Part shown: piece after piece, positions 1 to 45,879 of the stretch
How positions within the stretch are numbered: position 1 is the stretch's first letter
Layout of the letters: each line of letters opens with the position of its first letter
Virus record (IMG/VR): IMGVR_UViG_3300001687_000020
DNA: 45,879 bases
Reading direction: 5' to 3' (one strand)
Origin: a virus
Lineage: Duplodnaviria; Heunggongvirae; Uroviricota; Caudoviricetes
Notes under the pieces: model-generated
The model's input: the letters and a program-made list of their open reading frames with translations, nothing else
What the model was told of the DNA's origin: nothing
Database searches by the model: none
Made by a program: the position numbers and the translations under genes

Positions 1-500
1 TTTCTGCTACAGCACCACCAATTTCTTTTCCTTTTGCTCCAGCAGCACTAAGTTTTTCTCCAGCGGTTTTCTTATACCAAGGCATTTTTTGAGATATTCT
101 AGTTTCAACTTTTTCTGCCCCTCTTTTAACCGCTCTAACCCCCGCTCCTACTTTTTCTTTAGTATATTCGGGGATATCCTTAACTATCTTACTTCCATAG
201 ATTCTTTCACTAATTAAGTCATTCTCTAACATAAATTGAGCAACTGCGGGTTGAGATGACATATTCCAAAAACTAAGAGGAGCCATTTCATTCAACACAA
301 CTCCCATTCCATCAAATAATTCCTTATTTTCTTCAAGAAAATTATTAACATTGAAGAATTTCGTAATCAGTTGCTTCGTTGAGTAAGAAATCTGAAGTTT
401 CCGTTTTCTCTTTCTGAGTAATACTTTCATCCATCATGACCATTTCAGAAAGAGTCTTTCTTGCTATAGCCATAAATTGATAAGATTCTTGTAGTGTCAT
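1..500 (-). pseudogene. Frame-disrupted paralogue of the 529-1617 protein (runs off window start)
   Basis: RBS GGAGG then ATG at 500 gives MTLQESYQFMAIARKTLSEM...NEATDYEILQC* (stop 345-347); the +1 frame continues open to position 1 (FNVNNFLEE...APLSFWNMSSQPAVAQFMLENDL). Both parts align to 529-1617 (ARKTLAE, EATDFEVI, PLCEFNLSSQPGVMKFVFENNL). Confidence 0.7.
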
Positions 501-528
501 TTTTGTGACTCCTCCTAGTATTAAATAA

Positions 529-1617
529 TTATCCTATCTTTGACATCTTATTTTGAATATCAGCAATCTTTTTCCTAACCTTAGTTGAACATTTATCAGG
601 ATTTTTAGAATATTTACACATCCCTAATCCTGCTTTAAGGTTATTCAATTGTTGTCTATATGCGTTAAGTTTATATCGTCTAATGCAATCTGATTTCTCA
701 GATCCTGATAAACCTCTACATGCCATTTCTGCTTGCTTAAATGCTCTTAAATATGCTTTTCTAGCAACATAAGCCAATAAAACTACTAATAATGCACCTG
801 CAGCAACTTGGGTATAAGGATTAGTTAATGCTTTAATCAATAATGGTCTTAAAATATTCCATCCTTGTTTAGCACCTGTCCAAAGTCCCTTAACCATACC
901 TTTTACTATAGTACCACCTTTTTGGAATACTTTTCCAAATTTCTCAGCAGCATACTGAGTTCCTGCCATTTGAACACCACCACTTACTATATTCCCGCCC
1001 ATAGTAGTGACACTTTTTCTAGCTGACTGAAGTTCACTCTGACTGGAATCAACCTGGTTTTCTGCCTGGTCAACTTGGGCCTGAGCTTTCTCGATATTAG
1101 TTCCAGATTTCGTAGCATCTACGAGATTTTCTTTCGCTTTAGCCTTATTCAATTTAGCTTGAACATAGTTAACTTTTTTCTCAGCTAAATCAACTTTTTC
1201 TCTAGTTGTCCCAGGTTTAGACCTTTCGTCAGTTAATTCTCTCTTAGCCTTATCTAATTCAAGTTTTAATTTAGTCTCAGAATCAGTTTGCTCTAAGACT
1301 AAGTTATTTTCAAAAACAAATTTCATAACTCCGGGTTGAGATGATAAGTTAAATTCACATAGAGGTACAAAATTGAAAATAGATCCTATCTTTCTTAAAC
1401 TATCTAAATAAAATGACTCCATAATGTAATCATTCTTTTTCTCAGGTAATTTTCCTTCAAATAATAAATGGATTACTTCGAAGTCAGTTGCTTCGCTCAT
1501 TATGAATTTCTTAAAAATGAATCGTTCTTCTTTCGTAGGTAAATCATTGAAAAACTCCGCTAAAGTCTTTCTAGCGGTGTCTAAAAAAAGATAGGTATCG
1601 AGAATTCTTTTATCCAT
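529..1617 (-). CDS. Hypothetical late protein (EATD-motif N-domain, coiled coil, hydrophobic segment, Cys-rich C-terminus)
   Basis: 362-aa ORF directly downstream of tail tube; heptad-rich middle, VAAGALLVVLLAYVA segment, C-terminal CRG..C..C...C motif. Confidence 0.8.
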   Translation of the reverse strand: MDKRILDTYLFLDTARKTLAEFFNDLPTKEERFIFKKFIMSEATDFEVIHLLFEGKLPEKKNDYIMESFYLDSLRKIGSIFNFVPLCEFNLSSQPGVMKFVFENNLVLEQTDSETKLKLELDKAKRELTDERSKPGTTREKVDLAEKKVNYVQAKLNKAKAKENLVDATKSGTNIEKAQAQVDQAENQVDSSQSELQSARKSVTTMGGNIVSGGVQMAGTQYAAEKFGKVFQKGGTIVKGMVKGLWTGAKQGWNILRPLLIKALTNPYTQVAAGALLVVLLAYVARKAYLRAFKQAEMACRGLSGSEKSDCIRRYKLNAYRQQLNNLKAGLGMCKYSKNPDKCSTKVRKKIADIQNKMSKIG

Positions 1618-1623
1618 TATTCC

Positions 1624-2352
1624 TTAACCATGAGATCCATAACGATTTTCGATCTGACCTCTAATTTCATTGACTCTAGTTGATAATTCCTGACACTTAG
1701 TATAAACCCAATTCTCTGACCAAATGTAGTCAATATGAAATTCGATTTCTACATCTAATCGTCCAATTGTCTCCAGATCACTTGAGAATAAGTCTGCTGG
1801 GTCTTTAGTTGGATAAACACCATCATAACACGCAGCATACTCAACCGTTTGTGCATCTGGGGCGGTTGTCCAATAATAAAGTTCACTTGCGTATTTACCT
1901 TTAGAATAACCAGATTGATCGGTATCAGGCAATCGAGTTGCTCCAAACCGATAGTCTCTGATAATCTTAAACCAATTATGCATTACATGATAAATTGGAA
2001 GACCTTGAAGTTCCATAAATTTTAGAGTTACTGTAGTCCCGTAATCGATATTTCCAGGAACACCCCATTTAATCCCACCAAGACCCGGGAATTCTACTGT
2101 ATTCAATGTTCCCCCTGGAGGAGTCACCCCAGTACAACACCCTTGGAGAAGTAAAGGAATATTTGGAGCATCCAAACTGATAACTCCGTCTCCAGCAATA
2201 TTTTTTGCTATCTCAGTGAAAATACTTGTCGGAGTAAAGGCTACAAAGAAATATCCAGTTAAATAAGGATCAGCAACACCTACATTTGTACCTCCAAAGT
2301 TCCTAGAAAAGCGATTGACTATTGCTGAATTAAAAGCGTTAGAACTTGGCAT
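1624..2352 (-). CDS. Tail tube protein (T4 gp19-like)
   Basis: 242 aa; PGG-TL/PG-IDY-TTVTLKF-E and YDGVYPT..P...F..D....L-V-F motifs typical of myovirus tube proteins; close downstream of sheath gene; RBS AAGGAGG. Confidence 0.8.
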   Translation of the reverse strand: MPSSNAFNSAIVNRFSRNFGGTNVGVADPYLTGYFFVAFTPTSIFTEIAKNIAGDGVISLDAPNIPLLLQGCCTGVTPPGGTLNTVEFPGLGGIKWGVPGNIDYGTTVTLKFMELQGLPIYHVMHNWFKIIRDYRFGATRLPDTDQSGYSKGKYASELYYWTTAPDAQTVEYAACYDGVYPTKDPADLFSSDLETIGRLDVEIEFHIDYIWSENWVYTKCQELSTRVNEIRGQIENRYGSHG

Positions 2353-2394
2353 GCTAATATACCTCCTTAATTATGTGATATATAAATATCTCAC

Positions 2395-2407
2395 TATTTA
2401 TTTGTTC
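2395..2407 (-). promoter_or_regulatory. Putative late promoter GAACA-AATAAA-TA for tail tube gene
   Basis: Plus strand tatttatttgttc; one of six such intergenic motifs upstream of minus-strand RBSs. Confidence 0.75.
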
Positions 2408-2418
2408 AATATTTCTAA

Positions 2419-2658
2419 TTATTCTATTTCTCTACCATTAGGTAGCATAGTAGGAGAAACTTTTTCACCACGATCTGACATTTGTTTTCTTCTACATAAA
2501 TCCCATCTCTTTTTACAATAAGCTTCTTGAATACTATGTCTTGCTTCTGGACTAGGGATATTTTCAAATAAGGGACATTTAGGAAGATTTTGGCATGGTC
2601 CCATTGGTTCTTTGGACACAGAGTCAACTGGAAAAATAGACTCCTTAGTTCTATTCAT
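2419..2658 (-). CDS. Small Cys-rich hypothetical protein (C-x5-CP...YC-x5-C)
   Basis: 79 aa; CQNLPKCPLF...AYCKKRWDLCRRK...PTMLPNG; overlaps upstream ORF by 8 nt. Confidence 0.75.
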   Translation of the reverse strand: MNRTKESIFPVDSVSKEPMGPCQNLPKCPLFENIPSPEARHSIQEAYCKKRWDLCRRKQMSDRGEKVSPTMLPNGREIE

Positions 2659-2872
2659 TTAAATGTCCCCAAGTTTCATAGTTTTCTATTTGCTCATGGA
2701 TAAGAGTAGGTTTAGATTTTTCTTGAAAATTAGAACATGCCTTTTGGTTATACGAAACCGGACTATAAATCGGTGTTCCTGCTTCATTGATGGTTGGAGG
2801 ATTTTTTCTACAACAATTATCCCAAAATACACATTCTCCACAAACTTTATCCATAAAATTTCGTTCGTACAT
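2651..2872 (-). CDS. Small putative Zn-binding phage protein (CxxC...CRxxPP...C)
   Basis: 73 aa; CGECVFW..CCRKNPP...ACSNF; RBS AAGGA upstream. Confidence 0.75.
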   Translation of the reverse strand: MYERNFMDKVCGECVFWDNCCRKNPPTINEAGTPIYSPVSYNQKACSNFQEKSKPTLIHEQIENYETWGHLNE

Positions 2873-2896
2873 AAAAATTCCTTCTTTCTTAAGAGG

Positions 2897-2950
2897 CCTT
2901 TCCCTTTCCCCCTCAAGAAACAGATTAAAGAGAGAGGGAAAGGGAAAAGG
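2897..2950 (-). other. Strong RNA hairpin immediately 3' of the sheath gene
   Basis: CCTTTCCCTTTCCCCCTC / GAGAGAGGGAAAGGGAAAAGG inverted repeat, about 18 bp; G-U wobble valid on the minus strand; no U-tail. Confidence 0.7.
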
Positions 2951-2962
2951 TTGGTGAACAAT

Positions 2963-4906
2963 TTATAAAATAAAGAAATTCAAATTAATCTTTTCAACTA
3001 ATTTCATTGGTTGAAGCTCAATATTGACATGGAACTGTTTGGTTTTAAGTTCATAGTCGGTTGCCCCAACTTCAACACCATAAGAATACAAACCTCTTCT
3101 TCGCTTAATGTCTTCTAAGAATAAAGTAATGTCTGAAGCAACTCTATCCCAAGTTTCAGCATCGTTTAACTCAAAAATAAAATATCTACAATATTGTTCC
3201 AATGCCTTTTTAACATAAAGGATCATTCTAACAACATTAAGGTCTTGTAAACTACTTGGTTTGGACTGGGAAGTTAGTTGACCCCAGAATACATAACCCT
3301 GAGCGAACTTAACAATTGGGTTAAGTTGCTTCAAATACATATCATCTCGGTCACTTAGAGTTGGGTTATATCGAAGTTCTTTAATTCCATCCAAAGTTCC
3401 TCCGGGGAATCCTACAAAACCTGCCCATACTTCTCTCACTGAATCATTTCTTGGTAATAAATAAGAAGCATGCCAAGTCGGACTAACCCACATATCCTGA
3501 CCTGTGAAGTTATCATAAACCTTATTAAAGTTGCAAAAGAGTGACATATAATAATTATTATATGTATGAGAATTTGTCCTATCCGTTAATTCGTTTGCAA
3601 CCGTGGAGTTATCACTATTATCAATTATTCCTATACAATCCCTTCTTGTGGTACATAGGGTATTAATAGCGGTTTTAACATCGGTGGGATATCCTGCGTC
3701 CCACACAACATTAAAGTAATAACTTTCAGTGTCTAAAACTGACTCTTCGGTGACTGAAGTCATAGGATTTGTCAATAACCCAGTGTATGCTTGAGCAAGA
3801 ATTTGGGTAGCAACTGTGGTATTTAAATTTCCTCCCACTACAAGAGTTCCAACTGAACCCTTAGAAAGTGGAGTTGCATCAGATAACGCAGTTGCCATAT
3901 TGACATAAGATTTTCTAACTTGATAAGTGATTTCCCCGCCTGAGTCAAAATTAGTAGTACTACCAATCCAACTTTGAGTTGCTCCAGTCAAGTTTTTGGA
4001 ACTAAAAACATTAATAGTTCCATTCGTCACACCGGAAGATGCTCCCAACCAACCCCAAAGTTCATTTCCTCGCTGATCCTTTGCTATTACTACATAATTA
4101 GCAGTTCCTGTCTCGGGGTTTGTTTGCCATTGACTAAAATCCTGCTTATTATCACTGATGGTGGCAGAGCCGGCTGTTTCGATTACATCAATATCACCTT
4201 GATTTTTGTCGTAAACTCGGGTACATAAATTGTAGCCAGCAGTTCCCTGCTCTGCTCGTAAAACTGAGGAATAGTTTTCTAAAATCTCATTAATGTAAAT
4301 TGAAGCACCGGCTAAGTCAACTGCAGTTGGGTCAAATGAGATTTCAAAACTTTCAATAATTTGGTCAGTCTCATCAGATTGTCTTTCATAAATATCCAAA
4401 ATGTAAACACCATAATACATTGGATTAGATTGCTGAGTCAACTTAACACTTATTCCATTATAATAATCCCCTCGACCAATAGGATATAAACAACAAATAG
4501 GATAAGTAGTTCCATCTTGAGCCATATTAGTTTCAAGAACTGAAAGACTTGTAGCAGAGGAAATATAACTAAAACTTAAAGTTGTAGTACTATCGCTTTC
4601 ATTCGCGTCAATCCTAATATTGGAATAAGTGGCGTTTGAGGGTAATGCTCTACAACAATAAAGTGATCCTGATTCACCCAAAAAGTTATAAGCAATATAT
4701 GGACCAAGACCATAGTTTTTGGTATAATCAGTTATATCTGGCTCGCCAAACTCAGAAATATAATCCGACCTAGAACTTTTCTTTACTAATTGGTTATCCC
4801 TACCTTTTACACTAAGGAATGAGATAAGTCCCGTAGTTGCCGGAACTGCCTGGACATATGTACTTAGGTCAATAATCTTAGTATATACTCCCGGACTTAT
4901 AGCCAT
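2963..4906 (-). CDS. Tail sheath protein
   Basis: 647 aa; N-terminal SPGVYTKIIDLS and C-terminal sheath domain (RRDCIGIID, LNPIVKF, WGQLT, LQDLNVVRM, FELND, IELQPMKLVEKINLNF). Confidence 0.95.
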   Translation of the reverse strand: MAISPGVYTKIIDLSTYVQAVPATTGLISFLSVKGRDNQLVKKSSRSDYISEFGEPDITDYTKNYGLGPYIAYNFLGESGSLYCCRALPSNATYSNIRIDANESDSTTTLSFSYISSATSLSVLETNMAQDGTTYPICCLYPIGRGDYYNGISVKLTQQSNPMYYGVYILDIYERQSDETDQIIESFEISFDPTAVDLAGASIYINEILENYSSVLRAEQGTAGYNLCTRVYDKNQGDIDVIETAGSATISDNKQDFSQWQTNPETGTANYVVIAKDQRGNELWGWLGASSGVTNGTINVFSSKNLTGATQSWIGSTTNFDSGGEITYQVRKSYVNMATALSDATPLSKGSVGTLVVGGNLNTTVATQILAQAYTGLLTNPMTSVTEESVLDTESYYFNVVWDAGYPTDVKTAINTLCTTRRDCIGIIDNSDNSTVANELTDRTNSHTYNNYYMSLFCNFNKVYDNFTGQDMWVSPTWHASYLLPRNDSVREVWAGFVGFPGGTLDGIKELRYNPTLSDRDDMYLKQLNPIVKFAQGYVFWGQLTSQSKPSSLQDLNVVRMILYVKKALEQYCRYFIFELNDAETWDRVASDITLFLEDIKRRRGLYSYGVEVGATDYELKTKQFHVNIELQPMKLVEKINLNFFIL

Positions 4907-5024
4907 ATCAAATTACCTCCAATTATCTAAATATCATGTCATTTCTCTAACTTTTTTCATGGTTCCAGTGTCCTTTTTCGAAACTTATCTATAACCTTTT
5001 AGTGTAAACTTTATCTATTTTTCT

Positions 5025-5537
5025 CTATTTCTTTTTCCTTCTTTTAAGAATACCCCTAAGTTTATAGAAAATATAAATCATTAATGCCATAATAGTCCAT
5101 TTTCTAATAGGCATAGGAGTATCTTCGGACTCTTTAACAAATAACTTGAGATATCCAAAGTCATCTTCATCAGGATTATAATGAAAGACGAAATCTTTTA
5201 TCATCTTTTTATACTTATCTTTTCCATACAATGAGATAGCTAAAGAGATAAATCCTGATTCGTTTCCTGTTAAGTCAGTGGAATTTTCAATTACTGTTTT
5301 CGTCTTATCATAAATCTTTAGAAGGTTAGCTTTATCAATACTTCGGTTTTGGGAAAATAAGATTTTCATTAATTCGGATGGGTCTTTATATTTGGTAAGT
5401 TCTTTTTCGTATTTCAATAATTCAGTGGGTTTAGTAATTACTTTTTCTATAAAAGATTTAGGATCTCTAACTAAAGGTCCTATTTCTTCATGGATAATAG
5501 TTCTAATTTCTTCTAAGCACTCTTGAAATATATCCAT
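5025..5537 (-). CDS. Hypothetical protein with C-terminal hydrophobic helix
   Basis: 170-aa ORF in operon orientation; ends WTIMALMIYIFYKLRGILKRRKKK. Confidence 0.7.
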   Translation of the reverse strand: MDIFQECLEEIRTIIHEEIGPLVRDPKSFIEKVITKPTELLKYEKELTKYKDPSELMKILFSQNRSIDKANLLKIYDKTKTVIENSTDLTGNESGFISLAISLYGKDKYKKMIKDFVFHYNPDEDDFGYLKLFVKESEDTPMPIRKWTIMALMIYIFYKLRGILKRRKKK

Positions 5538-5566
5538 GTATTTAAAATCCTTTTAATTATAATAAC

Positions 5567-6265
5567 TTACACGTAAATATACCATGTAAACACGAGACTT
5601 CTCAAAGAAGTCTTTTCAATGGTTGAAAAAGTTACTCTAGCAAACAAAGTGAAAATCCCACTTGCTCCACCCGCAGAACTAGCATTTATAAATAACCCCG
5701 CTTCATTCACATCATTATTTCCTGGGAAATTACATTCATCGTTTGCTATTGTGGTAGTTACCTTGATTATAAGATACCTATTATTGTTACTTGGATCTTG
5801 TTGATAAGTAACTGAGTCAAAAGCATGTTTAAACCAATAATCTGTTCCTCCCTTATTATGCCAATCAGCATAGATAGTTGAAGTTGAATCAGTTGAAATA
5901 GGAATTTCATCTGCTAACTTAGTATTACTATTTGAGGGTGGAGCAGGAGTTAATGGATCAACTGGACATCCTCCCTGACCTAGTCCGAACCAATAAATTG
6001 CTTCGTTGGCCGCCGAAGTTGTGTCTACATTATTAATATTAAAAATTCTTTCAGCAACCCACTCTCGACCTGCGTAAACTACTAAGTTATTAGTTTGCTC
6101 TACTAAAGTTTTATTCCCTTCGCTATCTACTGAGTGAATTTGGACCATATTTTGAGGTTTCTTAGATGGACCATTGGGAGTCCTAAAACTGCCAACTGAA
6201 TCACCTATACATTTACTGTAGTAATCGTTGACAGTTATTCTTATTTCTTCAACTTTATGTTCCAT
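5567..6265 (-). CDS. Baseplate/tail-collar-fibre-like protein
   Basis: 232 aa; NLVVYAGRE, FGLGQGG, NEAGLF, LFARVTFSTIEKT..LVFTWYI pattern of collar-fibre (DUF3751-like) N-terminal domains. Confidence 0.7.
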   Translation of the reverse strand: MEHKVEEIRITVNDYYSKCIGDSVGSFRTPNGPSKKPQNMVQIHSVDSEGNKTLVEQTNNLVVYAGREWVAERIFNINNVDTTSAANEAIYWFGLGQGGCPVDPLTPAPPSNSNTKLADEIPISTDSTSTIYADWHNKGGTDYWFKHAFDSVTYQQDPSNNNRYLIIKVTTTIANDECNFPGNNDVNEAGLFINASSAGGASGIFTLFARVTFSTIEKTSLRSLVFTWYIYV

Positions 6266-6282
6266 TCTCTATCTCCTTTGTA

Positions 6283-6558
6283 TTACTCAGTAAATATAAT
6301 ATAGTCATTCTGAGCGCATCCAGCAGCGGTGCATTTTAGAATTATAACGTCTGCGTCCATCTCTACGGCAGTTAAATCTATTTTATACCACCCATGACTA
6401 ATTTCGGTTGCTGGAGTATTAACACAATTAACAAATGCCCCACCATCTTGTGAAATTTGAACCGTTGCTACAACTCCAGTTTCTGGAGTATTGAAATCTG
6501 TAGCATCTACCATTTTTATAGGGAAATTACTAAATGCTACATTCTTTGTAAAAGGCAT
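6283..6558 (-). CDS. Small beta-sandwich protein (EIxxGWY...GCAQND family)
   Basis: 91 aa; QISQDGGAF, EISHGWYKIDL, GCAQNDY; paralogous to 7022-7363 and the C-terminus of 7381-8253; RBS GAGGAGG. Confidence 0.8.
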   Translation of the reverse strand: MPFTKNVAFSNFPIKMVDATDFNTPETGVVATVQISQDGGAFVNCVNTPATEISHGWYKIDLTAVEMDADVIILKCTAAGCAQNDYIIFTE

Positions 6559-6583
6559 CTTTAAACCTCCTCATTTTATAGTC

Positions 6584-6596
6584 CAATAATTTGTTC
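6584..6596 (-). promoter_or_regulatory. Putative late promoter GAACA-AATTAT-TG
   Basis: Plus strand caataatttgttc, upstream of the RBS of 6283-6558. Confidence 0.7.
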
Positions 6597-6607
6597 AGAT
6601 TTAAAAA

Positions 6608-7011
6608 AGGTAGATATTAGATAGGATTTTTACTAACTAACAAATAGTTTCCATGGTCGATCCTTGATCATTACATAAGAATGCCCGAGTGTTAGTAAGA
6701 ACTATATATTCTTCACCATTTGAAAGTTTACACCCAATCCTTACCACTGGGACAAAACATTCGTTTTCAACACCCTTAACTTTCTCTACCTCTTCATCAA
6801 TTACTATTAAATTAGCTTCATCTGACTCAGAAAAAGTTCCATCCTCTAACTTATAAGTACCATCTTTCACATTATAAAGAGTATCTCCAGTAACTAGCCT
6901 TTCTATATTATCAATAAACCACCAATCTCTAAACTGATTAATACCTTTGATTTTTAGTAACATGTGTTTTCTACCTTCCTTCCTATCTACCTAGCTATCT
7001 AATATCTACCT
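6608..7011. repeat. Perfect 17-bp inverted repeat (6608-6624 / 6995-7011) flanking the 6637-6963 gene
   Basis: aggtagatattagatag vs ctatctaatatctacct; on the minus strand the downstream arm ends in T6 (6603-6608). Confidence 0.95.
6637..6963 (-). CDS. Accessory hypothetical protein (FLCNDQGSTME C-terminal motif)
   Basis: 108 aa; C-terminal AFLCNDQGSTMETI resembles the YLxNDxGKTIE motif of small non-structural phage proteins. Confidence 0.8.
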   Translation of the reverse strand: MLLKIKGINQFRDWWFIDNIERLVTGDTLYNVKDGTYKLEDGTFSESDEANLIVIDEEVEKVKGVENECFVPVVRIGCKLSNGEEYIVLTNTRAFLCNDQGSTMETIC

Positions 7012-7021
7012 CACATATATT

Positions 7022-7363
7022 TTAGGGTGCTCGTAACTGAGCATCTATAAAAACATAGTCATTCTGAGCACATCCAGAAGCAGTAAATTTAAGTATTAAA
7101 ACACTATTAATAAGATCATCTATAGCGATTAAAATTTTATACCAACCATTTCCGATTTCTCTAACCCTAGATTCAGGAACTTGGAAAGCACTTCCGTTTT
7201 TCGATATTTGACAAGAAACACTCTTTCCTGGAGCGGGAGAGGATATATCAGTACTTAAAACCATTTTAAATACTATTTCAACTTTTGGAGTTTCTGTTCC
7301 TATGGGAATTCTATCTCTTTCCCTTTTCCTCCAATTAATCATTTTTGTGCCAATTATAGCCAA
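7022..7363 (-). CDS. Small beta-sandwich protein (EIxxGWY...GCAQND family)
   Basis: 113 aa; QISKNGSAF, EIGNGWYKIL, GCAQNDY. Confidence 0.75.
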   Translation of the reverse strand: MAIIGTKMINWRKRERDRIPIGTETPKVEIVFKMVLSTDISSPAPGKSVSCQISKNGSAFQVPESRVREIGNGWYKILIAIDDLINSVLILKFTASGCAQNDYVFIDAQLRAP

Positions 7364-7380
7364 TGTAATATCCCTCCCCT

Positions 7381-8253
7381 TTATGCTCGGAGATATCCGT
7401 CAATATATACAAAGTCACATTGTAGACATCCAGTAGAGTCAAACGAAATAATAATTGTGTGATTCTCAAATACCGCTGGAGGTAATAAAGTAGAATACCA
7501 ACCTTGACCAATTTCACTACTAGTAATTGGTTGGTATACAAATGGTCCTCCATCTGTGGAGATTAAACAAGTAGCATCCACTCCCAACATTGGGCTTGAA
7601 TAATCGTAGGAAGAAACCATCTTATACATTACTCTAATGTCAAGTATTTCAGTAAGGTCAACTCTACATAAATCGCATCCAAAAGGTGCATCAAAAAGCC
7701 ATGGATCTATAATCCCAGTAGTAGAGTCGATTACTGGACCATCGAAATTAGTGAATCCTCCAGATTGCCATTCCCATCCATCAATAGAAACCTTTTGAGA
7801 TGAACTTTCAACTGTTTCGTCTCCCCCCGGATGTTCATTATAATAATCGTCAATATTTACAGCAAACCCAATATCAATCCAATTAGTATTATCATGGACA
7901 TCTAAATAGTCATGAGCTTCTTCATACCAAGTAGATAATATAAAATAATCATCATATCGAATAGAATCTTGTAATGGATTATTTTGATCTATTGTATTGT
8001 CAAAAGAATATATTCTTACTCTCTTTGGTTTCCACCAATTAAGAACATCTTCAGGAATATTTGCTTCAAACACTAATCCAATTAGAGGATAAGTTGAGGG
8101 ATCTATATTCAACATATATTGGTATAAGTCTTTGAAGAAGTGCTTAAGTAGAGTTTTCTCAGTCCCAAGTTGAAAAGCATGATCAATCTCTGCTTTTAAC
8201 TCAGGATTTAATATCTCTAATACATGACCCGCACTTGTAGTATCAAGTAACAT
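7381..8253 (-). CDS. Structural hypothetical protein with C-terminal EIxxGWY domain
   Basis: 290 aa; C-terminal LISTDGGPF, EIGQGWYSTL, GCLQCDF paralogous to the two flanking genes. Confidence 0.75.
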   Translation of the reverse strand: MLLDTTSAGHVLEILNPELKAEIDHAFQLGTEKTLLKHFFKDLYQYMLNIDPSTYPLIGLVFEANIPEDVLNWWKPKRVRIYSFDNTIDQNNPLQDSIRYDDYFILSTWYEEAHDYLDVHDNTNWIDIGFAVNIDDYYNEHPGGDETVESSSQKVSIDGWEWQSGGFTNFDGPVIDSTTGIIDPWLFDAPFGCDLCRVDLTEILDIRVMYKMVSSYDYSSPMLGVDATCLISTDGGPFVYQPITSSEIGQGWYSTLLPPAVFENHTIIISFDSTGCLQCDFVYIDGYLRA

Positions 8254-8291
8254 ATTTCTTTTTCCTATCTCTAATTGACTTTATCATCCTT

Positions 8292-9155
8292 TTAAGACGC
8301 TTGAAGAATCCTAGAATATGTGTAAATGATAGCGCAATACAACTCTAGTAGAGAAACACTCATATCAACAATTGACACAAAAATGTCTTTAACTGGAATA
8401 GTTCCATGCCTATACCAGGGATAAAATTGATCCTCAACTTTTCTTCTTAATATAGCAATAGTTATTTCTAATTCTTGTAAATCCATTCTTGCCCTTACAC
8501 TGATATATGGAGTTGGGCTAGGAAGAGCAATATCATTACTAGCAATCAAAGCATTTATTTCTGCTTGTGTTTGAAACCAATGAGGATCTCCACTAGTCAT
8601 TTCCTCAAAAGTAACTGTTTTCTCAGGAACTAAGGATTCACTTATTCTTCCTCTTTGGGTACTTTTACCTCTGAAAACTAAAGTTCCTGACTCATTTCTT
8701 TCCAAATAATATTCTAGAATATCTGCGTCAGTTACATCATGGTATTCTAAAACCGAAATTAAAGCTTCTGGGGTTCCTTTTATTTTATATAGGTTAACTA
8801 AATCCAAAAGAAAAGCTACTTTAGTCCTAGTTGATAATAGATTTTCTGGATATGGATAACCAAAACTTCTAATAAACTCTTCAACATGAGTTTGTGGTAA
8901 TGAGAATGCTTCACTAGCATTCTTTTGAGTAGTTACTATAGTTCTAAATGAAGAATACCAATCAATTATAAACTTTCTTAATCTTTTAAAGTCATCGCTA
9001 GCAAAACTAACTTGATCAATAGCGGTAGTGAACCATTTAGTTGCTAATTCTTTATCACCAATAGCGGTATTCCTTAAATTCTCATCTAAAGTCGTGTCAG
9101 CAGTTGGATCTTTTAAAAAATCTAATATCTTCCAGAAATCACCTAATGTAAACAT
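8292..9155 (-). CDS. Baseplate wedge-like protein
   Basis: 287 aa; IRSFGYPY...LVNLYKIKGTPEALISVL resembles the P2 gpI/T4 gp7-type wedge motif YxxKGT. Confidence 0.65.
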   Translation of the reverse strand: MFTLGDFWKILDFLKDPTADTTLDENLRNTAIGDKELATKWFTTAIDQVSFASDDFKRLRKFIIDWYSSFRTIVTTQKNASEAFSLPQTHVEEFIRSFGYPYPENLLSTRTKVAFLLDLVNLYKIKGTPEALISVLEYHDVTDADILEYYLERNESGTLVFRGKSTQRGRISESLVPEKTVTFEEMTSGDPHWFQTQAEINALIASNDIALPSPTPYISVRARMDLQELEITIAILRRKVEDQFYPWYRHGTIPVKDIFVSIVDMSVSLLELYCAIIYTYSRILQAS

Positions 9156-9160
9156 AGTCT

Positions 9161-9754
9161 CTATTTCCTTAGCCTATGAGTATAAACATTTTCTTCGTTG
9201 AAAGAATACTTTATCTCATAATCAAATCTATTTGGATTCAAAACAAACCTTGGAATTATAAAACTACCTAAATGATAAAGTAAACATTTAGTAGTATCTA
9301 AATATCTTATTTTATCATCAACATATATCATGACCCAAGCATGCTTATCAGCTAATACCACTCTTGCCTCAAACTCATACTTTCTCAATATAGAGCAAAG
9401 TAGTATTGCTTGGTCTTCGCAGTCTCCGGTTCCTTTCTTTAAAGTTACTACTGGGTCTTGCCAAATGTCATCTACTTTTTGACCTTCTTCATAGTCTTTT
9501 TTATAACCAATATTTAAAAAAACTGACAAAGCAATCCAATATGGATGTTTAATGAATACATCATATTTAATCTTTTTAAATATTAAAGTAGTCCATCTTA
9601 CAGTTTGAATTTTTCCTATTCCTACTTCTGCTTTACAATATTTTTTAGTTATAAGTTTTCTATTTTCTATATCTTCTCTATCAATCTCTTTCCAATATAG
9701 AGGATTAAATATATTTATGCTCTTAAAAAATGTTTTTACTTTAGTTAGATCCAT
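9161..9754 (-). CDS. Transglutaminase-like cysteine protease
   Basis: 197 aa; GTGDCEDQAILLCSIL, HAWV, YLDTT give a Cys-His-Asp triad. Confidence 0.85.
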   Translation of the reverse strand: MDLTKVKTFFKSINIFNPLYWKEIDREDIENRKLITKKYCKAEVGIGKIQTVRWTTLIFKKIKYDVFIKHPYWIALSVFLNIGYKKDYEEGQKVDDIWQDPVVTLKKGTGDCEDQAILLCSILRKYEFEARVVLADKHAWVMIYVDDKIRYLDTTKCLLYHLGSFIIPRFVLNPNRFDYEIKYSFNEENVYTHRLRK

Positions 9755-9768
9755 TTTTTTAATCCTCC

Positions 9769-9781
9769 TATTTTTTTGTTC
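9769..9781 (-). promoter_or_regulatory. Putative late promoter GAACA-AAAAAA-TA
   Basis: Plus strand tatttttttgttc; predicted +1 A is directly followed by the GGAGG RBS of 9161-9754. Confidence 0.75.
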
Positions 9782-9799
9782 CGAATTGTAACTAAATAT

Positions 9800-9844
9800 A
9801 AAAAATAAGGTAGGCTTGAACTATTGTATGCTCAAACCTACCTT
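9800..9844 (-). terminator. Intrinsic terminator
   Basis: Minus strand AAGGTAGGTTTGAG-CATACAATAG-TTCAAGCCTACCTT-A-TTTTTT; 14-bp stem whose two wobbles are valid only on the minus strand. Confidence 0.85.
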
Positions 9845-9896
9845 TCCCCCCAACCATAAGCCGGACACTAGGAGGTTTATGAGACGCCTGTAGACC

Positions 9897-10496
9897 TTAA
9901 GAGGTCCCTGAGACTTCTTTAAACATTTCTTCAACTACATAACACTCAAACATATTAGTAAGAACTGAGGTTGAATCAGAAATTAAGTCAGTATTGTTAT
10001 ACTTAGAATAATCTCCGGTTAACTTAAAGTCTAAATAAATGTAAATTAATTTTGATAATTTAGTTGTGAGATTATTGTATACTATCGACGAAATATCAGT
10101 ACTCCCAGTTCTTTTATATTGAAGTAATTTATTAATAAGGGTTAGGTCGTCTTGAGTGAGTTGAAAAAGGTTGGTTCTACAATTCTGTCCATCACATACA
10201 TAGTATTGAGTTGTAGAAGGATAAACTATACTTCTATCTCTACAAGTTTTATCCCATGATAGTCTACTTGATATACTTCTAAATTTATACCTATAATGAG
10301 GATACTCATATCCAAAATCAGGAACTGAAGTTGAGTCATTTGCTTCACAAAATAAAACTTCAATAAAACAAGTATGGTCTATTTCAGTTGGATCAATCGG
10401 ATCTATAAACCTAGTATCCTCGATATTCAAAACTCTATTTTCTAAAAATCTAGAAAAGTTATACAATAACTGTGGGCTTATTATTTTATTTGCCAT
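9897..10496 (-). CDS. Hypothetical protein (probably structural)
   Basis: 199-aa ORF in operon orientation; no recognisable motif. Confidence 0.75.
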   Translation of the reverse strand: MANKIISPQLLYNFSRFLENRVLNIEDTRFIDPIDPTEIDHTCFIEVLFCEANDSTSVPDFGYEYPHYRYKFRSISSRLSWDKTCRDRSIVYPSTTQYYVCDGQNCRTNLFQLTQDDLTLINKLLQYKRTGSTDISSIVYNNLTTKLSKLIYIYLDFKLTGDYSKYNNTDLISDSTSVLTNMFECYVVEEMFKEVSGTS

Positions 10497-10503
10497 AGTG
10501 TTT

Positions 10504-10986
10504 TTACTCTGCTATCTCATTAAATATCCAACCCGCTAAAAGGGCAGTAGTAATTCCCAATGTAAAACTAAATCCTGTTTTGTATGAGTTCCACTTTAAT
10601 GCAGTTAAATACTTCTTTTGACTCTTATCTAACTCCTCTCTGTATAAAGAGATGTCTTCTTTCAGCAAATCATTATTACTGATATATAGTTTGATCCTTT
10701 CATCTTTAGATTCTAAAAGTTCTTGGTTAAATATATGAACCTTATTAAGGTTTTCTAATTGCTTGGTTTTTAATACATTAACTTCACGTAAAGTCTCTAT
10801 TTCTTCCAATACTTTTTTCCACTCTTCCACTTCTAATCCTATTAGTTCTTTATTACATGTCTGTCCAGGTTCAAGAAATACTGGATTAAGATTTAATTCT
10901 TCTCCTCTAGCACAAAAAGCAAGGAATAAGATAAGGAATATTACTATGAGTCCTACTATAAGTAAATCCTTTCTAAATTCACTCAT
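10504..10986 (-). CDS. Signal-peptide, coiled-coil, C-terminal TM protein (spanin-like)
   Basis: 160 aa; hydrophobic N-terminus, coiled coil, C-terminal FTLGITTALLAGWIF; abuts 10986-11342. Confidence 0.55.
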   Translation of the reverse strand: MSEFRKDLLIVGLIVIFLILFLAFCARGEELNLNPVFLEPGQTCNKELIGLEVEEWKKVLEEIETLREVNVLKTKQLENLNKVHIFNQELLESKDERIKLYISNNDLLKEDISLYREELDKSQKKYLTALKWNSYKTGFSFTLGITTALLAGWIFNEIAE

Positions 10987-11342
10987 TATAAACTCCTTAT
11001 TTTATCTATTACATCAGATGCTTTAGAAGTATTTATCTTAACTTTTTCTTTAACTGAAGCAATTTCTTTATCTAATTTCTTATTCTCCTGGATTAAAGTA
11101 GATATTTCATTCCCTTTCCAATCATCCATTTTTTCTAATTCTTTAATCTTATCAGAGTTTTGTTTCCTTTTCTCCTCTTTCACTTTCAGTTTTTCGTCTA
11201 GTTCTTTCTTCTGTAAATTTAATTTGGTTTTCTCTAGAAGGTAATGACCCCTTCCTTTCAATATTATTATTCCTAGTATCGCCAGGGCTATTGTCCCTAG
11301 AAGTATAAAGAATGCCTTTAGGTTCCTGAATATGGATTTCAT
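10986..11342 (-). CDS. N-terminal TM plus coiled-coil protein (i-spanin/Rz-like)
   Basis: 118 aa; AFFILLGTIALAILGIIIL then Lys/Glu-rich coiled coil. Confidence 0.6.
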   Translation of the reverse strand: MKSIFRNLKAFFILLGTIALAILGIIILKGRGHYLLEKTKLNLQKKELDEKLKVKEEKRKQNSDKIKELEKMDDWKGNEISTLIQENKKLDKEIASVKEKVKINTSKASDVIDKIRSL

Positions 11343-11523
11343 TTTCTTGTCTCCTCTTTCTTTCTTCTAACTCCTTATTAGTAACTGGAAACTCTGGAAC
11401 ATGACCAAAAGCGTTAACTAATTCCTGTCTTCTTTGAGATTCTGAGTATTCTTTTATTCCCCTTTCTGGTAATTCGGAGTATGCCCTATTCGTCCATTCT
11501 TTCGGCGTTTTCGGTGTTGCCAT
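11152..11523 (-). CDS. Hypothetical protein overlapping the Rz-like gene
   Basis: 123 aa; RBS GAGG; fills gap 11343-11485 and overlaps the next gene by 191 nt in another frame. Confidence 0.5.
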   Translation of the reverse strand: MATPKTPKEWTNRAYSELPERGIKEYSESQRRQELVNAFGHVPEFPVTNKELEERKRRQENEIHIQEPKGILYTSRDNSPGDTRNNNIERKGSLPSRENQIKFTEERTRRKTESERGEKETKL

Positions 11524-11791
11524 TTTTCTTTTCCTCTATTAAACTAGCTATCTGAAACACACTTCTTGAAAATAAAATAACTAAAATACCAGAAGTTAAA
11601 ATCGTAGTCCACTGGGTTCCGGTAATTTTTCCAGCGACTAAAAGTTTAGTGGAAATATAACTAATAGCAGCCAAAACCCAAAGTTTTACTGAGATTAATG
11701 TTCTAAGTAATTTAGCTAACCATAAAGCATAAAATTCTTTACTAAAAGCATTATGCTCACAATTTATCTCCATCGTCTTCTTCGCTCCCAA
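11486..11791 (-). CDS. Holin-like two-TM protein
   Basis: Hydrophobic LISVKLWVLAAISYI and WTTILTSGILVILF segments with charged C-terminus. Confidence 0.55.
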   Translation of the reverse strand: MGAKKTMEINCEHNAFSKEFYALWLAKLLRTLISVKLWVLAAISYISTKLLVAGKITGTQWTTILTSGILVILFSRSVFQIASLIEEKKNGNTENAERMDE

Positions 11792-12224
11792 ATAACTTAA
11801 ATAGTCCTACAAACAAAGTTCCTTTCTCAAGGAATGGTTCATAGTCCAATACTATTAGCCTTACAAATTCATAGTCTTCGTGATTAAAAACTAAGCAATG
11901 TTGCCCATTACGAATCTCTGTTTTTAATCCATTAATAACTTTATCAGCTTGAATGATATCTTTATACCCTCGATATCCTCTATAAGTCGATAAAGCCATT
12001 TTAATTAAAGACGAAGTAGTATGAGGTTCTTCTTCTCCTGACTTAGAGTAAACTCTAGTAGTAACTCTTGGATTAACTATTATGTCAGGAATATAATATA
12101 CTCTTTCTTCATTAGAAATTCTTTTCTTATTTGGTTTAATAACTTTCGGTTGAATAACTTTGTCTTGCTTTGGATCCATTAAGTGTGTTTCTTGTTCTTC
12201 GATAGTTTCATTAAACTTATCCAT
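11757..12224 (-). CDS. Hypothetical protein
   Basis: 155 aa; RBS GAGG; preceded by late-promoter motif. Confidence 0.75.
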   Translation of the reverse strand: MDKFNETIEEQETHLMDPKQDKVIQPKVIKPNKKRISNEERVYYIPDIIVNPRVTTRVYSKSGEEEPHTTSSLIKMALSTYRGYRGYKDIIQADKVINGLKTEIRNGQHCLVFNHEDYEFVRLIVLDYEPFLEKGTLFVGLFKLFGSEEDDGDKL

Positions 12225-12243
12225 TTCATTGACCTCTTTCTTA

Positions 12244-12256
12244 TAATAGTTTGTTC
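12244..12256 (-). promoter_or_regulatory. Putative late promoter GAACA-AACTAT-TA
   Basis: Plus strand taatagtttgttc, upstream of the RBS of 11757-12224. Confidence 0.75.
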
Positions 12257-12299
12257 TGTCAAAAAATTCTACTCGTCACTCTTCTTTCCAACTATTAGG

Positions 12300-12579
12300 T
12301 TCTCCCTTTGTAGGGGAAAAATACATAGATTTTAATAAGTCTAAGAAAAATCTTAATCTACTTTAAAAGAGACTTTAACTAAAACAGATTTTTCTCAGAA
12401 CCGTTCTAGAAGTTCATAGTAAATTTATTTCATATCAGTATAGGGCATTTCTTATAGAAGAATATCACATAGAACTGTTCTGAAAACTTAATCAGTCTTA
12501 AAATATTACTTTTGATAAGTTAAAGATTTTCAGTTCGGTTCTGAACATTTTATAAGAAATTGCCCCTACAAAGGGAGAA
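12300..12579. other. Non-coding palindromic element, candidate ncRNA / MITE-like element / origin
   Basis: 17-bp perfect terminal IR (12300-12316 / 12563-12579), internal AGAAC-n-GTTCT palindromes, long internal hairpin 12441-12568; no ORF of 60 aa or more. Confidence 0.6.
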
Positions 12580-12592
12580 AAAAATTTAATCC

Positions 12593-12766
12593 TTACTTAG
12601 AACTCTTCTCGATCTTATGACCAAGACCCACAATACCCAAAGCTGCTCCAAGCATAAGAAGTGCATTACCAACTTCAACTCTACCAAAAAACTCTAAGAC
12701 TGCAGCAATACCAATAATTCCTGCCGCAGTCCAAGTTTTCCAACCACCCATAATGTCTTTAAGCAT
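12593..12766 (-). CDS. Small two-TM protein (holin-like), 57 aa, absent from ORF track
   Basis: RBS AGGAGG; MLKDIMGGWKTWTAAGIIGIAAVLEFFGRVEVGNALLMLGAALGIVGLGHKIEKSSK. Confidence 0.85.
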   Translation of the reverse strand: MLKDIMGGWKTWTAAGIIGIAAVLEFFGRVEVGNALLMLGAALGIVGLGHKIEKSSK

Positions 12767-12775
12767 TCTATCCTC

Positions 12776-13588
12776 CTAGTTTAAACAAGTCCCACAATTC
12801 GAGCAAAAATTAGACCCAGAAGAAGAAGACCTGCCACAAGTAGAGCAAGTCAACTTTTCCCTAGTTAAAAGAGGCTTTTGAATAGGGACTTGTTCTTCGG
12901 TTATGCCTCTTAACTTAAGAGTTATAACATGAGAAATTCCTAACCCTCCAATTGTAGTAGAATCAAACTTTTGATTACTATGAGATCCTTTAACTGTAAT
13001 ACCTTCATCTTTTTGGATATCTCTAATGTCAGCCTGCATATTTAAATTCTCAGCTTGATTACAACATTTAGTAGAGTTATAAAAAGAATGAACTCCTCTT
13101 GATAAATTTTCAGTAGTACTACTCAAATAACTCCAACCAATACCTGGTTCAAATTTACCAGAATAAGTCGATGTTCCGCAAGGAAAATCACTTTTTATAG
13201 TAAAAGGATACCCTGTATAATACTGATAGTGTTCCTCAAACTGAAATTCTACTCTGACTATTCCATCGTCAATTCTATCGCCTCGGTAATTAGCAATCTC
13301 TCTAGTTTTCTGAATAAACTTAAACTTATTGCTTACGTCACTTCCTTTGAGAAATCCCTCTAAAAAGAGAGTATTTTCCCTTCCTGGACCACTTCCAGGA
13401 ATAACAAGTCGGGAGCGATCTAAGACATCCTGACCATCAATAGAAACTTTTACTATCACCCTCCTTGAGTCCATGTTTTTTAAACCAATTGAATATTCTG
13501 ATCCAAATGGTAAAGAAACATAGCCATCTTTTTCTCTCAGAGTTTGACCATTACATTGAATTGTGACTATAAAATTACTAGTAAACAT
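12776..13588 (-). CDS. Conserved-type phage protein with C-terminal double zinc ribbon
   Basis: 270 aa; LPFGSEYSI.LKN...VSIDGQDV N-domain and CSTCG...FCSNCGT C-terminus; RBS AAGGAGG. Confidence 0.85.
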   Translation of the reverse strand: MFTSNFIVTIQCNGQTLREKDGYVSLPFGSEYSIGLKNMDSRRVIVKVSIDGQDVLDRSRLVIPGSGPGRENTLFLEGFLKGSDVSNKFKFIQKTREIANYRGDRIDDGIVRVEFQFEEHYQYYTGYPFTIKSDFPCGTSTYSGKFEPGIGWSYLSSTTENLSRGVHSFYNSTKCCNQAENLNMQADIRDIQKDEGITVKGSHSNQKFDSTTIGGLGISHVITLKLRGITEEQVPIQKPLLTREKLTCSTCGRSSSSGSNFCSNCGTCLN

Positions 13589-13676
13589 TACTTCCTCCTT
13601 TTAACAGGTTACTGACTAGAACCTCTCAATTCTTAAAGTCAGTTGGAAAAGGTTAGAGTGACGAGTAGAAACTATA

Positions 13677-14117
13677 TTAATTATCTCTATATCTTCTTAG
13701 AGAGTGAATATCGGATTTTATCGAGGATATTTCTTTTTCTATATTAGCAAAAGTAGTTTGAAGACCATTTCTTACACTCCCTTGTAATTCTGTAATTTTT
13801 TCTTCTAATCTCTTAAAACCTTCTTCCTGCCTAGTATGAATAATATCTATAGATCTAGTCAACTCGGATCTTAAGTTTGCTAAGACTAATTCAGTTTCTT
13901 TCTGACGAGCAAACTTAATGTCACAATCTTTTCTTCTGTCATTGATTTCTTCTTGCATGGCGGATATCTTCTCCTTGCATGATGTTTTACATTTCTCTAT
14001 TTCGTCGAGACTTTCTTTTTTCATGCCTCTAATATCCCTCCATATAAACGCTAAAATACCTACAAAAAGTAGGCCAAATATTGTTTCTACTGCCGTAGGA
14101 GTCATATATTCCTCCAA
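13677..14117 (-). CDS. Single-TM coiled-coil protein (holin/XhlA-like)
   Basis: 146 aa; IFGLLFVGILAFIW then long coiled coil. Confidence 0.6.
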   Translation of the reverse strand: MEEYMTPTAVETIFGLLFVGILAFIWRDIRGMKKESLDEIEKCKTSCKEKISAMQEEINDRRKDCDIKFARQKETELVLANLRSELTRSIDIIHTRQEEGFKRLEEKITELQGSVRNGLQTTFANIEKEISSIKSDIHSLRRYRDN

Positions 14118-14148
14118 TATTCACTATGTAATAGAGTTAGTAAAACCA

Positions 14149-15267
14149 TTAAACAGGGCTCATTTGTATTGGTGGACCACATGTCATTTTGTCATTTAAC
14201 TCAAAAGTAAAGTCTTCGTTTTCATATCCAGCTTTAGTTAATATTATTCTAAATGGTGATCCATCATATGTAGTGTTTGTATCAAGATTATCATCTGGAT
14301 TTTCACAATAAGACCTTACTAATTCGATACCTATTCCGCCTGTAGAATCAGTTGACCCAATATATATATCACTTCCGTGTTGATCTTTTATGTTGACCGA
14401 AACCCCGTCCATAGGAAGGCTATTTTCATCTATGACCGAAGTTTCAAATGAATATGACCTATATACCCTCCCACTGGCTAATTCTCTCCAATTAACCTTC
14501 CAAGAGTCAGTATTGATATCTCTAAGAGTGAAAGTCATTGGTGAAATGAAAGTTTCTTGGACATTTACTAATGCTTGACACCCTCTTACATATAAATCAT
14601 TAACACTTTTTCCATCAGCACTTTCGTCCAAACTTACTGCCCAAAAATGCATGTTAAGAATTCTAATTTGATTCATAGTTCCTGGGTAAAAATTAGAAAA
14701 CCCCCGGTATGTACCCCCTTGAAAAGTTAAGTCATAAATATCAACTAAATCTGCGTCTCTCCCTATAGCATAAACATTTTCCCATATATTAGACCAGACT
14801 CGACCATTTTCAAATTGAACTACGCCAAACATTGAACCACGATTGAAAAGTCTACATCCGTAAAGATTCAAAACTGCGTCATTCTTATTTTCTCCATATA
14901 ATATGTAAACTTTACCAATTGCATTTTGCATATGGATATCACATCCACCTCGGATATCCTTAGTGGCTACATTATTTGTCCATCCAAATCGTAAAGTTCC
15001 TTTTACAATATCGATAACTTTTTCATACTCAGCAACGAATATCTGGGGAATATAAATTTGTTTATATGCTTCTTGAACATATGAGTCATTCGTAATTAAA
15101 AGTTTTGCTCCAAGAGTATACTGATAGTCATTATGTTTCGTAATTACTCCCCATCCACCTGCTTGATCTTCAATGTAAAGATTTTCCATTAAATTGTAAT
15201 AACTTACAGGCGTTCCCATTCCGTCGATCGTGATTTCATTAGTTCCTGCGTTATACGTAACAGCCAT
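14149..15267 (-). CDS. Putative beta-helix tail/structural protein
   Basis: ORF track 14149-15309; likelier start ATG 15267 (MAVTYNAGT) after GAGGTAAGGGG; beta-rich repeats and an Ig-like C-terminus. Confidence 0.65.
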   Translation of the reverse strand: MAVTYNAGTNEITIDGMGTPVSYYNLMENLYIEDQAGGWGVITKHNDYQYTLGAKLLITNDSYVQEAYKQIYIPQIFVAEYEKVIDIVKGTLRFGWTNNVATKDIRGGCDIHMQNAIGKVYILYGENKNDAVLNLYGCRLFNRGSMFGVVQFENGRVWSNIWENVYAIGRDADLVDIYDLTFQGGTYRGFSNFYPGTMNQIRILNMHFWAVSLDESADGKSVNDLYVRGCQALVNVQETFISPMTFTLRDINTDSWKVNWRELASGRVYRSYSFETSVIDENSLPMDGVSVNIKDQHGSDIYIGSTDSTGGIGIELVRSYCENPDDNLDTNTTYDGSPFRIILTKAGYENEDFTFELNDKMTCGPPIQMSPV

Positions 15268-15338
15268 TCCCCTTACCTCTTTTTTTACTAGATAAAATTT
15301 TCCAGCCATTTTAAATCCTAAATTTGATATTTAAAATA

Positions 15339-16802
15339 TTAAGGAGCAAAAGCCACTTCATGCTCATTTCCAGCACCATCTTGAAAGTAAAGTTTATTAT
15401 CGTTTTTAGTATAAACTTTTCCATAATCTGCGTCTGCAGTTGGAGTAGTTCTTTCTTTTAAAGTCAATAATCCTGCTTCAATTGAAAGTCCTGGCATATT
15501 AGCAGTTGGGGTTAATCCTATCCCCACATATCCCGCTGAAGTCGCTGCGATTGCTAAAACACTTGAAGCAACCCAAATATTCATTTGGTCAATATTATTA
15601 TCATATTCTAAACCAAAACGTCCTTCTGCGTCAGTATCACCCATATAAACTCGACATTTTCTATCTGCAGCAGAAAAGATACTTAAATTAGTATGACCAG
15701 TATTTAATGCACAAAAAGAAGCGACGGTTGATGCCAATAAAGTAGGAGGAGTCAAGGGGGTCGCTCCAGTTCTTACATCAAGTCTACAAGCGGGGGAAGT
15801 TATACCCCCACCTATTACTATATTTCCTGTTGATCCTTGAAGATAAAAGGCTCCACTTTGGCCTATCGTAACACCTATGTTTGCTGAAGATCCTAGATAT
15901 AAATAATCGTTGACTCCTTCACTTAATTCAATAAACTTAACTCCACCCGCTTCAATCTTCACTGAGTCATCTTCAAAGTGAAGAAAAGTGTCTAAATCTC
16001 CATAATGACTTAAATATTCAGCAAGTTCAAGAACGCCATAAACTCTTGTCATATCATCAGAACCACGAACAAAAATAGATGGAGTTTTTCCAAGATATAA
16101 GTCACAATCAGATCCATAACCCATAAAAGCTTGGTCCTGAACATCTTCAACTAAACTAAAAATATTATTATTTCCTACCCTTACATCAAGTCTATCATCT
16201 CTGAATTGGATATATGTATCTATATCCTCATAGTGACCCAAATATTCAGCAATATCAAGATTAGTTCCTCTAACTTCAACATCTTCATAGAAATAAGTAT
16301 TCTTTCTCATAGTGATGAAATTCGTACCTGTAGTGGTACAAAAAGTCATATTTACGTCAACACCATTAAGTATTTGTAATGCATCGGCTCGGTTATCAGT
16401 TAAATGAATTTGATAATCATTTTGATAGGGTCTAAGGTGGGTAGTATATAAATTCGTGGAATATACTAAACCAGGAGTAACTTGCCCAAATGTTCCAGGT
16501 TGTGCCATTCTTGCTGTTAATCCAAAAGGACTAACTATTTTATTTGCTTCCGTTCCAGTTACACATTCAGCCCCACTTGCAAACTCAAGAGTTTCATACT
16601 CTGATCCTCCTAATTGGACTAAACCGTGAGAAATTGTAAAATAATCAGGATCAAACATATTAGATAGAGTATTTAAAGCCTCATTAACGTTAGAATCTGT
16701 AGGATTTAAAATACCTGTTGAAACATCGCAACTTACTTGGCTGGCATTTGTCCCACCCCCACCACTAAAGGCTGAAACTTTTGGAATCAATCTAGGCATC
16801 AA
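15339..16802 (-). CDS. Tail fibre-like protein
   Basis: 487 aa; repeated EYxxHxxDxDTxIxFxDD modules shared with 17947-22335; C-terminal TPTADADYGKVYTKNDNKLYF motif. Confidence 0.8.
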   Translation of the reverse strand: MMPRLIPKVSAFSGGGGTNASQVSCDVSTGILNPTDSNVNEALNTLSNMFDPDYFTISHGLVQLGGSEYETLEFASGAECVTGTEANKIVSPFGLTARMAQPGTFGQVTPGLVYSTNLYTTHLRPYQNDYQIHLTDNRADALQILNGVDVNMTFCTTTGTNFITMRKNTYFYEDVEVRGTNLDIAEYLGHYEDIDTYIQFRDDRLDVRVGNNNIFSLVEDVQDQAFMGYGSDCDLYLGKTPSIFVRGSDDMTRVYGVLELAEYLSHYGDLDTFLHFEDDSVKIEAGGVKFIELSEGVNDYLYLGSSANIGVTIGQSGAFYLQGSTGNIVIGGGITSPACRLDVRTGATPLTPPTLLASTVASFCALNTGHTNLSIFSAADRKCRVYMGDTDAEGRFGLEYDNNIDQMNIWVASSVLAIAATSAGYVGIGLTPTANMPGLSIEAGLLTLKERTTPTADADYGKVYTKNDNKLYFQDGAGNEHEVAFAP

Positions 16803-16833
16803 AAAACTCCTTATTAGTTATCAATATTTACCC

Positions 16834-17307
16834 CTATTTAGTCTCTTCGGGTTTCTTAGGATCTACCCAATTAATAAGGTCTTTTAAATTCCATAAGTCG
16901 GCTGGAGATAAAATACCCTTTGGAAGATCTTTTTTATTTATAGTAGGTTTTTTACATTTAAAAGTTGACTTTTTCTTCATCAACTCATCACCTTCAACTG
17001 AATACTCAAATGCCTTAGTTGGATCTATCTTAATAGTTCCATTGGGATTCATCAAATACTTTCCTTTATCATCTTGGAGGCCATATTTTTCTGATAGATA
17101 TCTATTAGCATTTTTAAATACTTCAAATACTCTTTCATATTCTCCTAACAGAGTAAACAAATCCCAAGATAACTCATTTTCCCAACTCTTATAATGAACT
17201 AAATCCCGAAATGATTGTTGAGAAAGAAATATATTGTTATCAACTTCAAATGACTCTTCTTTAACTTCTTTTTTGGATTCGGTATTCTTGGATTCTAATT
17301 CCTTCAT
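16834..17307 (-). CDS. Hypothetical protein (possible fibre chaperone)
   Basis: 157 aa; EKYG..D.KG...(I)LSPADLWNL pattern often found next to tail-fibre genes. Confidence 0.6.
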   Translation of the reverse strand: MKELESKNTESKKEVKEESFEVDNNIFLSQQSFRDLVHYKSWENELSWDLFTLLGEYERVFEVFKNANRYLSEKYGLQDDKGKYLMNPNGTIKIDPTKAFEYSVEGDELMKKKSTFKCKKPTINKKDLPKGILSPADLWNLKDLINWVDPKKPEETK

Positions 17308-17335
17308 TCCCTATTCCTTTCCTTCTTAAAAGTGA

Positions 17336-17926
17336 TTAAAATAATCCAGTTGACCAACTTTCGATTTGTGGTACTGAGCAAGTATAAACTAATACTCCAT
17401 GATTTACTATAATATCAGTAATATCTGAATTGTCTGTGTCAAAACGAAGTCTTATCCCCAATAAGTCTCTTGGGTCGACATTATTACCTACTTCTAAATA
17501 GTCTATAGTGAATATACTCCTATATTGCTTGTACTGAGGGGCTTGACCGATTACAGTTATATTATTCAAACTTTGATGTTTACAAGCAGTTTCTAACATT
17601 CCTTTATAATAAACTTCCAATTCAATCTCAACCACATCGTCAACTGCTCCTCCAGTATTATTTTCATCAGTTTCCCAAATTATTGCCATATATAAATTAG
17701 ATGTTCCATCCCAATCAGGACATATTAAACTAGTCCAGTATACATATTCGGTTGGAGAGTCCAAATTTAAACCACCAACAGAAGTGGCACTACATGGAAC
17801 AAAAGTTGGAGTTCCGCCAGTTGCTGCTCGGCCAAAACTCACATATTTACAATGGGTATAAACCCCAGGAATAGCAGACCTAATCATCCCACCCTCAAAA
17901 ATAATTCTTCCGTCATCTGATCTCAT
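17336..17926 (-). CDS. Hypothetical structural protein
   Basis: ORF track 17336-17956; likelier start ATG 17926 after GGAG; beta-rich, PDWDGTS motif. Confidence 0.7.
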   Translation of the reverse strand: MRSDDGRIIFEGGMIRSAIPGVYTHCKYVSFGRAATGGTPTFVPCSATSVGGLNLDSPTEYVYWTSLICPDWDGTSNLYMAIIWETDENNTGGAVDDVVEIELEVYYKGMLETACKHQSLNNITVIGQAPQYKQYRSIFTIDYLEVGNNVDPRDLLGIRLRFDTDNSDITDIIVNHGVLVYTCSVPQIESWSTGLF

Positions 17927-17946
17927 ATTTCTTTCTCCACTTAAAA

Positions 17947-20900
17947 TTATCCACAAAAACTAAAATATTTGATATTCTTTGCCCCACCTGATCTATTTTT
18001 TATAGCTAGTTGAGTTCCTGTATCCAAAATGCAATAATAACCATCAGTATCAGTAGTTACTATATTTCCTGAGGATTGAGCAATTAAAAATGGAACTGCT
18101 CCATCGGTAAAAGTTACTATTGCCCACTCTGCTCCTTCATTAAAGTTAACAAAAAGAAACCCTGAGAGACCATCAGGAAGAGTTATTGATGCCTCATCAT
18201 TAACACTCCCCTCAAAAGTAGGTAAATGTAAAGTTCCTCCAGCGGGTCTTAAAGTCAAGTTATAAGTATTATTTGTAGTGATAGTGAAATAGTTTAGAGA
18301 ATGACTATATGCTAAACATCCAGTTGTTTCTTGGTCAGTGTCACCAAAATAAATTCTAGAATTAGTGGTATTTGAGGCAATAATAGAAATTTGAGCATTT
18401 GTAGTTGCTGAGAAAGAAGCGACTGTAGCACCTAATAAAGCAGGTGGAACTAAAGTTCCTCTTCTTACTTCGAGCCTACATTTAGGTGATGATATTGCTG
18501 CCCCTATAACTATATTACCTGAGGAACCTTCAACCATCATACTTACACTTTGACCTAATAAAACGTCAACATCTGAAGCAGTCCCAAGATAAAGATAATC
18601 GTCTGCTGCTTCAGTCATTTGGATAAAAGCAACTCCTCCTGCGAATATTCGCATATCGTCATCTTGAAGCCTAATATAAGTATCACTATCACCATTATGA
18701 TAAATATATTCATTCAATCCCATATCGCCTAAGACATCTAATTCGTAAACTGGGTCACTAATAATACTAGTTCCTATAGCAACTCCATTCTGAGAAACTC
18801 TTAACTTTTCTGCCCCTAAAGTTACGAATTTATGGTTTAATTCATCATGGTTGAAAAGTATTATCGCTCGGTCATGACTAGTACTATCTCCAAAATAAAT
18901 TCTTCCTTCTCTTTCATCTTGTGAAGTAATTGCTATTCCTGTATTGTTTGAAGTAGGGCCTGAGAAATTAGCAACAATATCGGCAGATAAAGTTGAAGGT
19001 GTTACATAATTTGTGGATCTTACGTCTAAAGCAGTCACTGGAGCGAAATTCGCATTAGGTGAAATTGCCAATCCTGTATTTGATAAACGTGCTCTAGCAG
19101 TTCCAAGAATTGCAAATTCCATCCTATTTGTATTATGATTATGACCAATCCATCCTGCTCCTTGACCATCAGTATCACCGAAAAATATATATCCTGTTTT
19201 TGTATTTGCAGAAATTATACTAATAGATGCATCTGTAGCACCAACGAAAAGACCTACATTATATGCCGATAAAGCAGGAGGGGTTACCGCACTTGCAATT
19301 CTTACATCTAATGGTGAACTTGGATTTTCTGTAATTGCTAATCCTGGTTGAATTCTAATTCCGGATCCTGCCTGAAAACTAGCAATTGCCCCACCAGCAT
19401 CACCAAATCGAATATCAGTTGAGCCAAAACCATAAATAAAACATTTATCGTCCCAATTATCTCCTCTTCCGGTTGCCGCAACTCCAACTTCTAAACCATG
19501 AGAAGCATCATTTTCGACTTGTAAAGCTGCATATGCGGTATCTCCCGTATGGATATTATGAACTCTCAAAACATGACCAGTTGACCAATCTCGATAAAAT
19601 AAACCTGCTAAAGATGAGTAAGTTCCTCCCCAATCTTTTCCTACTACTAATGTCCCCTTATCAGTCATATCGAAAGTGAAGCATCTTTCACCTTCATTAT
19701 TCATCATAATTAACTTATAAGGTGGTTGGGTTCCTGGTTCCGCTTGCATTTTCATTCTTGCTATTTTATCTTCAGCTGACGCAGTTCCTGTATTCCAACA
19801 TGATCCTTTAAACTGAAGTTCATAAGAATCATAGTAATCACTTACTCCAGTAGCAATTCCTGTTTTCTCAAAAATACCAGTTTTCCAAAATCTAGTTCTT
19901 TGATGTTGAGTCCCACCTAATCCATCTGGATATGCTGAAATTTCAATATAAGCAGTTCCATCCAATTGAAGTAAATAAGAATACTCAGTTGCAGTTGAGT
20001 CAATAGGAACTGACATATCAAAAGCATTAACATTACTTCCTTGACCTAAAGTAAAACCTTCGATAACTGGAGTATTAAAAGTCATATTTCCTGAGGAACC
20101 TTCAATAAAAATAGCATTATTAGTTCCCATATATATGTCGACATCTTCTCCAGTTCCTAAGGCGCCATTTCCTATGTATAAAACATCTTGAGCTGTTTCA
20201 TACATATCAAAATAACATACAGATCCTGCGTAAATAGAAATTCTATCTGAAGCAAACTTTATCGCAGTATTTGGATCATCTAAATGAGCTATATATTCAG
20301 GAAAAAATGCCATTGGCAATCCAACAGTTCCTAGAGGGTCAAATCTTATTTGCTCATTACCATCATTATCATATAAACTTAGGTAATAAGGTTCGTTTGT
20401 GTCAGTTCCTGAACCTGCATTTAATTGCCAATACATTTGTCTTACTTCAGATTGGAGATTTGTTTCATCCCATACTTCTGCTTTATATACTAGTTTTCTA
20501 GAAGGATATTGATTTCCCGCTGTAGCAACATATGACGGTGGTAAAGTTATACCATCATCACCTATTCTTGCTCTTTGTTGATAAGTTCCAGTTCCATTAG
20601 CATGAAAAATAAAATCACATGGTTGCCCTGCTCCATCCCAAGTTCCTGTTGACACAACCGCAATCTGGGCACCAATAGTTCCTGTTGACGGATCGTCCGC
20701 TCGAAATCTTATAGCCCCTATAACCGTTCCATCTATCACTGCGTCATAAGTTCTATGTAAACTTATACTTGGTAATTCAGAGGTAGGATAATATCCTTTA
20801 ATTGAAAGAATGTCTGAGGAAGGGTCATTATCATTTATTCCTACATGTCCTACACTACTAACTCTAAAGTGTTCATATGCATTTACAGAACCTGGAAATT

Positions 20901-22335
20901 CGGTAAATATTGTAAATGCCCCACCAACTCTCCCAGTACTATCGAGATCGTCAACAGTAAATTCTACTTTTCCTAACCTAATCCAATCATAATCATCGTT
21001 AGCAGAATTTCTCGCCCAAATATTCCCTTCGATATATCCTGCCCTATCACCAAGATTTGGCTCTACTGGAGAATCAACGGTTCCTCTAGCTTTAAAGAAT
21101 TTTATATTTGCTCCTGCTGAAGAATCTTGATATCTATAAATGTATACATTTTCTGAGGAAGTATTTAAAACATTAAAAGTTGCTATTAACCCAGAACAAT
21201 CGTCATATCCAACACCTAATTTTTCTTTAACGCATAAAGTTTCAAAAGTGTTGGTTCCGGTGGTATCTATTTGAGTTAACAAATAGTCTAAAGCGTCTTT
21301 TACGGTCGCTCCAGTTACTAAGGAATCATTGGCAAGCATACTAGCGGGACGATATATTAAATTAGTTCCTGTAATTCCAGTTCCTGGGTTTAAAGCAGAC
21401 CATTGTATTCCTTCAACCACAGTTACCACGTTTCCACAAACAATGGTTCCACCCGCTAAAAGTCCTACAAAAGAATTAGGAATTGAGGTACTTGCCCCAT
21501 TAGAACAAGAGATTGCTTGAAGTCCACCAAGATTAAAGCAACTACCTAAAGATATATTTATAATCCCATTAGATGAGGAATTTATAACTGGACCAATTGC
21601 GTTTGCTCCTTGAGTTTGGCATGAAACTAAAATTAAGATACCATTTGTATGGGTAATAGTTGCATTATTACCAGTTGATTCAATTTCAGAATCAATTAAT
21701 TGACTTGTGGAAGTACTTGCGTAAGTTAAAGCGGTTCCATTAAGTCTGGACATATTAAAAACATAACCATCAATTTCAGCATCACCGGAAACCGTTACCC
21801 CGCCACTAGCTTGACAATCTGAAATCGTACATGCTCCATCAGCAAAAGTTAATGCTCCAGAAAAACTTATTCCTTGTAAAACACAATCGCCTTTATTAAT
21901 GGTTATATCACCAGATAAAACTACATTTCCTCGGGCACTTCCTCGGAGTGATACATTATGAGCAATATTCATATTTCCTGCATAAGTTCCTGGAGATAAC
22001 TCAATTGAAAACCCATCACCAGAAATAGCAGCAACTGCGGACGCAAAAGTCTTATATGGTCTTGCTCGGGAACCATTCTCTGTATACACATCAACTCTAT
22101 TACCATCAACATAAATAGTTTTAGTTACTCGACCCGAATAACCAGCATATGTATTTAAATTGTTTAAAGCATTAGTTACCGAGGCCCCCGCAACTCCCGA
22201 CGCATTTGTAATTGACCCACTTGGATGACATCCAGCAACGTCTCTTTCCAATAAATCATTATGTATAGTTACTCCGCCACCCCCACCTCCTCCAGAAGTA
22301 GACTCTGGAACGGTTCTATTTGGCTTTACTCTCAT
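17947..22335 (-). CDS. Long tail fibre protein
   Basis: 1462 aa; Gly-rich N-terminus, beta-helix-like region (NGSRARPYKTFASAV), repeated GIG..P...LDV and IYFGD modules. Confidence 0.85.
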   Translation of the reverse strand: MRVKPNRTVPESTSGGGGGGGVTIHNDLLERDVAGCHPSGSITNASGVAGASVTNALNNLNTYAGYSGRVTKTIYVDGNRVDVYTENGSRARPYKTFASAVAAISGDGFSIELSPGTYAGNMNIAHNVSLRGSARGNVVLSGDITINKGDCVLQGISFSGALTFADGACTISDCQASGGVTVSGDAEIDGYVFNMSRLNGTALTYASTSTSQLIDSEIESTGNNATITHTNGILILVSCQTQGANAIGPVINSSSNGIINISLGSCFNLGGLQAISCSNGASTSIPNSFVGLLAGGTIVCGNVVTVVEGIQWSALNPGTGITGTNLIYRPASMLANDSLVTGATVKDALDYLLTQIDTTGTNTFETLCVKEKLGVGYDDCSGLIATFNVLNTSSENVYIYRYQDSSAGANIKFFKARGTVDSPVEPNLGDRAGYIEGNIWARNSANDDYDWIRLGKVEFTVDDLDSTGRVGGAFTIFTEFPGSVNAYEHFRVSSVGHVGINDNDPSSDILSIKGYYPTSELPSISLHRTYDAVIDGTVIGAIRFRADDPSTGTIGAQIAVVSTGTWDGAGQPCDFIFHANGTGTYQQRARIGDDGITLPPSYVATAGNQYPSRKLVYKAEVWDETNLQSEVRQMYWQLNAGSGTDTNEPYYLSLYDNDGNEQIRFDPLGTVGLPMAFFPEYIAHLDDPNTAIKFASDRISIYAGSVCYFDMYETAQDVLYIGNGALGTGEDVDIYMGTNNAIFIEGSSGNMTFNTPVIEGFTLGQGSNVNAFDMSVPIDSTATEYSYLLQLDGTAYIEISAYPDGLGGTQHQRTRFWKTGIFEKTGIATGVSDYYDSYELQFKGSCWNTGTASAEDKIARMKMQAEPGTQPPYKLIMMNNEGERCFTFDMTDKGTLVVGKDWGGTYSSLAGLFYRDWSTGHVLRVHNIHTGDTAYAALQVENDASHGLEVGVAATGRGDNWDDKCFIYGFGSTDIRFGDAGGAIASFQAGSGIRIQPGLAITENPSSPLDVRIASAVTPPALSAYNVGLFVGATDASISIISANTKTGYIFFGDTDGQGAGWIGHNHNTNRMEFAILGTARARLSNTGLAISPNANFAPVTALDVRSTNYVTPSTLSADIVANFSGPTSNNTGIAITSQDEREGRIYFGDSTSHDRAIILFNHDELNHKFVTLGAEKLRVSQNGVAIGTSIISDPVYELDVLGDMGLNEYIYHNGDSDTYIRLQDDDMRIFAGGVAFIQMTEAADDYLYLGTASDVDVLLGQSVSMMVEGSSGNIVIGAAISSPKCRLEVRRGTLVPPALLGATVASFSATTNAQISIIASNTTNSRIYFGDTDQETTGCLAYSHSLNYFTITTNNTYNLTLRPAGGTLHLPTFEGSVNDEASITLPDGLSGFLFVNFNEGAEWAIVTFTDGAVPFLIAQSSGNIVTTDTDGYYCILDTGTQLAIKNRSGGAKNIKYFSFCG

Positions 22336-22426
22336 AATATCACTCCATTTATAGTAATCTTACATTAAAGTATAATTTTTTTGCCAACTGGACTTATAGA
22401 TAATTCAATGTAAAATTCTACTTTTT

Positions 22427-22849
22427 TTAAGTACTAATAGGTAAATAAGACATTCGTATAGTTATGGTTCCTGTGGCAGTAGTTGAGTTATTTACGATAT
22501 ACAAATATAATCTATTCGTTTCCGTAGAATCCCTATTCATAATAGTATAATTTCTAAAATCATTGTCGACAAATGATAAACTCTCATTTGTATAGGCTAA
22601 TACCTCATGAATAGTATTTAAAACGGAAATATCATTCATATCTAACATATGAACATCAAAATTTGTGGAATTACAAGCAACTGAAAATAACTTTAAATCA
22701 ATTCTTGTAATACTATTTGGAAGGGGTAAAATGATTAATTGAGCACTTGCTGAAGTTGCGTCAACCCCAGTTGTATCCTCCCACTCTGCAATGGTATATG
22801 GGGGAACACTTCTTGTTACTGCTGAATGTATAAGTCTTGCAGTTGGCAT
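22427..22849 (-). CDS. Hypothetical beta-rich protein
   Basis: 140 aa; RBS AAGGAG. Confidence 0.7.
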   Translation of the reverse strand: MPTARLIHSAVTRSVPPYTIAEWEDTTGVDATSASAQLIILPLPNSITRIDLKLFSVACNSTNFDVHMLDMNDISVLNTIHEVLAYTNESLSFVDNDFRNYTIMNRDSTETNRLYLYIVNNSTTATGTITIRMSYLPIST

Positions 22850-22885
22850 AATATAAGTCTCCTTTTCCTGAGAAAATGTACTTTT

Positions 22886-23368
22886 TTATCCATATATTTT
22901 TTCTATCTCTAAAAGAGACATTTCTGTATAGTTATGATTGGAATCTTTTAACTTTAACTTTTTAAGATTTTCACCTTCTCTATAGTCAACGTGGACCCAT
23001 CCATATTTAGGATATTCAAAAATAACAGTTCTGAAGTCCAAAGTATTATTAATAAATTTGACTATATCAAGTAAAGGAATATCACTATTCCAAGGTTCAA
23101 TGTCAGCTGCCTCACCCCTACAATGATTAGAATACTTTGAACCACCTATAAGTATGTTTAAAGCAACACTGCGAAAACCAGAAAGTATATGAATAGGGCC
23201 AAATTCATTTCTTATTGGTTGTAAAACATTTCTTGCTAATAACTCAATACTTTTCCATTGCTCCTCAGTAGGAGTATTATCTATATTATGACGAATAGCG
23301 GTTTCTGATTTTATAAACTCATAGTACTTAAAATTTGGGCATCCTGGGATTTTGGCATTCAGAATCAT
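22886..23368 (-). CDS. Peptidase M15 (Zn D-Ala-D-Ala/L-Ala-D-Glu type) endolysin
   Basis: SGFRS..LN..IGGS..SNHCRGEAADI and GWVHVD motifs; likelier start ATG 23368 after GGGGA (track start 23401). Confidence 0.9.
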   Translation of the reverse strand: MILNAKIPGCPNFKYYEFIKSETAIRHNIDNTPTEEQWKSIELLARNVLQPIRNEFGPIHILSGFRSVALNILIGGSKYSNHCRGEAADIEPWNSDIPLLDIVKFINNTLDFRTVIFEYPKYGWVHVDYREGENLKKLKLKDSNHNYTEMSLLEIEKIYG

Positions 23369-23510
23369 CTTTACAAGTCCCCATTTGTGAAGTTTTCTCA
23401 TCTGGTTTATATATATCTAATCCATCTTTCGACTGAATATTAGAGTTAGGATTTAAGTAATTACCGGGGTTATATACTTGAATATTGAAAAAACTATTGT
23501 TAATGTCCAT
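23328..23510 (-). CDS. Small hypothetical protein (60 aa)
   Basis: ATG at 23510 one base after the upstream stop, RBS GAGG; part of track ORF 23328-23582. Confidence 0.45.
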   Translation of the reverse strand: MDINNSFFNIQVYNPGNYLNPNSNIQSKDGLDIYKPDEKTSQMGTCKDDSECQNPRMPKF

Positions 23511-23511
23511 T

Positions 23512-23994
23512 TTACTCTTCCTCATCTTTTGTGTCATGAAAGAAAATATCTTTCTCTTTAATCTTTTTAGGGTCTTCTTCAATTTTTATCTCATTTTCAT
23601 AGTCGTTGCTTTTCTTCCTAATTTTCTCTCTTTTCTTCAATACTTTATGTAATTCTTGCGGAGTCAGAGTTGGATCCTCCCCACTTTCTTTTTCCTCAAG
23701 ATGTCTTAGGATTATCCAATCAGTATCAGATAATGTATATTTCGCTAATTCTTTTATAGCTTTAATTTTCTTTTCTTTAATCAAAGGTAAATCTTCTTCA
23801 ATAGGAACCATAGTGATATTTTTATCTACTACTTTTAGTATGAAAGGAAATTCGGGATTATTAAGTTTTCTAAATAACTCAGTATAGTGATTTTCTGCTA
23901 TCTGAATTGTATTTTCGGGTATTTCAGTATGGACTTCGGAGTCATAAAATCCTGCAAATTCTCCTGTTTCCTTATCATAAGCTAAGTATTTCAT
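23512..23994 (-). CDS. Tail fibre assembly chaperone
   Basis: MKYLAYDKETGEFAGFYDSEVHTEIPENTIQI and LSDTDWIILRHLEE motifs; directly downstream of the 1383-aa fibre; likelier start 23994. Confidence 0.8.
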   Translation of the reverse strand: MKYLAYDKETGEFAGFYDSEVHTEIPENTIQIAENHYTELFRKLNNPEFPFILKVVDKNITMVPIEEDLPLIKEKKIKAIKELAKYTLSDTDWIILRHLEEKESGEDPTLTPQELHKVLKKREKIRKKSNDYENEIKIEEDPKKIKEKDIFFHDTKDEEE

Positions 23995-24005
23995 ATTTTC
24001 TTCTC

Positions 24006-27000
24006 CTAGTATCCTATAATCATATAATTTATTCTTAAAGATTGAGCTGGGGCAGGCCAACCTTCGCCCGTGAAAAACTTACATCTATCATTGTATATAT
24101 CAGCAGGATGAACATTATTAGAATTCATATTTCCTCCACAATAACGACTCCAAGCAGAGATAGAAAGAACTTTATTAAAAGTGACTGGATAATATAATGT
24201 ATAAGACCATAGCTCTGCAAAGTCAACTGGGATACCCTGTTCTCCCCAAGCTATCATCAAACCATTATCCAATCTAGCATACCCAGTGTCTACATATAAT
24301 TGACTAACCCCACAATTTCTTCCTATTTCTTGCCAAATTCCTTCATAATTTCTTAGTCTAACTGATCCTCCAGTTGGAATTGTCAATGCTCTATCATTCA
24401 TTAATCTAATCTTAGTTGAGTCATTTTCTATTATTACATTCTTTTTACTAGCTAACGTAGGACTACACCCATTAGTAATAACATATGACCAAGTTCCTGC
24501 GGCTCCAGCAAAACCATTTGCGGTCACACCAGTTCCTAAAGCCCCACCATTTACATTATATGTTCCTGTCCATGAAGTCAAACAATATTCAATAGCAATC
24601 CTTCCTCCCCCACCTCCCCCTGATCCATAGGGATTAGCACTAGAATAACCAGCTCCACCATAAGCATTTATAACACCGGAACCACTAAATTTTCTACATT
24701 TTATATATATACTTCCACCCGACCCTCCACCCAGGCAATATGAAAATCCAGGATAACCATTGGAATTGAGAGTTCCGTTTATTTTAACTTCATTTGAAGC
24801 AATAATTATTAAAGCCCCTCCTCCTTCCCCACGAGTTCCTGACCCTGTGTATCTTTGTCCGCCTGAACCAGGATAAATTGGGCAAGTATTTAAACCATAA
24901 GTTGGTCCCGCTAAAGACCCTGGAACCCCACTAGGACCACCAGCTCCACCATGACCTCCTCCTGCTCCATAATGTCCTAAACCCCAACCATCATTATAAT
25001 CCCATCCAGCTGCAGTTAGGTCTACAGTTTGTCCAGTATTAATAATATAATTATTACAATATACAACCGTAACACCATTTGCCCCCAAACCACTCCCACC
25101 TGAGAAACCACAATCTATCATACTATTACAAATATATATTTGCCCTGCGGGTAAAGTTTCTGAAATATAATCAGGAACGTCTTCATAACTATTTAAAATA
25201 GTTACTTCATCTCCGTTAGTTCCTGGGATATCGTCAATATTTAAGTCATAAGAGATATTTTCTATTTTATAAAGTCCTGACTGAGTATCACCAAGACTTA
25301 AAAGATTTCCTATGTCCATTCCGAAACGATAAAGCTCAAAAAGGAAAGTTCCTGGACTATAAGCATTTTCCAGAACCCAACTTCCTGTTTTATTAGTATA
25401 ATATTTTAAGATATAGTTAAAATTATCAACATAGCAAAAATAAATATTATCTTCGGCATCTTTTGTTAAAGCGTAATGCTCGGGCGGGCCAGTAACAGGA
25501 GATGTTATATATGTTTTTTCCCACTCAAGAAGAGTGGGGAATGTAGCGTTAGCAGTTATAGATCTATTCGTACAATAAACTACACGTTGGGAAACTCCTA
25601 CATCTTCTATACTAAAAACGGTATGACAAAATCCTTCTTTATCACATACTATTGGGAAGTATATATCATCATTTCCTGGGGTAGGAATATAATAAGTTGC
25701 ATCAGTTATCCAAACTAAATTATTTACTACCCAAGCGCCCGTAAAATTAGTTGCATGGTATATCGTTCCATTCGTTGGTAACCAAATTATATGTACTTTT
25801 TTGTAATGATCAACGGCTATACTTGGACAATGGGAACTCCAAACAGGATAACCCCCAGCGACTACAGTTGTAGTACTCCAAGTTTCAAGATTAATAGTAT
25901 GTGTAGCGTATTTTACGTTTGCTGCATTATCAAGATAAGTTATATGCGGAATATTATCGATATCTATAGCTAAATCGACATACCATGCTCTGTGTGTCGA
26001 AGAAGTTTTGGTAATAGTTTGGACTGTGGTATTTTCCCATAATCCTCTTTTATTAGTAGCATACCATATCTTACTATAAGTATAGGTTGGGGCCGAATAA
26101 GAAACTTCAGCATACACCACATGTACAAATCCTGCATTATCAATCCTAATTCGTGGAGACATTACATAACCAGTTGGATACCCAGCGAAGTCAGCAATTA
26201 TTTCAATATCTGAGTTTACTCCATCTTTTCTATAAAAATATCTTAATTCACCAGAACCAAGATTTGTATATACATAATGAATATATCCATCTTTTACCGC
26301 AACATCATTCCCATAAGAGTTACTGGTAGCCACAGGAGTCGTTTCGCTCCAAGTTCCTTCTATTTTTTCAGTTATGGATGGACATGCGTTAGGAGTTCCT
26401 CCATCAAAAGAGAATGCTATAAAGGCTTGTTGATCCAAAGAAGTATCATCAATTACGGTATTAATGTTATTAGTAGCAGGAATATTACTTTCCATACAAT
26501 TTTTTATGTCATCCCAAGTTACATCAATTACATCAAAAGTTCCATCACTAAGTTTTCTTGCTTTTATTCCTGTTTTTATGGCATAAAAAGTACTACTTAT
26601 AACTACATTAGCGGACGAATAACAAGCGACTTTTTCGACCTTAAAATCGCCATCTTCTCCATCTTCGCCATTTTGACCTAAAACACCAGTTCCTCCATCA
26701 CCACCCGAAACCGTTGGGACAGAAGTAAATCCATAAGAATCGGTATATATGTAGAGCCTACCTCCACCCCCACCTCCTCCACCTTGTCCCCCAGTTCCAT
26801 GATCGCCTCCATCTCCACCGTCAGCCGCTATTGACCCACTCCCAGTTAAGACAGAGCAAACTAATTCTATACTTCCCCCGGAACCACCCCCTCCTGCTTC
26901 ATCGGTTCCACCTTTGGTTTGGCCTGCCTGTCCGCTAGCAACTAAAGTTCCATCAACATTTATGGTCCCAGAAGCATAAATATAGATTGCTCCCCCACCA

Positions 27001-28157
27001 TTTCCCCCATAACCATCAGATGAGGCCCCACCAGAACCTAAGCATAAAGCGACTTGATTTGACCCATAAGATCTCCCACCAATATTAGTTCCTGCTCCCC
27101 CTCCATCTCCACCTGATCCTCCATGTCCTGCTCCACCCCCACCTTCACTTCCATCTCCGCCTTGACCTGCTCCGGGTCCATTTCCATCAGTATATGTATA
27201 TGCTCCAGCACCTGTAAACCCTTGATTATTTGCGGATAACATTGCTGTAGCAGGAATAGTTAAGTTTCTACAAAATATAACTACTCCTTTTCCATAAGTT
27301 GTGGAGGTATCACTTTGACAAGTTACCGTAACACCTGCGTTAATCGTAATATCTCTATATCTATAAACTCCAGAAGTTAAATTGGTATTTACGGCATACG
27401 TTTGGTCTAAGGCAGGATATGATATATCTTCATTATAAATTATAGAAAACTCAATTCCTTCATTTCCATCCCCAAAAGTTTCTATAATGGTGGGTTCTTC
27501 TAACTCAACTAATCCAGGGCGTGAAGAAAGATCAATTGAAGTTGCTGAATTATCTAAATCTAGTTGGTCTCTTGTGGTTACGGCAACCAAATCAAGAGCA
27601 TTAGTCATATCAACATATATCTGATCAATAGCAAGATTTATGTCAATTATTTCTTGCCAAATTGGACAATAAACTCTTCTATTAGTGGGAGTTCCTGGAT
27701 CGTAATCATATAACCCAGTAATATTCCCTGCGTTAACAGTTATTGCTTTTAAGAATACATATGCAGTTCCTGGATATAAAGCATGCTCAGCAGGAGTCAA
27801 TATTCGTATTCTTGCTGAGTGAGCTGGTTTAGTTTTTACATAAGTATAATCAATACATAGATAATATGTACCATTGGCTCCAAAAGTTGACCCAGAACGA
27901 TAATAATCTCTATCCCTTATATCAACGGTTTTACTAGCAGTACACTCAATAATTAAATCGTCTTTAAAAATTCTTCCTGGACTAATTAAAATATCAGTAT
28001 AGGAAGTTGCATCATTTAATGTAACTGCGTAATCATCTGGAGTCAAAATACAATTTAGACCCTCAGTCATCATTTCAGTCAGACGAGAGGCAATATTTGA
28101 GTTAAAAGCCTCAAAAGGATCTATTGTTCTGGTCTGTGAAAAATAAACGTTAGCCAT
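24006..28157 (-). CDS. Tail fibre / receptor-binding protein
   Basis: 1383 aa; two Gly-rich GGGAGHGG..YG..GSGG..GGGAI domains, central propeller-like repeats, C-terminal GYARLDNGLMIAWG (gp53-like) domain. Confidence 0.85.
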   Translation of the reverse strand: MANVYFSQTRTIDPFEAFNSNIASRLTEMMTEGLNCILTPDDYAVTLNDATSYTDILISPGRIFKDDLIIECTASKTVDIRDRDYYRSGSTFGANGTYYLCIDYTYVKTKPAHSARIRILTPAEHALYPGTAYVFLKAITVNAGNITGLYDYDPGTPTNRRVYCPIWQEIIDINLAIDQIYVDMTNALDLVAVTTRDQLDLDNSATSIDLSSRPGLVELEEPTIIETFGDGNEGIEFSIIYNEDISYPALDQTYAVNTNLTSGVYRYRDITINAGVTVTCQSDTSTTYGKGVVIFCRNLTIPATAMLSANNQGFTGAGAYTYTDGNGPGAGQGGDGSEGGGGAGHGGSGGDGGGAGTNIGGRSYGSNQVALCLGSGGASSDGYGGNGGGAIYIYASGTINVDGTLVASGQAGQTKGGTDEAGGGGSGGSIELVCSVLTGSGSIAADGGDGGDHGTGGQGGGGGGGGRLYIYTDSYGFTSVPTVSGGDGGTGVLGQNGEDGEDGDFKVEKVACYSSANVVISSTFYAIKTGIKARKLSDGTFDVIDVTWDDIKNCMESNIPATNNINTVIDDTSLDQQAFIAFSFDGGTPNACPSITEKIEGTWSETTPVATSNSYGNDVAVKDGYIHYVYTNLGSGELRYFYRKDGVNSDIEIIADFAGYPTGYVMSPRIRIDNAGFVHVVYAEVSYSAPTYTYSKIWYATNKRGLWENTTVQTITKTSSTHRAWYVDLAIDIDNIPHITYLDNAANVKYATHTINLETWSTTTVVAGGYPVWSSHCPSIAVDHYKKVHIIWLPTNGTIYHATNFTGAWVVNNLVWITDATYYIPTPGNDDIYFPIVCDKEGFCHTVFSIEDVGVSQRVVYCTNRSITANATFPTLLEWEKTYITSPVTGPPEHYALTKDAEDNIYFCYVDNFNYILKYYTNKTGSWVLENAYSPGTFLFELYRFGMDIGNLLSLGDTQSGLYKIENISYDLNIDDIPGTNGDEVTILNSYEDVPDYISETLPAGQIYICNSMIDCGFSGGSGLGANGVTVVYCNNYIINTGQTVDLTAAGWDYNDGWGLGHYGAGGGHGGAGGPSGVPGSLAGPTYGLNTCPIYPGSGGQRYTGSGTRGEGGGALIIIASNEVKINGTLNSNGYPGFSYCLGGGSGGSIYIKCRKFSGSGVINAYGGAGYSSANPYGSGGGGGGRIAIEYCLTSWTGTYNVNGGALGTGVTANGFAGAAGTWSYVITNGCSPTLASKKNVIIENDSTKIRLMNDRALTIPTGGSVRLRNYEGIWQEIGRNCGVSQLYVDTGYARLDNGLMIAWGEQGIPVDFAELWSYTLYYPVTFNKVLSISAWSRYCGGNMNSNNVHPADIYNDRCKFFTGEGWPAPAQSLRINYMIIGY

Positions 28158-28172
28158 TTATTTTTTTCCTCC

Positions 28173-29063
28173 TTAGGAACCAAGGACTTCTGTAAGTCGT
28201 TTTCCACCTATTTGTTTTATATCCTTAAATTTGGGCAATTCTCTACATTGAAAACCAGATGCGCCCTTATGTCCTCCTCCCCCATAGTTTAGAGCAATTT
28301 TAGATACATCTATTTCAGGGTTTAGAGAACTTAAACTTATTGTCCAAAGTTTTCCATCATGTTTTGTAGTTACTAAAATATCATATTTATCTAATTTAAA
28401 CTTACTTTTTAAAGCATCATAGAGGACTGAGCATCTTGAAGTCGAAGCAACTAAACATCTATATCCTTCCCATTGACATTCAAATCCCACTGAAGCAAAG
28501 TTAAACAATTCATTTTGTCTTCTATATCTTATAATAATTTTACCTTCATCCACTAAATACCCCACTTTAGGATCGTCTGGATATAAAAGTTTATGCCAAA
28601 GTAACATTGCTTTAGGATACTGAGGGTCTATATTGTATGAGGATAAAGCTGCTTCAACATATATGGTTTCAGGATAATCAAAGGTAAAAGTATCATAATC
28701 ACTAACTAATTTGACTATTTTAGGAATTTCAGAATTTTTACCATTAACATATTTCCAGGTCAACATAGCACCAGAGCAACTATCATCTCTAATCCCACCT
28801 GCTTGATTTCCTATGGGACTATCAAGATGAGAAATATGATGATCTATCCAATATATATTATTAGTGATCTCAAAAGCCTTTTCCCATTCTCCCTCTTTTT
28901 CAAAGGAAAAATCAACAATCCATAACTCTTCATTTTTCTTTAATTCACTAAAAGGAATTTCTAAATTATAGTTAATAGGAAACATTCGACATTTTGGAAA
29001 TTTATTTTTAACTATTGCTCCAGAACAAAAACCATCTAAATCGGTATGATATAAACATAGCAT
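28173..29063 (-). CDS. DHH/DHHA1 phosphoesterase
   Basis: YHTDLDG, IVDFS, WIDHH and GGGHKGASGF motifs. Confidence 0.92.
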   Translation of the reverse strand: MLCLYHTDLDGFCSGAIVKNKFPKCRMFPINYNLEIPFSELKKNEELWIVDFSFEKEGEWEKAFEITNNIYWIDHHISHLDSPIGNQAGGIRDDSCSGAMLTWKYVNGKNSEIPKIVKLVSDYDTFTFDYPETIYVEAALSSYNIDPQYPKAMLLWHKLLYPDDPKVGYLVDEGKIIIRYRRQNELFNFASVGFECQWEGYRCLVASTSRCSVLYDALKSKFKLDKYDILVTTKHDGKLWTISLSSLNPEIDVSKIALNYGGGGHKGASGFQCRELPKFKDIKQIGGKRLTEVLGS

Positions 29064-29103
29064 TCGTTATTCCTCCTTCTTTTTTTTTCGTTAGATTCGA
29101 TAA

Positions 29104-29334
29104 TTATTGTTTTTTCAGACTATTCATTAGTTCTTTAAATCGAGTATTCACTAAGGGTCTGGATTGTTCGTCGACTAATGTCACTTTTCCATCTAATATT
29201 AAAACCATAGTTTGGTATTTATCAGCTTCTCGAAGAAAGGAAATAAGTTGAATCTTGGCGGGATTGGATAATTCATTAGACTCATTTATTGCTTTAACAG
29301 CAAAAAGTTTTAGTATTTTAGTTTTATTATCCAT
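29104..29334 (-). CDS. Small stand-alone EATD-like domain protein
   Basis: Start ATG 29334 after GGGGGGA; LISFLREADKYQTMVLILDGKV aligns to KKFIMSEATDFEVIHLLFEGKL of 529-1617. Confidence 0.75.
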   Translation of the reverse strand: MDNKTKILKLFAVKAINESNELSNPAKIQLISFLREADKYQTMVLILDGKVTLVDEQSRPLVNTRFKELMNSLKKQ

Positions 29335-29374
29335 AGAATTCCCCCCACACAAAAAAGAATGTTAGTTGTAATTC

Positions 29375-29387
29375 TAAATATTTGTTC
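29375..29387 (-). promoter_or_regulatory. Putative late promoter GAACA-AATATT-TA heading the minus-strand block
   Basis: Plus strand taaatatttgttc in the divergent intergenic region. Confidence 0.75.
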
Positions 29388-29437
29388 AAATGTAAAATGG
29401 ATTTTCCACCAGATACAAATTACTTTTTATACCATTT

Positions 29438-29456
29438 AACTTATATATATAAATTA
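29438..29456 (+). promoter_or_regulatory. Putative early promoter motif AACTTATATATATAAATTA
   Basis: Near-identical motif at the other divergence point (44046-44062); both precede plus-strand blocks. Confidence 0.5.
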
Positions 29457-29546
29457 CTGGAATATTGTATAGTGGTTTGTCATACTTTTATTTAGATTTT
29501 TATTTTTATTTCTTTTTGGTACAAAAAAATAATATGGAGGAAAGAA

Positions 29547-29951
29547 ATGCCAAGATCATATAGGATTAGTCTTGAAAATGATAGAAACTTTAATGTAATA
29601 GGTATATTTCTTCCTTATGACGAAGTGGATGATATTTCTAGAACCAATGTATATTTGAAATTGATATCACTACATAAACCCTCTATAAATTTTCCTCGAT
29701 ATGAAACTTTTATGTCAGAAAAAGATAAATTTTTCTCATGTGCTTTAGGAATGAAAGGGAATCCGATTACAGGATCAGCTCAAATTATTTTTCTACTCGC
29801 AGAGCAAGGAATAGTTATAGGAGCTAGAGACATATCATTTACATTTTTTGATATGGAAAAAAGTAATTTAGAGGAGTATGTTACTGAGTTTCTTTATTCT
29901 ATAGGGGTTTCTGAAAGATTAATAAGGAGTGATTTTGGAGATAGATTATGA
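29547..29951 (+). CDS. YxxYL paralogue family member
   Basis: 134 aa; NVYLKLISLHK..NFPRYETF; ends FLYSIGV; RBS GGAGG. Confidence 0.75.
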   Translation: MPRSYRISLENDRNFNVIGIFLPYDEVDDISRTNVYLKLISLHKPSINFPRYETFMSEKDKFFSCALGMKGNPITGSAQIIFLLAEQGIVIGARDISFTFFDMEKSNLEEYVTEFLYSIGVSERLIRSDFGDRL

Positions 29952-30253
29952 TTAGATTAGCTAAAGAAGATCTTCTAAACCAAGGATTTTCTAAAATTTC
30001 TTATCCATATTTTCCCTATCATGAAGCATTTGAAGATCTTTACTGTAAACATATAGGATTAAGAAAAGATAATTGTTTCTTTAGTTTAAGTGGTCTTTGT
30101 TGGTATTTGGAAAATTTAAAAGGTGGTTGGGCAGAAACCACATATTACGAGATTTCTTTTCAACAAGATGGAGTATACATAAAAGCAAAACCAGTGGATA
30201 GAAAAGGATTTCATGATGAGAGTTTCAAAGTTTATTCCGGAGGAAATTCTTAG
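29948..30253 (+). CDS. YxxYL paralogue family member
   Basis: 101 aa; EDLYCKHIGLRK..FFSL; YYEISFQQDGVY shared with next ORF; ATGA overlap. Confidence 0.75.
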   Translation: MIRLAKEDLLNQGFSKISYPYFPYHEAFEDLYCKHIGLRKDNCFFSLSGLCWYLENLKGGWAETTYYEISFQQDGVYIKAKPVDRKGFHDESFKVYSGGNS

Positions 30254-30491
30254 GAGAGATTACAAAGTATTGGAAGAAAATGAGTTTATGAATAACATTG
30301 AACTCATTAAAGAAATATATATTGATTTTTTAGTTAATTTCAAAAACAATCTTTCTTATCAAAGTATGGAGAGATTATTATTGCATTATAATGGTTGGAG
30401 AATGGGTTGCATAGAAACTCGACATTATTCTATTATCTTTAGAGAAGATGGAATATTTCTGGAGGAGAAACAAGTTGACGGAAGATTTTAG
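30213..30491 (+). CDS. YxxYL paralogue family member
   Basis: 92 aa; KEIYIDFLVNFK..SYQSM; HYSIIFREDGIF. Confidence 0.75.
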   Translation: MMRVSKFIPEEILRRDYKVLEENEFMNNIELIKEIYIDFLVNFKNNLSYQSMERLLLHYNGWRMGCIETRHYSIIFREDGIFLEEKQVDGRF

Positions 30492-30810
30492 AAAATTTAT
30501 ACCTCATATCGATAGTTATACTAAATATGAATTTAAAGAATTTCTTAAGTTCGAAGATATTGTTAATGAAGTATATTTGACTCATTTAACTTTAATCAAA
30601 ACTAGGTTGGACTTTTCAAGTATTAAACAATATTTATATCTAGTTGGAAGTACTTTCACACTATGGAGACTAAGAACTCCTAATTATATGATAGAATTTT
30701 GTAATAAATATGTTTATATCAAAATGAATGAATTAGCTAGATTAAGTCTTATAACTCCGATTGAATATAAGTGTCTAGATTTAGAAGAGGGGTCTGAACT
30801 TTATGTTTGA
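30448..30810 (+). CDS. YxxYL paralogue family member
   Basis: EVYLTHLTLIK..DFSSI; start possibly TTG 30475 after GGAGG. Confidence 0.75.
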   Translation: MEYFWRRNKLTEDFRKFIPHIDSYTKYEFKEFLKFEDIVNEVYLTHLTLIKTRLDFSSIKQYLYLVGSTFTLWRLRTPNYMIEFCNKYVYIKMNELARLSLITPIEYKCLDLEEGSELYV

Positions 30811-31051
30811 TACTATAATCTTAGTTGACTATGATCAAATGCCTCAATATTATAAGATGTTTATATATACTTGTTATTTATCAGCAAAGAAATGTCGAGA
30901 GAGTTTTTTCAGTTTAAATCGCCTTTTTACTTCTTTTCGTGGAGATATAACATTTAGCAAGAGATGTGCATGTAGAATTTCTTTTAGAAGGAAATTCTTA
31001 TGTATTAGATATAAAATGAAACTTTACGAGGATTTAAATAATGGTTCTTAA
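30803..31051 (+). CDS. YxxYL paralogue family member
   Basis: 82 aa; YDQMPQYYKMFIYTCYLSAKK. Confidence 0.75.
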   Translation: MFDTIILVDYDQMPQYYKMFIYTCYLSAKKCRESFFSLNRLFTSFRGDITFSKRCACRISFRRKFLCIRYKMKLYEDLNNGS

Positions 31052-31319
31052 GATAACGAATAGTGATATAAATGAGAGTATAGAAATAGGGCTTTACATG
31101 GTAATTTTATCTAGTGGAAAAACTTCAATGAATTTTTGTACATTAAAAGATAATTTATCATTTAGACAGGGTTCTCATAAATCAATGTATGTTTTTGAAC
31201 TTTCTTGCGCAGGAACAGCTATTTGTTTTGGTGAAGGGAGTATAGAAATTCAATTTCCATATAATATCCATATTTCAGATATGTGTTCATTCTTAAAAAG
31301 GATTTTTTCATGTCAATAG
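31041..31319 (+). CDS. YxxYL paralogue family member (divergent)
   Basis: 92 aa; GLYMVILSSGK..NFCTL. Confidence 0.65.
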   Translation: MVLKITNSDINESIEIGLYMVILSSGKTSMNFCTLKDNLSFRQGSHKSMYVFELSCAGTAICFGEGSIEIQFPYNIHISDMCSFLKRIFSCQ

Positions 31320-31332
31320 AGGAAAATAAATT

Positions 31333-31821
31333 ATGGACCATGTATACTATGAGAGGTTTTTTTATGATGACTTAACAAAATCTCAGAAGGAAATATTCTA
31401 TTCTTTATATTTAATATACAACAAAGGGAAATTGGTATACCATAGTTTAGACACTGTTTATAAAGGTGGGGGAGTTTTTCACACTACTCCTCCTACTTTA
31501 CTATTCTCGAAAGATAACTTTATTATTCGATATGATCTATATCGAGAATTGAAAGATTTATTTCGGTGGGTCTCTGGTTATCCTAGAAGAAGACTTTATT
31601 ATTCATGTTGTAATCAAGAGCAAAAAGATATTATGTATTCAATATATCTTATATCAGAGAAACATTATCTGGAATTTTCAAATATTTATAAACTTTTCAA
31701 AACTAATTCAACTGTTTTAGAAATATTAGATTTCTATTTTGTTTTTAACAGAGACTATGTTTCTTTAAGTCCTTTTTCATACGAATGGGTTAGGGAAATG
31801 ATAGATTATAAGGATACGTAA
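31333..31821 (+). CDS. YxxYL paralogue, two tandem domains
   Basis: 162 aa; QKEIFYSLYLIYNK and QKDIMYSIYLISEK. Confidence 0.8.
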   Translation: MDHVYYERFFYDDLTKSQKEIFYSLYLIYNKGKLVYHSLDTVYKGGGVFHTTPPTLLFSKDNFIIRYDLYRELKDLFRWVSGYPRRRLYYSCCNQEQKDIMYSIYLISEKHYLEFSNIYKLFKTNSTVLEILDFYFVFNRDYVSLSPFSYEWVREMIDYKDT

Positions 31822-31822
31822 A

Positions 31823-32116
31823 ATGGAAGGAGATTTAGTACAAATTTATTATTCAAAAATGAGTTCTGAGCAAATAAGACTTATACATACCTTTTGGTTG
31901 GCTCATTTTAAACATAATGCAAGATTTTTAGTAAGTAATACTGCTGTTTATAATCCCTGGAAAATGCCTCTTATAGATGATATTAGATTTCACCATGAGT
32001 TTGTATTGATCGGTTCCTATACTTGGGAATATATCAAGTTATGTTTTATTAGCATGAAATTAGACTATATGAATTTAGAGTTTAGAGATTTGGATAAATA
32101 TTATATAAGGAGTTAA
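31823..32116 (+). CDS. YxxYL paralogue family member
   Basis: 97 aa; YSKMSSEQIRLIHTFWLAHFK. Confidence 0.75.
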   Translation: MEGDLVQIYYSKMSSEQIRLIHTFWLAHFKHNARFLVSNTAVYNPWKMPLIDDIRFHHEFVLIGSYTWEYIKLCFISMKLDYMNLEFRDLDKYYIRS

Positions 32117-32119
32117 TAA

Positions 32120-32383
32120 ATGGTGGAAGATTATATAGCATTAAAATATGAGCATATGAATGAAAGACAGAAAACTCTTTTATATATATGTTTAATAGCC
32201 TTTACTAAGCAAAGGAATTTTCCAGAGTTTTTAAGAACAGTTGATCGTCCAGACAAATGTTATTTTAATAAATTCATGTTCTATCGCTATATGTATGTCA
32301 CAGTAACTAAAGAACTATGGAATTATATAAGACATTTATACTGGGCAATGGATGACTTAACACATATATATACCAAACAGTAG
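32120..32383 (+). CDS. YxxYL paralogue family member
   Basis: 87 aa; YEHMNERQKTLLYICLIAFTK. Confidence 0.75.
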   Translation: MVEDYIALKYEHMNERQKTLLYICLIAFTKQRNFPEFLRTVDRPDKCYFNKFMFYRYMYVTVTKELWNYIRHLYWAMDDLTHIYTKQ

Positions 32384-32397
32384 AGAAAAAACAATAT

Positions 32398-32589
32398 ATG
32401 AAAAACTATTACTATGAAATATATCATTTAAATGTACCACTGACTGAAAAATATATTATTTACTCTATGTATTTAGGTATTAAAAAATCAGTGGATGATT
32501 TCTTAACTTTTTCTGAGTTTTTAACTGTAACAATAGGAATTAGAATTTTCAATAATTGTTTTTACTATATTGATTATAAAGGAAGTTAA
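32398..32589 (+). CDS. YxxYL paralogue family member
   Basis: 63 aa; EKYIIYSMYLGIKK..DFLTFSEF. Confidence 0.7.
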   Translation: MKNYYYEIYHLNVPLTEKYIIYSMYLGIKKSVDDFLTFSEFLTVTIGIRIFNNCFYYIDYKGS

Positions 32590-32591
32590 AT

Positions 32592-32930
32592 ATGCTAATT
32601 AGGACATCTATAGTTACTAAGTTTAATAGTAACCTTCTAAATATTATTTATACTATACTCATGTCTGATTTAAAAGGAATTCCAACCTTTCCTAGTATTA
32701 TAAATTCTTTTTCTATATATGAAAGGCTATCAGAACCAAACCAATTATTTTCTCTTACATTTCATACTCTCAGCACTAAAAAATTAGCTATGCATTTTGA
32801 TATTCACACGTACTCAGATTTGAAGGGATCATATAAAAAAGAGGATTTTTGTAAGCAGCTTTTAACTTTTGGTTTTTCTAAAGGCAATATAAATGAGTGG
32901 GATAAAGATATATCATATTTTTGGAGATAG
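32592..32930 (+). CDS. YxxYL paralogue family member
   Basis: 112 aa; LNIIYTILMSDLK; QLLTFGF near the C-terminus. Confidence 0.7.
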   Translation: MLIRTSIVTKFNSNLLNIIYTILMSDLKGIPTFPSIINSFSIYERLSEPNQLFSLTFHTLSTKKLAMHFDIHTYSDLKGSYKKEDFCKQLLTFGFSKGNINEWDKDISYFWR

Positions 32931-33156
32931 AATGTTTATAAGAAGGTACTATAATCAAATGAGTAAAGAAGAAAAACATAGTTTATATTGTTATTATATA
33001 TCTAATGCCAAAAATACTGTTAGAATTCTTGGTTATGTAAAGTTCTATGAAAGTCATCCTGGATATATAAGAGACGGAATACTATATCTCAAAGGTGTTA
33101 GTCCTGGATCAATTTTAAATTCTAAATGGAGACATATAGTAAATGGAAATGAATGA
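32893..33156 (+). CDS. YxxYL paralogue family member
   Basis: YNQMSKEEKHSLYCYYISNAK. Confidence 0.75.
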   Translation: MSGIKIYHIFGDRMFIRRYYNQMSKEEKHSLYCYYISNAKNTVRILGYVKFYESHPGYIRDGILYLKGVSPGSILNSKWRHIVNGNE

Positions 33157-33352
33157 AGTAATGATGGAAGAAAGTTATATTACATATTTATCACTTATTA
33201 AATCAACTAATTTTCTGAGTTTAGAAACTTTTACATCAACTACAACACCTGCTTACGTTTCAATACTTTTAAACCCGGGTCTTAATAAAGATAGTTATAG
33301 ATATTTATTAAATACAATTAAGAATAGTATTCGAGGGAACAATGTTTTATAA
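33143..33352 (+). CDS. YxxYL paralogue family member
   Basis: 69 aa; SYITYLSLIKSTNFLSLETF. Confidence 0.7.
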   Translation: MEMNEVMMEESYITYLSLIKSTNFLSLETFTSTTTPAYVSILLNPGLNKDSYRYLLNTIKNSIRGNNVL

Positions 33353-33578
33353 GCAAATTGTTTGGGAAAATATTGGTAAAAGATTTAAATTGCTTGTATA
33401 TAGATGTTATTTATCTCAAGCTAAATATCATGCTTATTTCAGTGGCTATGATCACTTTTTTGCGTCTGCTGTTATTTTTGGATTTTTATTCGATTATAAA
33501 AATTTTAGTTTCACTGTAGGCTCAAAAGGGATTGGTATATATCATAGAGAGTTGCTAGAACAGATTCATAGATATTAA
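33342..33578 (+). CDS. YxxYL paralogue family member
   Basis: 78 aa; FKLLVYRCYLSQAK..FSGYDHF. Confidence 0.75.
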   Translation: MFYKQIVWENIGKRFKLLVYRCYLSQAKYHAYFSGYDHFFASAVIFGFLFDYKNFSFTVGSKGIGIYHRELLEQIHRY

Positions 33579-33588
33579 AGGGAAAGTA

Positions 33589-33864
33589 ATGACTGAATAT
33601 AACGTTAAATTTATAAGATACGGAGAAATACCTGAGATACTTGAATTATACTTTTTCAAACTATTTATATCTAAGGCTAAAATATTTCCTAAATTCCCTA
33701 GTAAAGAAAGATTTTTAGCAGAAATGGAAGGGCGTGGATGTGTTTTATCTTTAGATGAGTATTATTTTCATTTTAGGCATAATGGAATAGCCGTATTAGA
33801 AAATTACGATATTGATGACGAATACGTAGACTTTGTGTTTACTTCTATTATGGATGAAGATTAA
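33589..33864 (+). CDS. YxxYL paralogue family member
   Basis: 91 aa; LYFFKLFISKAK..FPSKERF. Confidence 0.75.
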   Translation: MTEYNVKFIRYGEIPEILELYFFKLFISKAKIFPKFPSKERFLAEMEGRGCVLSLDEYYFHFRHNGIAVLENYDIDDEYVDFVFTSIMDED

Positions 33865-33875
33865 GGAGATTTTGA

Positions 33876-34241
33876 ATGATGCCTGCAATATCAGCAAAGT
33901 TTAGTATTGATAGCGGAGAAATGATGGAAATAGTTTATAGACTATATTTATCTTATATCAAAAATGAAGGAAATTTTGGTTCTATTAATATAGTCCTCTC
34001 GTTAGAATATAACCATTTTATGATGAAAACACCTTTTCCTCTTAGTATAGCTACCACAGAACTAGGAGGAAAAAGAGTTTTGTATATCGCTTTTAGTAAT
34101 CTTGATTTTATTTATTCCCGGTCTCAGATGGAAGGTTTCTTTTATCAACAATTAGAATACTTAGGAATTCCTGGGTATGTAATTCTCGAAACTATGGATA
34201 AAGAAAGGAAAATTATATACAATGTTAGAACTCACTATTGA
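33876..34241 (+). CDS. YxxYL paralogue family member
   Basis: 121 aa; MEIVYRLYLSYIK; QLEYLGIP. Confidence 0.75.
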   Translation: MMPAISAKFSIDSGEMMEIVYRLYLSYIKNEGNFGSINIVLSLEYNHFMMKTPFPLSIATTELGGKRVLYIAFSNLDFIYSRSQMEGFFYQQLEYLGIPGYVILETMDKERKIIYNVRTHY

Positions 34242-34545
34242 TCCAAGAGAAATAGATGAAAAAATATATAATATTTTGTATAGCCTACATTTATATGGCC
34301 ATAAAGATAGTGCCTTTTTTTCATCTAAGCAAAAACTTTTTAGTTTTGGTGGTCTGACAAGATGCATAGCTGTAATAGAAACCAACCATTTTATGGCGTA
34401 CATAGAAAAATTAGGTCATACTAGAAAAATATCACTAAAAATGTATTCACTTTCAGGTATAGATCCAACATTTAAAGACAATTCTTTATTTCTAAAAGAA
34501 TTAGGATTCCCTAACTATATTGTAGATCAGGCTGAGGAGATCTAA
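34222..34545 (+). CDS. YxxYL paralogue family member
   Basis: 107 aa; NILYSLHLYGHK; FLKELGFP. Confidence 0.75.
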   Translation: MLELTIDPREIDEKIYNILYSLHLYGHKDSAFFSSKQKLFSFGGLTRCIAVIETNHFMAYIEKLGHTRKISLKMYSLSGIDPTFKDNSLFLKELGFPNYIVDQAEEI

Positions 34546-34548
34546 ATA

Positions 34549-34923
34549 ATGTTATATAGTGAAATTAATATGATATATGTTGATGAAACTATTAAAAATC
34601 TTATCTATTCTTTATATTTATGTTGCAGGAAAAATTTAGAACATTATGCAAGAATAGAAAAAATATTTATGCCTTCAAAAAATACGCAAACTATTTGTAT
34701 ACTAAATATTCCTACGTCTGAAGTTAGAGATTTTGGAAGTCTCTATATAGTGAGATCATCCCAAGCGAGTTTTATACATTTCTACTATTTTTGTAGAGAA
34801 TCTATTGGATTTCCAACTGAAGAGGAAGTTAAACTATTTAAAAAAACATTGATTAATCTTGGTTTTGAGGAATGTTTAAAAAATGGAACTTTAATACATG
34901 GGAGACCACAAAATGGTCTATAA
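34549..34923 (+). CDS. YxxYL paralogue family member
   Basis: 124 aa; KNLIYSLYLCCRK; TLINLGF. Confidence 0.75.
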   Translation: MLYSEINMIYVDETIKNLIYSLYLCCRKNLEHYARIEKIFMPSKNTQTICILNIPTSEVRDFGSLYIVRSSQASFIHFYYFCRESIGFPTEEEVKLFKKTLINLGFEECLKNGTLIHGRPQNGL

Positions 34924-35284
34924 AAGTTTAGACAATTCGATAAGTGGAATACAATTTAAATCTAACGAAGTCGATATGATAAAAGTATATAATTTATTCC
35001 TATCAGCGTCTAAGAATACTTTGGGTTTTCCTGGCTTATCTAATATAGACTCAAAGCAATTTGCAGTAGTTCTTCTTCCGCCTACTGTTTTATTATTAGG
35101 AAAACAAATTGCTTTACTTATGAAGGAAGATATGATTTTTATAGGAATAGTAGTAGTTTTACCACTAGAAACAAATCTTCATGAGTTAGTAAGGAAAGAA
35201 TTAGAAAATTTGAATGTTTTAGATATATTAGGACTTTCAACATTGGAGGATTGTAACATTGTTATTCAACAAAATTCCCACTAG
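34898..35284 (+). CDS. YxxYL paralogue family member
   Basis: IKVYNLFLSASK; ELENLNV. Confidence 0.75.
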   Translation: MGDHKMVYKSLDNSISGIQFKSNEVDMIKVYNLFLSASKNTLGFPGLSNIDSKQFAVVLLPPTVLLLGKQIALLMKEDMIFIGIVVVLPLETNLHELVRKELENLNVLDILGLSTLEDCNIVIQQNSH

Positions 35285-35660
35285 ATTAAATTATGGTTTT
35301 TATTATGGTACTATATACGGAATAAGGATTCCTTATGAAGTAGAGAATAAACAACTTGTTTATTCGTTTTATCTAGCTTATAGGAAAACAATTAACTACT
35401 ACAGTTCTTGGTTTTATGTAATGCGTGGACAATTAAGATTGACTGTTTATTGTCTTCCTTTTTTTATTGAAAATAGGTCGCTACTTATGGCTTTTACCTC
35501 AGACAGCATGGTATTAGGGTTACAAACCATAGATTTTCCAAAAAGGAAGAAACCTTTAAGAAGAATAGACGAAGCTTTATATAATGCTCTTAAAGAAGTC
35601 GGATTTCCTGATTCTTTAACTAGAGGAGAATCGAATGATGTTAGTGGAGATAGATGGTGA
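35259..35660 (+). CDS. YxxYL paralogue family member
   Basis: KQLVYSFYLAYRK; ALKEVGFP. Confidence 0.75.
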   Translation: MLFNKIPTRLNYGFYYGTIYGIRIPYEVENKQLVYSFYLAYRKTINYYSSWFYVMRGQLRLTVYCLPFFIENRSLLMAFTSDSMVLGLQTIDFPKRKKPLRRIDEALYNALKEVGFPDSLTRGESNDVSGDRW

Positions 35661-36075
35661 AAAAATAGAAAACGGTAATTATTATAATTTAGAAGAATTT
35701 GAAAGAGTGGTTAAAAGTATAGATTCAACTTTTTATGGTTTACTTCTATATAATTATCAGATATTGGAAGATAGTAGACTTCTTCCGGTTCTTTATTCTT
35801 TATATCTTAGTTCTGAGAAAAAAAGAGATTTTCAGTCTACATATGTACTGTTTAATGCTAGAAATAGCCCAAGACCCACTTTTCCCAATGTTATAGTTCC
35901 TCTAAGTTTTGGAACTAAATTAGGAAGATTATATTTATTGGTTTTTGATGATTTTTCAATGATAGGATTAGTGATTTCCATTAGTTTTCGGAAATTTTCA
36001 GATAAAAATTTTGTGAGAGAGTTACACCAAATATGTACTAATAAACTATGTATCCCCGAGGAATATTTATGTTAA
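35635..36075 (+). CDS. YxxYL paralogue family member
   Basis: 146 aa; PVLYSLYLSSEK; KLCIPEE. Confidence 0.75.
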   Translation: MMLVEIDGEKIENGNYYNLEEFERVVKSIDSTFYGLLLYNYQILEDSRLLPVLYSLYLSSEKKRDFQSTYVLFNARNSPRPTFPNVIVPLSFGTKLGRLYLLVFDDFSMIGLVISISFRKFSDKNFVRELHQICTNKLCIPEEYLC

Positions 36076-36398
36076 GAGAAACATTTGAAATACTTTCTAT
36101 AAGAAAACCCATCTTAAAAGCTATAATAAGTCTAGTTCATTTGAGAAAATATAAACTATTTTGGCATACTGAAGTTGATAAGGATCACATAGTTTATACT
36201 CTACTGTATACATGGTATCTTGCATATTGGTCAAAATCTAGAGATTATTATAGCCTAAAAGAACTATATTTAAAAGAAAATGCTTTCAGAGTATCGTCTG
36301 TTGAAATTGATACTTTTGAAGTTCATATATACCGAGGATGGATATTATTTAGAGAAAAGAAAGCGAGGAAGATTTTTAAATGGTTATGTTTTGTGTAA
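36048..36398 (+). CDS. YxxYL paralogue family member
   Basis: TLLYTWYLAYWSK..YYSLKEL. Confidence 0.75.
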   Translation: MYPRGIFMLRETFEILSIRKPILKAIISLVHLRKYKLFWHTEVDKDHIVYTLLYTWYLAYWSKSRDYYSLKELYLKENAFRVSSVEIDTFEVHIYRGWILFREKKARKIFKWLCFV

Positions 36399-36721
36399 AA
36401 ATATCTCATTGGAAAACAAGAAAACCCCTTATTCTCGAACTGATGTACAAATTTTATATAGCAAAGAATTTTATGATAGTTTGGGAAAAAAGTAATTATA
36501 AGTCTATGAAGGAGTTTAGAGAGAAAAATATATATAGGGAATTTAATTATGGAAATTTAATTCTTCTTTTCCATAGTCAAACATTATACGTGGGAAAAGA
36601 TGTTTTATCTATCAAGGACCATCAGGTTCTTATATCTTATAAAAGGAGTATAATAAGGGATGCCAAAAAACTAGGAATAAAAGGATTCACTACGGATGAC
36701 TTAAAGCTTCGAGTATTCTAA
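36380..36721 (+). CDS. YxxYL paralogue family member
   Basis: 113 aa; LELMYKFYIAK; AKKLGIKG. Confidence 0.75.
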   Translation: MVMFCVKISHWKTRKPLILELMYKFYIAKNFMIVWEKSNYKSMKEFREKNIYREFNYGNLILLFHSQTLYVGKDVLSIKDHQVLISYKRSIIRDAKKLGIKGFTTDDLKLRVF

Positions 36722-36745
36722 TATTTAATATTGGAGGTTTTAGAA

Positions 36746-37441
36746 ATGACAATAGCAGAGAATACATCACTTTTTGTAGATTTCGTTAATAGTCATTTAA
36801 ACCAAGTCTACAAAGCAAGGGACATAGTCCCAGTTTTAGGATGTGGATTGAGAATTACGCAAGACTTCTTGAAAACTTTGACTGAAAAATATCCAGACAG
36901 GGTTAAAAGGGAGAAAGATAAAAATACTTATCTTTATACGTTTAAGAAAAAGTTGACTGAAAAAGACATTCTAAGTTTCAAACAAGATGCCCCAGGCAAA
37001 TCTTCTAAACGTGATACTCCCAAAAAACCTTCTTCACCAAAAGCAAATCCAAAATCCAAATCGGTTACGGAAAGGAATGATTTTTCCAAAAATATTGGTA
37101 TTTTGATTAAAAGTATGGACATTATAGAAGGTTCTCTCAATGCTCTAATCAAAGGAGAAGGTATAACAAAGAACATCAAGATTGATATCAATCTGGGTGG
37201 ATTAAAGGGTGAGAAAGTTAGTTTTTCTAGACCTACTCAGGATGAAATTAACAAACCGATCACGCCAGAAGATATAGCTGATATTACTTCTGCATTAAAA
37301 GACTTTTTCGAGCCTATTCCTAACATTAATTTAACATCTGAAAGATTAACAGAAATAGCCGAAGAAATTCTTTTTATCGTTTTATCGGTTGATAATGCTA
37401 AATGTTTGATTAAATTATTCCAATCATTTTTCCCTAAATAA
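36746..37441 (+). CDS. Putative winged-helix DNA-binding protein
   Basis: Likely start ATG 36746 after GGAGG (track 36731); YKARDIVPVLGCGLRITQDFLK..YLY resembles a wHTH; basic Lys/Pro/Ser linker. Confidence 0.5.
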   Translation: MTIAENTSLFVDFVNSHLNQVYKARDIVPVLGCGLRITQDFLKTLTEKYPDRVKREKDKNTYLYTFKKKLTEKDILSFKQDAPGKSSKRDTPKKPSSPKANPKSKSVTERNDFSKNIGILIKSMDIIEGSLNALIKGEGITKNIKIDINLGGLKGEKVSFSRPTQDEINKPITPEDIADITSALKDFFEPIPNINLTSERLTEIAEEILFIVLSVDNAKCLIKLFQSFFPK

Positions 37442-37457
37442 TCTGAGGAGGAAGGAG

Positions 37458-37925
37458 ATGGATTTTCCAAGAATTTATCTTTATGGTTTACGATTAAAAT
37501 GGACAAAATTGATAATACGAAGGAAAGATATTCTTCAAATTATCTATACTTACTATTTATCTAAGTTCAAAGATATTATAACATTTGGAGATTTTAATTA
37601 CTTCATTACTTATGAAAATCCATCTCCTCACCATCTCAAACCATCAGAATTGGGTCCTATACGTATATTTGGTTTAAATCTACATATAGCGATAGGACCT
37701 AATTCTGAGAACAATTTTAGACCTAGATTATTATTTATAGCTAGAGAAGTTTTTAGTTTCCGAAAAATAGATATGTTTACACCTCGGGATTTACAGGAGA
37801 GAGAAAAAACGTCAGAGATGCTCAAAGTTTTCTATATTGACATAGATCCATTGAAACTGGATAGGGTAGAACATTATAGTGAATTGGGAGAGAAAAAATT
37901 CATTTATAAAGGACTTTCAAAATGA
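37458..37925 (+). CDS. YxxYL paralogue family member
   Basis: 155 aa; LQIIYTYYLSKFK; YLYGLRLKW and GPIRIFGLNL shared with next ORF. Confidence 0.8.
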   Translation: MDFPRIYLYGLRLKWTKLIIRRKDILQIIYTYYLSKFKDIITFGDFNYFITYENPSPHHLKPSELGPIRIFGLNLHIAIGPNSENNFRPRLLFIAREVFSFRKIDMFTPRDLQEREKTSEMLKVFYIDIDPLKLDRVEHYSELGEKKFIYKGLSK

Positions 37926-38377
37926 AAGCTTGCTATTATGGTTTGAAATTAGATTGGTTAAAAATACTTAGCTACAAACCAATTATTCCTACTATACTAT
38001 ATATCCATTATTTGATTGAAAGAAAAAGATTTCTTTATCCAAAATCATATCGAGATTTTATCTTTATTGATTTTGGCGATAATACATTTAACCCTCCTTC
38101 ATTTGGTATTTTCTCTCCATTCGGTCCGATACAAAGAATAGGTCTCCATTTATACTGGGAACCCAGGTTTGTGAAGAATCGTTGGAACGATGTGAGGATG
38201 GAAGTAGACTTTTATGTGGCTAAACAGACATATTTAACCCACACACCTGCTTCATTATATGATAAGTTATTAAGAGAAGAAACGTGCTTATATATGTCTA
38301 ATCTAGGTATTTTTGTTGAACCTCATGACTTAGGTTTTGCTGAAAAAATAGAGTTTTTACCTTCGGTGGAGATATGA
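37922..38377 (+). CDS. YxxYL paralogue family member
   Basis: 151 aa; TILYIHYLIERK; YYGLKLDW and GPIQRIGLHL. Confidence 0.8.
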   Translation: MKACYYGLKLDWLKILSYKPIIPTILYIHYLIERKRFLYPKSYRDFIFIDFGDNTFNPPSFGIFSPFGPIQRIGLHLYWEPRFVKNRWNDVRMEVDFYVAKQTYLTHTPASLYDKLLREETCLYMSNLGIFVEPHDLGFAEKIEFLPSVEI

Positions 38378-38378
38378 C

Positions 38379-38783
38379 ATGAGTCAAAGGATACATCACA
38401 TTCTTGGTGTTAATTTTAGAACAGAAGAATTGAAAACCAATAAAGAATTTCTACATTGTATGTATTTACTTTCTTTAATATCTGAGTTTGTTTATGATAA
38501 TAGATGTAGTTATCACTTTTACTCATTTAAAAAATTTGTAGACTCAGACTATTTCACTCATATAGCTATGTATAGATTGGGTTATCTTACTAATCTGGAG
38601 TGTATAACATATCATAATGCTGGAACTATATTTAAACTTCATTTAGGTCTTAGATTTCCACAAGATATGGAATTATTTGAAACTAAATATAACTATATGC
38701 AAAGGATTATATTAAATTTAGACAAAATTGGGATTCATACTAATGTAAGTCATTTATGTTTAAGATCTAAAATTATCGACTAA
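38379..38783 (+). CDS. YxxYL paralogue family member
   Basis: 134 aa; LHCMYLLSLI; NLDKIGIH. Confidence 0.75.
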   Translation: MSQRIHHILGVNFRTEELKTNKEFLHCMYLLSLISEFVYDNRCSYHFYSFKKFVDSDYFTHIAMYRLGYLTNLECITYHNAGTIFKLHLGLRFPQDMELFETKYNYMQRIILNLDKIGIHTNVSHLCLRSKIID

Positions 38784-38795
38784 GGGGGTGGAAAA

Positions 38796-39185
38796 ATTCT
38801 CAATTATAATAGTTTTTGTATAATAGGTTTTACAATTGATAAAGATTCTTTTATCAAAAAATTTCCTGATATTTGTAAATTAGTTTATAAATTGTATTTA
38901 TCTTATAATAAGGATGGGTTGTTAGTTAAAGGATTCGAGGGATTTTTAACTTCAGAACTTTTTTTCACGTATATCTCTCTATTTCTACTAAAAAATGGTT
39001 TATATGGGACTCAGGAGACAAGTCCAAATTCCTGTTATTTTTATTTAGGAAAAAGTATTTATACTATGTATGAAACTGAAACTTTACATGATTTCAAACT
39101 AAGAGTATACAATAAGTTAAGGAAGACAGGATTTGAAATAACCTTTAAAGAAATGTCTGTACATACAGGCTCAGGAGACAGGTAA
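38796..39185 (+). CDS. YxxYL paralogue with uncertain start
   Basis: Frame open from 38784; family motif KLVYKLYLSYNK begins upstream of the track start (38892); candidate ATT start at 38796. Confidence 0.65.
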   Translation: MLNYNSFCIIGFTIDKDSFIKKFPDICKLVYKLYLSYNKDGLLVKGFEGFLTSELFFTYISLFLLKNGLYGTQETSPNSCYFYLGKSIYTMYETETLHDFKLRVYNKLRKTGFEITFKEMSVHTGSGDR

Positions 39186-39186
39186 A

Positions 39187-39666
39187 ATGACAGAAAAAGA
39201 TAACAAAAATAATCCGGGGGACATCAAAGAAAGTATTAAAAAGTTATTAGATGCTGTTATTCCAACTAATGAATTGATAGACAAAATCCAGAATGTACTA
39301 AATGGTATCCCCCAAATACTTGATGATTCAGAAATCAGAAAAATAGTAGTGACAACTTTATTAATGGGAGATGCTTTTCAATTTGAGGAATTTAAAGACC
39401 TGCTAAAGGTTTATGGAATTGAACCTCCCACAGATGACTTGGGAAAACCTCACACTGAAATTCTAAAAGATATTAGTCTTAAAATTATAAATAGCTTTTA
39501 CAAGATGGACAATGATAAGCTTCCCCATTTTTTTAAACTGTTATTAAAGTGTTTTGGAAAAGGATCATATTCAGTTGATGATTTTAAATGTATGTCTCAT
39601 CCTATAAAACTAGAATCGGACGTAGATATGGATTTTTTAAAAGACCTTAAAGGACCAATGCATTAA
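39187..39666 (+). CDS. Hypothetical protein
   Basis: 159-aa ORF, RBS GGAG/AGGT. Confidence 0.7.
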   Translation: MTEKDNKNNPGDIKESIKKLLDAVIPTNELIDKIQNVLNGIPQILDDSEIRKIVVTTLLMGDAFQFEEFKDLLKVYGIEPPTDDLGKPHTEILKDISLKIINSFYKMDNDKLPHFFKLLLKCFGKGSYSVDDFKCMSHPIKLESDVDMDFLKDLKGPMH

Positions 39667-39682
39667 TAATTAAAAGGGGGTT

Positions 39683-40153
39683 TTGAGAATGTTTAGTTTT
39701 TTAGTTATCTCTTTTTTAGTATGTGTTGTGGTAAGTTTTTTAGGAAGAGTTGTCAAGAATGATTTAATGATACTTATCGGTATAGTAGGAATGATTTTGA
39801 TAGTAATTTTTGGTTTTTTATATTTCCCTCACTTTTTTAGGACAGAGTATAACATTCACGTTACTAGGTTAGAAGGTTCTAAATTTTCAAGAATGGTTTT
39901 AGGAACCGAGATTGAGTCAGGAAAAGGAATGTCATTTAAAAATAGGGATAGTGCACTTGAATGGAAATGGAACTCTGCTGATATTCAAGCAGAGTTAGAG
40001 GAAGGAAAAGACTTTACTATAAAAGTTTATGGTATTCGTTTACCTTTTTGGTCAGTAAACAAAAATATAATATCTGTCGAGCCATATGTTAGAAAACCTG
40101 ATCCGGAGAAAATAAGTTTTTTACCTCTATTCTTTAATCTAAACTTTTCTTAA
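39683..40153 (+). CDS. Membrane-anchored phage protein (DUF1523-like)
   Basis: Two TM helices then FKNRDSALEWKWNSADIQAELEEGKDFTIKVYGIRLPFWS..NII motif. Confidence 0.7.
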   Translation: MRMFSFLVISFLVCVVVSFLGRVVKNDLMILIGIVGMILIVIFGFLYFPHFFRTEYNIHVTRLEGSKFSRMVLGTEIESGKGMSFKNRDSALEWKWNSADIQAELEEGKDFTIKVYGIRLPFWSVNKNIISVEPYVRKPDPEKISFLPLFFNLNFS

Positions 40154-40166
40154 CTGGAGAAACAAT

Positions 40167-40604
40167 ATGACTTGGATTTTTAAAGTTTTTGATGTCTATA
40201 TAATTCTTTTTTCTATGATTATCCTTCTAGTTATGTATTTATTCTTTCCCTTGGGTATAGCCCTACTGATAATATTTATAGCTTTGGGTTGTGTGTTGTG
40301 GGGTTATTGGACTAATTCTAAAGAATTGAGAATTAGTGGGAAAGTGATGGACAAGAAGTCATATTATTCTGAAAGTTATAGACATTTTTGTGGTCTATTT
40401 TATAGAGTTTCAATTTTCTCACCTGTTTATGGGAAAGTGATAATTCAAGAAATTTCTCCTGGCTATCCAGAAAGACTTTTTGGATCTACTAGTAAAATTT
40501 TAGATTCATTAGAAATAGGTCTCAATTATGATTTAGTTTTTAAACACTGGGAGACAATGTTTGGTATTTATAATTTGTTGGTTGAAGTCAAAAAAATGCC
40601 ATAG
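40167..40604 (+). CDS. Two-TM protein with OB-fold-like soluble domain
   Basis: 145 aa; ISGKVMDKKSY...DSLEIGLNYDLVF pattern parallels the previous ORF. Confidence 0.65.
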   Translation: MTWIFKVFDVYIILFSMIILLVMYLFFPLGIALLIIFIALGCVLWGYWTNSKELRISGKVMDKKSYYSESYRHFCGLFYRVSIFSPVYGKVIIQEISPGYPERLFGSTSKILDSLEIGLNYDLVFKHWETMFGIYNLLVEVKKMP

Positions 40605-40615
40605 GGGAGGGGTTA

Positions 40616-41047
40616 ATGCGAAATTTAGTTAAGTCATATATAATTTTCAGTTTGGACAATATTAGAGAATTTATTTATGGCCTATTTATGTTGTTTTCTA
40701 TCTCAGCAGGTATAATACTTTTTATTTGGTTTTTACTTTTAATCGGGGTTGAGTCCCCGGAGCATCTTAAACTTTTTTCTAGCTTATATTTTATAGTTCC
40801 AACAATTATATCTATTATATTGATAGCAATTTACTATATCATCCCTAGTACTAATTCATTTATCAAAATACATTTAATCCGAGCAATGTTGGATAATGAA
40901 TTAGAAAAAGGAATTTCGGAATTAGCTAAATCAGGAAAGGATATCTCTGGGCATTTTAGTAATGTTATAACTAGAGTTTTTAAAGATATTGACAAAGGTT
41001 TGGAAAGTTTAGAAAAGAAGTTTAAACTGAATGACGAATCTTCATAA
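40616..41047 (+). CDS. Two-TM membrane protein
   Basis: 143 aa; two hydrophobic helices and a coiled C-terminus; RBS GGAGG. Confidence 0.7.
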   Translation: MRNLVKSYIIFSLDNIREFIYGLFMLFSISAGIILFIWFLLLIGVESPEHLKLFSSLYFIVPTIISIILIAIYYIIPSTNSFIKIHLIRAMLDNELEKGISELAKSGKDISGHFSNVITRVFKDIDKGLESLEKKFKLNDESS

Positions 41048-41058
41048 GGAACTATATA

Positions 41059-41265
41059 ATGAACAAATCTATACCTATAATCCATGGGATTTCTATATTT
41101 GGAATGGTTATAGCACTTCTTGGATTGAATTGGTTAAATCTTTCTACTGTGAAGCAACTTAATGAAAGGCAAAAGCAACTTAAGAAATTTTTCAATTCGT
41201 TTCTTGCTTTAGTTGGAATTGTAAGTATTATAGTATTTCTGATAACTTCTTTTATTAGGAGATAG
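41059..41265 (+). CDS. Small two-TM protein
   Basis: 68 aa; same TM-loop-TM layout as 41272-41475. Confidence 0.7.
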   Translation: MNKSIPIIHGISIFGMVIALLGLNWLNLSTVKQLNERQKQLKKFFNSFLALVGIVSIIVFLITSFIRR

Positions 41266-41271
41266 ATCAAA

Positions 41272-41475
41272 ATGAATATTTCACCAATGCAGGGAAGTGG
41301 TTTATTATTTATTCTTATATGTTTCTTTTTACTTCATGTAATAAATACTGCTACTCAAACTAGATATTTGACACCTAAATTGTTGAAAATTAAAACAATA
41401 ACTAATTATGTTTTACTTATCTTATCAGGAATTTGCTTATTATCTTTTACTATTGACTTAATAATGAGGATGTAG
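41272..41475 (+). CDS. Small two-TM protein
   Basis: 67 aa; RBS AGGAG. Confidence 0.7.
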   Translation: MNISPMQGSGLLFILICFFLLHVINTATQTRYLTPKLLKIKTITNYVLLILSGICLLSFTIDLIMRM

Positions 41476-41479
41476 AAGC

Positions 41480-41920
41480 ATGAAGTATTTTAGCGGGAGT
41501 TTAGCTTTTTTACTATTTATGTATATTGGAACATTATTACTGTATCGTTTTAGACGAAAAACCTTTTTACGATATATGATAGGATTTCTCGGTATAGTAA
41601 TAGTCAGTATGTCTTTGATTATATTTTTCAATTCTAAAATGAACATTAGAGTTTCTACATTTTGTGTACTCTCTATTAAACCAGGAAAAATAGCCGCTAT
41701 GGATCTCAATACTAAGGAATTAGTAATTTTGGGAAATAGGAGGAATCCTTTTAGACTTGTTAGTTACGATGAAGTTCAAGAAGATATTAAATATGGTTGT
41801 ATTTATGTAATAGCTCATTTTAGATTTCCCCTTCCATTCCTTCCTGATAATATTGTTTATTTTGAAGAGTTCACTTTAGATGATGAAGAATCAAAAATTC
41901 CAGACTTCAGAAGTATTTAG
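41480..41920 (+). CDS. Two-TM protein with beta-rich domain
   Basis: 146 aa; AAMDLNTKELV parallels GARDIKTGKLI in the next ORF. Confidence 0.7.
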   Translation: MKYFSGSLAFLLFMYIGTLLLYRFRRKTFLRYMIGFLGIVIVSMSLIIFFNSKMNIRVSTFCVLSIKPGKIAAMDLNTKELVILGNRRNPFRLVSYDEVQEDIKYGCIYVIAHFRFPLPFLPDNIVYFEEFTLDDEESKIPDFRSI

Positions 41921-41931
41921 GAGGTATTTAA

Positions 41932-42261
41932 TTGATTTTTTTCTTTTCTTTAGTCTTAGTAGGTTTTATTTCTATTTTAGCAAGTAAGTATTTCACGAGA
42001 AAGAATTTAAAAGAATTAGAAACTCCGTGGAGAATCCGGAGTGTTTATTTTTCAGCCATAGTAGTTGAAGGTAAAGTAAAAGTTGGGGCTAGGGATATAA
42101 AAACGGGAAAATTAATTGATTTTTATAAAGAGGTGGGAGATAAAATATGTAATAGTATTTCCAGGAATATGGTTCCTGGATTTTATTTATGTATTTATAA
42201 AAAAGGTGAGATGACAGTGTGTACGTACAAGGGAGATGATTATGTTCTTAAATTTCTTTAG
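41932..42261 (+). CDS. TM-anchored beta-rich protein
   Basis: 109 aa; TTG start after GGAGG. Confidence 0.7.
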   Translation: MIFFFSLVLVGFISILASKYFTRKNLKELETPWRIRSVYFSAIVVEGKVKVGARDIKTGKLIDFYKEVGDKICNSISRNMVPGFYLCIYKKGEMTVCTYKGDDYVLKFL

Positions 42262-42580
42262 TATCTTAATAAGTTCACTTTTAGCTATACTTATAGTTAA
42301 AGTGCATTTAAAAAGTCTTTATAAGTCAATACATATAGATGTCCGCTTAGTAAAAATCATTAGCGTTGAAGAAAATAATATGTATTGTTTGGAGCAACCA
42401 AGCGGACTAGTTTATAAGTATAATAAAGAATGTTTTCTTTCTCCTACAAATTTTAAGACTTTTCATGAAGGTAGTGAATATCTATTGACTTGTTGTGGAA
42501 AGGGACCCACCATAGCAAAAAACTTTGTGATGCCTCCCAATCCCACTAGTAATAATGAGTCAGAGAAAACTCTCCATTAA
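42236..42580 (+). CDS. TM-anchored beta-rich protein
   Basis: 114 aa; N-terminal TM; FKTFHEGSEYLL motif. Confidence 0.7.
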   Translation: MIMFLNFFSILISSLLAILIVKVHLKSLYKSIHIDVRLVKIISVEENNMYCLEQPSGLVYKYNKECFLSPTNFKTFHEGSEYLLTCCGKGPTIAKNFVMPPNPTSNNESEKTLH

Positions 42581-42589
42581 AATACAGAA

Positions 42590-42675
42590 TGAGTCGGAAT
42601 AAGTGTTATCTTAGTTTTGTCCTGGGATCATGGGGAGGACGAGATTGAGTATACCTTATTCCGACTTATTTTTTT
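42590..42675 (+). terminator. Very long hairpin plus U7, terminator of the plus block
   Basis: Arms 42590-42623 / 42636-42668, about 32 bp with several G-U pairs valid on plus; followed by a T run; lies between convergent genes. Confidence 0.8.
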
Positions 42676-43486
42676 AGCAAAAATTTTGGATAAATTTCTT
42701 AACTCTATTATGAACTTCTTGACATGTGGGAGAGATAGTATTAATTTCTAATATTTTCCAACCTATACTTCTCAAATGTTTTTTTCTAGACTCTGGGTTT
42801 ATAGCATATATATCATTATGCCAGAAAACTTTTGAGAACTCTATATCTATTTGTCTAGAAGGAATTGTCATATCGGTTACATATTGAAAATTAATATCTC
42901 CACCCAAAGCCTTGTCTACTATAGTTTTATCACATTCGATATCAGGATAATACTTTTTTAAATATAAATAGATTTCTTCTTTAGTATCATATTGGATAGG
43001 AGAAATATTATAGTTAGTATCTTTATGTTTGGATAACTCAATACTTTCCATCTCTTCCATAAATTCTTTTCGAACTTGCTCTCTGATTTCTTCTATAGTT
43101 AAAGTTCCACCTATAGGTTGAGTCATGTGAATATCAACAGATGATTCATTTGATGAAGCTATGACTGACCCTCTAGATGGAGCAATTCCTAATTCTTCCC
43201 GAATATATTCTTTTGCTTTATCAGTAATAAAATCTCTAACTCTAGCAGATGCAGAAGTGACTTTTCCTTCTTTATTAGTGACTATCACATGAACAAATTC
43301 TTCGCTTGCTCTTAGTTCTTCAATTTTTAATTTACTAATAGGAAAACCAGGATACTTATTATGATATTCAGCTAATGACATATTATGAAATTTTTTCATA
43401 TGGTTATCATTCAAAATTCTAAATGCTTGACCACATTCCTGACATATAACGAGTCCGTCTTCATCATACTTAGCATACATATTCAA
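42674..43486 (-). CDS. Zn-finger plus Vsr/DUF559-like endonuclease domain protein (homing-endonuclease-like)
   Basis: N-terminal CQECG..F..L...H....H; C-terminal DMTIPSRQIDIEF..VFWH...LRSIGWKILEI. Confidence 0.65.
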   Translation of the reverse strand: MNMYAKYDEDGLVICQECGQAFRILNDNHMKKFHNMSLAEYHNKYPGFPISKLKIEELRASEEFVHVIVTNKEGKVTSASARVRDFITDKAKEYIREELGIAPSRGSVIASSNESSVDIHMTQPIGGTLTIEEIREQVRKEFMEEMESIELSKHKDTNYNISPIQYDTKEEIYLYLKKYYPDIECDKTIVDKALGGDINFQYVTDMTIPSRQIDIEFSKVFWHNDIYAINPESRKKHLRSIGWKILEINTISPTCQEVHNRVKKFIQNFC

Positions 43487-43492
43487 AATCTC

Positions 43493-43993
43493 CTAAAATA
43501 GTTGTTTGTTTACAGATACGTTGATTCTTCCTGGGAGATTTTTCCACCAATCTTCCCATTCTTTTTGCTTCTTACAATTATAGTATAGTGGTGCTGCTAC
43601 ACATATTCTTGGTCTTCCTTCCATTCCAATATCGTATCCTGATTTAGTATTTTTAAAAGAATTCAATTTCGCAACTATTTTCTCAACGAAAGGTTCCAAT
43701 TTTGTGTCAACTCTAAATATTATAAAAGTTGGCCAATCTAATGATATCCCTCCTTCCGGTCCATGACCTTCACATGATGATCGAATTTCGACATTTTTTA
43801 TAGAATTAAGTTTCTCTAACCAATTGTTATCTAAATGCTCATCGACATATAAACCTTTCCATAACTTCTCTTTCGTTCCTGGGGCCCTTCCCATTCGTTG
43901 ACCAGGATAAGGTTTACCATGAATAACTTCCCAGGCTAAAGTAGGAGCAGGTTTTTTGCCTTTTCCAAAATGTCGTAATTTTTCTATCGCCAT
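43493..43993 (-). CDS. Hypothetical protein with SSCEGH motif (TYW3-like fold possible)
   Basis: 166 aa; VD..L...L..LN.I..VEIRSSCEGH; RBS AAGGAGG. Confidence 0.6.
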   Translation of the reverse strand: MAIEKLRHFGKGKKPAPTLAWEVIHGKPYPGQRMGRAPGTKEKLWKGLYVDEHLDNNWLEKLNSIKNVEIRSSCEGHGPEGGISLDWPTFIIFRVDTKLEPFVEKIVAKLNSFKNTKSGYDIGMEGRPRICVAAPLYYNCKKQKEWEDWWKNLPGRINVSVNKQLF

Positions 43994-44007
43994 TATATTC
44001 CTCCTTA

Positions 44008-44020
44008 TAGTAATATGTTC
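44008..44020 (-). promoter_or_regulatory. Putative late promoter GAACA-TATTAC-TA
   Basis: Plus strand tagtaatatgttc, just upstream of the AAGGAGG RBS of 43493-43993. Confidence 0.75.
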
Positions 44021-44045
44021 TAAGCTTAATAGATATAAAAAAAGA

Positions 44046-44062
44046 GAACTATATATATTAAT
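44046..44062 (+). promoter_or_regulatory. Putative early promoter motif AACTATATATATTAATA
   Basis: Mirrors 29438-29456; precedes the second plus block. Confidence 0.5.
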
Positions 44063-44122
44063 ATATGGATATATTTAGTAATGAGTTGTCGCCTTTAATT
44101 AATTGAAATAAGGGAGACAAAT

Positions 44123-44224
44123 ATGGATTCATTATATTGGAGTTTATCTTATTTGGCTTACATAGGTATATTAGTCATCTTAGGATGGATTATTATACCT
44201 GGCCAAAAGGATGGGGGGAAGTAA
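44123..44224 (+). CDS. 33-aa single-TM micro-protein, absent from ORF track
   Basis: RBS AGGGAG; MDSLYWSLSYLAYIGILVILGWIIIPGQKDGGK. Confidence 0.65.
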   Translation: MDSLYWSLSYLAYIGILVILGWIIIPGQKDGGK

Positions 44225-44267
44225 TTTTTTATGACTTTCCCCCGTAGGTTTTTGAAAGGATTGGGTT

Positions 44268-44540
44268 ATGAAAAAATTTACTAGGATAGCTTTAAAATCT
44301 TTATATCTTATCTGGTTATTGATAACTGAACCAATAATGGTTCCTATTTGGTATAGTTCTATAGTTATTTTCATTATTGTTTATGATGGATATAAGCATA
44401 TAAATAAACCTACTATATATGATTTTATTATAACACCCTTAGTCATAGTGGGTTCTTATTTAGCTTTATATGGCTTATATTTTTCTTACCGGGATTTAAT
44501 GGATAAAAGAAAGAAAGAGAAGGAGAAAACAACAGTATGA
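44268..44540 (+). CDS. Membrane protein
   Basis: 90 aa with 2-3 hydrophobic helices and a basic tail. Confidence 0.7.
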   Translation: MKKFTRIALKSLYLIWLLITEPIMVPIWYSSIVIFIIVYDGYKHINKPTIYDFIITPLVIVGSYLALYGLYFSYRDLMDKRKKEKEKTTV

Positions 44541-45091
44541 TGATTTCAAGAAGGAAAGAACGAGGAGACCCAATCGAGATAAGAAAATCAAGATTTGGGG
44601 CGGTTGAACGAAAAAGGAAATCAGGTCATAAAGAATCATATACGATAATATTAAGAGTTCCTGAAATCCTTAACTATGCTTGCCTTTTTACATGTCTTCA
44701 CGAACTGGGTCATATATATTACGATCATTGGGTACTTTTACATAGACATAAAGATAAGAGTTTTGAGTGTGAGAATGACTTTACTTGGGAAAAAGAATCA
44801 CCTTTAATGATAGGCATTCAAGAAGTTCAAGCATGGAAATATGCTATATCATGTATTAAAGATGATTATAAACCTTTGATTATAAGATTCGCAATTGGAC
44901 ATTGCCTTACTAATAGGCTTGATATCTTGACAGATATCGAACGGAAAATCATTATGTCTTATTTCTTAGATACTATAACTTTAGCTTATCCAAAAGTTCG
45001 GATAATATTTAAGCAAGTAATTGATAAATATTTTGCTGAAGTTATTTCAGAGAAATCTTTTATCAAATTTCCTAAAAAAGGAGGTAAATAA
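44537..45091 (+). CDS. Zincin-like metallopeptidase (HExxH)
   Basis: CLHELGHIYY and downstream EVQAWKYA; IrrE/ImmA-like arrangement. Confidence 0.75.
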   Translation: MMISRRKERGDPIEIRKSRFGAVERKRKSGHKESYTIILRVPEILNYACLFTCLHELGHIYYDHWVLLHRHKDKSFECENDFTWEKESPLMIGIQEVQAWKYAISCIKDDYKPLIIRFAIGHCLTNRLDILTDIERKIIMSYFLDTITLAYPKVRIIFKQVIDKYFAEVISEKSFIKFPKKGGK

Positions 45092-45093
45092 AA

Positions 45094-45615
45094 GTGGATG
45101 AGAAAGATAAAGAAAAATTATTAGAGTTTTATGAAGGTCTTACTTATGATCAACTTCTTAATTTATACTTTGATAGTTTAAAAAAGGAGTTACGTGAATT
45201 ACAGGATCTTCTTGACAACAAGAAGATAGATTTAGATAGACTTCGGAACTTAATCATTAATTTACGATATGCTTCCCTCCAAGAGGGAAGAAAGGAAATA
45301 ACTTCAATTTTACGTGACGATCAGTGTTTACTTTCTCATAACCAAAAAAATCCTGACAGAGATCTAATAAAGATAGCGAATTTCAAAAATGTTATTTACT
45401 CAAATGAAAGAGGTGATATCAAGAGACTGCCTAGTATGATTTGGAGAATAAAGGAAGAAGTTGTAGATTTAAACTCTGATGTTATGAAAAAGTTACAAAA
45501 TTATTTTGAATTGATGCATAAAAGGAGAGAAAAAAAGTATGATGATTTTAAGCAGGAAAGATCGAGATGCCTTAGTCGAGATAAGACAAGGAATAGTAAA
45601 AGATCAAGTACTTAA
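45094..45615 (+). CDS. Hypothetical coiled-coil protein
   Basis: 173 aa; GTG start after GGAGG. Confidence 0.7.
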   Translation: MDEKDKEKLLEFYEGLTYDQLLNLYFDSLKKELRELQDLLDNKKIDLDRLRNLIINLRYASLQEGRKEITSILRDDQCLLSHNQKNPDRDLIKIANFKNVIYSNERGDIKRLPSMIWRIKEEVVDLNSDVMKKLQNYFELMHKRREKKYDDFKQERSRCLSRDKTRNSKRSST

Positions 45616-45879
45616 TAACTTAATCGATAAGAATAAAATTAACCTACAAAGGTTAAAAGAAACTCTTCTTGATCGAGTTAATGAGATTGATAGGATAAAG
45701 AGAGATATCAAAGTCCAGATAACTATGGCCCATGAAGATTGGAAAGCAAAGGTTGAAGATTTAGATAGAGTATGGCTCAGAAAGGCTAAGGATAAGATAA
45801 ATCACCTTACTGTAGAGAGAGATACTCTAACTATAATTATAGGAAGGATAAATAAACAAATAAAGGCTTTTAGGAGGGA
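45539..45879 (+). CDS. Hypothetical coiled-coil protein (3' truncated by window)
   Basis: ATG 45539 after GGAG; MMILSRKDRDALVEIRQ... open to the window end; overlaps previous ORF by 77 nt. Confidence 0.7.
   Translation, partial: MMILSRKDRDALVEIRQGIVKDQVLNNLIDKNKINLQRLKETLLDRVNEIDRIKRDIKVQITMAHEDWKAKVEDLDRVWLRKAKDKINHLTVERDTLTIIIGRINKQIKAFRR

Follow-up and report, generated by a model that had tools for sequence, protein, structure and literature searches.

Introduction

The late promoters of the Bacillus phages AR9 and PBS1 are read by a non-virion RNA polymerase with gp226 (Lavysh 2017, PMC5312081; Sokolova 2017, PMC5449584; Fraser 2022, PMC9209446), and the AR9 late consensus is AACA-(6N)-TA/G, with the transcription start at the last purine (PMC5312081). 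The multisubunit-RNA-polymerase-encoding Caudovirales (mReC) have been described by Weinheimer and Aylward (2020, PMC7481178), in a paper that holds no promoter analysis and from which the word "promoter" is absent.

The DNA analyzed here, referred to as the window, is a 45,879-nt stretch of a tailed-phage genome in which a first-pass annotation had noticed six GAACA-N6-T(A/G) sites (GAACA-N6-TR below) resembling AR9 late promoters. These sites are probably a lineage-specific core promoter for middle and late genes, most likely read by a multisubunit RNA polymerase of the phage itself. We infer the promoter role, the start position, and the reading polymerase from the arrangement, recurrence, and gene context of the sites.

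GAACA sites in the window

Exact GAACA-N6-TR matches were present on the minus strand at 2395, 6584, 9769, 12244, 29375, and 44008 (6/6), all of them between called ORFs, with 27 to 55 nt from the G of GAACA to a minus-strand ATG and a Shine-Dalgarno sequence between. The earlier description of the six as intergenic, minus-strand sites upstream of a ribosome-binding site (RBS), with exact 6-nt spacing, was confirmed in full. Box 1 (2395..2407; GAACA-N6-TA) lies 55 nt before the ATG of a tail-tube-like gene (1624-2352), which heads a tube/baseplate operon, matches tail-tube and virion PHROGs, and has orthologues with a GAACA box in two related contigs of 143 kb and 255 kb. Box 2 (6584..6596; GAACA-N6-TG), preceded by a T-run, lies 38 nt before the ATG of a 91-aa gene (6283-6558), followed by 232-aa and 170-aa genes, upstream of the sheath gene; in both relatives, the orthologue of the 232-aa gene has a GAACA box directly upstream. 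Box 3 (9769..9781; GAACA-N6-TA) lies 27 nt before the ATG of a transglutaminase-like gene (9161-9754), and its last purine immediately abuts the Shine-Dalgarno sequence. An intrinsic-terminator-like hairpin of 15 pairs with a T-run (9807..9844, minus strand), the top-ranked terminator-like site, is located 25 nt upstream of box 3, and the pair forms a terminator-then-promoter-like junction.

Box 4 (12244..12256; GAACA-N6-TA) lies 32 nt before the ATG of the first gene (11757-12224) of a six-gene operon. Box 5 (29375..29387; GAACA-N6-TA), in the divergent intergenic region 29353-29546, is 53 nt from ORF 29104-29352 by the gene-caller start, or about 36 nt by the ORF-list start at 29352, and heads a minus-strand operon containing a DHH phosphoesterase and a 1383-aa protein. 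Box 6 (44008..44020; GAACA-N6-TA) lies 27 nt before the ATG of gene 43493-43993, which is followed by a gene for a 270-aa protein with a ROS/MucR-type zinc finger. The homologues of the 1383-aa and 270-aa genes in a relative have GAACA boxes as well.

Boxes 5 and 6 stand back-to-back with plus-strand copies of a second, AT-rich motif, both of which face rightwards. A variant of TATATATATTAAT at 29441..29454 precedes by 93 nt the first gene (29547) of a plus-strand block of about 45 small ORFs; an exact copy of the clade consensus at 44049..44062, 28 nt from box 6, lies upstream of plus-strand genes starting at 44268 (2 matches versus 0.10 expected). Of the copies of the extended form TATATATATTAAT-N3-TGA, 29 of 32 lay between genes in the 255-kb relative, as did 9 of 10 each in the window's phage and the 143-kb relative. 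A 10-nt core and, at nearly equal spacing, a TGA are common to this motif and the annotated early promoters of AR9. The motif is a candidate early-class promoter; given an upstream TCTGAA word, it may be read by host sigma-A.

Enrichment and sites elsewhere in the genome

Over the whole window, neither GAACA-N6-TR (21 matches versus 13.6 expected) nor plain AACA-N6-TR (66 versus 75) was enriched, and the motif had been picked after sight of the sequence, both of which would suit a short A-rich word that clusters by chance where intergenic DNA is AT-rich. The enrichment was confined to sense-oriented intergenic DNA: in the 2.9 kb of this class in the window there were 5 GAACA-N6-TR sites (5 rather than 6 because one small ORF call was filtered out) versus 0.42 expected, a count reached in 0/400 Markov-1 simulations, and there were no antisense intergenic sites. 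The original estimate of well under one chance hit was thus right, with about 0.4 expected in that intergenic space. In the right-hand 31 kb of the same phage, 3 exact sites were found versus 0.42 expected (1/400 simulations). For GAACA(A/T)A, the sense intergenic counts were 5 versus 0.75 expected in the window (antisense, 0) and 5 versus 0.73 in the right-hand contig (0/400 simulations; antisense, 1). Blind k-mer enumeration in the phage itself gave GAACAAA 6 times versus 0.7 expected. Across four independent sequence sets, 0 of 400 to 500 simulations attained the observed counts, the box was recovered by blind k-mer discovery in two other genomes, and it was kept at orthologous positions. 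The simulations and blind k-mer counts effectively refute the chance explanation, to which we assign a negligible probability.

In total, the phage had nine exact sense intergenic GAACA-N6-TR sites, the six of the window and three in the right-hand contig; those in the flanking contigs preceded the major capsid gene, the portal operon, and a 357-aa gene. The GAACA box alone, without the T-purine at N6, was found before the DNA polymerase gene, a 305-aa gene, a 183-aa gene, and the 412-aa/terminase operon. The left 52.6 kb contained no exact site, one N5 variant (that of the 412-aa/terminase operon), and one box without the T-purine at N6 (that of the 183-aa gene). The density, about 1 site per 10 kb, is far below the 17 in 40 kb of AR9. 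Outside the sample from which the motif was drawn, boxes precede archetypal late genes, including those of the gp23-type major capsid, the portal operon, and the 412-aa/terminase operon; because DNA polymerase genes are also preceded by the box, the label "late" is too narrow.

Conservation in related phages

The GAACA box was the strongest non-RBS upstream motif by blind k-mer counts in both large related contigs. TAGAACA occurred 9 times versus 0.8 expected in the 143-kb relative, and TTAGAACA (24 versus 0.5 expected) and AGAACAAA (26 versus 0.95 expected) outranked the RBS words of the same k-mer length in the 255-kb relative. Across the clade, the box takes the form TTA-GAACA-(A/T)A and is followed 8 nt later by a purine, which was present at 30/30 sites in the 255-kb relative (A in 28, G in 2). 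The T before the purine was weak outside the window's phage, being found at 13/30 sites in the 255-kb relative and at 5 or 6 of 13 to 14 sites, depending on the gene filter, in the 143-kb relative. Boxes at orthologous gene heads were common to the phage and the 255-kb relative in six cases and to the phage and the 143-kb relative in three, at 30 to 50% protein identity, although the intergenic DNA is otherwise unalignable. Three further relatives with intergenic DNA before the capsid gene had a terminator followed by a GAACA box, and the box was also seen in short related contigs.

Position of the box relative to genes

Box-to-ATG distances ranged from 21 to about 140 nt, an RBS followed every time, and five or more boxes were only 25 to 27 nt from the ATG. 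Since an RBS intervenes, such boxes must lie within about 12 nt of the transcription start and are not −35 elements; for box 3, at 27 nt, the −35 position is ruled out on the same ground. Promoters of ECF sigma factors, with which the sites have the GAAC word in common, have a GAAC-containing −35 element and a −10 element 16 to 17 nt downstream. An ECF-sigma promoter was rejected, many boxes being 21 to 27 nt from an ATG with the RBS between, and no conserved element was present 16 to 17 nt downstream. Matches to sigma-70-type promoters were not enriched (67 versus 81 expected).

Palindromes with the same AGAAC half-site were seen in the intergenic region 12225-12592 and, in the right-hand contig, 25 nt ahead of one box.

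The box might be something other than a core promoter: a transcription factor of the phage, activating or repressing, might bind it, or it might act in 5′ leaders as an RNA signal for processing or stability. The nearby AGAAC palindromes leave room for a DNA-binding regulator, and a ROS/MucR-type zinc-finger protein is itself encoded in a GAACA-headed operon. The box is, however, a single asymmetric copy in strict orientation relative to the gene, its spacing to the conserved purine is fixed, and it is often located after terminators, at operon heads, while its distance to the RBS, anything from 21 to about 140 nt, speaks against a translational element. We consider a non-promoter function quite unlikely.

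RNA polymerases, specificity factors, and DNA composition

Multisubunit RNA polymerase genes were found about 45 to 51 kb left of the window, on a contig of the same phage that overlaps it. Both subunits, beta and beta′, are present, and neither is split as in AR9. Beta is a single 1008-aa ORF with Rpb2 domains 3, 6, and 7, and beta′ is a single 914-aa ORF with Rpb1 domains 1 to 5 and an intact NADFDGD motif; profiles of cellular RNA polymerases detected them strongly (Rpb2_6, E 3.5e-50; Rpb1_2, E 2.6e-35). The genes are catalytically intact, and the subunits are cell-like, apparently of the mReC type, and not of the split AR9/phiKZ type. Beta′ scored about 300 bits against bacterial RpoC versus 74 to 88 bits against AR9 gp270, to which it has local similarity of 30 to 34% over 170 to 260 aa; its best matches among true phage records were Va2, RHph_Y65/TM30, Carin-5, and YerA41 (26 to 28% identity). 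The relatives carry two RNA polymerase sets, with beta and beta′ likewise unsplit, and a GAACA box stands at the head of the second set's operon in the 255-kb relative, as would be expected of a late-made, possibly virion-packaged enzyme.

Searches with phmmer and tblastn through 133 kb of the phage and the likewise incomplete 143-kb and 255-kb relatives gave nothing better than E 0.06 for AR9 gp226, a family too divergent for sequence search, and no gp55 relative; no Sigma70_r2 domain was detected in six related contigs. The first-pass suggestion of a related RNA polymerase or sigma-like factor therefore stands in that the phage encodes its own multisubunit polymerase, but this is unsplit and not of the AR9 type, and the sequences searched yielded no relative of gp226, gp55, or sigma-70.

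ThyX (Pfam E 1e-41) is encoded in the same genome, as is a family-B DNA polymerase that carries a UDG-superfamily domain at its N terminus (E 9e-16); both lie on a contig that overlaps link to the window at 100% identity. ThyX was present in 3/4 large relatives. ThyX and the UDG domain fused to the polymerase argue against deoxyuridine DNA and against the proposal that this phage has U-substituted DNA; from this gene content, the genome is almost certainly ordinary thymine DNA. Because both proteins are encoded, recognition of the box would probably not require deoxyuridine.

Discussion

The resemblance to the AR9 late consensus is real and extends to geometry, with a purine 8 nt after the box in 30/30 sites of the 255-kb relative. 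The two systems have in common AACA at −11 to −8, an A/T-rich spacer, and a purine at +1 (positions predicted for the phage studied here), with no −35 element; sites 25 to 85 nt before the start codons of structural and also replication genes; phage-encoded multisubunit polymerases; and a separate, highly conserved AT-rich class, here a candidate promoter, with a near-identical core. They differ in that the G before AACA is invariant here and present in only 3/17 AR9 sites, that relatives of the window's phage add TTA before the box, that T at −1 is weak outside the window's phage, and that site density is several-fold lower here. Unlike in AR9, the polymerase is built of unsplit, cell-like subunits, the sequences searched yielded no gp226 relative, and, given ThyX and the UDG domain fused to the DNA polymerase, recognition probably does not depend on uracil in the template strand.

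These differences bear on the full AR9 model, in which a gp226-like subunit would read the template strand and need deoxyuridine at −11/−10 of that strand in a dU-substituted genome. The sequence and spacing of the sites fit the AR9 late consensus, the second intergenic motif resembles the AR9 early promoter (10-nt core and TGA), beta′ has local similarity to AR9 gp270, and the best matches of the full-length tail sheath are the jumbo phages phiR1-37, BpSp, and LPJP1, among which PMC5312081 documents dU-containing DNA for phiR1-37 only. Against this stand beta and beta′ subunits that are unsplit and nearer to cellular and mReC-type enzymes, the lack of any gp226 match in the searched sequences, and the ThyX and UDG-domain genes, ThyX also in 3/4 large relatives, so that the full model appears very improbable.

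The phage has T4-like modules, comprising a gp23-type capsid, a T4-type portal, an S77 prohead protease, a gp25-like baseplate protein, and a family-B polymerase. T4 late promoters consist of TATAAATA at −10, read by gp55 with gp33 and the gp45 clamp; to our knowledge, T4-type phages have no multisubunit polymerases of their own. Like those promoters, the sites described here would have a −10-only architecture before virion genes, and several are followed by a TAAATA-like stretch, as in the T4 late motif. With T4-like virion and replication modules, and with minimal sigma factors and gp33 reported in gp23-type jumbo phages (PMC7824862), the box might be a −10-only promoter read by host core polymerase with a small, highly diverged gp55-like phage sigma factor, perhaps with gp33-like and clamp cofactors, the phage polymerases serving other gene classes. 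The invariant part, however, is GAACA and not the T4 core, the phmmer and tblastn searches of the phage and the two large relatives yielded no gp55 relative, the six contigs no Sigma70_r2 domain, and these phages carry two polymerases themselves, a trait not known from T4-type phages. We regard a T4-style mechanism as unlikely.

With the mReC group and the cultured phages Vibrio Va2, Rhizobium RHph_TM30/Y65, Cobetia Carin-5, and Yersinia YerA41, the phage shares unsplit beta and beta′ subunits that cellular profiles easily detect, a gp23-type capsid (a precomputed PF07068 match of the 483-aa capsid protein, on a contig joined to the window), a T4-like virion module, and a large genome. We infer membership of the mReC clade from these features. 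The late intergenic regions of the cultured but distant YerA41 differ in having no GAACA box, and a further difference is that the relatives examined here have two polymerase sets per genome.

The preferred reading remains that each of the six sites is one copy of a core promoter element that is specific to the lineage and serves middle and late genes. Its form is (TTA)GAACA(A/T)A, then a stretch rich in A/T, with a purine 8 nt beyond the box. Judged by its position, the box would act as a −10-type element, with G at −12 and AACA at −11 to −8, and transcription is predicted to start at or near the conserved purine. It would most likely be read by one of the phage's own multisubunit RNA polymerases rather than by the host sigma-70 holoenzyme, and, by analogy with phiKZ and AR9, the reader may be a non-virion enzyme, here the pair of 914-aa beta′ and 1008-aa beta, acting without a need for deoxyuridine. 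As judged from its recurrence in related genomes, the GAACA box is a promoter-like signal kept throughout a group of large T4-like phages that are uncultured and have cell-type RNA polymerases of their own.

GAACA boxes are enriched in sense intergenic DNA of the window

The first-pass annotation had likened six minus-strand matches to GAACA-N6-T(A/G), at 2395, 6584, 9769, 12244, 29375 and 44008 (boxes 1 to 6), to the late promoters of the Bacillus jumbo phage AR9, which have the consensus AACA-N6-T(A/G). A pattern search combined with an ORF map placed all six at these positions, on the minus strand and between genes, with the G of GAACA 27 to 55 nt 5' of a minus-strand ATG and a Shine-Dalgarno sequence in between. 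Across the whole window there was no enrichment of GAACA-N6-TR (21 matches versus 13.6 expected), of plain AACA-N6-TR (66 versus 75), or of GAACA(A/T)A (16 versus 19.7). In sense intergenic window DNA, GAACA-N6-TR occurred at 5 to 6 sites in a total of ~2.9 kb, versus 0.42 expected, with none in antisense orientation, and this count was reached in 0 of 400 Markov-1 simulations. The GAACA enrichment is limited to sense-oriented intergenic DNA. These counts confirm and strengthen the original observation, and the promoter role attached to it is a computational prediction.

On the minus strand, the first 29.3 kb of the window form a structural module of myovirus type, which includes the tail sheath gene (2963-4906), a tail-tube-like gene (1624-2352), and endolysin and peptidase genes. 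The plus strand carries a dense block of ~45 small ORFs between 29.5 and 42.6 kb. Two giant proteins of the structural module, of 1,462 and 1,383 aa, were considered as hidden polymerases and rejected, as neither contained a DxDxD motif or gave an informative Pfam or PHROG match; they are probably fibre or structural proteins. A nucleotide search with 20 kb of the window against the phage collection gave no match, and scans of the window for tRNA genes and Rfam families were negative. Several repeats were also seen. A 27-nt motif occurs twice on the plus strand in the small-ORF block (33931-33957 and 38881-38907; 0 copies expected by chance), the second copy lying in the block's only sizeable intergenic gap. 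A 68-nt repeat, 81% identical between 44520-44587 and 45522-45589 (plus strand), covers the starts of two neighbouring genes on that strand and indicates putative small paralogues, recently duplicated, in the rightmost part of the window.

The left end of the window overlapped IMG/VR contig 3300027917_000053 (56,248 bp; the left contig) at 99.9% identity over 3.65 kb. The right end was connected to JGI contig Ga0209536_100000450 (66,649 bp; the right contig), 31 kb of which were read, by a 4.3-kb linking contig that overlaps each neighbour by ~780 nt at 100% identity. A 41-mer taken from the window's right end had an exact match in a JGI metagenome contig and none in the viral contig collection. 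Given the overlaps at both ends, a minimum size of ~168 kb follows for the phage genome. At window position 351/352, 68 nt are missing relative to the overlapping IMG/VR contig (its positions 3299-3366), so that a 410-aa gene, intact in four other assemblies, is reduced to a 51-aa ORF (345-500) and a shifted frame (2-430); the loss reflects either a deletion in this strain or an error of assembly.

The box is recovered blindly and is conserved among relatives

Genes were called on 98 kb of the phage and on a 143-kb related uncultured contig (tail sheath 49% identical), and k-mers were counted in sense upstream intergenic DNA without use of the first-pass motif. After RBS words, the top word in the studied phage was GAACAAA (6 versus 0.7 expected), and in the 143-kb relative TAGAACA (9 versus 0.8) and GAACAAA (8 versus 1.35) were recovered. 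In a 255-kb relative (capsid 64% identical, 25% G+C), TTAGAACA (24 versus 0.5 expected) and AGAACAAA (26 versus 0.95) outranked RBS words at the same k-mer length. GAACA(A/T)A occurred 13 times in the 143-kb relative, versus 3.1 expected, a count that none of 400 simulations reached.

Outside the window, exact GAACA-N6-TR sites lay 5' of the major capsid gene, the 82-aa/portal operon, and a 357-aa gene; an N5 variant preceded the 412-aa/terminase operon; and boxes lacking the T-purine at N6 preceded the gene for a family-B DNA polymerase fused to a uracil-DNA glycosylase (UDG) domain, the gene for a 305-aa polymerase fragment, and a 183-aa gene. In all three relatives with intergenic DNA before the capsid gene, a terminator hairpin was followed by a GAACA box, and short related contigs also carried the box. 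Six GAACA-headed orthologues were common to the 255-kb relative (tube, 232-aa, MucR-like, 1383-aa homologue, 412-aa, and PolB), and three GAACA-headed gene heads were common to the 143-kb relative, with protein identities among the orthologues of just 30 to 50% across relatives. The box was not found in the late intergenic regions of Yersinia phage YerA41.

The motif overlaps the AR9 late consensus without being identical to it

Among 30 sites in the 255-kb relative, GAACA was invariant, preceded by (C/T)TTA, with A at -1 in 29, and followed by AAA and then by an A/T-rich stretch. The eighth base past the box was a purine at every site (A in 28, G in 2), with A at the adjacent positions in just 16 to 17. 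This purine corresponds to the +1 of AR9 and to the final R of the first-pass consensus, so that the AR9-like layout proposed there, AACA with a purine 8 nt downstream of the box, was borne out. The T(A/G) ending held in part: the purine stood (30/30 in the 255-kb relative), and the preceding T did not, being present in 13/30 of these sites, in 5 or 6 of 13 to 14 in the 143-kb relative (depending on the gene filter), and in 9/13 in the studied phage, or 3/7 out of sample. Plain AACA-N6-TR was not enriched in the 143-kb relative (9 versus 8.7 expected). In 40 kb of the AR9 genome, G preceded AACA in only 3 of 17 sites, and AR9 sites were approximately four times denser than the GAACA sites of the studied phage. 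The weak T, the unenriched AACA-N6-TR, and the rarity of the G in AR9 therefore indicate that the true motif is the GAACA box plus a downstream purine; judged by these comparisons, the motif overlaps the AR9 consensus and is not identical to it.

In many cases, the box lay 21 to 27 nt from the ATG with an RBS between them, a spacing that places the start within ~12 nt downstream and makes the box a -10-type element; the same geometry ruled out a reading of GAACA as a -35 or ECF-type element. Boxes headed operons, often directly after intrinsic terminators such as the 15-pair hairpin at 9807-9844, and sigma-70-type promoter matches were not enriched.

Other repeats lie close to some boxes. A 368-nt gene-free region at 12225-12592 (minus strand), bounded by a 13-nt inverted repeat, contains three AGAAC-N1-3-GTTCT palindromes, and the same palindrome recurs on the right contig (L039:4593-4620), where it lies 25 nt before the GAACA box that precedes the 357-aa gene. 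Because its AGAAC half-site is shared with the promoter box, the palindrome may be a regulator site. In addition, a 17-nt inverted repeat at 6608-7011 encloses an entire 108-aa gene (6637-6963), and its downstream arm and a T-run directly precede box 2.

The phage encodes an unsplit multisubunit RNA polymerase

Phage multisubunit RNA polymerases take two forms: highly diverged, split enzymes in phiKZ/AR9-like jumbo phages, whose promoters have been mapped, and the unsplit, cell-like enzymes of uncultured multisubunit-RNAP-encoding Caudovirales (mReC). The suggestion that this phage has its own multisubunit polymerase was substantiated by beta' and beta genes ~45 to 51 kb to the left of the window. 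On the left contig are genes for a 914-aa beta', which has Rpb1 domains 1 to 5 and an intact NADFDGD motif, and, immediately 3' of it, for a 1,008-aa beta, in which Rpb2 domains 3, 6, and 7 were recognised (Pfam E-values down to 1e-50). An AR9-type enzyme was not found, as both subunits are unsplit and cell-like. Bacterial RpoC matched the phage beta' with ~300 bits, and AR9 gp270 matched it over 170 to 260 residues only, with 74 to 88 bits. The best true-phage matches of the polymerase were Vibrio Va2, Rhizobium RHph_Y65/TM30, Cobetia Carin-5, and Yersinia YerA41 (26 to 28% identity over >80% of the protein). The right contig carries a gp23-type capsid, a T4-type portal, and an S77 protease, and this combination with an unsplit polymerase appears to fit the mReC phages of Weinheimer and Aylward (PMC7481178). 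Promoters were not analysed in that study, and none of the literature searched contained a promoter analysis for mReC enzymes.

Four large relatives (143, 186, 255, and 269 kb; 46 to 82% complete by CheckV) encode two beta' genes each, one of the 900- to 920-aa type found in the studied phage and another of 780 to 1,015 aa adjoining a beta of ~1,370 aa. In the 255-kb relative, this second set forms an operon headed by a GAACA box (L065:1-4563, minus strand), in the order 142-aa protein, beta' (783 aa), 295-aa protein, 230-aa protein, and beta (1,371 aa, with an N-terminal extension of ~600 aa). The 142-, 295-, and 230-aa proteins had no Pfam match and could be extra polymerase subunits.

Queries with AR9 gp226, the specificity factor of that phage, and T4 gp55 (phmmer --max and tblastn) gave no match in 133 kb of the studied phage or in the 143-kb and 255-kb relatives, all of them incomplete genomes, and the gp226 family is too divergent for sequence searching. 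No Sigma70_r2 domain was detected in six contigs of the clade. Sigma70_r2, UDG, DNA_pol_A, and ThyX were not found in the 56-kb and 143-kb contigs, both of which are fragments. The neighbours of the polymerase operon, checked for sigma-like and HTH domains, were FolE2, a VWA protein, a ThiF-like protein, and unknowns.

Uracil-substituted DNA is unlikely

The possibility of a deoxyuridine-substituted genome, also raised by the first-pass annotation, was not sustained. The right contig encodes ThyX (Pfam E-value, 1e-41), which is present in three of the four large relatives, and a 775-aa family-B polymerase fragment with an N-terminal UDG-superfamily domain (E-value, 9e-16), and with both in one genome uracil DNA is unlikely. 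A replisome-borne uracil glycosylase is a feature of phages with thymine or modified-thymine DNA (PMC13697223) and would be hard to reconcile with deoxyuridine DNA.

The family-B polymerase is split on the right contig into the UDG-fused part (L040:1926-4253) and the 305-aa part (L040:6187-7104), which are separated by three opposite-strand genes and each preceded by its own GAACA box; in the 255-kb relative it is a single 1,085-aa gene. A gene for the GTP cyclohydrolase FolE2 lies two genes 3' of the polymerase operon (L020:7962-8822, left contig), and the right contig encodes a radical-SAM protein (L040:7208-7864) and an unannotated 458-aa protein (L040:10754-12130); these three genes point to candidate 7-deazaguanine DNA modification.

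A second, AT-rich motif is a candidate early promoter

Nearly all copies of an AT-rich motif, TATATATATTAAT-N3-TGA, were intergenic (29 of 32 in the 255-kb relative, 9 of 10 in the 143-kb relative, and 9 of 10 in the studied phage), mostly 30 to 110 nt upstream of small genes. The window contains two copies (versus 0.10 expected), at 29441-29454 and 44049-44062 on the plus strand, each back-to-back with a minus-strand GAACA box and facing a block of small genes. The motif is clade-wide, occurring also in L053-L065 and L021-L028, and where intergenic regions are divergent it adjoins GAACA boxes in back-to-back orientation. It was considered as the upstream half of a composite promoter, 26 to 30 nt before GAACA, and this was rejected because in the 255-kb relative it has the opposite orientation, toward divergent small genes. 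Annotated AR9 early promoters (consensus in PMC5312081) share the 10-nt core and the TGA, with the TGA one base closer. The motif may be an early promoter of a packaged phage polymerase, and a TCTGAA word ~18 nt upstream would allow that it could instead be a host sigma-A promoter.

Proposed mechanism and implications

From its sequence, GAACA is predicted to be a promoter specific to the phage, which encodes a multisubunit polymerase of its own. The set found in the studied phage (914-aa beta' and 1,008-aa beta) would serve as the non-virion enzyme at GAACA promoters, and the second set of the relatives would be made late and perhaps packaged in the virion, by analogy with phiKZ and AR9.

In a bolder reading, which we consider rather improbable, the clade shares both promoter classes of AR9: an early class with an AT-rich ATATATATTA core and TGA after it, and a late class of AACA with a purine 8 nt downstream. 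AR9 has a split-subunit polymerase and uracil DNA, whereas this clade is T4-like, with unsplit, cell-like polymerases and probably thymine DNA. If the sharing reflects common descent, the recognition apparatus would predate the split of the lineages and a hidden gp226/gp68-type factor would read T instead of deoxyuridine. If true, common descent would link mReC polymerases to those of phiKZ and AR9 and provide the first promoters for mReC.

The analysis provides a concrete, clade-wide candidate promoter for phages with unsplit polymerases, together with a probable second promoter class, and leads to a testable prediction as to which of the two polymerase sets is expressed late. With the motif, transcription units could be annotated across a widespread group of large environmental phages. 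The motif could also guide in vitro reconstitution of these polymerases, and it suggests that an AR9-like promoter grammar may operate without the need for uracil DNA.

Follow-up and report, generated by a model that had tools for sequence, protein, structure and literature searches.

Closing helices between the 5' and 3' untranslated regions of two unrelated phage gene families, probably formed at the RNA level

Inverted repeats and enclosed genes

The whole stretch of phage DNA analysed, referred to here as the window, comprises 45,879 nucleotides. Four perfect inverted repeats of at least 14 nt with arms no more than 3 kb apart were found in it, and since three of these four sit in the region described here, the repeats are considered to lie beyond chance. 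The arms of the three are intergenic and tight against ORF ends, with arm-only duplex energies of -26.0, -38.5 and -32.5 kcal/mol. Two of the repeats enclose genes, and the coordinates that a sequence-only reading had assigned to them were all confirmed. The features of the first, cassette 1, are as follows.

6995..7012, minus strand: 5' arm of cassette 1, purine-rich with a (Y)AGR repeat motif, 32-49 nt upstream of the ATG at 6963
6637..6963, minus strand: p108 gene (108 aa), the sole ORF enclosed by the cassette 1 arms
6607..6624, minus strand: 3' arm of cassette 1, pyrimidine-rich, beginning 13 nt past the stop codon
6584..6607, minus strand: T6 (6602-6607), a 5-nt spacer and the promoter-like motif GAACA-N6-TG (6584-6596)

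The repeat of cassette 1 is perfect over 17 nt (6608-6624 / 6995-7011), with 370 nt between the arms, and one extra G:U pair extends the minus-strand helix to 18 bp (6995-7012 / 6607-6624). This closing helix was kept in both the minimum-free-energy and the centroid folds of the cassette RNA, and the end of the 3' arm has a second possible partner in the Shine-Dalgarno (SD) region. The structural model of the p108 protein is a small fold of beta strands that faintly resembles an OB fold.

Cassette 2 is larger and is closed by a bipartite repeat, perfect over 16 nt (12267-12282 / 13655-13670) and continued by a 9-nt segment (12285-12293 / 13641-13649). Its loop of about 1370 nt holds two ORFs and approximately 290 nt of non-coding DNA.

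13641..13670, minus strand: bipartite 5' arm of cassette 2 (13655-13670 and 13641-13649), 54-82 nt upstream of the ATG at 13588
12776..13588, minus strand: zinc-ribbon gene (270 aa), encoding a beta-sandwich with a C-terminal zinc ribbon
12593..12766, minus strand: gene of a 57-aa hydrophobic (membrane) protein, inside the cassette 2 loop
12300..12579, minus strand: nested non-coding element, whose ends form a further inverted repeat of 17-20 bp (12300-12319 / 12560-12579)
12267..12293, minus strand: bipartite 3' arm of cassette 2 (12285-12293 and 12267-12282)
12244..12266, minus strand: T6 (12261-12266), a 4-nt spacer and the promoter-like motif GAACA-N6-TA (12244-12256)

The zinc-ribbon gene is a neighbour of the tail-sheath gene and is conserved across a large clade of big phages; the 57-aa ORF was found in none of the sampled relatives. 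The nested element has no ORF, contains three AGAAC-N(1-2)-GTTCT palindromes and gave a z value of -3.15. That its repeat is of the same kind as the two cassette repeats had been overlooked before.

Closing helices in related phages

More than 1200 homologues of the zinc-ribbon gene were found; 80 viral loci were fetched and 65 distinct loci were scored for a bracket, namely a helix whose 5' arm ends at positions -50 to -75 and whose 3' arm starts no more than 25 nt past the stop codon. Such a helix, of 9-46 bp, was present in 41 of the 65 loci. Its 5' arm stops about 60 nt short of the ATG and its 3' arm lies 7-17 nt after the stop codon; the relative position of the cassette 2 5' arm matches these 41 loci. 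A Mann-Whitney test on Watson-Crick pairs alone set the helices above those of permuted upstream/downstream combinations (p = 1.7e-19), with 44% of the loci beyond the 99th percentile of the null. The 28 significant helices were built from 26 different arm sequences, and at their non-Watson-Crick positions G:U was found 15 times and A:C 3 times. A clear bracket is missing in about a third of the loci and in the cultured phages XacN1 and RAS14, so it is regarded as dispensable. The gene itself had been taken for a sporadic accessory gene, which is contradicted by its synteny with the tail-sheath gene in 74 of 83 loci.

The p108 family gave a comparable picture. In its homologues (L097, L100 and L104-L121) the 5' arm was found at the matching relative place, and 14 of 18 distinct loci were bracketed by helices of 13-32 bp, with the 5' arm at -50 to -15 and the 3' arm beginning 1-13 nt past the stop codon. 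The purine content is 67% in the 5' arm against 34% in the 3' arm, and G:U outnumbers A:C by 7 to 2. In 7 of the 14 loci the alternative, pairing between the 3' arm and the SD region, was above the shuffled control. The p108 arms share a sequence motif that inflates cross-locus pairing, and the permuted null is high; for this reason sequence-specific recognition of these arms, even at the DNA level, may also operate. Arm covariation in homologues, proposed earlier as a check, was thus positive for both genes.

Brackets do not form a genome-wide system: among the 76 genes of the window and the 882 genes of the related loci they are essentially confined to the two families. The bracket score was passed by 37 of the 882 genes, of which 32 belong to the zinc-ribbon and p108 families and 5 to others, about the number expected by chance. 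The bracket is thus a property of each gene family, which moves with the gene and keeps fixed distances to its start and stop codons. Complementary segments in the two untranslated regions of one gene were found in the window and in 41 zinc-ribbon and 14 p108 related loci; one arm is located between the RBS and the preceding stop codon or promoter motif, the other 1-17 nt past the stop codon of the gene.

These distances bear on the idea that genes were captured into the loops of terminators, which does not agree with a bracket that is family-bound and placed relative to codons. They also bear on a wider explanation at the DNA level, in which the arms would be terminal inverted repeats of a small mobile cassette, whether MITE-like, an integron-like filled site or an invertible segment. 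Several observations are in line with it: the surroundings of the p108 gene and its arms differ widely, from the tail module in this phage to regions of nucleotide metabolism or early genes in L097 and L099, the p108 arms have a motif in common, extra DNA lies inside the cassette 2 loop, and homing-endonuclease-like genes were seen within the leader in L014 and L065. However, codon distances are fixed, the zinc-ribbon gene is syntenic, and both families show the excess of G:U over A:C on the sense strand together with a purine/pyrimidine strand asymmetry; it is this excess of G:U that favours RNA over DNA as the level at which pairing acts. No recombinase, transposase, target-site duplication or flanking direct repeat was seen at the arms, and no transposase-like fold among the enclosed proteins. 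The arms are single copy in the window and unlike MITE or IS ends, and the 17-mer of the nested repeat gave 4 matches in IMG/VR, which is the chance level.

Integron cassettes carry a single imperfect palindromic attC at their 3' end, with R''/R' cores GTTRRRY and an integron integrase nearby. The arms described here are unlike attC, as they bracket the ORF rather than form one 3' site and contain no GTTRRRY cores; no integron integrase was found among the ORFs scanned, which were part of those of the genome, and no empty site was found. As for an inversion switch, this phage was assembled independently from seven different samples, and all seven assemblies agree in gene order and orientation with the window across both cassettes, with neither inverted nor empty forms, although minor forms can hide in assemblies. 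Taken as a whole, the DNA-level explanation is considered highly improbable.

Transcription signals around the arms

At both cassettes the minus strand reads, as described before, 3' arm, T6, GAACA-N6-TR and ribosome-binding site (RBS). The promoter-like motif at 6584-6596 would serve the downstream gene 6283..6558, and that at 12244-12256 gene 11757..12224. The same motif follows a hairpin between the two cassettes.

9769..9844, minus strand: ordinary intrinsic-terminator-like hairpin, with the stem at 9807-9844, a T-run and GAACA-N6-TA at 9769-9781

This hairpin, with 15 pairs, an 8-nt loop and a T-run, was the top terminator-like site of the scan. The resemblance to its stem that had been reported for the 6608 arm (AGGTAGAT) comes down to a short common motif. 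The assignment of GAACA-N6-TR as a promoter is on weaker ground: taken by itself, the pattern shows no enrichment (21 matches in the window, where 13.6 were expected), although its intergenic copies fit a promoter-like consensus conserved in relatives. In phage AR9 transcription starts at the last base of AACA-N6-T(A/G) (PMC5312081). By this measure, the 5' arm in zinc-ribbon relatives usually begins at the predicted transcription start; GAACA was found no more than 30 nt upstream of the arm in 33 of 41 loci, and its usual distance to the arm start is 11-15 nt. In the window neither cassette has a GAACA motif upstream of its 5' arm; consequently, the arms are probably internal to longer transcripts, and protection of a 5' end in this phage would need prior processing.

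The order of signals had led to the proposal of split-stem intrinsic terminators, in which the helix and U6 would release RNA polymerase only on transcripts containing the distant 5' arm, so that each enclosed unit would end short of the next promoter. In the window, T6 and then a promoter-like motif do come directly after both 3' arms and after the hairpin at 9807-9844, as in Rho-independent terminators, and the three remaining GAACA sites of the window have neither stem nor T-run. Yarnell and Roberts reportedly found in 1999 that an oligonucleotide added in trans can take the place of the hairpin's upstream half in a terminator. However, a compact, G+C-rich hairpin with a short loop was found at 9807-9844 alone; the cassette loops, of 370 and about 1370 nt, compare with 3-10 nt in ordinary terminators, and their closure during the pause at the U-tract would be kinetically unfavourable. 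The U-run is also rare in relatives, where a T-run follows the 3' arm in 4 of 41 zinc-ribbon loci and in about 3 of 14 p108 loci. A separate, ordinary terminator lies downstream of the 3' arm in 15 of the 41 zinc-ribbon loci, and in the p108 family the RBS of the next gene usually comes directly after the 3' arm. Split-stem termination as a general explanation is thus judged unlikely, and of the initial proposal what stands is selected long-range pairing on the sense-strand RNA, and not the stems as terminators.

Processing by an RNase III-type enzyme is a further alternative, tentative and on the doubtful side. A cut in the duplex would free the enclosed cistron or cistrons from a polycistronic late transcript, and the paired stub left behind would stabilise the freed mRNA, as with rRNA precursors; in its extreme version a phage RNA ligase would circularise the product. 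RNase III processing stems have about two helical turns and receive paired cuts that leave a 2-nt 3' overhang. In its favour are the duplex lengths in the window (18, 16+9 and 17-20 bp) and in relatives, which reach 24-32 bp within an overall range of 9-46 bp, and the place of the window's arms inside operons, where a cut would have consequences. In B. subtilis mRNAs, true RNase III substrates include long-range duplexes with a span above 100 nt (PMC11780869), and these, like rRNA-precursor stems, join segments hundreds of nucleotides apart that flank a functional RNA. Against this, about half of the conserved helices measure 9-16 bp, below the usual two turns. In most zinc-ribbon relatives excision would be unneeded, as the predicted 5' end coincides with the 5' arm, and the circular version is conjectural.

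A pseudoknot in the zinc-ribbon leader

The leader of the zinc-ribbon gene contains a second conserved structure.

13606..13643, minus strand: H-type pseudoknot, directly upstream of the SD (13594-13598)
13637-13643 with 13611-13617, minus strand: pseudoknot helix S1 (alignment A2)
13620-13624 with 13606-13610, minus strand: pseudoknot helix S2 (alignment A2)

In alignment A2, 98.1% of the cells are paired and compensatory change was found at 11 of 12 pairs. The covariance model gave one match per locus and also matched XacN1 and RAS14. In searches with Rfam 15 no family reached its gathering score anywhere in the window, and the stretch 12100-13800, which includes the leader, gave nothing at E values up to 10. 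On this comparative evidence, the pseudoknot is a new, very well supported and covarying leader.

Paired-end mRNAs as the proposed explanation

Fixed position relative to start and stop codons, covariation, tolerance of G:U on the sense strand and family specificity together support pairing. The inverted repeats are probably long-range RNA helices joining the 5' UTR to the 3' UTR and thereby closing the mRNA into a paired-end form. Most likely, to go by sequence comparison, the helix is an inherited trait of two unrelated families, the zinc-ribbon and the 108-aa proteins, rather than an insertion scar in terminator loops.

Such a helix would act post-transcriptionally, marking out a discrete mRNA unit. 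Its paired ends may be shielded from end-dependent RNases or, alternatively, offered to a double-strand-specific RNase, and it may set the accessibility of the translation start. In the p108 family the 3' arm would choose between the distal purine-rich arm, leaving the SD free, and the SD region, blocking it, in the manner of icaR. In the zinc-ribbon family the helix adjoins the pseudoknot that abuts the SD, and this pseudoknot is probably the actual regulatory sensor, a candidate operator for a protein or ligand. In the phage studied here both helices now appear to be internal to longer transcripts, the cassette 2 loop seems to have taken in extra DNA, and the T6 right after the 3' arms may let the helix also stop transcription before the next promoter, so that termination at T6 is possible in this phage.

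The 57-aa hydrophobic ORF inside the cassette 2 loop recalls the hok/sok system, in which the full-length hok mRNA is closed end to end by a 5'-3' tac/fbi stem that shows phylogenetic covariation (PMC9841398). By analogy, pairing would keep the cassette 2 message inert until 3' trimming and so control the 57-aa peptide. This is very unlikely, as relatives keep the helix together with the zinc-ribbon gene although all of them are without the 57-aa ORF, and the helix leaves the SD uncovered. Unlike in hok/sok, the enclosed conserved genes are not small toxins and no sign of activation by 3' trimming was seen; no antisense RNA gene or promoter was identified, without a dedicated search.

Relation to known systems

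As conserved helices that close the 5' UTR onto the 3' UTR, the brackets of the paired-end mRNAs most likely belong with those described for hbs, icaR and hok. [quoted passage not shown] The phage helices are of comparable length, with arms likewise outside the ORF. However, hbs is a single host gene with an effect shown experimentally, whereas the present case consists of two phage families with dozens of covarying examples known from sequence, and in the window up to 1.37 kb with several elements lies between the arms, and a T-run comes after the helices. In S. aureus icaR, pairing of the 3' UTR with the SD can block the SD and gives rise to duplex RNA that serves RNase III as a substrate (Ruiz de los Mozos et al., 2013; PMC3868564). 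The 3' arm of the p108 family can also pair with its own SD region, but it pairs most strongly with a distal decoy arm, in which case the SD stays free, giving two competing pairings instead of one. Compared with classical and long-range RNase III substrates, many bracket helices, at 9-15 bp, are short.

Significance

The outcome upholds the long-range pairing first proposed for these repeats and corrects the attractive but wrong idea of accessory genes captured in terminator loops. It also yields a promoter-like consensus for this uncultured clade. The pseudoknot is carried by the cultured Xanthomonas phage XacN1 and Stenotrophomonas phage RAS14, and for this reason the leader can be tested at the bench now.

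There is an outside chance that the brackets are a dedicated phage device making bacterial mRNAs functionally circular and that the pseudoknot represents a new class of riboregulator. If so, the helix would set the stop codon a few nucleotides from the gene's own RBS, the zinc-ribbon pseudoknot would bridge the gap from stop to RBS, and terminating ribosomes could re-initiate on their own message, until a protein or small-molecule signal acting on the pseudoknot, or pairing of the 3' arm with the SD, barred re-initiation. The pseudoknot would then control a protein of the tail module throughout a large clade of big phages, and the loop would accept cargo, such as the 57-aa gene and the nested non-coding element, with control kept.

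Among the genes studied so far, only a handful (hok, hbs and icaR) are known for pairing between the two UTRs of a single bacterial-type mRNA. With two unrelated phage families and dozens of independent compensatory variants in each, the comparative evidence gathered here is stronger than that for the genes in which such pairing was first described, and it points to a strategy that recurs among phages, in which a gene is packaged with its own post-transcriptional control.

Inverted repeats around two genes

A bracket denotes here the helix between a 5' arm lying before a start codon and a 3' arm lying after the stop codon. In the 45.9 kb there are four perfect inverted repeats of at least 14 nt with arms less than 3 kb apart, and three of them are the arms listed below.

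Repeats and enclosed genes of the two cassettes
6608-6624 / 6995-7011, minus strand: cassette 1 repeat, perfect over 17 nt, extended to 18 bp by one G:U pair, around ORF 6637..6963 (108 aa)
12267-12282 / 13655-13670, minus strand: cassette 2 repeat, perfect over 16 nt, with a second 9-nt segment
12776..13588, minus strand: zinc-ribbon ORF, 270 aa, zinc ribbon at the C-terminus, within cassette 2
12593..12766, minus strand: ORF of 57 aa, hydrophobic, within cassette 2
12300-12579, minus strand: nested non-coding element of 280 nt, with its own repeat 12300-12319 / 12560-12579 (17-20 bp)

The fourth repeat (37453-37467 / 37614-37628, 15 nt, arms 146 nt apart) lies in a plus-strand array of small genes. 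The sequence-only reading had placed both cassettes exactly, and the order it gave, stem, T6, short spacer, GAACA-N6-TR and ribosome-binding site, is confirmed: both 3' arms continue in this way, as does the ordinary hairpin at 9807-9844. The 5' arm of cassette 2 lies at -54 to -82 from the start codon, which is the position found throughout the zinc-ribbon family, while its 3' arm is about 490 nt from the stop codon; the 57-aa gene and the nested element, which no sampled relative has, lie in between and account for the shift. The nested element contains three AGAAC-N(1-2)-GTTCT palindromes and has a fold z-score of -3.15; it holds no ORF, has no relative among GenBank phages by megablast or distant blastn, and the 17-mer of its repeat occurs in IMG/VR at chance level only. 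Possible identities are a structured RNA or clustered binding sites for a protein.

Genomic setting

Both cassettes lie within the structural module of an uncultivated large myovirus (tail sheath gene 2963..4906), and the region gave zero nucleotide matches to GenBank phages by megablast and distant blastn. Relatives whose sheath is 55-57% identical to that of the window carry the zinc-ribbon gene, a 220-aa gene homologous to 5567..6265 and the sheath gene, an order kept in 74 of the 83 fetched loci. Compared with three of these loci (L011, L014 and L015), where the zinc-ribbon gene is immediately upstream of the other two, the window has about 6.3 kb and a dozen genes (6283-12224), including a transglutaminase-like protein (9161..9754), between the zinc-ribbon gene and the 220-aa and sheath genes. 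The neighbours of cassette 1, 7022..7363 and 6283..6558 (both minus strand), are tandem paralogues (45% identity over 73 residues; 3' ends 82% nucleotide-identical over 51 nt), so that the 108-aa unit is located between duplicated genes. The neighbouring protein 7381..8253 has near-identical copies only, plus one 48%-identical match on a 1.4-kb contig, and gene order is identical in all eleven contigs carrying it. Protein 14149..15309 has zero relatives in IMG/VR, and one strain variant (L003, 9156-9223) is about 68 bases longer than the window at the point corresponding to about 351-352.

The bracket of the zinc-ribbon family

The 270-aa zinc-ribbon protein has more than 1200 homologues, and the L011 and L015 versions of its gene are bracketed too, by a repeat quite unlike that of the window in sequence. 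For 80 viral loci, the 160 nt before the start codon were aligned against the 100 nt after the stop; RNAduplex on the whole 160-nt flanks returned uninformative, sprawling duplexes, and local helix alignment was used instead. Helices of 9-46 bp were found in 41 of 65 non-redundant loci, with the 5' arm ending at -50 to -75 from the ATG and the 3' arm starting no more than 25 nt past the stop, in most cases at +7 to +17. Against a null in which upstream and downstream flanks from different loci were paired, under Watson-Crick-only scoring, the shift was highly significant (Mann-Whitney p = 1.7e-19), and 44% of loci exceeded the 99th percentile of the null. Loci lacking a proximal 3' arm were searched for a distal one, and the sole candidate, a weak and AT-rich pairing in L021, was not accepted.

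The sequence-only reading had proposed to check homologues for covariation of the arms, and it is present: the arms of the 28 significant helices fall into 26 different sequences, and their non-Watson-Crick positions comprise 15 G:U against 3 A:C. Since G:U pairs are tolerated only where the sense-strand RNA folds, this excess, which recurs in the 108-aa family (7 G:U against 2 A:C), counts for an RNA helix. The zinc-ribbon gene is a conserved core gene with which the bracket travels as a family trait, and the proposal that accessory genes had been captured in terminator loops is not supported for it.

Promoters and transcript ends

Most zinc-ribbon loci carry a promoter-like block immediately 5' of the 5' arm, in the order of an AT-rich element (...ATATATAGT), AGAACA, and an A/T-rich stretch ending in TAAAT(G/A). 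In 33 of the 41 loci a GAACA lies no more than 30 nt ahead of the 5' arm, mostly 11-15 nt before the first arm base. Transcription from the late promoter of phage AR9, AACA-N6-T(A/G), starts at the last base of this motif (PMC5312081); if this clade behaves like AR9, the zinc-ribbon 5' arm would be the very 5' end of the mRNA, and the helix would join the beginning of a monocistronic message to its own 3' UTR. In the window, GAACA is absent before either 5' arm, and cassette 2 retains only a TAATTAATATAG element there. A conserved AT-rich element (TTAATATATATAGT) precedes AGAACA...TAAAT(G/A) in many relatives (L017-L096); it also occurs in the window at about 44040-44060 (minus strand), upstream of a GAACA site at 44008-44020, and a degenerate copy at 13672-13683 (minus strand) abuts the 5' arm of cassette 2. 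It may represent a second promoter class.

The 3' arms had been read as terminators ending in U-runs. Across the 41 zinc-ribbon loci, a T-run follows the 3' arm in only 4, whereas a separate, ordinary hairpin-plus-T terminator lies just downstream of it in 15 and the next GAACA motif in 13; the rarity of T-runs and the separate terminators suggest that the long helix is not the terminator in this family. The window itself differs, as T6 follows both 3' arms and its three GAACA sites without an upstream stem likewise lack a T-run, which makes a terminator role there a legitimate secondary hypothesis. That T6 turns the window's helices into conditional terminators is nevertheless improbable given the pattern in the zinc-ribbon relatives.

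A pseudoknot in the zinc-ribbon leader

Directly 5' of the zinc-ribbon SD, the leader is predicted to fold into an H-type pseudoknot.

Leader pseudoknot
13606-13643, minus strand: H-type pseudoknot in the window (L009 2446-2506; L010 2445-2506)
13637-13643 with 13611-13617, minus strand: helix S1, interleaved with S2
13620-13624 with 13606-13610, minus strand: helix S2, interleaved with S1

In an alignment of 65 zinc-ribbon leaders (A2), covering the stretch from the 5' arm to the SD, 98.1% of pseudoknot cells are paired; sliding the partners by 1-3 columns lowers this to 26-39%. Compensatory change is seen at 11 of 12 pairs, and the observed covariation was reached by none of 500 shuffles. 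A covariance model finds one pseudoknot per locus, always ahead of the zinc-ribbon gene, and one in the window. It also matches the cultured Xanthomonas and Stenotrophomonas phages XacN1 and RAS14, which were outside the model and have entirely different helix sequences. The bracket is absent from both phages, which argues that the pseudoknot is older and the bracket a clade-specific addition. Rfam gave zero match to the leader pseudoknot; a preQ1-I riboswitch, considered for a short sequence likeness and the 7-deazaguanine genes of this phage, was rejected on this result and on its different topology. The pseudoknot is a candidate protein- or ligand-binding operator.

The bracket of the 108-aa family

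A word-indexed search with the 108-aa protein returned zero relatives; exhaustive HMMER searching gave about 24 homologues, distant (27-38% identical) but full-length. Their contexts are unlike that of the window: in L097 the gene adjoins RF-1-domain, NUDIX and dNTP pyrophosphohydrolase genes, and in L099 it lies at a contig end after sugar-metabolism genes. L097 and L100 have 17-nt arms, 94% complementary, in the same relative positions as in the window, and helices of 13-32 bp were found in 14 of 18 distinct loci (from IMG/VR and the look-ups of these homologues); there the 5' arm occupies -50 to -15 and the 3' arm follows the stop by 1-13 nt. In the relatives the 3' arm is usually followed directly by the ribosome-binding site of the next gene; the unit is embedded in operons.

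The 5' arm is 67% purine with AG every four bases (TAGATAG, CAGACAG), and the 3' arm is its pyrimidine-rich complement. As the leader repeats the arm motif down to the SD, the 3' arm can also pair with the SD region. Such pairing exceeds the shuffled control in 7 of the 14 loci, and in cassette 1 it spans 11 bp, ending 7 nt before the ATG. Throughout the 5' UTRs of this family (L097, L101, L104-L121; window 6964-7012) runs a four-base periodic (U/C)AGR motif, which places stop codons in all three frames in 7 of 14 arms; a repeat-binding protein may recognise this pattern, or it may insulate the gene from upstream translation.

Enclosed proteins

Neither enclosed protein matched PHROGs or Pfam, except for the zinc ribbon. 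The zinc-ribbon model (pLDDT 77.5) comprises a beta-sandwich, a disordered linker, a beta hairpin and the zinc ribbon, and fold searching returned generic beta-sandwich neighbours only. The 108-aa model (pLDDT 88) has a weak OB-like barrel likeness (Z about 4; eIF5A, EF-P, cold-shock domains). No recombinase, transposase or nuclease likeness was found in either model, and the predicted folds assign no function or mechanism to either protein.

Specificity and DNA-level alternatives

Of the window's 76 called genes, only the 108-aa gene stood out in bracket score at single-gene range, contrary to the idea of a general system of the genome. Among 882 genes of all fetched loci 37 pass, of which 32 fall in the two families and the other 5 are about the null expectation. 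The bracket is a property of particular genes, not genome-wide punctuation.

Seven independent assemblies of this phage, obtained from different samples, show the same collinear arrangement over both cassettes, with no SNPs in the arms and three in the 108-aa ORF. They contain neither an inverted form, as an inversion switch would produce, nor an empty form, as filled and empty integron-like sites would; the arms, moreover, are unlike attC, lack direct repeats at their flanks and are single-copy in the window. Insertions do occur in relatives: the zinc-ribbon leaders of L014 (3824-4936) and L065 (1683-2435) have taken up DUF559 / Vsr-like endonuclease-like genes, which are probably homing endonucleases of the free-standing type. 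The leader of L065 is duplicated, a second pseudoknot copy preceding the inserted gene, and in L014 the old arms are separated, partly mismatched and decaying. Together with the extra DNA in the window's loop, these genes indicate that the locus attracts insertions, and loop cargo is a secondary addition to an RNA structure that was already present.

Discussion

The comparisons show a predicted sense-strand, long-range pairing between 5' UTR and 3' UTR that is conserved in, and specific to, two gene families. The paired ends would limit the access of 5'-end-dependent and 3'-exonucleolytic decay, as in hbs (PMC5737220), may offer a double-stranded site to RNase III (PMC11780869, PMC3868564), and could set the accessibility of the ribosome-binding site. 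In the 108-aa family the 3' arm would choose between the decoy arm and the SD in an icaR-like manner; in the zinc-ribbon family the helix may be coupled to the pseudoknot operator. Excision of the enclosed units by RNase III is a possible but doubtful extension of the double-stranded site.

No relevant literature was found on gene-bracketing repeats in phages. The genes hok, hbs and icaR already provide examples of a 5' UTR pairing with the 3' UTR of its own mRNA, and the phage brackets are of the same kind. What is new is the occurrence of two bracketed families next to each other, backed by a large set of comparisons, together with a transcription start predicted to fall at the arm, a helix tolerating kilobase loops with inserted cargo, and an undescribed pseudoknot leader. 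In essence, the function served by these brackets probably belongs to the post-transcriptional control of a discrete mRNA unit.

Follow-up and report, generated by a model that had tools for sequence, protein, structure and literature searches.

What is the biological function of a long inverted repeat whose two arms lie on either side of one small gene? This question is raised by a cassette that measures 404 nt from arm to arm in the viral DNA analyzed here, a stretch of 45,879 nucleotides that we refer to as the window. The window derives from a large uncultivated myovirus and contains a tail sheath gene (2963–4906), a G+C content of ~33% and strong Shine-Dalgarno sites. No DNA or protein relative of the region was found among the GenBank phages. 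The cassette and the ~100-residue protein family that it encodes in large phages are previously undescribed. From the pattern of conservation among distant relatives, we consider it probable that the repeat constitutes the ends of a self-contained accessory cassette whose leader and trailer pair as RNA and close the ends of the message.

An inverted repeat encloses a small gene in the structural module

The cassette site belongs to a minus-strand structural module, in which genes for proteins of 287, 290 and 106 residues are followed in the order of transcription by the 108-residue gene of the cassette, by genes for 91, 232 and 170 residues and by the sheath gene. The upstream neighbor (7022–7342, minus strand) encodes 106 residues from ATG 7342, or 113 residues from TTG 7363, and is a paralogue of the downstream neighbor (6283–6558, minus strand), which encodes 91 residues with the same GWY...C(A/L)Q(N/C)D domain. 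This C-terminal domain of ~70 residues, with the motifs GWY and C(A/L)Q(N/C)D, is common to the 290-, 106- and 91-residue proteins (7381–8253, 7022–7363 and 6283–6558, all on the minus strand) and has no Pfam or PHROG match in any of the three. An HMM of the flanking-paralogue domain finds matches only in the lineage of the window among the metagenome loci retrieved with the 232-residue neighbor. The same GWY domain also forms the end of a 522-residue protein on an unrelated phage contig (L089, 3702–5270).

The repeat search places the arms at 6608–6624 and 6995–7011. They are complementary at 17 of 17 nucleotides and 370 nt apart, and the arm 17-mer occurs at only these two sites of the window even when up to three mismatches are allowed. 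The inverted repeat is confirmed and is far beyond chance. In the mRNA sense, the 5′ arm of the closing helix (6995–7011, minus strand; AGGTAGATATTAGATAG) begins 10 nt past the stop codon of the 106-residue gene. It opens a purine-rich leader (6964–7011, minus strand) that contains three GGTAGA copies (TCTACC at 6970, 6986 and 7005 on the plus strand), five AGRYAG-type motifs and the ribosome-binding site GGAAGGAAGG. The 108-residue gene (6637–6963, minus strand) follows, and the 3′ arm (6608–6624, minus strand; CTATCTAATATCTACCT) begins 12 nt past its stop codon. A run of five T residues (6603–6607, minus strand; six counting the last base of the arm), which has no partner in the leader, comes directly past the 3′ arm. 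Next in the transcript are an AACA-N6-TG motif (6584–6595, minus strand) and the ribosome-binding site of the 91-residue gene.

The perfect 17-bp repeat and the three GGTAGA copies had been noticed in a first-pass annotation of this DNA, and both are borne out. The same is true of a second complementarity of 9 nt, between 6981–6989 (TCCTATCTA) and 6618–6626 (TAGATAGGA), although this alternative pairing beside the ribosome-binding site was not found to be general across the family. When leader and trailer are folded together as RNA (6585–7035, minus strand), as that annotation had advised, the end-to-end stem is present in both the minimum free energy and the centroid structures, and neither arm folds locally. 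The total folding energy of this segment is ordinary (z −0.41).

The enclosed gene encodes a small all-beta protein

The open reading frame between the arms is a real gene, as the first-pass annotation had assumed, given its ~20 full-length distant homologues, their conserved N- and C-terminal motifs and a confident AlphaFold model. An exhaustive HMMER search retrieved 24 distant matches, of which ~20 are full-length at 27–38% identity; across the family, identity to the 108-residue protein of the window is 22–38%. The family alignment spans ~100 residues with a median pairwise identity of 30%. Its middle part is variable, and its N- and C-terminal parts are conserved as the motifs MILKIKR..DWWxLDxIRKIS and GxEFxVxFDTxAYLCNDxGKTIEKIV. 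The AlphaFold model of the 108-residue protein is all-beta (pLDDT 85.7).

The family has no Pfam or PHROG model. The protein of the window has no Pfam match at threshold and no PHROG match at an E value of 0.01, and the 20 aligned members give only scattered single-member matches to Pfam and PHROGs (best E 0.013 and 0.00035, respectively), none of which is common to more than two members. A tblastn search of 50,697 GenBank phage records with the 108-residue protein yielded no match at an E value of 0.01, and the ESM Atlas returned nothing for it by shape or by sequence. Foldseek found nothing significant in the PDB (best E 0.017, a tandem Tudor structure with a TM score of 0.23), and a fold search of BFVD likewise found nothing significant (best E 0.033). 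VIA-align against 48,161 chains gave a best Z of 4.3, with many small barrels of the Sm, Hfq or SH3-like type at Z 3–4, under the noise level stated for the tool. The weak resemblance of the predicted model to an Sm/SH3-like barrel is below noise and is only a lead. At the nucleotide level, an Rfam search of 6000–14000 at E values up to 1 gave one chance miRNA match only.

The bracket is kept across the family by compensating changes

Is the inverted repeat a peculiarity of the window, or does it accompany the gene family? Family DNA was collected from IMG/VR contigs and a few metagenome-assembled genomes by scans with the family alignment, and two more members were added via contig look-ups; in all these loci, genes were modeled as simple ORF calls. 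The 100 nt that precede each start codon were searched for their best complementarity to the 60 nt that follow the stop codon. Because the identical procedure was run on other ORFs, the bias that arises from choosing the best of many alignments is controlled. The bracket is present in 17 of the 22 full-length members with DNA, as 10–17 exact nucleotides or as 12–20 nucleotides with one mismatch, whereas the longest complementarity among 230 other ORFs of the same loci is 9 nt. The leader arm of the bracketed members ends 11–50 nt before the start codon, the trailer arm begins 5–23 nt after the stop codon and the relatives of the window cassette measure 336–429 nt from arm to arm. Wherever the bracket is kept, it is the purine-rich arm that precedes the start codon.

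The arms are built from TAGAYAG-like units whose detail varies by member, and each trailer fits its own leader. Thus, the arms vary and stay complementary (AGGTAGATATTAGATAG, ATAGACAGACAGTAGGT, TTAGACAGGCAGC and TAGGCAGACAGG), and in GC-richer members the TAG stop codons are gone and exact complementarity is kept (CAGTCAGGCAGA and TAGGCAGACAGG). When whole cassettes are aligned by MAFFT with no fitting, RNAalifold predicts this stem alone, with a U-A to C-G exchange in four sequences. The end-to-end pairing put forward in the first-pass annotation gains support from comparison: rather than keeping the gene and losing the inverted repeat, most distant relatives keep both, with covarying arms. 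Gating of translation or termination, for which that annotation invoked the pairing, is a candidate role.

At least two copies of the motif are found in 18 of 22 family leaders versus 3 of 178 control leaders. The five members that have no trailer complement come from contigs of 46–58% G+C, and three of them still have the leader motif. An unrelated 66-residue gene on one contig (L107, 8003–8203) has a leader of seven TAGA repeats with no complement past its stop codon, so the (TAGA)n leader type is not wholly exclusive to the family.

The neighboring genes are unrelated between family members. The bracket persists in L110, where there is no nearby same-strand gene upstream, and in L114, where the downstream genes are on the opposite strand, which argues that it serves the cassette itself. 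Loop-out of the cassette RNA to restore translational coupling of the neighbors was also considered as a family-wide role and is rejected, given that L110 and L114 have no nearby co-directional neighbor.

The cassette is inserted between genes that are adjacent in relatives

The first-pass annotation had also read the repeat as a possible mark of an invertible or insertable unit. The latter part of this suggestion is supported by empty junctions in relatives of two lineages. Relatives with adjacent flanking genes, at ~55–73% protein identity, were found through the 232-residue neighbor. In one of them (L087), homologues of the 106-residue protein (56% identical) and of the 91-residue protein (73%) are encoded 33 nt apart, and the spacer contains no ORF and no repeat and keeps the GAACAAAT box before the ribosome-binding site. 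Gene maps of two further relatives have the identical 33-nt spacing, and a fourth relative, on a 20.7-kb contig, has a different 117-residue gene in the cassette slot. A metagenome scan with the 232-residue neighbor retrieved 80 loci at 33–49% identity, which do not show the cassette junction because the genes upstream are arranged differently.

In a second lineage of phages, the junction is empty in ~30 relatives, where the stop codon of one neighbor overlaps or adjoins the start codon of the other, and is filled by the cassette in three (L093, L095 and L096). The stop codon of the upstream gene in L095 is the first triplet of the arm. At the same junction, L122 has a different gene of 235 residues (ending at 3000), which is preceded at ~60 nt by CCTATCTAT, a sequence that resembles the 3′ arm, and also by the TAACAAGGAGAGGAATTA leader that follows the 3′ arm of L095. 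The arm-like segment of L122 looks like the leftover of a lost cassette.

A word-index protein search returned 99% identical copies only, all at the site of the window and with identical arms. Four near-identical copies (L001–L004) lie at the same site, and the contig of L005 ends 158 nt upstream of the match. The orientation is the same in all five near-identical copies, and thus the invertible part of the earlier suggestion finds no support. Each record has one cassette copy (five phage records, including a complete 268-kb genome). The copy in the 268-kb genome is a truncated remnant (L103, 3962–4117; the same in L102) that consists of the last 51 codons and the trailer arm and directly follows an ORF with an HxxEH (M16 peptidase-like) motif. 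No target-site duplication was seen at the window cassette; compared with the empty sites, 7–14 extra nucleotides lie outside the arms. Taken together, the sequence comparison indicates that the cassette has spread among large tailed phages and, in the window, is inserted between two paralogous genes of the structural module.

An RNA helix is a more probable explanation of the bracket than DNA ends

Does the bracket act as a helix in RNA or as a pair of ends in DNA? Five points favor an RNA helix over transposon ends. First, of the members with a single mismatch in the arms, seven have G·U on the mRNA strand and two have A·C, an excess that is not significant alone (one-sided p ~0.09). Second, of 13 members compared, 10 have a sense duplex of greater stability than the antisense one (Wilcoxon p 0.017), a difference that base composition could partly explain. 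Third, GC-richer members keep the pairing without the stop codons. Fourth, the cassette is present as one copy per record. Fifth, no identical copies were seen at other sites, and there is no target duplication and no transposase-like match. However, terminal inverted repeats that are read by one protein would covary too, and the shared TAGAYAG theme is not required by pure pairing and hence points to a sequence-specific reader, which may be a protein or the ribosome. The five members without a trailer complement and the ordinary total folding energy also count against the RNA-helix explanation.

If the arms are instead DNA ends, they could be the terminal inverted repeats of an ultra-small mobile element similar to the MPMEs of mycobacteriophages, with the 108-residue protein as a mobility factor that recognizes the TAGAYAG ends. 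The size and layout fit this explanation (404 bp with inverted repeats and one small ORF, compared with 439 bp for MPME1; PMC3029335). So do the presence and absence of the cassette between conserved neighbors in two lineages, the position of the arms at the outer limits of the inserted DNA, the arm motif common to the family and the diversity of genomic contexts. We nevertheless regard a mobile element as unlikely, given that each record has one copy and near-identical copies occur only at the same site, that extra nucleotides lie outside the arms with no target-site duplication and that the arms are perfect or G·U-tolerant, not loosely similar. In addition, neither fold nor family searches matched the protein to a nuclease or transposase, and the MPME ORFs are not detectable relatives of it in the tblastn search of the GenBank phage records described above.

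The arms could also be outward-facing copies of one functional motif, with the pairing as a by-product. Such a motif would be a binding site of the encoded protein or a three-frame stop block that ends incoming translation from either side. Indeed, (TAGA)n puts TAG in all three frames, the stop codon upstream of the L095 cassette coincides with the arm, the leader motif is kept even where the trailer complement is missing (L104 and L111) and the (TAGA)7 leader of the other gene in L107 has no complement at all. This reading is improbable, because the arms match base for base with odd deviations included, such as ATT in the arm of the window, and the GC-richer members lose the stop codons and keep exact complementarity (CAGTCAGGCAGA and TAGGCAGACAGG). 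Moreover, motif copies are more numerous in the leader than in the trailer, and the two ends are asymmetric.

A chance repeat, or a neutral and functionless leftover of an insertion event, would agree with a total folding energy that is no different from that of shuffled sequences. We consider this highly improbable in view of the 9-nt maximum in the 230 control ORFs and of a bracket retained in 17 of 22 relatives at a median pairwise identity of 30%, a divergence at which neutral sequence would long have been randomized. Finally, an invertible segment switched by a site-specific recombinase, for which the inverted repeats flanking a gene might speak, can be practically dismissed, given the single orientation of the five near-identical copies, the purine-rich arm upstream of the start codon in every bracketed member, the absence of a recombinase among the neighbors scanned and the fact that inversion would turn the gene antisense to its operon.

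The 3′ end of the message may be formed at the helix by different means

In the window, CTACCT of the stem is directly followed by TTTTT at 6603–6607, which resembles the stem and U-run of an intrinsic terminator. However, the short loop and the G+C-rich local hairpin of such terminators are absent, as the loop of 370 nt is far outside the known range and the stem has 5 G-C among its 17 pairs. A terminator scan did not call the stem of the window cassette. Past the 3′ arm, only the window (T5–6) and L101 (T6) have an unpaired T-run, and L114 has four T residues, which excludes termination as the family-wide role of the helix. The sole strong canonical terminator between 2000 and 15000 is located at 9807–9844 (minus strand) and consists of a 15-bp stem and a T-run; its stem begins with AAGGTAGG and ends with CCTACCTT, which resemble the outer ends of the cassette arms.

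Five members are located in or next to phage tRNA arrays (L107, 3956–4384; L101, 3740–4165; L158, 2554–2954; L098; and L106). A tRNA-Tyr gene starts 5 nt past the 3′ arm of L107, and a tRNA-like sequence that is cut by the contig end and was not called by ARAGORN starts 2 nt past that of L158. Because a T-run (L101 and the window) or the start of a tRNA (L107 and probably L158) directly follows, the 3′ end would be made right at the helix. The arrangement of these sequences suggests that no fewer than three members, with L158 as a probable fourth, form their 3′ end at the helix, and by more than one mechanism.

The motif past the T-run of the window fits the consensus of AR9 late promoters, A-ACA-N6-U-A/G (PMC5449584), and its predicted transcription start at 6584 is 25 nt ahead of the ATG of the 91-residue gene. 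On the minus strand of the window, GAACA-N6-T(A/G) sequences that start at 2407, 6596, 9781, 12256, 29387 and 44020 are intergenic, lie shortly ahead of ribosome-binding sites and fit the AR9 consensus (PMC5449584); nine further minus-strand matches lie inside genes. In the cassette leader, no AACA-N6-T(A/G) or sigma-70-like site was found. We also considered TAGAYAG as a general promoter of the phage and rejected it, given that only 10 scattered copies exist in the 45.9 kb.

Model of the cassette

On the basis of the complementarity, its conservation with compensating changes and the insertion polymorphism, how would the cassette operate? It comprises a purine-rich (UAGAYAG)n leader, a ribosome-binding site, the gene for an all-beta protein of ~100 residues and a trailer exactly complementary to part of the leader. 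We propose that leader and trailer pair on the transcript to form one long-range helix of 12–20 bp with the whole ORF in its loop. This helix would form in RNA and serve the message of the cassette itself: once the message is released from a longer transcript, the helix would define and protect both ends, and it may also set the accessibility of the leader to ribosomes. Release of the 3′ end would take place right past the helix, using whatever the context offers. In the window and L101, the U-run would complete a split-stem intrinsic terminator. In L107, formation of the 5′ end of the tRNA 5 nt past the arm may release the message, and the tRNA-like sequence 2 nt past the arm may do so in L158. 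The AR9-type late promoter motif of the window would then restart transcription for the downstream structural genes.

We tentatively extend this model to a broader possibility, which we hold with less confidence than the model itself, that large phages exchange "self-closing" cassettes. The two helix halves would travel with the gene and seal its message, and a defined and protected mRNA would thus result in transcription units of any kind, structural operons and tRNA arrays alike, with the 3′ end made via a U-run or tRNA processing. A possible reader of the (UAGAYAG)n leader is the small beta-barrel protein encoded behind it, and the segment at 12267–13670 of the window may represent a second example.

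This second cassette is defined by a perfect 16-nt inverted repeat (12267–12282 and 13655–13670) that is intergenic and brackets accessory genes. Its loop of ~1.4 kb contains a 270-residue zinc-ribbon gene, a 57-residue membrane gene and a non-coding stretch of 240 nt, which has a 20-nt inverted repeat of its own (inner pair 12300–12319 and 12560–12579). As in the first cassette, the 3′ arm is followed by a T6 run and an AACA-N6-T(A/G) motif, whereas the gene family and the arm sequence are unrelated.

If the helix works as proposed, a promoter-less accessory gene carries its own post-transcriptional insulation, which would account for the persistence of such genes once inserted into tightly coupled phage operons and tRNA arrays. 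The two halves would also provide a compact natural part of ~35 nt for defining mRNA ends in synthetic operons. Furthermore, the strict association of a cis element with this new family of small proteins offers a handle on the function of the protein, which might bind nucleic acid in its own leader.

Comparison with known systems

Which known systems does the cassette resemble? The closest described ones are the MPMEs, the PeSLs, morons and rRNA processing stems, each of which shares one aspect with the cassette and fails a defining feature. MPME1 and MPME2 are ultra-small mobile elements of mycobacteriophages, and MPME1, at 439 bp with the inverted repeats IR-L and IR-R, is found inserted in phage genomes (PMC3029335). 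The cassette is similar to them in its length of ~0.4 kb, its inverted repeats at both ends, its one small ORF of unknown function and its presence or absence between conserved genes. In contrast to the MPMEs, which occur as identical copies at several sites in near-identical phages, the cassette is present as one copy per genome with deep divergence. Its arms are perfect, covary and belong to the leader and trailer of the gene, and there is no detectable sequence relationship.

PeSLs are composite terminator/promoter cassettes of T4-like phages that form short regulatory borders of small accessory genes and go along with insertions, deletions and swaps (PMC2839356, PMC4122927). The 3′ border of the window cassette, a stem and a U-run followed by a promoter motif, has the same composition. 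However, PeSLs are local stem-loops in direct orientation that act through homologous recombination, whereas the repeats here are inverted, flank the gene as the two halves of one stem and accompany a single gene family.

Morons of tailed phages are accessory genes that relatives lack at a junction of two neighboring genes, and the cassette gene is likewise missing from relatives such as L087, where the flanking genes are 33 nt apart. The 3′ U-run of the cassette is only terminator-like. The cassette differs in that no promoter motif was found in its leader and in that the conserved complementarity of leader and trailer is not part of the moron concept.

In rRNA operons, the 16S and 23S rRNAs are each bracketed by long-range processing stems that are RNase III substrates and define the RNA ends. 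The cassette has the same architecture, with a predicted long-range helix made from both sides, maintained by compensating changes and enclosing the whole RNA in its loop. Unlike the rRNA stems, the putative helix of the cassette measures 12–20 bp, and its loop is a small protein-coding message.

Follow-up and report, generated by a model that had tools for sequence, protein, structure and literature searches.

A covarying leader pseudoknot and an end-closing helix form a candidate cis-acting RNA element on a zinc-ribbon gene family of giant phages

We analyzed a 45,879-nt stretch of DNA from a myovirus-type phage (the window), which is part of a 53.8-kb record and encodes a tail sheath and an endolysin by PHROGs; no tRNA or tmRNA was found in it. 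The locus studied here contains a gene for a 270-aa protein, a gene for a 57-aa membrane protein and a 280-nt folded element, all enclosed by two distant arms that pair into a long helix (P0), while a pseudoknot occupies the leader of the 270-aa gene (Table 1). A sequence-only reading of the window had listed the same two reading frames and the same inner element within the stem, and all three are found where it placed them; the leader pseudoknot, which turned out to be the most conserved part of the locus, was absent from its picture.

Table 1. Features of the locus, in window coordinates
Feature	Position	Strand	Remarks
GAACA-N6-TA, AR9-type late-promoter-like site for the next gene	12244..12256	-	AR9 consensus
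U6 tract	12261..12266	-	After the 3′ arm; terminator-like in the window phage
3′ arm of P0	12267..12293	-	Partner of 13641-13670
Orphan self-complementary element, 280 nt	12300..12579	.	17-bp closing stem; AGAAC-N-GTTCT palindromes at 12397 and 12471
57-aa holin-like protein gene	12593..12766	-	Two hydrophobic segments; Shine-Dalgarno overlaps the stop codon of the 270-aa gene
270-aa protein gene	12776..13588	-	Beta-sandwich, long disordered insert, C-terminal Cys4 zinc ribbon; DUF7918-like
Shine-Dalgarno AGGAGG of the 270-aa gene	13594..13599	-	6 nt after the pseudoknot, outside both stems
Leader pseudoknot	13606..13642	-	S1 = 13642-13637 with 13617-13612; S2 = 13624-13620 with 13610-13606
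5′ arm of end-closing helix P0	13641..13670	-	16 bp outer and 9 bp inner; last two bases overlap pseudoknot stem S1

P0 combines an exact 16-bp inverted repeat (13655-13670 with 12267-12282, minus strand) with a 9-bp inner helix (13641-13649 with 12285-12293, minus strand), separated by a 5 × 2 internal loop, or 4 × 1 with one G-U pair, and its 3′ arm runs directly into six U. Three exact inverted repeats of at least 16 bp within 2 kb are present in the window, compared to a mean of 0.10 and a maximum of 2 across 300 dinucleotide shuffles. The arms and the U tract agree with those quoted in the sequence-only reading. When the whole 1.4-kb RNA was folded, the pair probability was about 1.0 for the outer helix and 0.4–0.98 for the inner one.

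We then compared arms across the gene family, using about 180 fetched loci reduced to 145 distinct proteins, and assessed P0 at each of 129 homologous loci against mismatched pairs at the 1% and 5% levels. P0 is present in 41 of 129 loci below the 1% level and in 64 below the 5% level, compared to 4 of 303 neighboring other genes; these locus counts, like those for the pseudoknot below, are not phylogenetically independent. The examination of the 270-aa family in other phages, which had been suggested along with the original description, thus shows that the stem recurs. The best complement of the region 60–90 nt before the start codon is found 2–35 nt after the stop codon, and family-wide the median P0 has a core of 13 bp, with 10 nt separating its 5′ arm from S1 and 10 nt separating the stop codon from its 3′ arm. 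Its arm sequences are wholly different between lineages, its occurrences are scattered over the protein tree and about half of the loci lack it, among them those of XacN1 and Xoo-sp13, where there is an ordinary terminator. The loops of the other family members hold no membrane gene. The window is the only locus with a distant partner arm (+493), because two passengers sit within its loop; when distant 3′ arms were sought in loci without a near arm, none was convincing except that of the window (−33.1 kcal/mol versus a null minimum of −21.7). With the 280-nt element folded, the last stop codon is about 20 nt from the 3′ arm, near the family geometry. By sequence comparison, the long stem belongs to the 270-aa gene family, as its conservation around that gene alone indicates, and a third to a half of the relatives are predicted to pair the ends of this mRNA.

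Inverted repeats flanking genes, around a gene that occurs in several neighborhoods, could also mark an invertible segment or a mobile cassette acting at the DNA level. The non-Watson-Crick positions in P0, read on the coding strand, comprise 25 G-U and only 3 A-C; therefore, the pairing occurs in the sense-strand RNA and not in DNA. The arms are also bulged and share no sequence common to the lineages, while four other assemblies across the junction are colinear, so that neither the strand-neutral conserved repeats nor the inverted forms of an invertible segment were seen. We consider a DNA-level role close to negligible.

A different reading treats the stem chiefly as an intrinsic terminator whose two halves are separated by whole genes. 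Both long stems of the window end in six U followed by a late-promoter-like site, as does an ordinary terminator at 9844-9807. Across the family, however, a U-rich tract follows only 6 of 64 stems and is missing after the other 58, many stems lead straight into the Shine-Dalgarno of the next gene, and the pseudoknot is left unexplained, making this reading very unlikely. A second role of the window’s P0 as a long-loop terminator is nonetheless plausible, since six U and a promoter-like site follow it as they do at a 108-aa gene (6608-7011), but it would be a local feature rather than a family rule.

P0 occurs behind a promoter-like AGAACA site and also in mid-operon, between a cold-shock gene and the next gene. 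Family transcription starts were inferred from the AR9 late-promoter consensus, AACA-N6-TA/G (PMC5312081), to which the match is loose; on this basis, 34 of the 35 loci with such a promoter have a P0 that starts between −4 and +8 relative to the inferred start. In relatives, the family gene is preceded by ATATATAGT-AGAACA, and the window carries intergenic GAACA-N6-T(A/G) sites that fit the AR9 consensus on its minus strand at 12256, 9781, 6596, 2407, 29387 and 44020. A sigma-70-like site at 13708-13680 would place the transcription start at the 5′ arm; it was set aside, since shuffles contain such sites at least as often.

Several other features of the window were recorded. A second gene-bracketing stem (6608-7011, minus strand) places 17-bp exact arms around the orphan 108-aa gene, followed by U6 and GAACA-N6-TG, and has no pseudoknot; the 91- and 106-aa genes that flank the 108-aa gene have a C-terminal repeat in common. 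At 37453-37628 (plus strand), the first arm of a 15-bp exact inverted repeat lies over the end of the Shine-Dalgarno and the start codon of a 155-aa ORF at 37458, with its partner arm 146 nt inside that ORF. A transglutaminase-like cysteine protease gene is located at 9161-9754 (minus strand) and another gene for a 270-aa protein, with a ROS/MucR-type zinc finger, at 42674-43486 (minus strand).

The 57-aa protein carries the signature GWKTW...GLGHKIEK and has no match in Pfam, PHROG or NCBIfam. Its homologues are encoded in tightly packed operons, often right behind a transglycosylase, hydrolase or M15 peptidase gene in Mu-like lysis regions, and with its two hydrophobic segments the gene can reasonably be called a holin-like passenger, which agrees with its first description as a small hydrophobic protein inside the stem. 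The 280-nt element folds on both strands, with z-scores of −5.2 (minus) and −6.9 (plus). An exact-arm search for it returned four matches, all without the partner arm, a palindrome-pair search returned seven unrelated tandem duplications and no homologue, and the downstream gaps of homologous loci showed no similarity to it. Its inner stem (12300-12316 with 12563-12579) carries TGTAGGGG/CCCCTACA, which resembles, in reversed order, the P0 of a large clade of relatives (L023, L033, L052 and L093); the resemblance may be due to chance. Separately, 400–650-nt intergenic gaps lie between the family gene and the next gene in several relatives (L009, L012, L034, L050, L066, L092 and others); they share sequence between loci and could hold further RNAs.

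In type I toxin-antitoxin systems of the hok/sok kind, fold-back pairs the 5′ and 3′ ends of the mRNA, and some antitoxins, as in txpA/RatA, overlap the 3′ untranslated region of the toxin gene. The sequence-only reading had proposed a comparable toxin-antitoxin or lysis-timing module; in a module of this type, the fold-back would silence the 57-aa protein and the 280-nt element would be the antitoxin. A small hydrophobic ORF does lie within an RNA predicted to be end-paired, though in the window phage only, and the inner element does fold on both strands within the 3′ untranslated region. However, the predicted accessibility of the 57-aa gene’s Shine-Dalgarno is 0.75–0.76 with or without either arm, which speaks against silencing, and P0 covers no ribosome-binding site. 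The stem and the membrane gene are not co-conserved: P0 is kept where there is no membrane gene, and the 270-aa family appears in 0 of 14 loci of 57-aa homologues. The protein has two hydrophobic segments instead of one, the tight operons of its homologues leave no space for an antitoxin behind the lytic enzyme genes, and no antisense gene was found. We therefore retain one part of the proposal, a predicted end-paired module at the RNA level, which the G-U bias and the family-wide P0 support, and abandon the toxin-antitoxin or lysis-timing part, as the stem is kept around the 270-aa gene alone; a module of that type is highly improbable. Even combined, the terminator-only, toxin-antitoxin and DNA-inversion readings account for a small share of the probability.

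Between the 5′ arm and the Shine-Dalgarno, nearly all homologues carry a 32-nt pseudoknot core. The leader consensus opens with CAA and the 6-nt 5′ strand of S1, which ends in GACU. An A-rich loop starting with UUAA leads to the 5-nt 5′ strand of S2; after 2 nt comes the strand complementary to the first six bases, then a single nucleotide, the strand complementary to the five, and lastly AGGAG behind a short A-rich spacer. In the window as well, an A-rich loop starting with UUAA links the 5′ strands of S1 and S2. The pseudoknot was parsed in 138 of 142 non-redundant loci, about five of these being mis-parsed yet recovered by eye or by the model. Covariation was tested on a structure-blind MAFFT alignment of 127 leaders cut by their distance from the start codon. 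In these leaders, 98.9% of 1393 cells pair and all 11 pairs change on both sides, with double-sided changes in 382 cells compared to 85 when shuffled, while slid-partner controls pair at 23–40%. The non-Watson-Crick positions are again G-U (43) rather than A-C (4). No column of the alignment is invariant, with U44, A48 and A49 conserved at 96–98%, and base identities in S1 and UUAA are kept beyond what pairing needs. Based on these comparisons, the motif is a predicted cis RNA element with a conserved 5′–3′ helix.

Loop 1 measures 7–89 nt and tolerates whole hairpin inserts, whereas loop 2 is 2 nt and loop 3 is 1 nt; therefore, a classical H-type stack is impossible. In the likely geometry, by analogy with known kissing loops, a 9-nt hairpin loop receives the 5′ strand and the A-rich loop extends alongside both stems. 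The end of S2 lies a median of 18 nt from the start codon (range 11 to 49 nt), and the Shine-Dalgarno stays outside both stems. One lineage (L157, L181, L186, L121, L118 and L178) has hairpin inserts of 57–89 nt in loop 1 together with a longer A-rich spacer to the start codon, of 42–49 nt. We also considered whether the CCU of S2 might act as an anti-Shine-Dalgarno and discarded the idea, as it would form only 3 bp and is missing in variants.

The pseudoknot accompanies a single gene. A DNA-only pattern search of IMG/VR gave 67 matches, of which 65 precede the 270-aa family, one is truncated where its contig ends and the last precedes an endonuclease gene inserted next to the family gene. With the covariance model, a single copy turns up in the window and in each of two long records of 119 and 224 kb. 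Four cultured phages carry the family gene (XacN1, as ORF366, Xoo-sp13, RAS14 and CM1), and in the three complete genomes inspected, those of the Xanthomonas and Stenotrophomonas phages XacN1, Xoo-sp13 and RAS14, the knot occurs once per genome (3/3), with a compensated change between XacN1 and Xoo-sp13. In one record (L211:21-862), a gene for a 215-aa PD-(D/E)xK-like endonuclease sits between two pseudoknot copies; the family gene follows immediately and keeps a copy of its own. Searches with Rfam covariance models, at gathering or E-value cut-offs, gave no match in the window or in about 25 loci of homologues. The motif is thus uncatalogued as judged by Rfam, though it may be listed in surveys of 224 motifs or 10,000 candidates.

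The 270-aa protein has 1,248 homologues at about 40–47% identity, and its family comprises at least 1,317 clusters at 50% identity (E 1e-30), nearly all viral; these searches indicate that it is widespread in giant phages. The family gene sits in several different neighborhoods and frequently adjoins tail sheath genes. The zinc ribbon named in the first description is a weak Pfam match (E 8e-4, below the cut-off), yet its four Cys are invariant across 120 homologues, which bears the assignment out. In the AlphaFold model (pLDDT 81), a beta-sandwich interrupted by a disordered insert is predicted with confidence, along with the zinc ribbon. Foldseek found no match for it in the PDB at E 0.001, and a VIA structure comparison gave a best Z of 7.4 to a generic Ig-like fold, with no resemblance to a known RNA-binding protein. 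Among predicted folds, it matches a bacterial DUF7918 (PF25534) cluster at TM 0.57, unlike at the sequence level, where Pfam gives no DUF7918 match, and it matches proteins of Marseillevirus, Pithovirus, iridoviruses and nudiviruses, baculovirus P22.2 and WSSV wsv390 at E 2e-12 to 1e-4. We found no established molecular function in the literature for DUF7918 or for the look-alike virus proteins. From these models, it is possible that DUF7918, the phage proteins and those of eukaryotic large DNA viruses form a pan-viral superfamily so far unrecognized. The zinc ribbon also has weak matches to ribosomal bL32 (E 0.016); no gp32 match was found in Pfam, PHROGs or PDB, and longer fused forms were not found, which is weak evidence.

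The nearest known system is the gene 32 operator of T4, T2 and RB69, a leader pseudoknot that binds gp32 in T4 (PMC3014915, PMC535899) and was described in a 2010 review as possibly the sole viral pseudoknot used in translational autoregulation (PMC3014915). In both cases, a leader pseudoknot lies 5′ of the Shine-Dalgarno of a single gene (here 65 of 67 matches, in single copy per genome) that encodes a zinc-containing protein, an A/U-rich sequence with UUAAA is present, and a homing endonuclease gene can be a neighbor (segG in T4, the L211 gene here). The two differ in that the present knot threads a 5′ strand into a downstream hairpin loop, with a long A-rich loop 1 and a 1-nt loop 3, and ends a median of 18 nt before the start codon, compared to 67 nt upstream for gene 32. 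UUAAA is inside the present knot, with no repeats 3′ of S2, while gene 32 has 3′ repeats; the 270-aa protein is not an SSB; and gene 32 has no 5′–3′ closing helix. The present motif may work like the gene 32 operator but, on this comparison, is not that operator.

The motif is kept before one gene only, across hosts and rearrangements, and therefore most simply binds that gene’s product; its persistence across unrelated phages and gene contexts likewise points to a partner that travels with the gene. The RNA structures most likely set the amount of the 270-aa protein that is produced. The reading we favor, to which we give slightly less than an even chance, is a cis-acting translational control element, an autogenous operator for its own zinc-ribbon product, on an end-paired mRNA. 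The pseudoknot would be a protein-binding translational operator at which excess product blocks ribosome loading, as T4 gp32 does on its leader, while P0 would delimit and stabilize the message and keep the stop codon no more than about 20 nt from the operator. In the window phage, the holin-like gene and the self-folding element would have been added inside the P0 loop, and the U6 tract would let P0 double as a long-loop terminator. Against an autogenous operator, the protein lacks a basic character, with a family median pI of 6.7 and net charge of −1, and its fold is unlike those of known RNA-binding proteins; P0 is missing from about half of the loci, which counts against the end-paired part.

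The association with one gene also fits a structure-only stabilizer or enhancer, in which the pseudoknot and paired ends yield a long-lived or highly translated message independently of any protein, by blocking nucleases, by providing a ribosome standby site or by serving as a processing stem that releases the gene from a polycistron. The Shine-Dalgarno outside both stems, a P0 that begins at the inferred 5′ end and persists in mid-operon, and the second window gene bracketed alike without a pseudoknot are consistent with such an architecture. A generic stabilizer should nevertheless recur before other genes, whereas the motif occurs once per genome and stays with one family, and the base identities conserved in S1 and UUAA exceed what pairing demands. 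This explanation is possible, though on the unlikely side. The pseudoknot could instead recognize a small molecule, in the manner of a riboswitch, or a different factor from phage or host; it is compact, adjoins the ribosome-binding site and has the conserved columns U44, A48 and A49. Yet no column is invariant, the distance to the start codon varies widely, Rfam has no match, only one gene family is served and the Shine-Dalgarno is neither overlapped nor sequestered by the structure as in a translational riboswitch. We regard a foreign ligand as improbable.

The paired ends invite one further interpretation. The RNase III stalks of pre-rRNA are long-range processing stems that close the ends of stable RNAs. 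P0 resembles them in having two distant arms around a kilobase-size RNA, with sequences that differ between lineages, but it brackets a protein-coding gene and its median 13 bp is short for RNase III. In a closed-loop mRNA of bacterial type, P0 would bring the stop codon next to the leader pseudoknot. The protein, with its zinc ribbon synthesized at the end of translation, would then act in cis on its own message, or ribosomes would return to the start they came from; alternatively, the bracketed RNA would be excised and persist as a stable and possibly circular molecule. We judge such a closed loop to be rather unlikely; if true, it would be a conserved gene-scale RNA architecture new for phage mRNAs, attached to a fold common to large eukaryotic DNA viruses.

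For the autogenous operator and its alternatives alike, a strongly covarying motif of uncommon topology accompanies a family of at least 1,317 clusters, and the cultured carriers XacN1, Xoo-sp13 and RAS14 make it testable at once. The leader motif provides a first handle on a fold of unassigned role that extends from jumbo phages to giant viruses.

Follow-up and report, generated by a model that had tools for sequence, protein, structure and literature searches.

A single-copy, lineage-specific foldback element between late genes of a large uncultivated myovirus

The locus and the anatomy of the element

The DNA analysed here (45,879 nt, IMG/VR record IMGVR_UViG_3300001687_000020; hereafter the window) covers late and early regions of a large uncultivated myovirus. 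The minus strand carries every gene in the first 29.3 kb, the tail sheath gene at 2963-4906 among them. A non-coding element of 280 bp (12300-12579) is located within a 368-bp gap between two minus-strand genes: a 57-aa gene, whose stop is at 12593, and a 155-aa gene, which starts at 12224. The neighbouring genes are all on the minus strand, and no transcription terminator was found ahead of the element. Coordinates of the features are collected in Table 1.

Table 1. Features of the element and of the adjoining genes.
Feature	Position	Strand	Remarks
57-aa two-helix membrane protein gene	12593-12766	-	GWKTW...GLGHKIEK family, weakly holin-like; co-inserted upstream neighbour
270-aa gene	12776-13588	-	C-terminal zinc ribbon; element in 3' region of its message
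Leader (5') arm	13641-13670	-	Ends 66 nt before ATG of 270-aa gene (62-68 nt in relatives)
Trailer (3') arm	12267-12293	-	Followed by U6 (12261-12266), then by putative GAACA...TATAAG promoter of 155-aa gene (12256-12240)
Left terminal arm	12300-12319		Imperfect palindrome by itself, small CCCT/AGGG hairpin; 17 nt perfect with 12563-12579
Right terminal arm	12560-12579		Preceded on the minus (mRNA) strand by a U7 run, just past 57-aa stop
Left-half hairpin	12340-12399		14-bp stem 12340-12353 x 12386-12399, 13/14 complementary
Right-half long hairpin	12438-12569		Outer stem 12438-12459 x 12548-12569, 17/22
Inner stem of right-half hairpin	12471-12486 x 12527-12542		13/16
Palindromic box 1	12395-12409		Core AGAAC-N-GTTCT
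Palindromic box 2	12469-12483		Holds minus-strand GAACA-N6-TG match at 12480-12468
Palindromic box 3	12530-12544		Degenerate left half; overlaps start of plus-strand promoter-like site
Promoter-like GAACA-N3-TATAAG	12543-12556	+	Outward through right arm, ends 6 nt before arm; antisense to 57-aa gene

The 57-aa product belongs to a family with 14 homologues in high-GC phage contigs, in which GWKTW and GLGHKIEK are invariant; PHROG 297 (holin) was matched by two of ten members of the family (E 2.5e-4). The palindromic element was found downstream of none of the 14 homologues. The family is common to this AT-rich myovirus and the high-GC phages (L045-L058), and in the latter the homologue is usually followed by a gene with a TraR/DksA-type zinc-finger-like product. 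Elsewhere in the window, 10986-11342 gave a weak hit to an Rz-like spanin and 22886-23401 an M15 peptidase; added to the 57-aa holin-like gene, they suggest a dispersal of lysis functions across the late region.

Homologues of the 270-aa product were found at 37 loci in IMG/VR and JGI metagenomes (36-50% identity), the closest relatives by this gene in these collections reaching at most 46-50% identity. The 155-aa product is an ORFan that matched only itself among 5.8 billion proteins; its gene is also present on a second contig. In relatives the 270-aa gene is followed by a homologue of the 232-aa gene and then by the sheath gene. Since the 270-aa and 232-aa/sheath genes are adjacent there, the 6.5 kb at 12775-6266 of the window constitutes an accessory island, and the element sits at its head. 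The island holds ~14 mostly ORFan genes that are missing from relatives, and three modules consisting of a stem, a U-run (U6) and a GAACA promoter are found in it (at ~12293-12240, 9844-9769 and 6624-6584). In several relatives a reverse-strand moron (~80-100 aa) occupies the equivalent site, past the terminator of the 270-aa homologue (L006 6830-7250; L010 1013-1440; L011 1748-2160; L012 2230-2745), and carries its own AT-palindromic promoter (TTAATATATATA). The site after this terminator is an insertion hot spot.

The element is bounded by a terminal inverted repeat that is perfect over 17 nt (12300-12316 / 12563-12579), as the preliminary description of the sequence had it, and that matches at 19 of 20 positions when extended (12300-12319 / 12560-12579). 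The right arm, like the left, is a small imperfect palindrome on its own. A hairpin in the left half is present in the minimum-energy folds of both strands. The right arm had also been proposed to enter an alternative stem enclosing 12471-12542, and this was borne out by the outer and inner stems of the right half. These pairings had been called competing: the alternative stem does overlap the terminal stem, by only ~7-10 nt, but the minimum-energy folds contain the two together. Three blocks are arranged about a single dyad axis near 12439, namely the arms, the boxes at ~12392-12408/12470-12486 and 12347-12359/12518-12530. The description of the left half as a degenerate inverted copy of the right holds for these blocks but not for the interiors as a whole, whose global alignment was not significant (score 30 vs 12 ± 9 in shuffles, shuffle maximum 50).

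The GC content of the element is 27.9%, and that of its interior 24.6%, compared to 34.5% in the late module. No ORF of at least 20 aa lies wholly within the element and no tandem repeats were found. A tblastn comparison of 1516 ORF products, from the window and its relatives, against the element returned noise only; no coding remnant was detected and an origin from a decayed gene was rejected.

The structure of the element exceeds chance. Its predicted RNA fold has an energy of -76.6 kcal/mol on the plus strand (z -6.3) and -69.1 kcal/mol on the minus strand (z -5.0), with 0 of 200 shuffles as good in either case, and the fold of the ssDNA gives a z of -4.5. On either strand the result is one and the same Y shape, which the terminal helix closes; a full-length rod is 6-19 kcal/mol worse. 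Nine perfect 15-mer inverted-repeat seeds within 1.5 kb were observed, compared to 0.35 in shuffles. Long-range perfect inverted repeats of at least 16 nt number just three in the 46-kb window (6608/7011, 12267/13670 and the element itself), and the other two are leader-trailer pairs around genes. Wobble pairs had been taken to favour a plus-strand RNA; that strand does have more G-U pairs (9 vs 5) and a lower energy (-75.9 vs -68.5 kcal/mol), but the difference is weak and not decisive.

Leader-trailer pairing of the 270-aa message

The trailer arm is complementary to the leader of the 270-aa gene over 16 + 9 nt, of which 16 nt pair perfectly with 13655-13670. A leader-trailer helix around the 270-aa gene is present in at least eight distant relatives (L002, L005, L006, L019, L021/L003, L037 and L038). 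The helices of these relatives comprise 10-18 perfect bp and are lineage-specific in sequence, with the same geometry throughout (P = 0 to 0.02 vs shuffles): 38-68 nt separate the end of the 5' arm from the ATG, and 6-16 nt separate the stop from the start of the 3' arm. Arm pairs are found at 977-994/1908-1925 in L002, 5913-5927/6805-6819 in L005, 66-79/1014-1027 in L019, 119-133/1000-1014 in L037 and 1863-1877/2739-2753 in L038. Different sequences in the same geometry provide strong comparative evidence for a functional end-to-end pairing of the predicted RNA.

A conserved, structured 5'-UTR motif was also observed at 13590-13640 in the window (minus strand), where it separates the 5' arm from the RBS of the 270-aa gene; it recurs in the leaders of relatives (L002 at about 1000-1055, L012 at about 1330-1385, L029 and L031). 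In this motif a hairpin (GACTTTAA ... TAGTC) encloses a GAGG box, and ACCCTGT comes next, immediately ahead of the RBS; the motif may be a translational operator.

In this window the 3' trailer arm lies 493 nt after the 270-aa stop. With only 6-16 nt at this place in relatives, the 57-aa gene and the element together represent a lineage-specific insertion into the conserved helix, in support of the insertion suggested earlier. In the predicted fold of the 1.4-kb minus-strand RNA, the outer leader-trailer helix and the closed element form together.

Precedents exist for the outer helix. The fold-back of the hok mRNA is one of the two closest, for the leader-trailer helix only. The other, again for the outer helix and not for the element, is the functional pairing of the 5' and 3' UTRs in the Bacillus subtilis hbs mRNA (PMC5737220). 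Neither hbs (PMC5737220) nor hok has a large foldback domain inside the closure.

Copies, palindromic boxes and promoter-like sites

The preliminary description had called for a search for further copies or homologues and for target-site duplications, and neither were found. The element has no second copy in the window and no counterpart in IMG/VR (searched by the arm 17-mer or by the arm-pair pattern), in 58 related loci or in GTDB genomes, and no similar DNA was found in GenBank phages. Three arm-pair hits in GTDB proved to be unrelated GC-rich repeats and not copies. Rfam 15 covariance models gave no hit in the window at gathering score and only chance-level matches in 12100-12800 (E at least 0.2), and no tRNA or tmRNA was detected. 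The flanks of the element (ATTAGG / AAAAAT) show no direct repeat at any plausible boundary, and no transposase or recombinase was found among the window proteins tested.

It is unlikely that the element is the relic of a small mobile foldback element, MITE-like or REP/BIME/ERIC-like, that landed in a 3' UTR. Such a relic would have no function of its own and would be tolerated because it folds on itself. Its terminal repeats of 17-20 bp, its length, its AT-rich interior without an ORF, its status as an insertion relative to the relatives, at the head of the accessory island, and its mosaic of short motifs in both orientations, which resembles BIMEs, would all suit this origin; the ends without duplication, the single copy and the lack of a transposase among the proteins tested argue against it. 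REP/BIME and ERIC sequences of enterobacteria are short palindromic units in alternating orientation that lie in the 3' parts of transcription units and stabilise upstream mRNA; they form families repeated throughout a genome, in contrast to the element, an orphan. MITEs, which occur in prokaryotes and viruses, are defined by a target-site duplication of 2-10 bp and by multiple copies (PMC11602168). The element resembles them in its terminal repeats (at least 10-15 bp in MITEs), its size (50-800 bp), its intergenic position and the absence of a transposase or an ORF, but has neither the duplication nor the copy number (PMC11602168), and the MITE-like character proposed earlier thus stands for its shape only.

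The AGAAC(C/T)GTTCT palindromes noted previously were recovered, at 12397-12407 and 12471-12481, and a third, degenerate box was added to them. Allowing up to two mismatches, a 15-bp consensus derived from these same three boxes has three matches in the window, all of them inside the element (0.15 expected). GAAC/GTTC words also reach their window-wide maximum in the element (9 per 280 bp vs a mean of 1.8). The three boxes, repeated and each palindromic, look like binding sites for a dimeric protein. A search for paired AGAAC-N-GTTCT boxes in other viral contigs returned 14 hits, all of which were unrelated coding sequences or tandem repeats.

Gene-proximal sites in the window and its relatives consist of GAACA, an A/T-rich spacer and often TATAA(A/G), the usual form upstream of late genes in relatives being GAACA-WWW-TATAAA. 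GAACA...TATAA(A/G) is taken here as the putative late-promoter motif of the phage group. The plus-strand site at the right arm is the element's best match to this form, with no gene after it, and its order of promoter and then arm mirrors the leaders of relatives, in which a promoter precedes the 5' arm. Five sites of the form GAACA-N(2-7)-TATAA(A/G) are present in the window, compared to 1.1 ± 1.1 in shuffles in a post hoc test, and two of the five (at 12256 and 44020) are gene-proximal. Having been found post hoc, the plus-strand site in the element is only a lead. Two more plus-strand matches, at 2956-2969 (in a 610-bp gap adjoining the sheath gene) and at 33337-33352, could be extra late promoters or chance occurrences. 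Derivation of the element by duplication of the neighbouring promoter was considered and rejected, the shared 10-mer not being significant (P 0.2). Sigma-70-like promoters were fewer than in shuffles.

These sites bear on a second alternative, by which the element is regulatory DNA: the boxes would serve as operators to which a protein dimer binds, possibly that of the factor recognising GAACA in the late promoters, and the plus-strand site would launch an antisense RNA across the 57-aa gene. Confinement of the boxes and concentration of the GAAC words in the element argue for this, as do the overlap of box 3 with the GAACA of the plus-strand site, the match of that site to the late-promoter form of relatives with an arm 6 nt later (as the 5' arm in relatives), a chance of ~0.007 of finding such a site in a given 280 bp, and a target gene whose family is weakly holin-like. 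The promoter test was post hoc, however, no plus-strand terminator follows, no candidate DNA-binding protein was identified, the boxes stand 74 and 61 bp apart, which is unusual for operators, the similarity to the promoter of the 155-aa gene is not significant, and the paired boxes of other contigs are unrelated; on balance regulatory DNA is a distinctly unlikely explanation. Improbable as a whole is an extended scheme in which a foldback cassette built from the late-promoter core word GAAC would bind a dimer of the late-promoter factor at its boxes and, through antisense transcription across the holin-like gene from the outward plus-strand site, act as a late-phase lysis-timing switch inside an mRNA end-to-end helix.

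The arms could also be read as recombinase sites, each with two half-sites around an asymmetric spacer of 4-6 bp, so that a flip of the segment would aim the internal promoter-like site at the 155-aa gene. The inverted arms do lie 240 bp apart on either side of a segment that bears a putative promoter, each is an imperfect palindrome with an asymmetric centre, and a single promoter-like site stands beside one of them. Such an inverton is nevertheless very improbable: none of the window proteins tested was identified as a recombinase, a putative promoter of its own already serves the 155-aa gene, and the other two long inverted repeats of the window behave as RNA leader-trailer pairs. Moreover, inversion would change little, since the interior is partly symmetric about the same axis.

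On the minus strand, a late promoter had been placed in the element at 12468-12480, from which a late sRNA would start. GAACA-N6-TG is literally present there (12480-12468), but the pattern is at chance level, with 21 occurrences in the window compared to 15.2 ± 3.8 in shuffles. The six intergenic sites have an A/T-only spacer, a T-run in front and an RBS downstream, none of which accompanies this match; G comes after its GAACA, a position that is A or T at every one of the six gene-proximal sites; TATAAG stands 19 nt downstream and not 3-6 nt; and no RBS or ORF comes after it. The late promoter consensus of phage AR9 is AACA-N6-T(A/G), or AACA-N6-U(A/G) in RNA letters (PMC7598289). The six sites of the window fit this consensus, but relatives do not keep the N6-T(A/G) spacing, and the match in the element is no commoner than chance and has no gene downstream (PMC7598289). 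The proposed minus-strand sRNA of ~205 nt, running from 12468 to the U6 with its trailer arm acting in trans on the 270-aa leader, can draw on the literal promoter match and on the complementarity of trailer and leader; with a chance-level promoter pattern, and with read-through supplying the same arm in cis, we regard it as highly improbable. A replication origin or packaging site, also raised previously, is scarcely credible, for although the element is AT-rich and has repeated palindromic boxes and the potential to form a cruciform, the GC skew is unbroken at 12.4 kb, its only turn being at 29.4 kb, where the direction of transcription switches, and the element lies inside a late transcription unit, has neither an initiator nor a terminase gene next to it and lacks conservation among relatives.

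Interpretation of the element

Our tentative preference, put at somewhat below an even chance, is that the element is a co-transcribed, self-closing foldback domain of a 3' UTR that leaves the conserved closure of the message intact. On this view a late minus-strand message would have received, in its 3' untranslated part, a foldback insertion that is single-copy and lineage-specific. Messages of the 270-aa gene in this phage group would have their 5' end paired with a trailer just past the stop codon. The 57-aa holin-like gene and then the 280-nt element would have been placed between the 270-aa stop and the trailer arm, and the element would be transcribed within the 270-aa message. In the cell, the 17-bp terminal helix would close the element into a three-way-junction domain with one hairpin per half. 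Because the element's own ends pair, the trailer would effectively stand ~20 nt past the 57-aa stop, and the end-to-end helix could form. This reading is supported by the position of the element, which has the 57-aa stop (12593) on one side and the trailer arm (12293-12267) on the other, by the excess of structure over chance, by the conserved closure in relatives and the joint fold of outer helix and element, by the two other long inverted repeats being leader-trailer pairs, and by the lack of an ORF or coding remnant. The terminal helix is not a terminator, since no U-run follows it on either strand. The likeliest function, if any, would be that of a bulky 3'-UTR RNA domain which acts on message stability or processing, either by blocking 3' exonucleases or by offering an RNase III-type site for double-strand-specific processing.

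Several points count against the 3'-UTR domain. No relative carries the element, so that its helices are not open to a covariation test. The arms of the boxes are self-complementary, which an RNA helix does not need, and the repeated palindromic boxes therefore tell against an RNA domain. G-U counts and energies slightly favour the plus strand, and the mRNA is the minus strand. The same picture would be expected of a neutral insertion.

Among known systems, Correia elements (CREE) are flanked by a TA duplication; the element has no duplication. Like the element, the CREE/NEMIS of Neisseria are non-coding, bounded by inverted repeats, located in transcribed intergenic DNA and able to fold as an RNA hairpin, and an outward-facing promoter is possible at an end (PMC2649163). 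The CREE hairpin is bound or cut by RNase III (PMC2649163). CREE are 100-155 bp long and present in hundreds of copies, whereas the element is 280 bp long, single-copy, located in a phage and without sequence similarity to them (PMC2649163). By analogy, the element may work most like transcribed palindromic elements of the Correia/ERIC/BIME type (PMC2649163). PeSL cassettes of T4-type phages offer a likeness in location, at the edge of an accessory ('hyperplastic') island in a T4-like late region (PMC2839356, PMC4122927); PeSLs are short and repeated, carry an early promoter and lie in direct orientation, whereas the element is a 280-bp foldback without a copy (PMC2839356, PMC4122927). With no second copy in the searches above and no U-run after its terminal helix, the element is not assigned to the PeSLs.

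Taken alone, the element is an orphan structured spacer that may be neutral, and its position is the informative part. It shows that the conserved end-to-end helix of a late message can take up an insertion of 470 nt, made up of a gene and a self-closing RNA domain, with its arms kept. This bears on how accessory genes enter the late operons of large phages. If the plus-strand promoter or the boxes are functional, the locus would represent a rare case of antisense or operator control beside a holin-like gene in a T4-like phage.

Follow-up and report, generated by a model that had tools for sequence, protein, structure and literature searches.

A tandem array of highly diverged small genes in a phage genome is very probably an old expansion of a widespread, undescribed large-phage family

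Poxvirus gene accordions, such as that formed by K3L amplification, are an adaptive route in which the copies are recent, near-identical, and variable in number. ASFV carries the multigene families MGF110, MGF360, and MGF505, blocks of many diverged paralogues with a suspected role in host interaction. Among phages, Hua et al. (2017, PMC5646251) described more than 30 similar genes arrayed in tandem in jumbo phages G and 121Q. Here, we analyze a 45,879-nucleotide stretch of Caudoviricetes DNA (the window; IMG/VR record IMGVR_UViG_3300001687_000020), in which positions 29547-39185 are filled by an array of small genes. As in phages G and 121Q, large-phage genome space is filled by tandem duplication of one small gene; however, the G and 121Q genes are "very similar", whereas the copies described here are barely detectable as related and belong to a different family. 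The array shares with poxvirus accordions the tandem duplication of a virus gene but, unlike them, is ancient, lacks DNA repeats, and does not differ between the samples in which it is covered. Its blocks of diverged paralogues, in which the core is conserved and the surface variable, resemble the ASFV families, to which it has no sequence relation; the hosts also differ.

The array consists of 28 consecutive, co-oriented, tightly packed ORFs on the + strand (m01 to m28), separated by gaps of -44 to +16 nt. It adjoins the virion gene block and lies on the opposite strand to the virion genes. The - strand late/structural block and the array diverge from an intergenic region (29353..29546) that contains TATATATATA (29442-29451) and an SD sequence, GGAGG, ahead of m01; a sigma-70 scan of this region gives promoter scores no better than those of shuffles. 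Open frames of at least 60 codons cover 99.5% of the + strand across the 9.6 kb, as compared to a mean of 7% and a maximum of 20% in shuffles (n = 300), at a GC content of 28%. SD-like 4-mers lie upstream of 23 of the 28 starts (background, 17%), and GC at the three codon positions of the array ORFs is 0.35/0.29/0.21. The helix motif Y-x-x-Y-L-x3-K...F-x-S is carried by 27 of the ORFs; the other, a 236-aa gene, is unrelated. Because 31333-31821 is a tandem double, the 27 genes encode 28 family domains.

The original prediction described about 27 diverged paralogues that share a Y-x-x-Y-L helix followed by F-x-S. The MAFFT consensus of the array, Y-x-x-Y-L-x3-K-x4-F-x-S, agrees with this description, m24 being the sole non-carrier. 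Mutual profile significance was examined with leave-one-out HMMs against about 2,855 decoys (2,700 shuffles and 155 real ORFs of the window). With full-length HMMs, 15 of the 27 members rank first and three rank second; with motif-only HMMs, 10 rank first and seven more rank second to fourth. Several members score below decoys in these tests. Smith-Waterman z values, computed against shuffles, average 1.33 across all array pairs and are highest for m02-m03 (12.9), m25-m26 (10.5), m17-m18 (10.0), m10-m20 (8.4), m05-m14 (8.0), and m11-m25 (7.1). Members m23, m27, and m28 are weak in within-array tests, yet match the external family described below. Leave-one-out profiles, pairwise z values, and independent profiles together back the membership of 26 of the 27 motif ORFs. 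The exception is m06, which no statistic supports independently (rank 12 in the leave-one-out test, E 0.3; best pairwise z 3.4); its membership, assigned by eye, is unproven. The predicted sub-block features are also found: Y-x-x-M-x3-K in m05-m15, an L-x2-L-G-F/I ending in 11 members, and a Y-G-L-x-L start in m20, m21, m25, and m26. Aromatic or aliphatic residues occupy most of the conserved positions, and overall charge is wide-ranging (pI 4.7-9.9), about half of the copies being basic (pI 8.3-9.9) and the rest acidic or neutral, in line with the proposed conserved scaffold and variable surface.

The first gene, m01 (29547..29951, + strand, as are all genes of the array; 134 aa), is of the long type and ranks first in the leave-one-out test. 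What is left of the family head in this gene reads E-N-D-R-N-F-N-V-I-G; m01 also has an L-x2-I-G ending, and it scores E 1.5e-3, above all decoys, with a core HMM trained on m02-m22; one sample holds a truncated m01 copy of 83 aa. Genes m02 (29948..30253; 101 aa; blastp 2e-7) and m03 (30213..30491; 92 aa; rank 1) are of the short type. They are followed by m04 (30448..30810; 120 aa; rank 2), for which the gene caller picks a TTG start that yields 111 aa, the short-type m05 (30803..31051; 82 aa; rank 1), and m06 (31041..31319; 92 aa), with the motif L-Y-M-V-I-L-S-S-G-K...F-C-T-L. The tandem double, m07 (31333..31821; 162 aa; rank 1, E 2.6e-7), has motif matches at residues about 20-45 and 100-125. 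Genes m08 (31823..32116; 97 aa; rank 4, motif-only rank 2) and m09 (32120..32383; 87 aa; rank 1) precede the smallest member, m10 (32398..32589; 63 aa), which comprises a strand, two helices, and a hairpin and gives a z of 6.0 with m18. The long-type m11 (32592..32930; 112 aa; L-L-T-F-G-F ending) is followed by m12 (32893..33156; 87 aa; rank 1), m13 (33143..33352; 69 aa; rank 2, motif-only rank 1), m14 (33342..33578; 78 aa; rank 1, E 4e-6), and m15 (33589..33864; 91 aa; rank 2).

A run of long-type genes, all of rank 1, extends from m16 to m21: m16 (33876..34241; 121 aa; L-E-Y-L-G-I-P; E 2e-6), m17 (34222..34545; 107 aa; L-K-E-L-G-F-P; E 2.4e-7), m18 (34549..34923; 124 aa), m19 (34898..35284; 128 aa), m20 (35259..35660; 133 aa; Y-G-I start and L-K-E-V-G-F-P ending), and m21 (35635..36075; 146 aa), the last of which is also above all decoys with a profile of groups B+C. 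After m22 (36048..36398; 116 aa; rank 1) comes the near-canonical m23 (36380..36721; 113 aa; B+C HMM E 1.8e-7), which retains Y-V-G...I-K-D-H-Q-V-L...K-K-L-G-I. The nonmember m24 (36731..37441; 236 aa) interrupts the array, which resumes with the long-type m25 (37458..37925; 155 aa; Y-G-L-R-L start; rank 1; core HMM E 9.5e-4) and m26 (37922..38377; 151 aa; B+C HMM E 5.8e-4). The near-canonical m27 (38379..38783; 134 aa) is in frame with m28 (38796..39185; 129 aa), with one TAA between them. Gene m28 most likely starts at ATT 38796, 4 nt downstream of a strong SD, GGGGGTGG (38784-38791), rather than at TTG 38892, the ORF lister's start, which yields 97 aa and cuts through the motif; the ATT start restores the full motif. 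Of all the copies, m28 has diverged least.

Closest relatives are adjacent, as had been claimed, with a mean z of 2.77 for neighbors versus 1.34 for other pairs (p = 0.0004-0.0006). These data support a single, highly diverged paralogue family that arose by tandem duplication. The copies are 10-25% identical to the first sequence of the alignment. The stated lack of obvious DNA repeats also holds, since only patches of 18-39 nt that are 70-89% alike are found, the longest of which encode the motif itself. Other samples covering m01-m08 and m17-m19 show the same arrangement at 99.8-100% identity. The sole strain variant found has two SNPs in 1,198 bp, both nonsynonymous, a number well short of what a selection test requires. 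The proposed gene "accordion" does not fit this low identity, the lack of DNA similarity, or the unchanged arrangement in the samples covering m01-m08 and m17-m19. The copies are ancient, so the array is best read as an old, fixed, and stable multigene family rather than a breathing accordion or a recent amplification with changing copy number.

The family was not recognized in the original prediction; profile searches place it as a derived branch of a widespread large-phage family. An exhaustive search yields 146 representatives at 50% identity, 125 of them from outside this phage (for example, P0161, P0142, and P0155), and an N-S-S-S head is present in 116 of these 125. An HMM built from 124 proteins of other phages, with no array sequence, matches m28 (E 2.2e-17, 61.5 bits), m23 (2.6e-7), and m27 (1.8e-6), as well as nine copies elsewhere in the same phage, outside the window. 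Its matches exceed all of about 3,100 decoys with one exception, G002 27937-28290 (E 0.02, level with the best shuffle). In the reverse test, the m02-m22 HMM places the external proteins P0166 (1.7e-4) and P0154 (7.8e-3) above all decoys, together with m25 and m01. Comparison of the array with the external family by hhalign gives a probability of 68% and an E of 4.9e-5 over 85 columns in register. In hmmalign, the strand-1 glycine, the Y-x-x-Y-L helix, I-G, and L-G share a register, and m20 is in register along most of its length. When the three canonical-like genes are left out, profile-profile comparison with the external family scores only weakly, with E values of 0.098 (m02-m22) and 0.0018 (eight long members), so that the link is transitive for most copies. 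No Pfam, PHROG, or NCBIfam model covers the external or array family; PHROG 7397 matches only faintly, at the external N-terminus. The array is very probably an old, lineage-specific tandem expansion of this family of large and huge phages. The array family is thus not an orphan, and its parent family was previously undescribed.

The same phage carries at least nine family copies besides the array. The four copies of group C are found downstream of the genes for RNAP beta-prime, RNAP beta, and FolE2, and so is the lone copy at locus L024. At least two copies within 10 kb on either side are found at 61 of 80 IMG/VR loci, with a maximum of 11; five whole records have 4-11 matches apiece. External arrays likewise reach 11 copies, in a family whose host phages are up to 548 kb, so that the 27 plus at least nine copies here amount to about three times the largest number elsewhere. 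One tandem run in another phage (L026) mixes headed and headless copies of 82, 108, 151, 140, and 139 aa. Arrays in other huge phages give 67 head-only, 135 partial, and 84 full matches, the N-terminal 18-20 residues being the only part kept throughout.

The canonical protein is acidic and 100-150 aa long. It begins M-K-x-K/R-x-D/G-F-V-T/S-N-S-S-S-x-S-F and often ends in I-E-E-x-W-x-D-G; its loop reads I-G-x-S-P-x2-M-K-D-D-E-T, and an L-x3-G motif is also present. Residues N10, S11, S12, T100, and glycines G20, G89, and G116 are near-invariant in 124 external sequences. A model of one external protein (pLDDT 88.7, pTM 0.79) predicts a four-stranded alpha/beta sandwich, beta-alpha-(alpha-alpha)-beta-beta-alpha-beta, in which residues 13-24, starting inside the conserved head, form the central strand. 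The m17 model (strand, helix, helix, three strands, helix; pLDDT 69.5) suggests the same order of elements. Structure searches with the model return no significant known relative (best Z 4.5; Foldseek E 0.1 or worse). Their weak rows are filled by ferredoxin-like and palm domains (adenylyl cyclase Rv1625c, polymerase palms, Cas2, SPOR), which have the same order of elements but do not share their catalytic motifs with the canonical model; the apparent resemblance is one of topology alone. The canonical protein is also predicted to form a symmetric homodimer via the D-D-E-T loop and strands 1 and 4 (residues 15, 17, 92-102, and 126-130). For this external protein, which is not an array copy, the score is 0.50 versus 0.00 for the best control; among solved structures, 20 of 30 homodimers and 1 of 23 monomers attain this mark. 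The runs show at least 71% contact agreement and a partner pLDDT of at least 76.

The array motif Y-x-x-Y-L-x3-K...F-x-S-x3-F corresponds to the first canonical helix plus the turn that leads to the helix after it (external consensus, L-Y-E-K-Y-x3-K...S-F-E-E-F). Array and external family thus share this helix (Y-x-x-Y-L-x3-K...S-F-x2-F), the strand-1 glycine, the I-G and L-x3-G-F/I motifs in the array's long copies, and a tandem multicopy arrangement. The N-S-S-S head and W-x-D-G tail are absent from all 27 array copies, a degraded D-D-E-T loop is kept only in m23, m27, and m28, and the short copies additionally lack the last helix-strand unit. The external family in other phages keeps the head while the body drifts, whereas the array shows the opposite.

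It is extremely unlikely that the ORFs are not one family and that the motif is a chance or composition effect in AT-rich small ORFs. Mean identity in the array is just 14%, and some members fall below decoys, but more than half outrank every same-composition decoy, neighboring genes are more alike than other pairs, and profiles match in both directions between array and external proteins; the leave-one-out and two-way profile results largely refute this reading. Decaying duplicates with little or no function, retained by chance or by operon structure, would account for the extreme divergence, the disappearance of all strongly conserved polar elements of the parent family, the shortened m01, and the two nonsynonymous SNPs. 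The 28 intact frames in AT-rich DNA, the SD sites, and the retention of hydrophobic core positions make decay very unlikely, although the loss of head, loop, and tail could equally be compatible with relaxed constraint.

The polymorphic T4 internal-protein locus encodes unrelated bodies with a common short N-terminal capsid-targeting leader. Virion-packaged or ejected internal proteins of this kind would fit the position of the array beside the virion genes and the head-only remnants of other huge-phage arrays, which resemble a shared leader; however, no array copy has a head, the head is part of the central strand in the canonical model rather than a detachable leader, and the array is on the opposite strand to the virion genes, which leaves this reading quite unlikely. 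About equally improbable are small nucleic-acid-binding regulators in which both motif helices and the hairpin make a winged-helix-like unit. The helix-helix-hairpin order in the m17 model, the basic half of the copies, and the presence inside the array of m24, winged-helix-like by eye, favor such regulators, but the well-supported canonical model is an alpha/beta sandwich rather than a winged helix, Pfam and NCBIfam give no HTH family matches, and acidic or neutral copies make up the other half. Binding or processing of a small ligand, such as a nucleotide signal, at the head, loop, and tail, with the array supplying variants or regulators of that activity, is unlikely as well, if slightly less so. 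The near-invariant residues are located at the predicted two-fold interface or close to it, and palm-, cyclase-, or reverse-transcriptase-like folds make up the weak rows; these fold matches are nevertheless below noise, and the array copies are without all three elements, and therefore a ligand site there cannot be the array's mode of action.

The best explanation as a whole, tandem expansion into diverse small binding modules, is moderately probable. The genes would form a single long + strand operon, opposite the virion genes, with coupled translation, and each product would retain the hydrophobic core without the ancestral conserved site or predicted dimer interface. With the core kept and both of these lost, the products would most likely be separate small intracellular binding modules with differing surfaces, each perhaps directed against its own host or phage partner as the cell is taken over. 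Because the fold has no informative structural relative, function can only be inferred, and a binder or host-interaction role taken by itself is tentative.

Gene m24 was rejected as a family member, the motif having no match in its 236 aa, and it has no match in Pfam, PHROG, or NCBIfam. By eye, its N-terminus is winged-helix-like and is followed by a K/S/P-rich linker.

The array, at 29547-39185 on the + strand, is an unbroken succession of 28 ORFs, designated m01-m28 in order. These ORFs are real genes, because open frames of at least 60 codons cover 99.5% of the array's + strand, whereas shuffles give 7% (maximum 20%). An SD-like 4-mer lies upstream of 23 of the 28 starts against a background of 17%, GC is highest at the first codon position and lowest at the third, and the intergenic gaps are tight, at -44 to +16 nt. 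One ORF, m24 (36731-37441, + strand, 236 aa), is an unrelated insert that lacks the motif and has no match to any Pfam, PHROG or NCBIfam family; its N-terminus, which by eye looks like a winged helix, precedes a K/S/P-rich low-complexity linker and, after that, a C-terminal domain. Two family domains are found in m07 (31333-31821, + strand), which gives 28 domains in 27 members. The last two genes, m27 and m28, lie in a common frame with one TAA between them (window 38781-38800). A strong SD sequence, GGGGGTGG, is located behind the m27 TAA, and an in-frame ATT at 38796 sits 4 nt further. The sole canonical start of m28, TTG at 38892, would truncate a conserved helix, whereas reading from the ATT gains K-L-V-Y-K-L-Y-L-S-Y-N-K-D plus a strand bearing the family glycine. 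m28 is likely an ATT-initiated gene, and stop-codon read-through is less likely.

The original prediction described a diverged paralogue array sharing a motif, and leave-one-out profiles, pairwise z-scores and profiles built from copies outside the array all bear this out. The MAFFT alignment gives the consensus Y-x-x-Y-L-x3-K-x4-F-x-S, with a short strand before the motif and two or three strands, then a helix, after it. Members were ranked against about 2,855 decoys, comprising 100 shuffles per member and 155 real ORFs from elsewhere in the window. Leave-one-out HMMs with re-alignment place 15 of the 27 members at rank 1 and 3 at rank 2; with the motif region only, 10 members rank first and 7 others rank 2-4. 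Smith-Waterman z-scores, which reach 12.9 for m02-m03, 10.5 for m25-m26, 8.4 for m10-m20 and 7.1 for m11-m25, link in most members not placed by leave-one-out. HMMs, z-scores and independent profiles together support 26 of the 27 members; ORF 31041-31319 is the sole member placed by eye alone. The closest relatives are adjacent, as predicted: neighboring genes have a mean z of 2.77 versus 1.34 for non-adjacent ones (p about 0.0005), and no other spacing stands out in the pairwise z-scores. Best-partner distances hinted that blocks had been duplicated at a spacing of 9-10 genes, but the test does not support this. The array is one real family, and its copies arose in tandem at great age.

Further copies are present in G002 (IMGVR_UViG_3300027917_000053), a 56-kb IMG/VR record of the same phage that extends leftwards starting at window position 3649. 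The array profile identifies five consecutive copies at G002 27154-29121 (group B) and four at 43029-44798 (group C), all on the same strand. Within group C, three copies begin M-K-x-K-L/V-D/S-F-I/V-T-N-S-S. A profile from groups B and C alone matches m28 (2.4e-9), m23 (1.8e-7), m26, m25 and m21, all above every decoy. An exhaustive search of 1.84 billion representatives, using an alignment of the 22 long-type copies and a cutoff of E 1e-3, returned 146 proteins, 125 of them from outside this phage. The head M-K-x-K/R-x-D/G-F-V-T/S-N-S-S-S-x-S-F starts 116 of these 125 external proteins, and roughly half of the external proteins in this N-S-S-S head family carry a C-terminal tail, I-E-E-x-W-x-D-G.

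Profile comparisons in both directions connect the external proteins to the array. A profile of 124 external proteins, with zero from this phage, matches m28 (2.2e-17), m23 (2.6e-7) and m27 (1.8e-6), the canonical-like copies. It also matches all nine copies of groups B and C, among which G002 27937-28290 (E 0.02) merely equals the best shuffle. With a profile from m02-m22 only, two external proteins, P0166 (1.7e-4) and P0154 (7.8e-3), outscore every decoy; both combine the head with an array-style helix. Alignment of the whole array to the external alignment by hhalign gives a probability of 68% and an E-value of 4.9e-5, with 85 columns in register. Subsets without canonical-like copies score weakly (E 0.098 and 0.0018), so most copies are tied to the external family by a chain and not by a direct match, and the link is indirect for the 24 array copies other than m28, m23 and m27. 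The array belongs to a widespread, multi-copy large-phage family that was previously undescribed. Pfam, PHROGs and NCBIfam returned nothing above noise for the array, for the copies in groups B and C or for the external proteins, and a PDB sequence profile search gave nothing. Against 50,697 deposited phages, megablast of the array found no match, and neither did tblastn of the external proteins P0161 and P0155, a search in which low-complexity filtering may have hidden their run of Ser. A word-indexed protein search with the 27 members matched only this phage's own proteins.

Comparison with the external family shows what the array copies kept and what they lost. The external first-helix consensus, L-Y-E-K-Y-x3-K...S-F-E-E-F, is in register with the array motif by both hhalign and hmmalign. 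The array's hallmark motif is the family's own first helix, because the external consensus matches there. The underlying feature, (I/L)-Y-x-x-Y-(L/K)-x3-K then S-F-x-x-F, is present in the array, and the first helix, together with the turn into the next helix, is kept by nearly all copies. The hairpin is also kept. Long copies beginning Y-G-L/I keep the strand-1 glycine, and 11 long copies keep a helix ending L-x2-L-G-F/I, which is missing from the short ones; the short copies (63-101 aa) have lost the whole last helix-strand unit. The conserved polar elements of the parent family have been lost. N10, S11 and S12 of the head occur in 94-95% of external members, whereas the head is missing from all 27 array copies, with remnants in m01 (N-D-R-N-F) and m28 (N-Y-N-S-F). 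The external I-G-x-S-P-x2-M-K-D-D-E-T loop (G89 96%, T100 97%), with an L-x3-G element (G116 91%), survives in degraded form as regards its D-D-E-T segment in m23, m27, m28 and group B; this segment is gone from the remaining array copies. The W-x-D-G tail is found in 0 of 27. The three most canonical copies, m23, m27 and m28, all lie within the last five array genes; resemblance to the canonical family does not change significantly along the array from 5' to 3' (Spearman 0.32, p 0.11).

The canonical fold was examined with an AlphaFold2 model of external P0161 built from 122 sequences (pLDDT 88.7, pTM 0.79). The model is a four-stranded alpha/beta domain, in the order long strand, helix, two short helices, hairpin, helix and final strand. 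A model of m17 has the same element order at low confidence (pLDDT 69.5); fold searches with it yielded no more than weak Roadblock-like rows, which were discarded. ESM Atlas modelling of two array copies gave results too poor for use (pLDDT 0.35 and 0.42). No library searched contains a significant structural relative of the P0161 model, for which the best PDB Foldseek E-value is 0.1 and the best exhaustive-aligner Z is 4.5. AlphaFold DB, BFVD and ESM Atlas return uncharacterized viral proteins alone, then weak palm, cyclase and reverse-transcriptase rows. For a palm, class III cyclase or GGDEF-like fold, the matches reach Z 4.5 at best, TM 0.40-0.58 and Foldseek E 0.1 or worse; in the family alignment, no acidic motif was seen that matches the metal-binding Asp pattern (strand 1 plus hairpin) of those folds. 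As for a winged helix-turn-helix, Pfam and NCBIfam give no HTH match, the P0161 model has four strands in an alpha/beta domain, and the m17 model is of low confidence. P0161 is predicted to form a homodimer, a prediction that reflects model confidence and no measurement. Its score is 0.50 versus 0.00 for the best control; 20 of 30 solved homodimers attain this score, as does 1 of 23 solved monomers. The runs show at least 71% contact agreement with pLDDT of at least 76. The predicted interface comprises the most conserved loop (residues 92-102, M-K-D-D-E-T) and strands 1 and 4.

Multiple copies are also the habit of other phages. Scanning IMG/VR with the alignment of external proteins yields 80 loci, many on 200-548 kb contigs; 61 of them have at least two copies within 10 kb either side, and one has 11 in a row. 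Five whole IMG/VR records hold 4-11 family matches each. In these other arrays the head is constant and the bodies drift, as reflected in 84 full, 135 partial and 67 head-only matches. Consecutive copies of 82, 108, 151, 140 and 139 aa occur in another phage (L026), and the two short ones are headless with an array-style helix. In a third (L024), a lone copy follows the genes for RNAP beta-prime, RNAP beta and FolE2, exactly the position of group C here. The present phage, with 27 plus at least nine copies, has roughly threefold the largest number found elsewhere, and it is the only one found with a large set of headless copies. Runs of 8-11 consecutive headed genes occur at L044 5780-10773 (on a 548-kb IMG/VR contig) and also at L065, L078 and L108. 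The genes in these four loci start M-K-I/V-R-x-G-F-V/I-S-N-S-S-S-S-S-F and diverge completely thereafter, sharing an 18-residue head on otherwise unrelated-looking bodies, some with Cys-rich, zinc-ribbon-like stretches.

The original prediction also invoked a gene accordion, which in the strict sense misfits, because the array's copies are ancient and those stretches of it that other samples cover are the same there. Recent adaptive amplification leaves near-identical copies and DNA repeats, whereas array copies have 10-25% protein identity to the first sequence of the alignment, and repeats at the DNA level are confined to 18-39-nt patches, the longest coinciding with the motif. Other samples cover m01-m08 and m17-m19 only and are colinear there. 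The lone difference is in L001 (JGI 3300028815), where 193 bp (window 29754-29946) are missing inside m01 and replaced by a 46-nt inverted piece, truncating the product to 83 aa (P0005); the change reflects a deletion in that strain or else an artefact of assembly. The sole strain variant of the array has two SNPs, both non-synonymous, and no near relative carrying the whole block was found. T4-type internal proteins have a cleavable N-terminal capsid-targeting leader and are present in the virion; the array copies lack the family's shared head. The array's general kind is already known, because jumbo phages G and 121Q have been described as carrying small genes in tandem arrays (Hua et al. 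2017, PMC5646251). What is new, by the libraries and literature searched, is the family together with its signature, its model and its connection to this array.

The array genes would be co-transcribed as a single coupled operon. Their products may serve individually as binding modules inside the cell, with surfaces that have diversified (pI 4.7-9.9), a role that we propose only tentatively. A broader and distinctly improbable scenario is that the N-S-S-S family is a new dimeric huge-phage effector class, perhaps binding a ligand or host protein at a two-fold site formed by the head, D-D-E-T loop and tail, from which this phage derived a 27-gene monomeric, headless library, each member retargeted to a different host factor or defense system. 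Such a library, if real, would be a phage counterpart of the multigene families in large eukaryotic DNA viruses. Large blocks of small unannotated paralogues make up a major share of the "dark matter" separating huge from small phages. An apparent orphan array has here become a tractable family with a signature (N-S-S-S head, Y-x-x-Y-L helix, D-D-E-T loop, W-x-D-G tail), a confident model and a predicted dimer interface. It spans at least 125 sequence clusters from phages of up to 548 kb, which usually have several copies each, and is ready for profile building and testing. The array itself is a natural experiment in which the head, tail and last helix-strand unit could be lost while the genes remained intact.

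The window belongs to a large uncultivated myovirus whose tail sheath (2963-4906, - strand) has just 24% identity to that of jumbo phage phiR1-37. The same phage recurs at 99.8-100% identity in several JGI metagenomes. A virion block on the - strand (window 1-29.3 kb, 33-39% GC) is followed by a coding-strand switch at 29353-29546 and a + strand small-gene block to about 42.6 kb (26-30% GC). Rfam gave nothing on window 28000-45879, sigma-70 promoter and terminator scans performed no better than shuffles, and TATATATA, counted 11 times versus 4.9 expected, is not array-specific. The DHH gene beside the array, used as an anchor, has many homologues in T4-like phages, 0 with an array adjacent. 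Judged by tail sheath, the closest long relative is G001 (143 kb, 49% identity), which lacks family members and any counterpart of window 13.6-45.9 kb; these absences carry little weight because G001 is only 46% complete. Two - strand genes for proteins of 1462 and 1383 aa (17947-22335 and 24006-28157) adjoin the array; they have no Pfam match, a single marginal PHROG match and no IMG/VR relative by pattern scan.

Other features of this phage were observed alongside the array. In G002, genes for multisubunit RNAP beta (1009 aa) and beta-prime (925 aa) and then FolE2 GTP cyclohydrolase lie at 49141-54904 and 47965-48822 (L023), an order common to the metagenomic phage of L024. Repeats at intervals of about 36 nt, with the boxes GGGTTTCT and GGTAAACT, form a long array over G002 about 29,200-32,400, about 25-29 kb left of the window start; short motif-bearing ORFs in or beside it (30545-30890 and 32724-33026) were not counted as members. 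The ORF at G002 36795-37133 (113 aa, core-array HMM E 3.9e-5) contains the Y-x-x-Y/H-L-x3-K...F helix motif twice, with the rest of the fold unrecognizable; it overlaps the end of a 244-aa ORF and is a candidate gene at most. Downstream of the array, the first membrane-protein gene (39683-40153) matches PHROG 301 ("secreted protein", E 9.8e-14), and similar small membrane proteins continue along the + strand block to its end.
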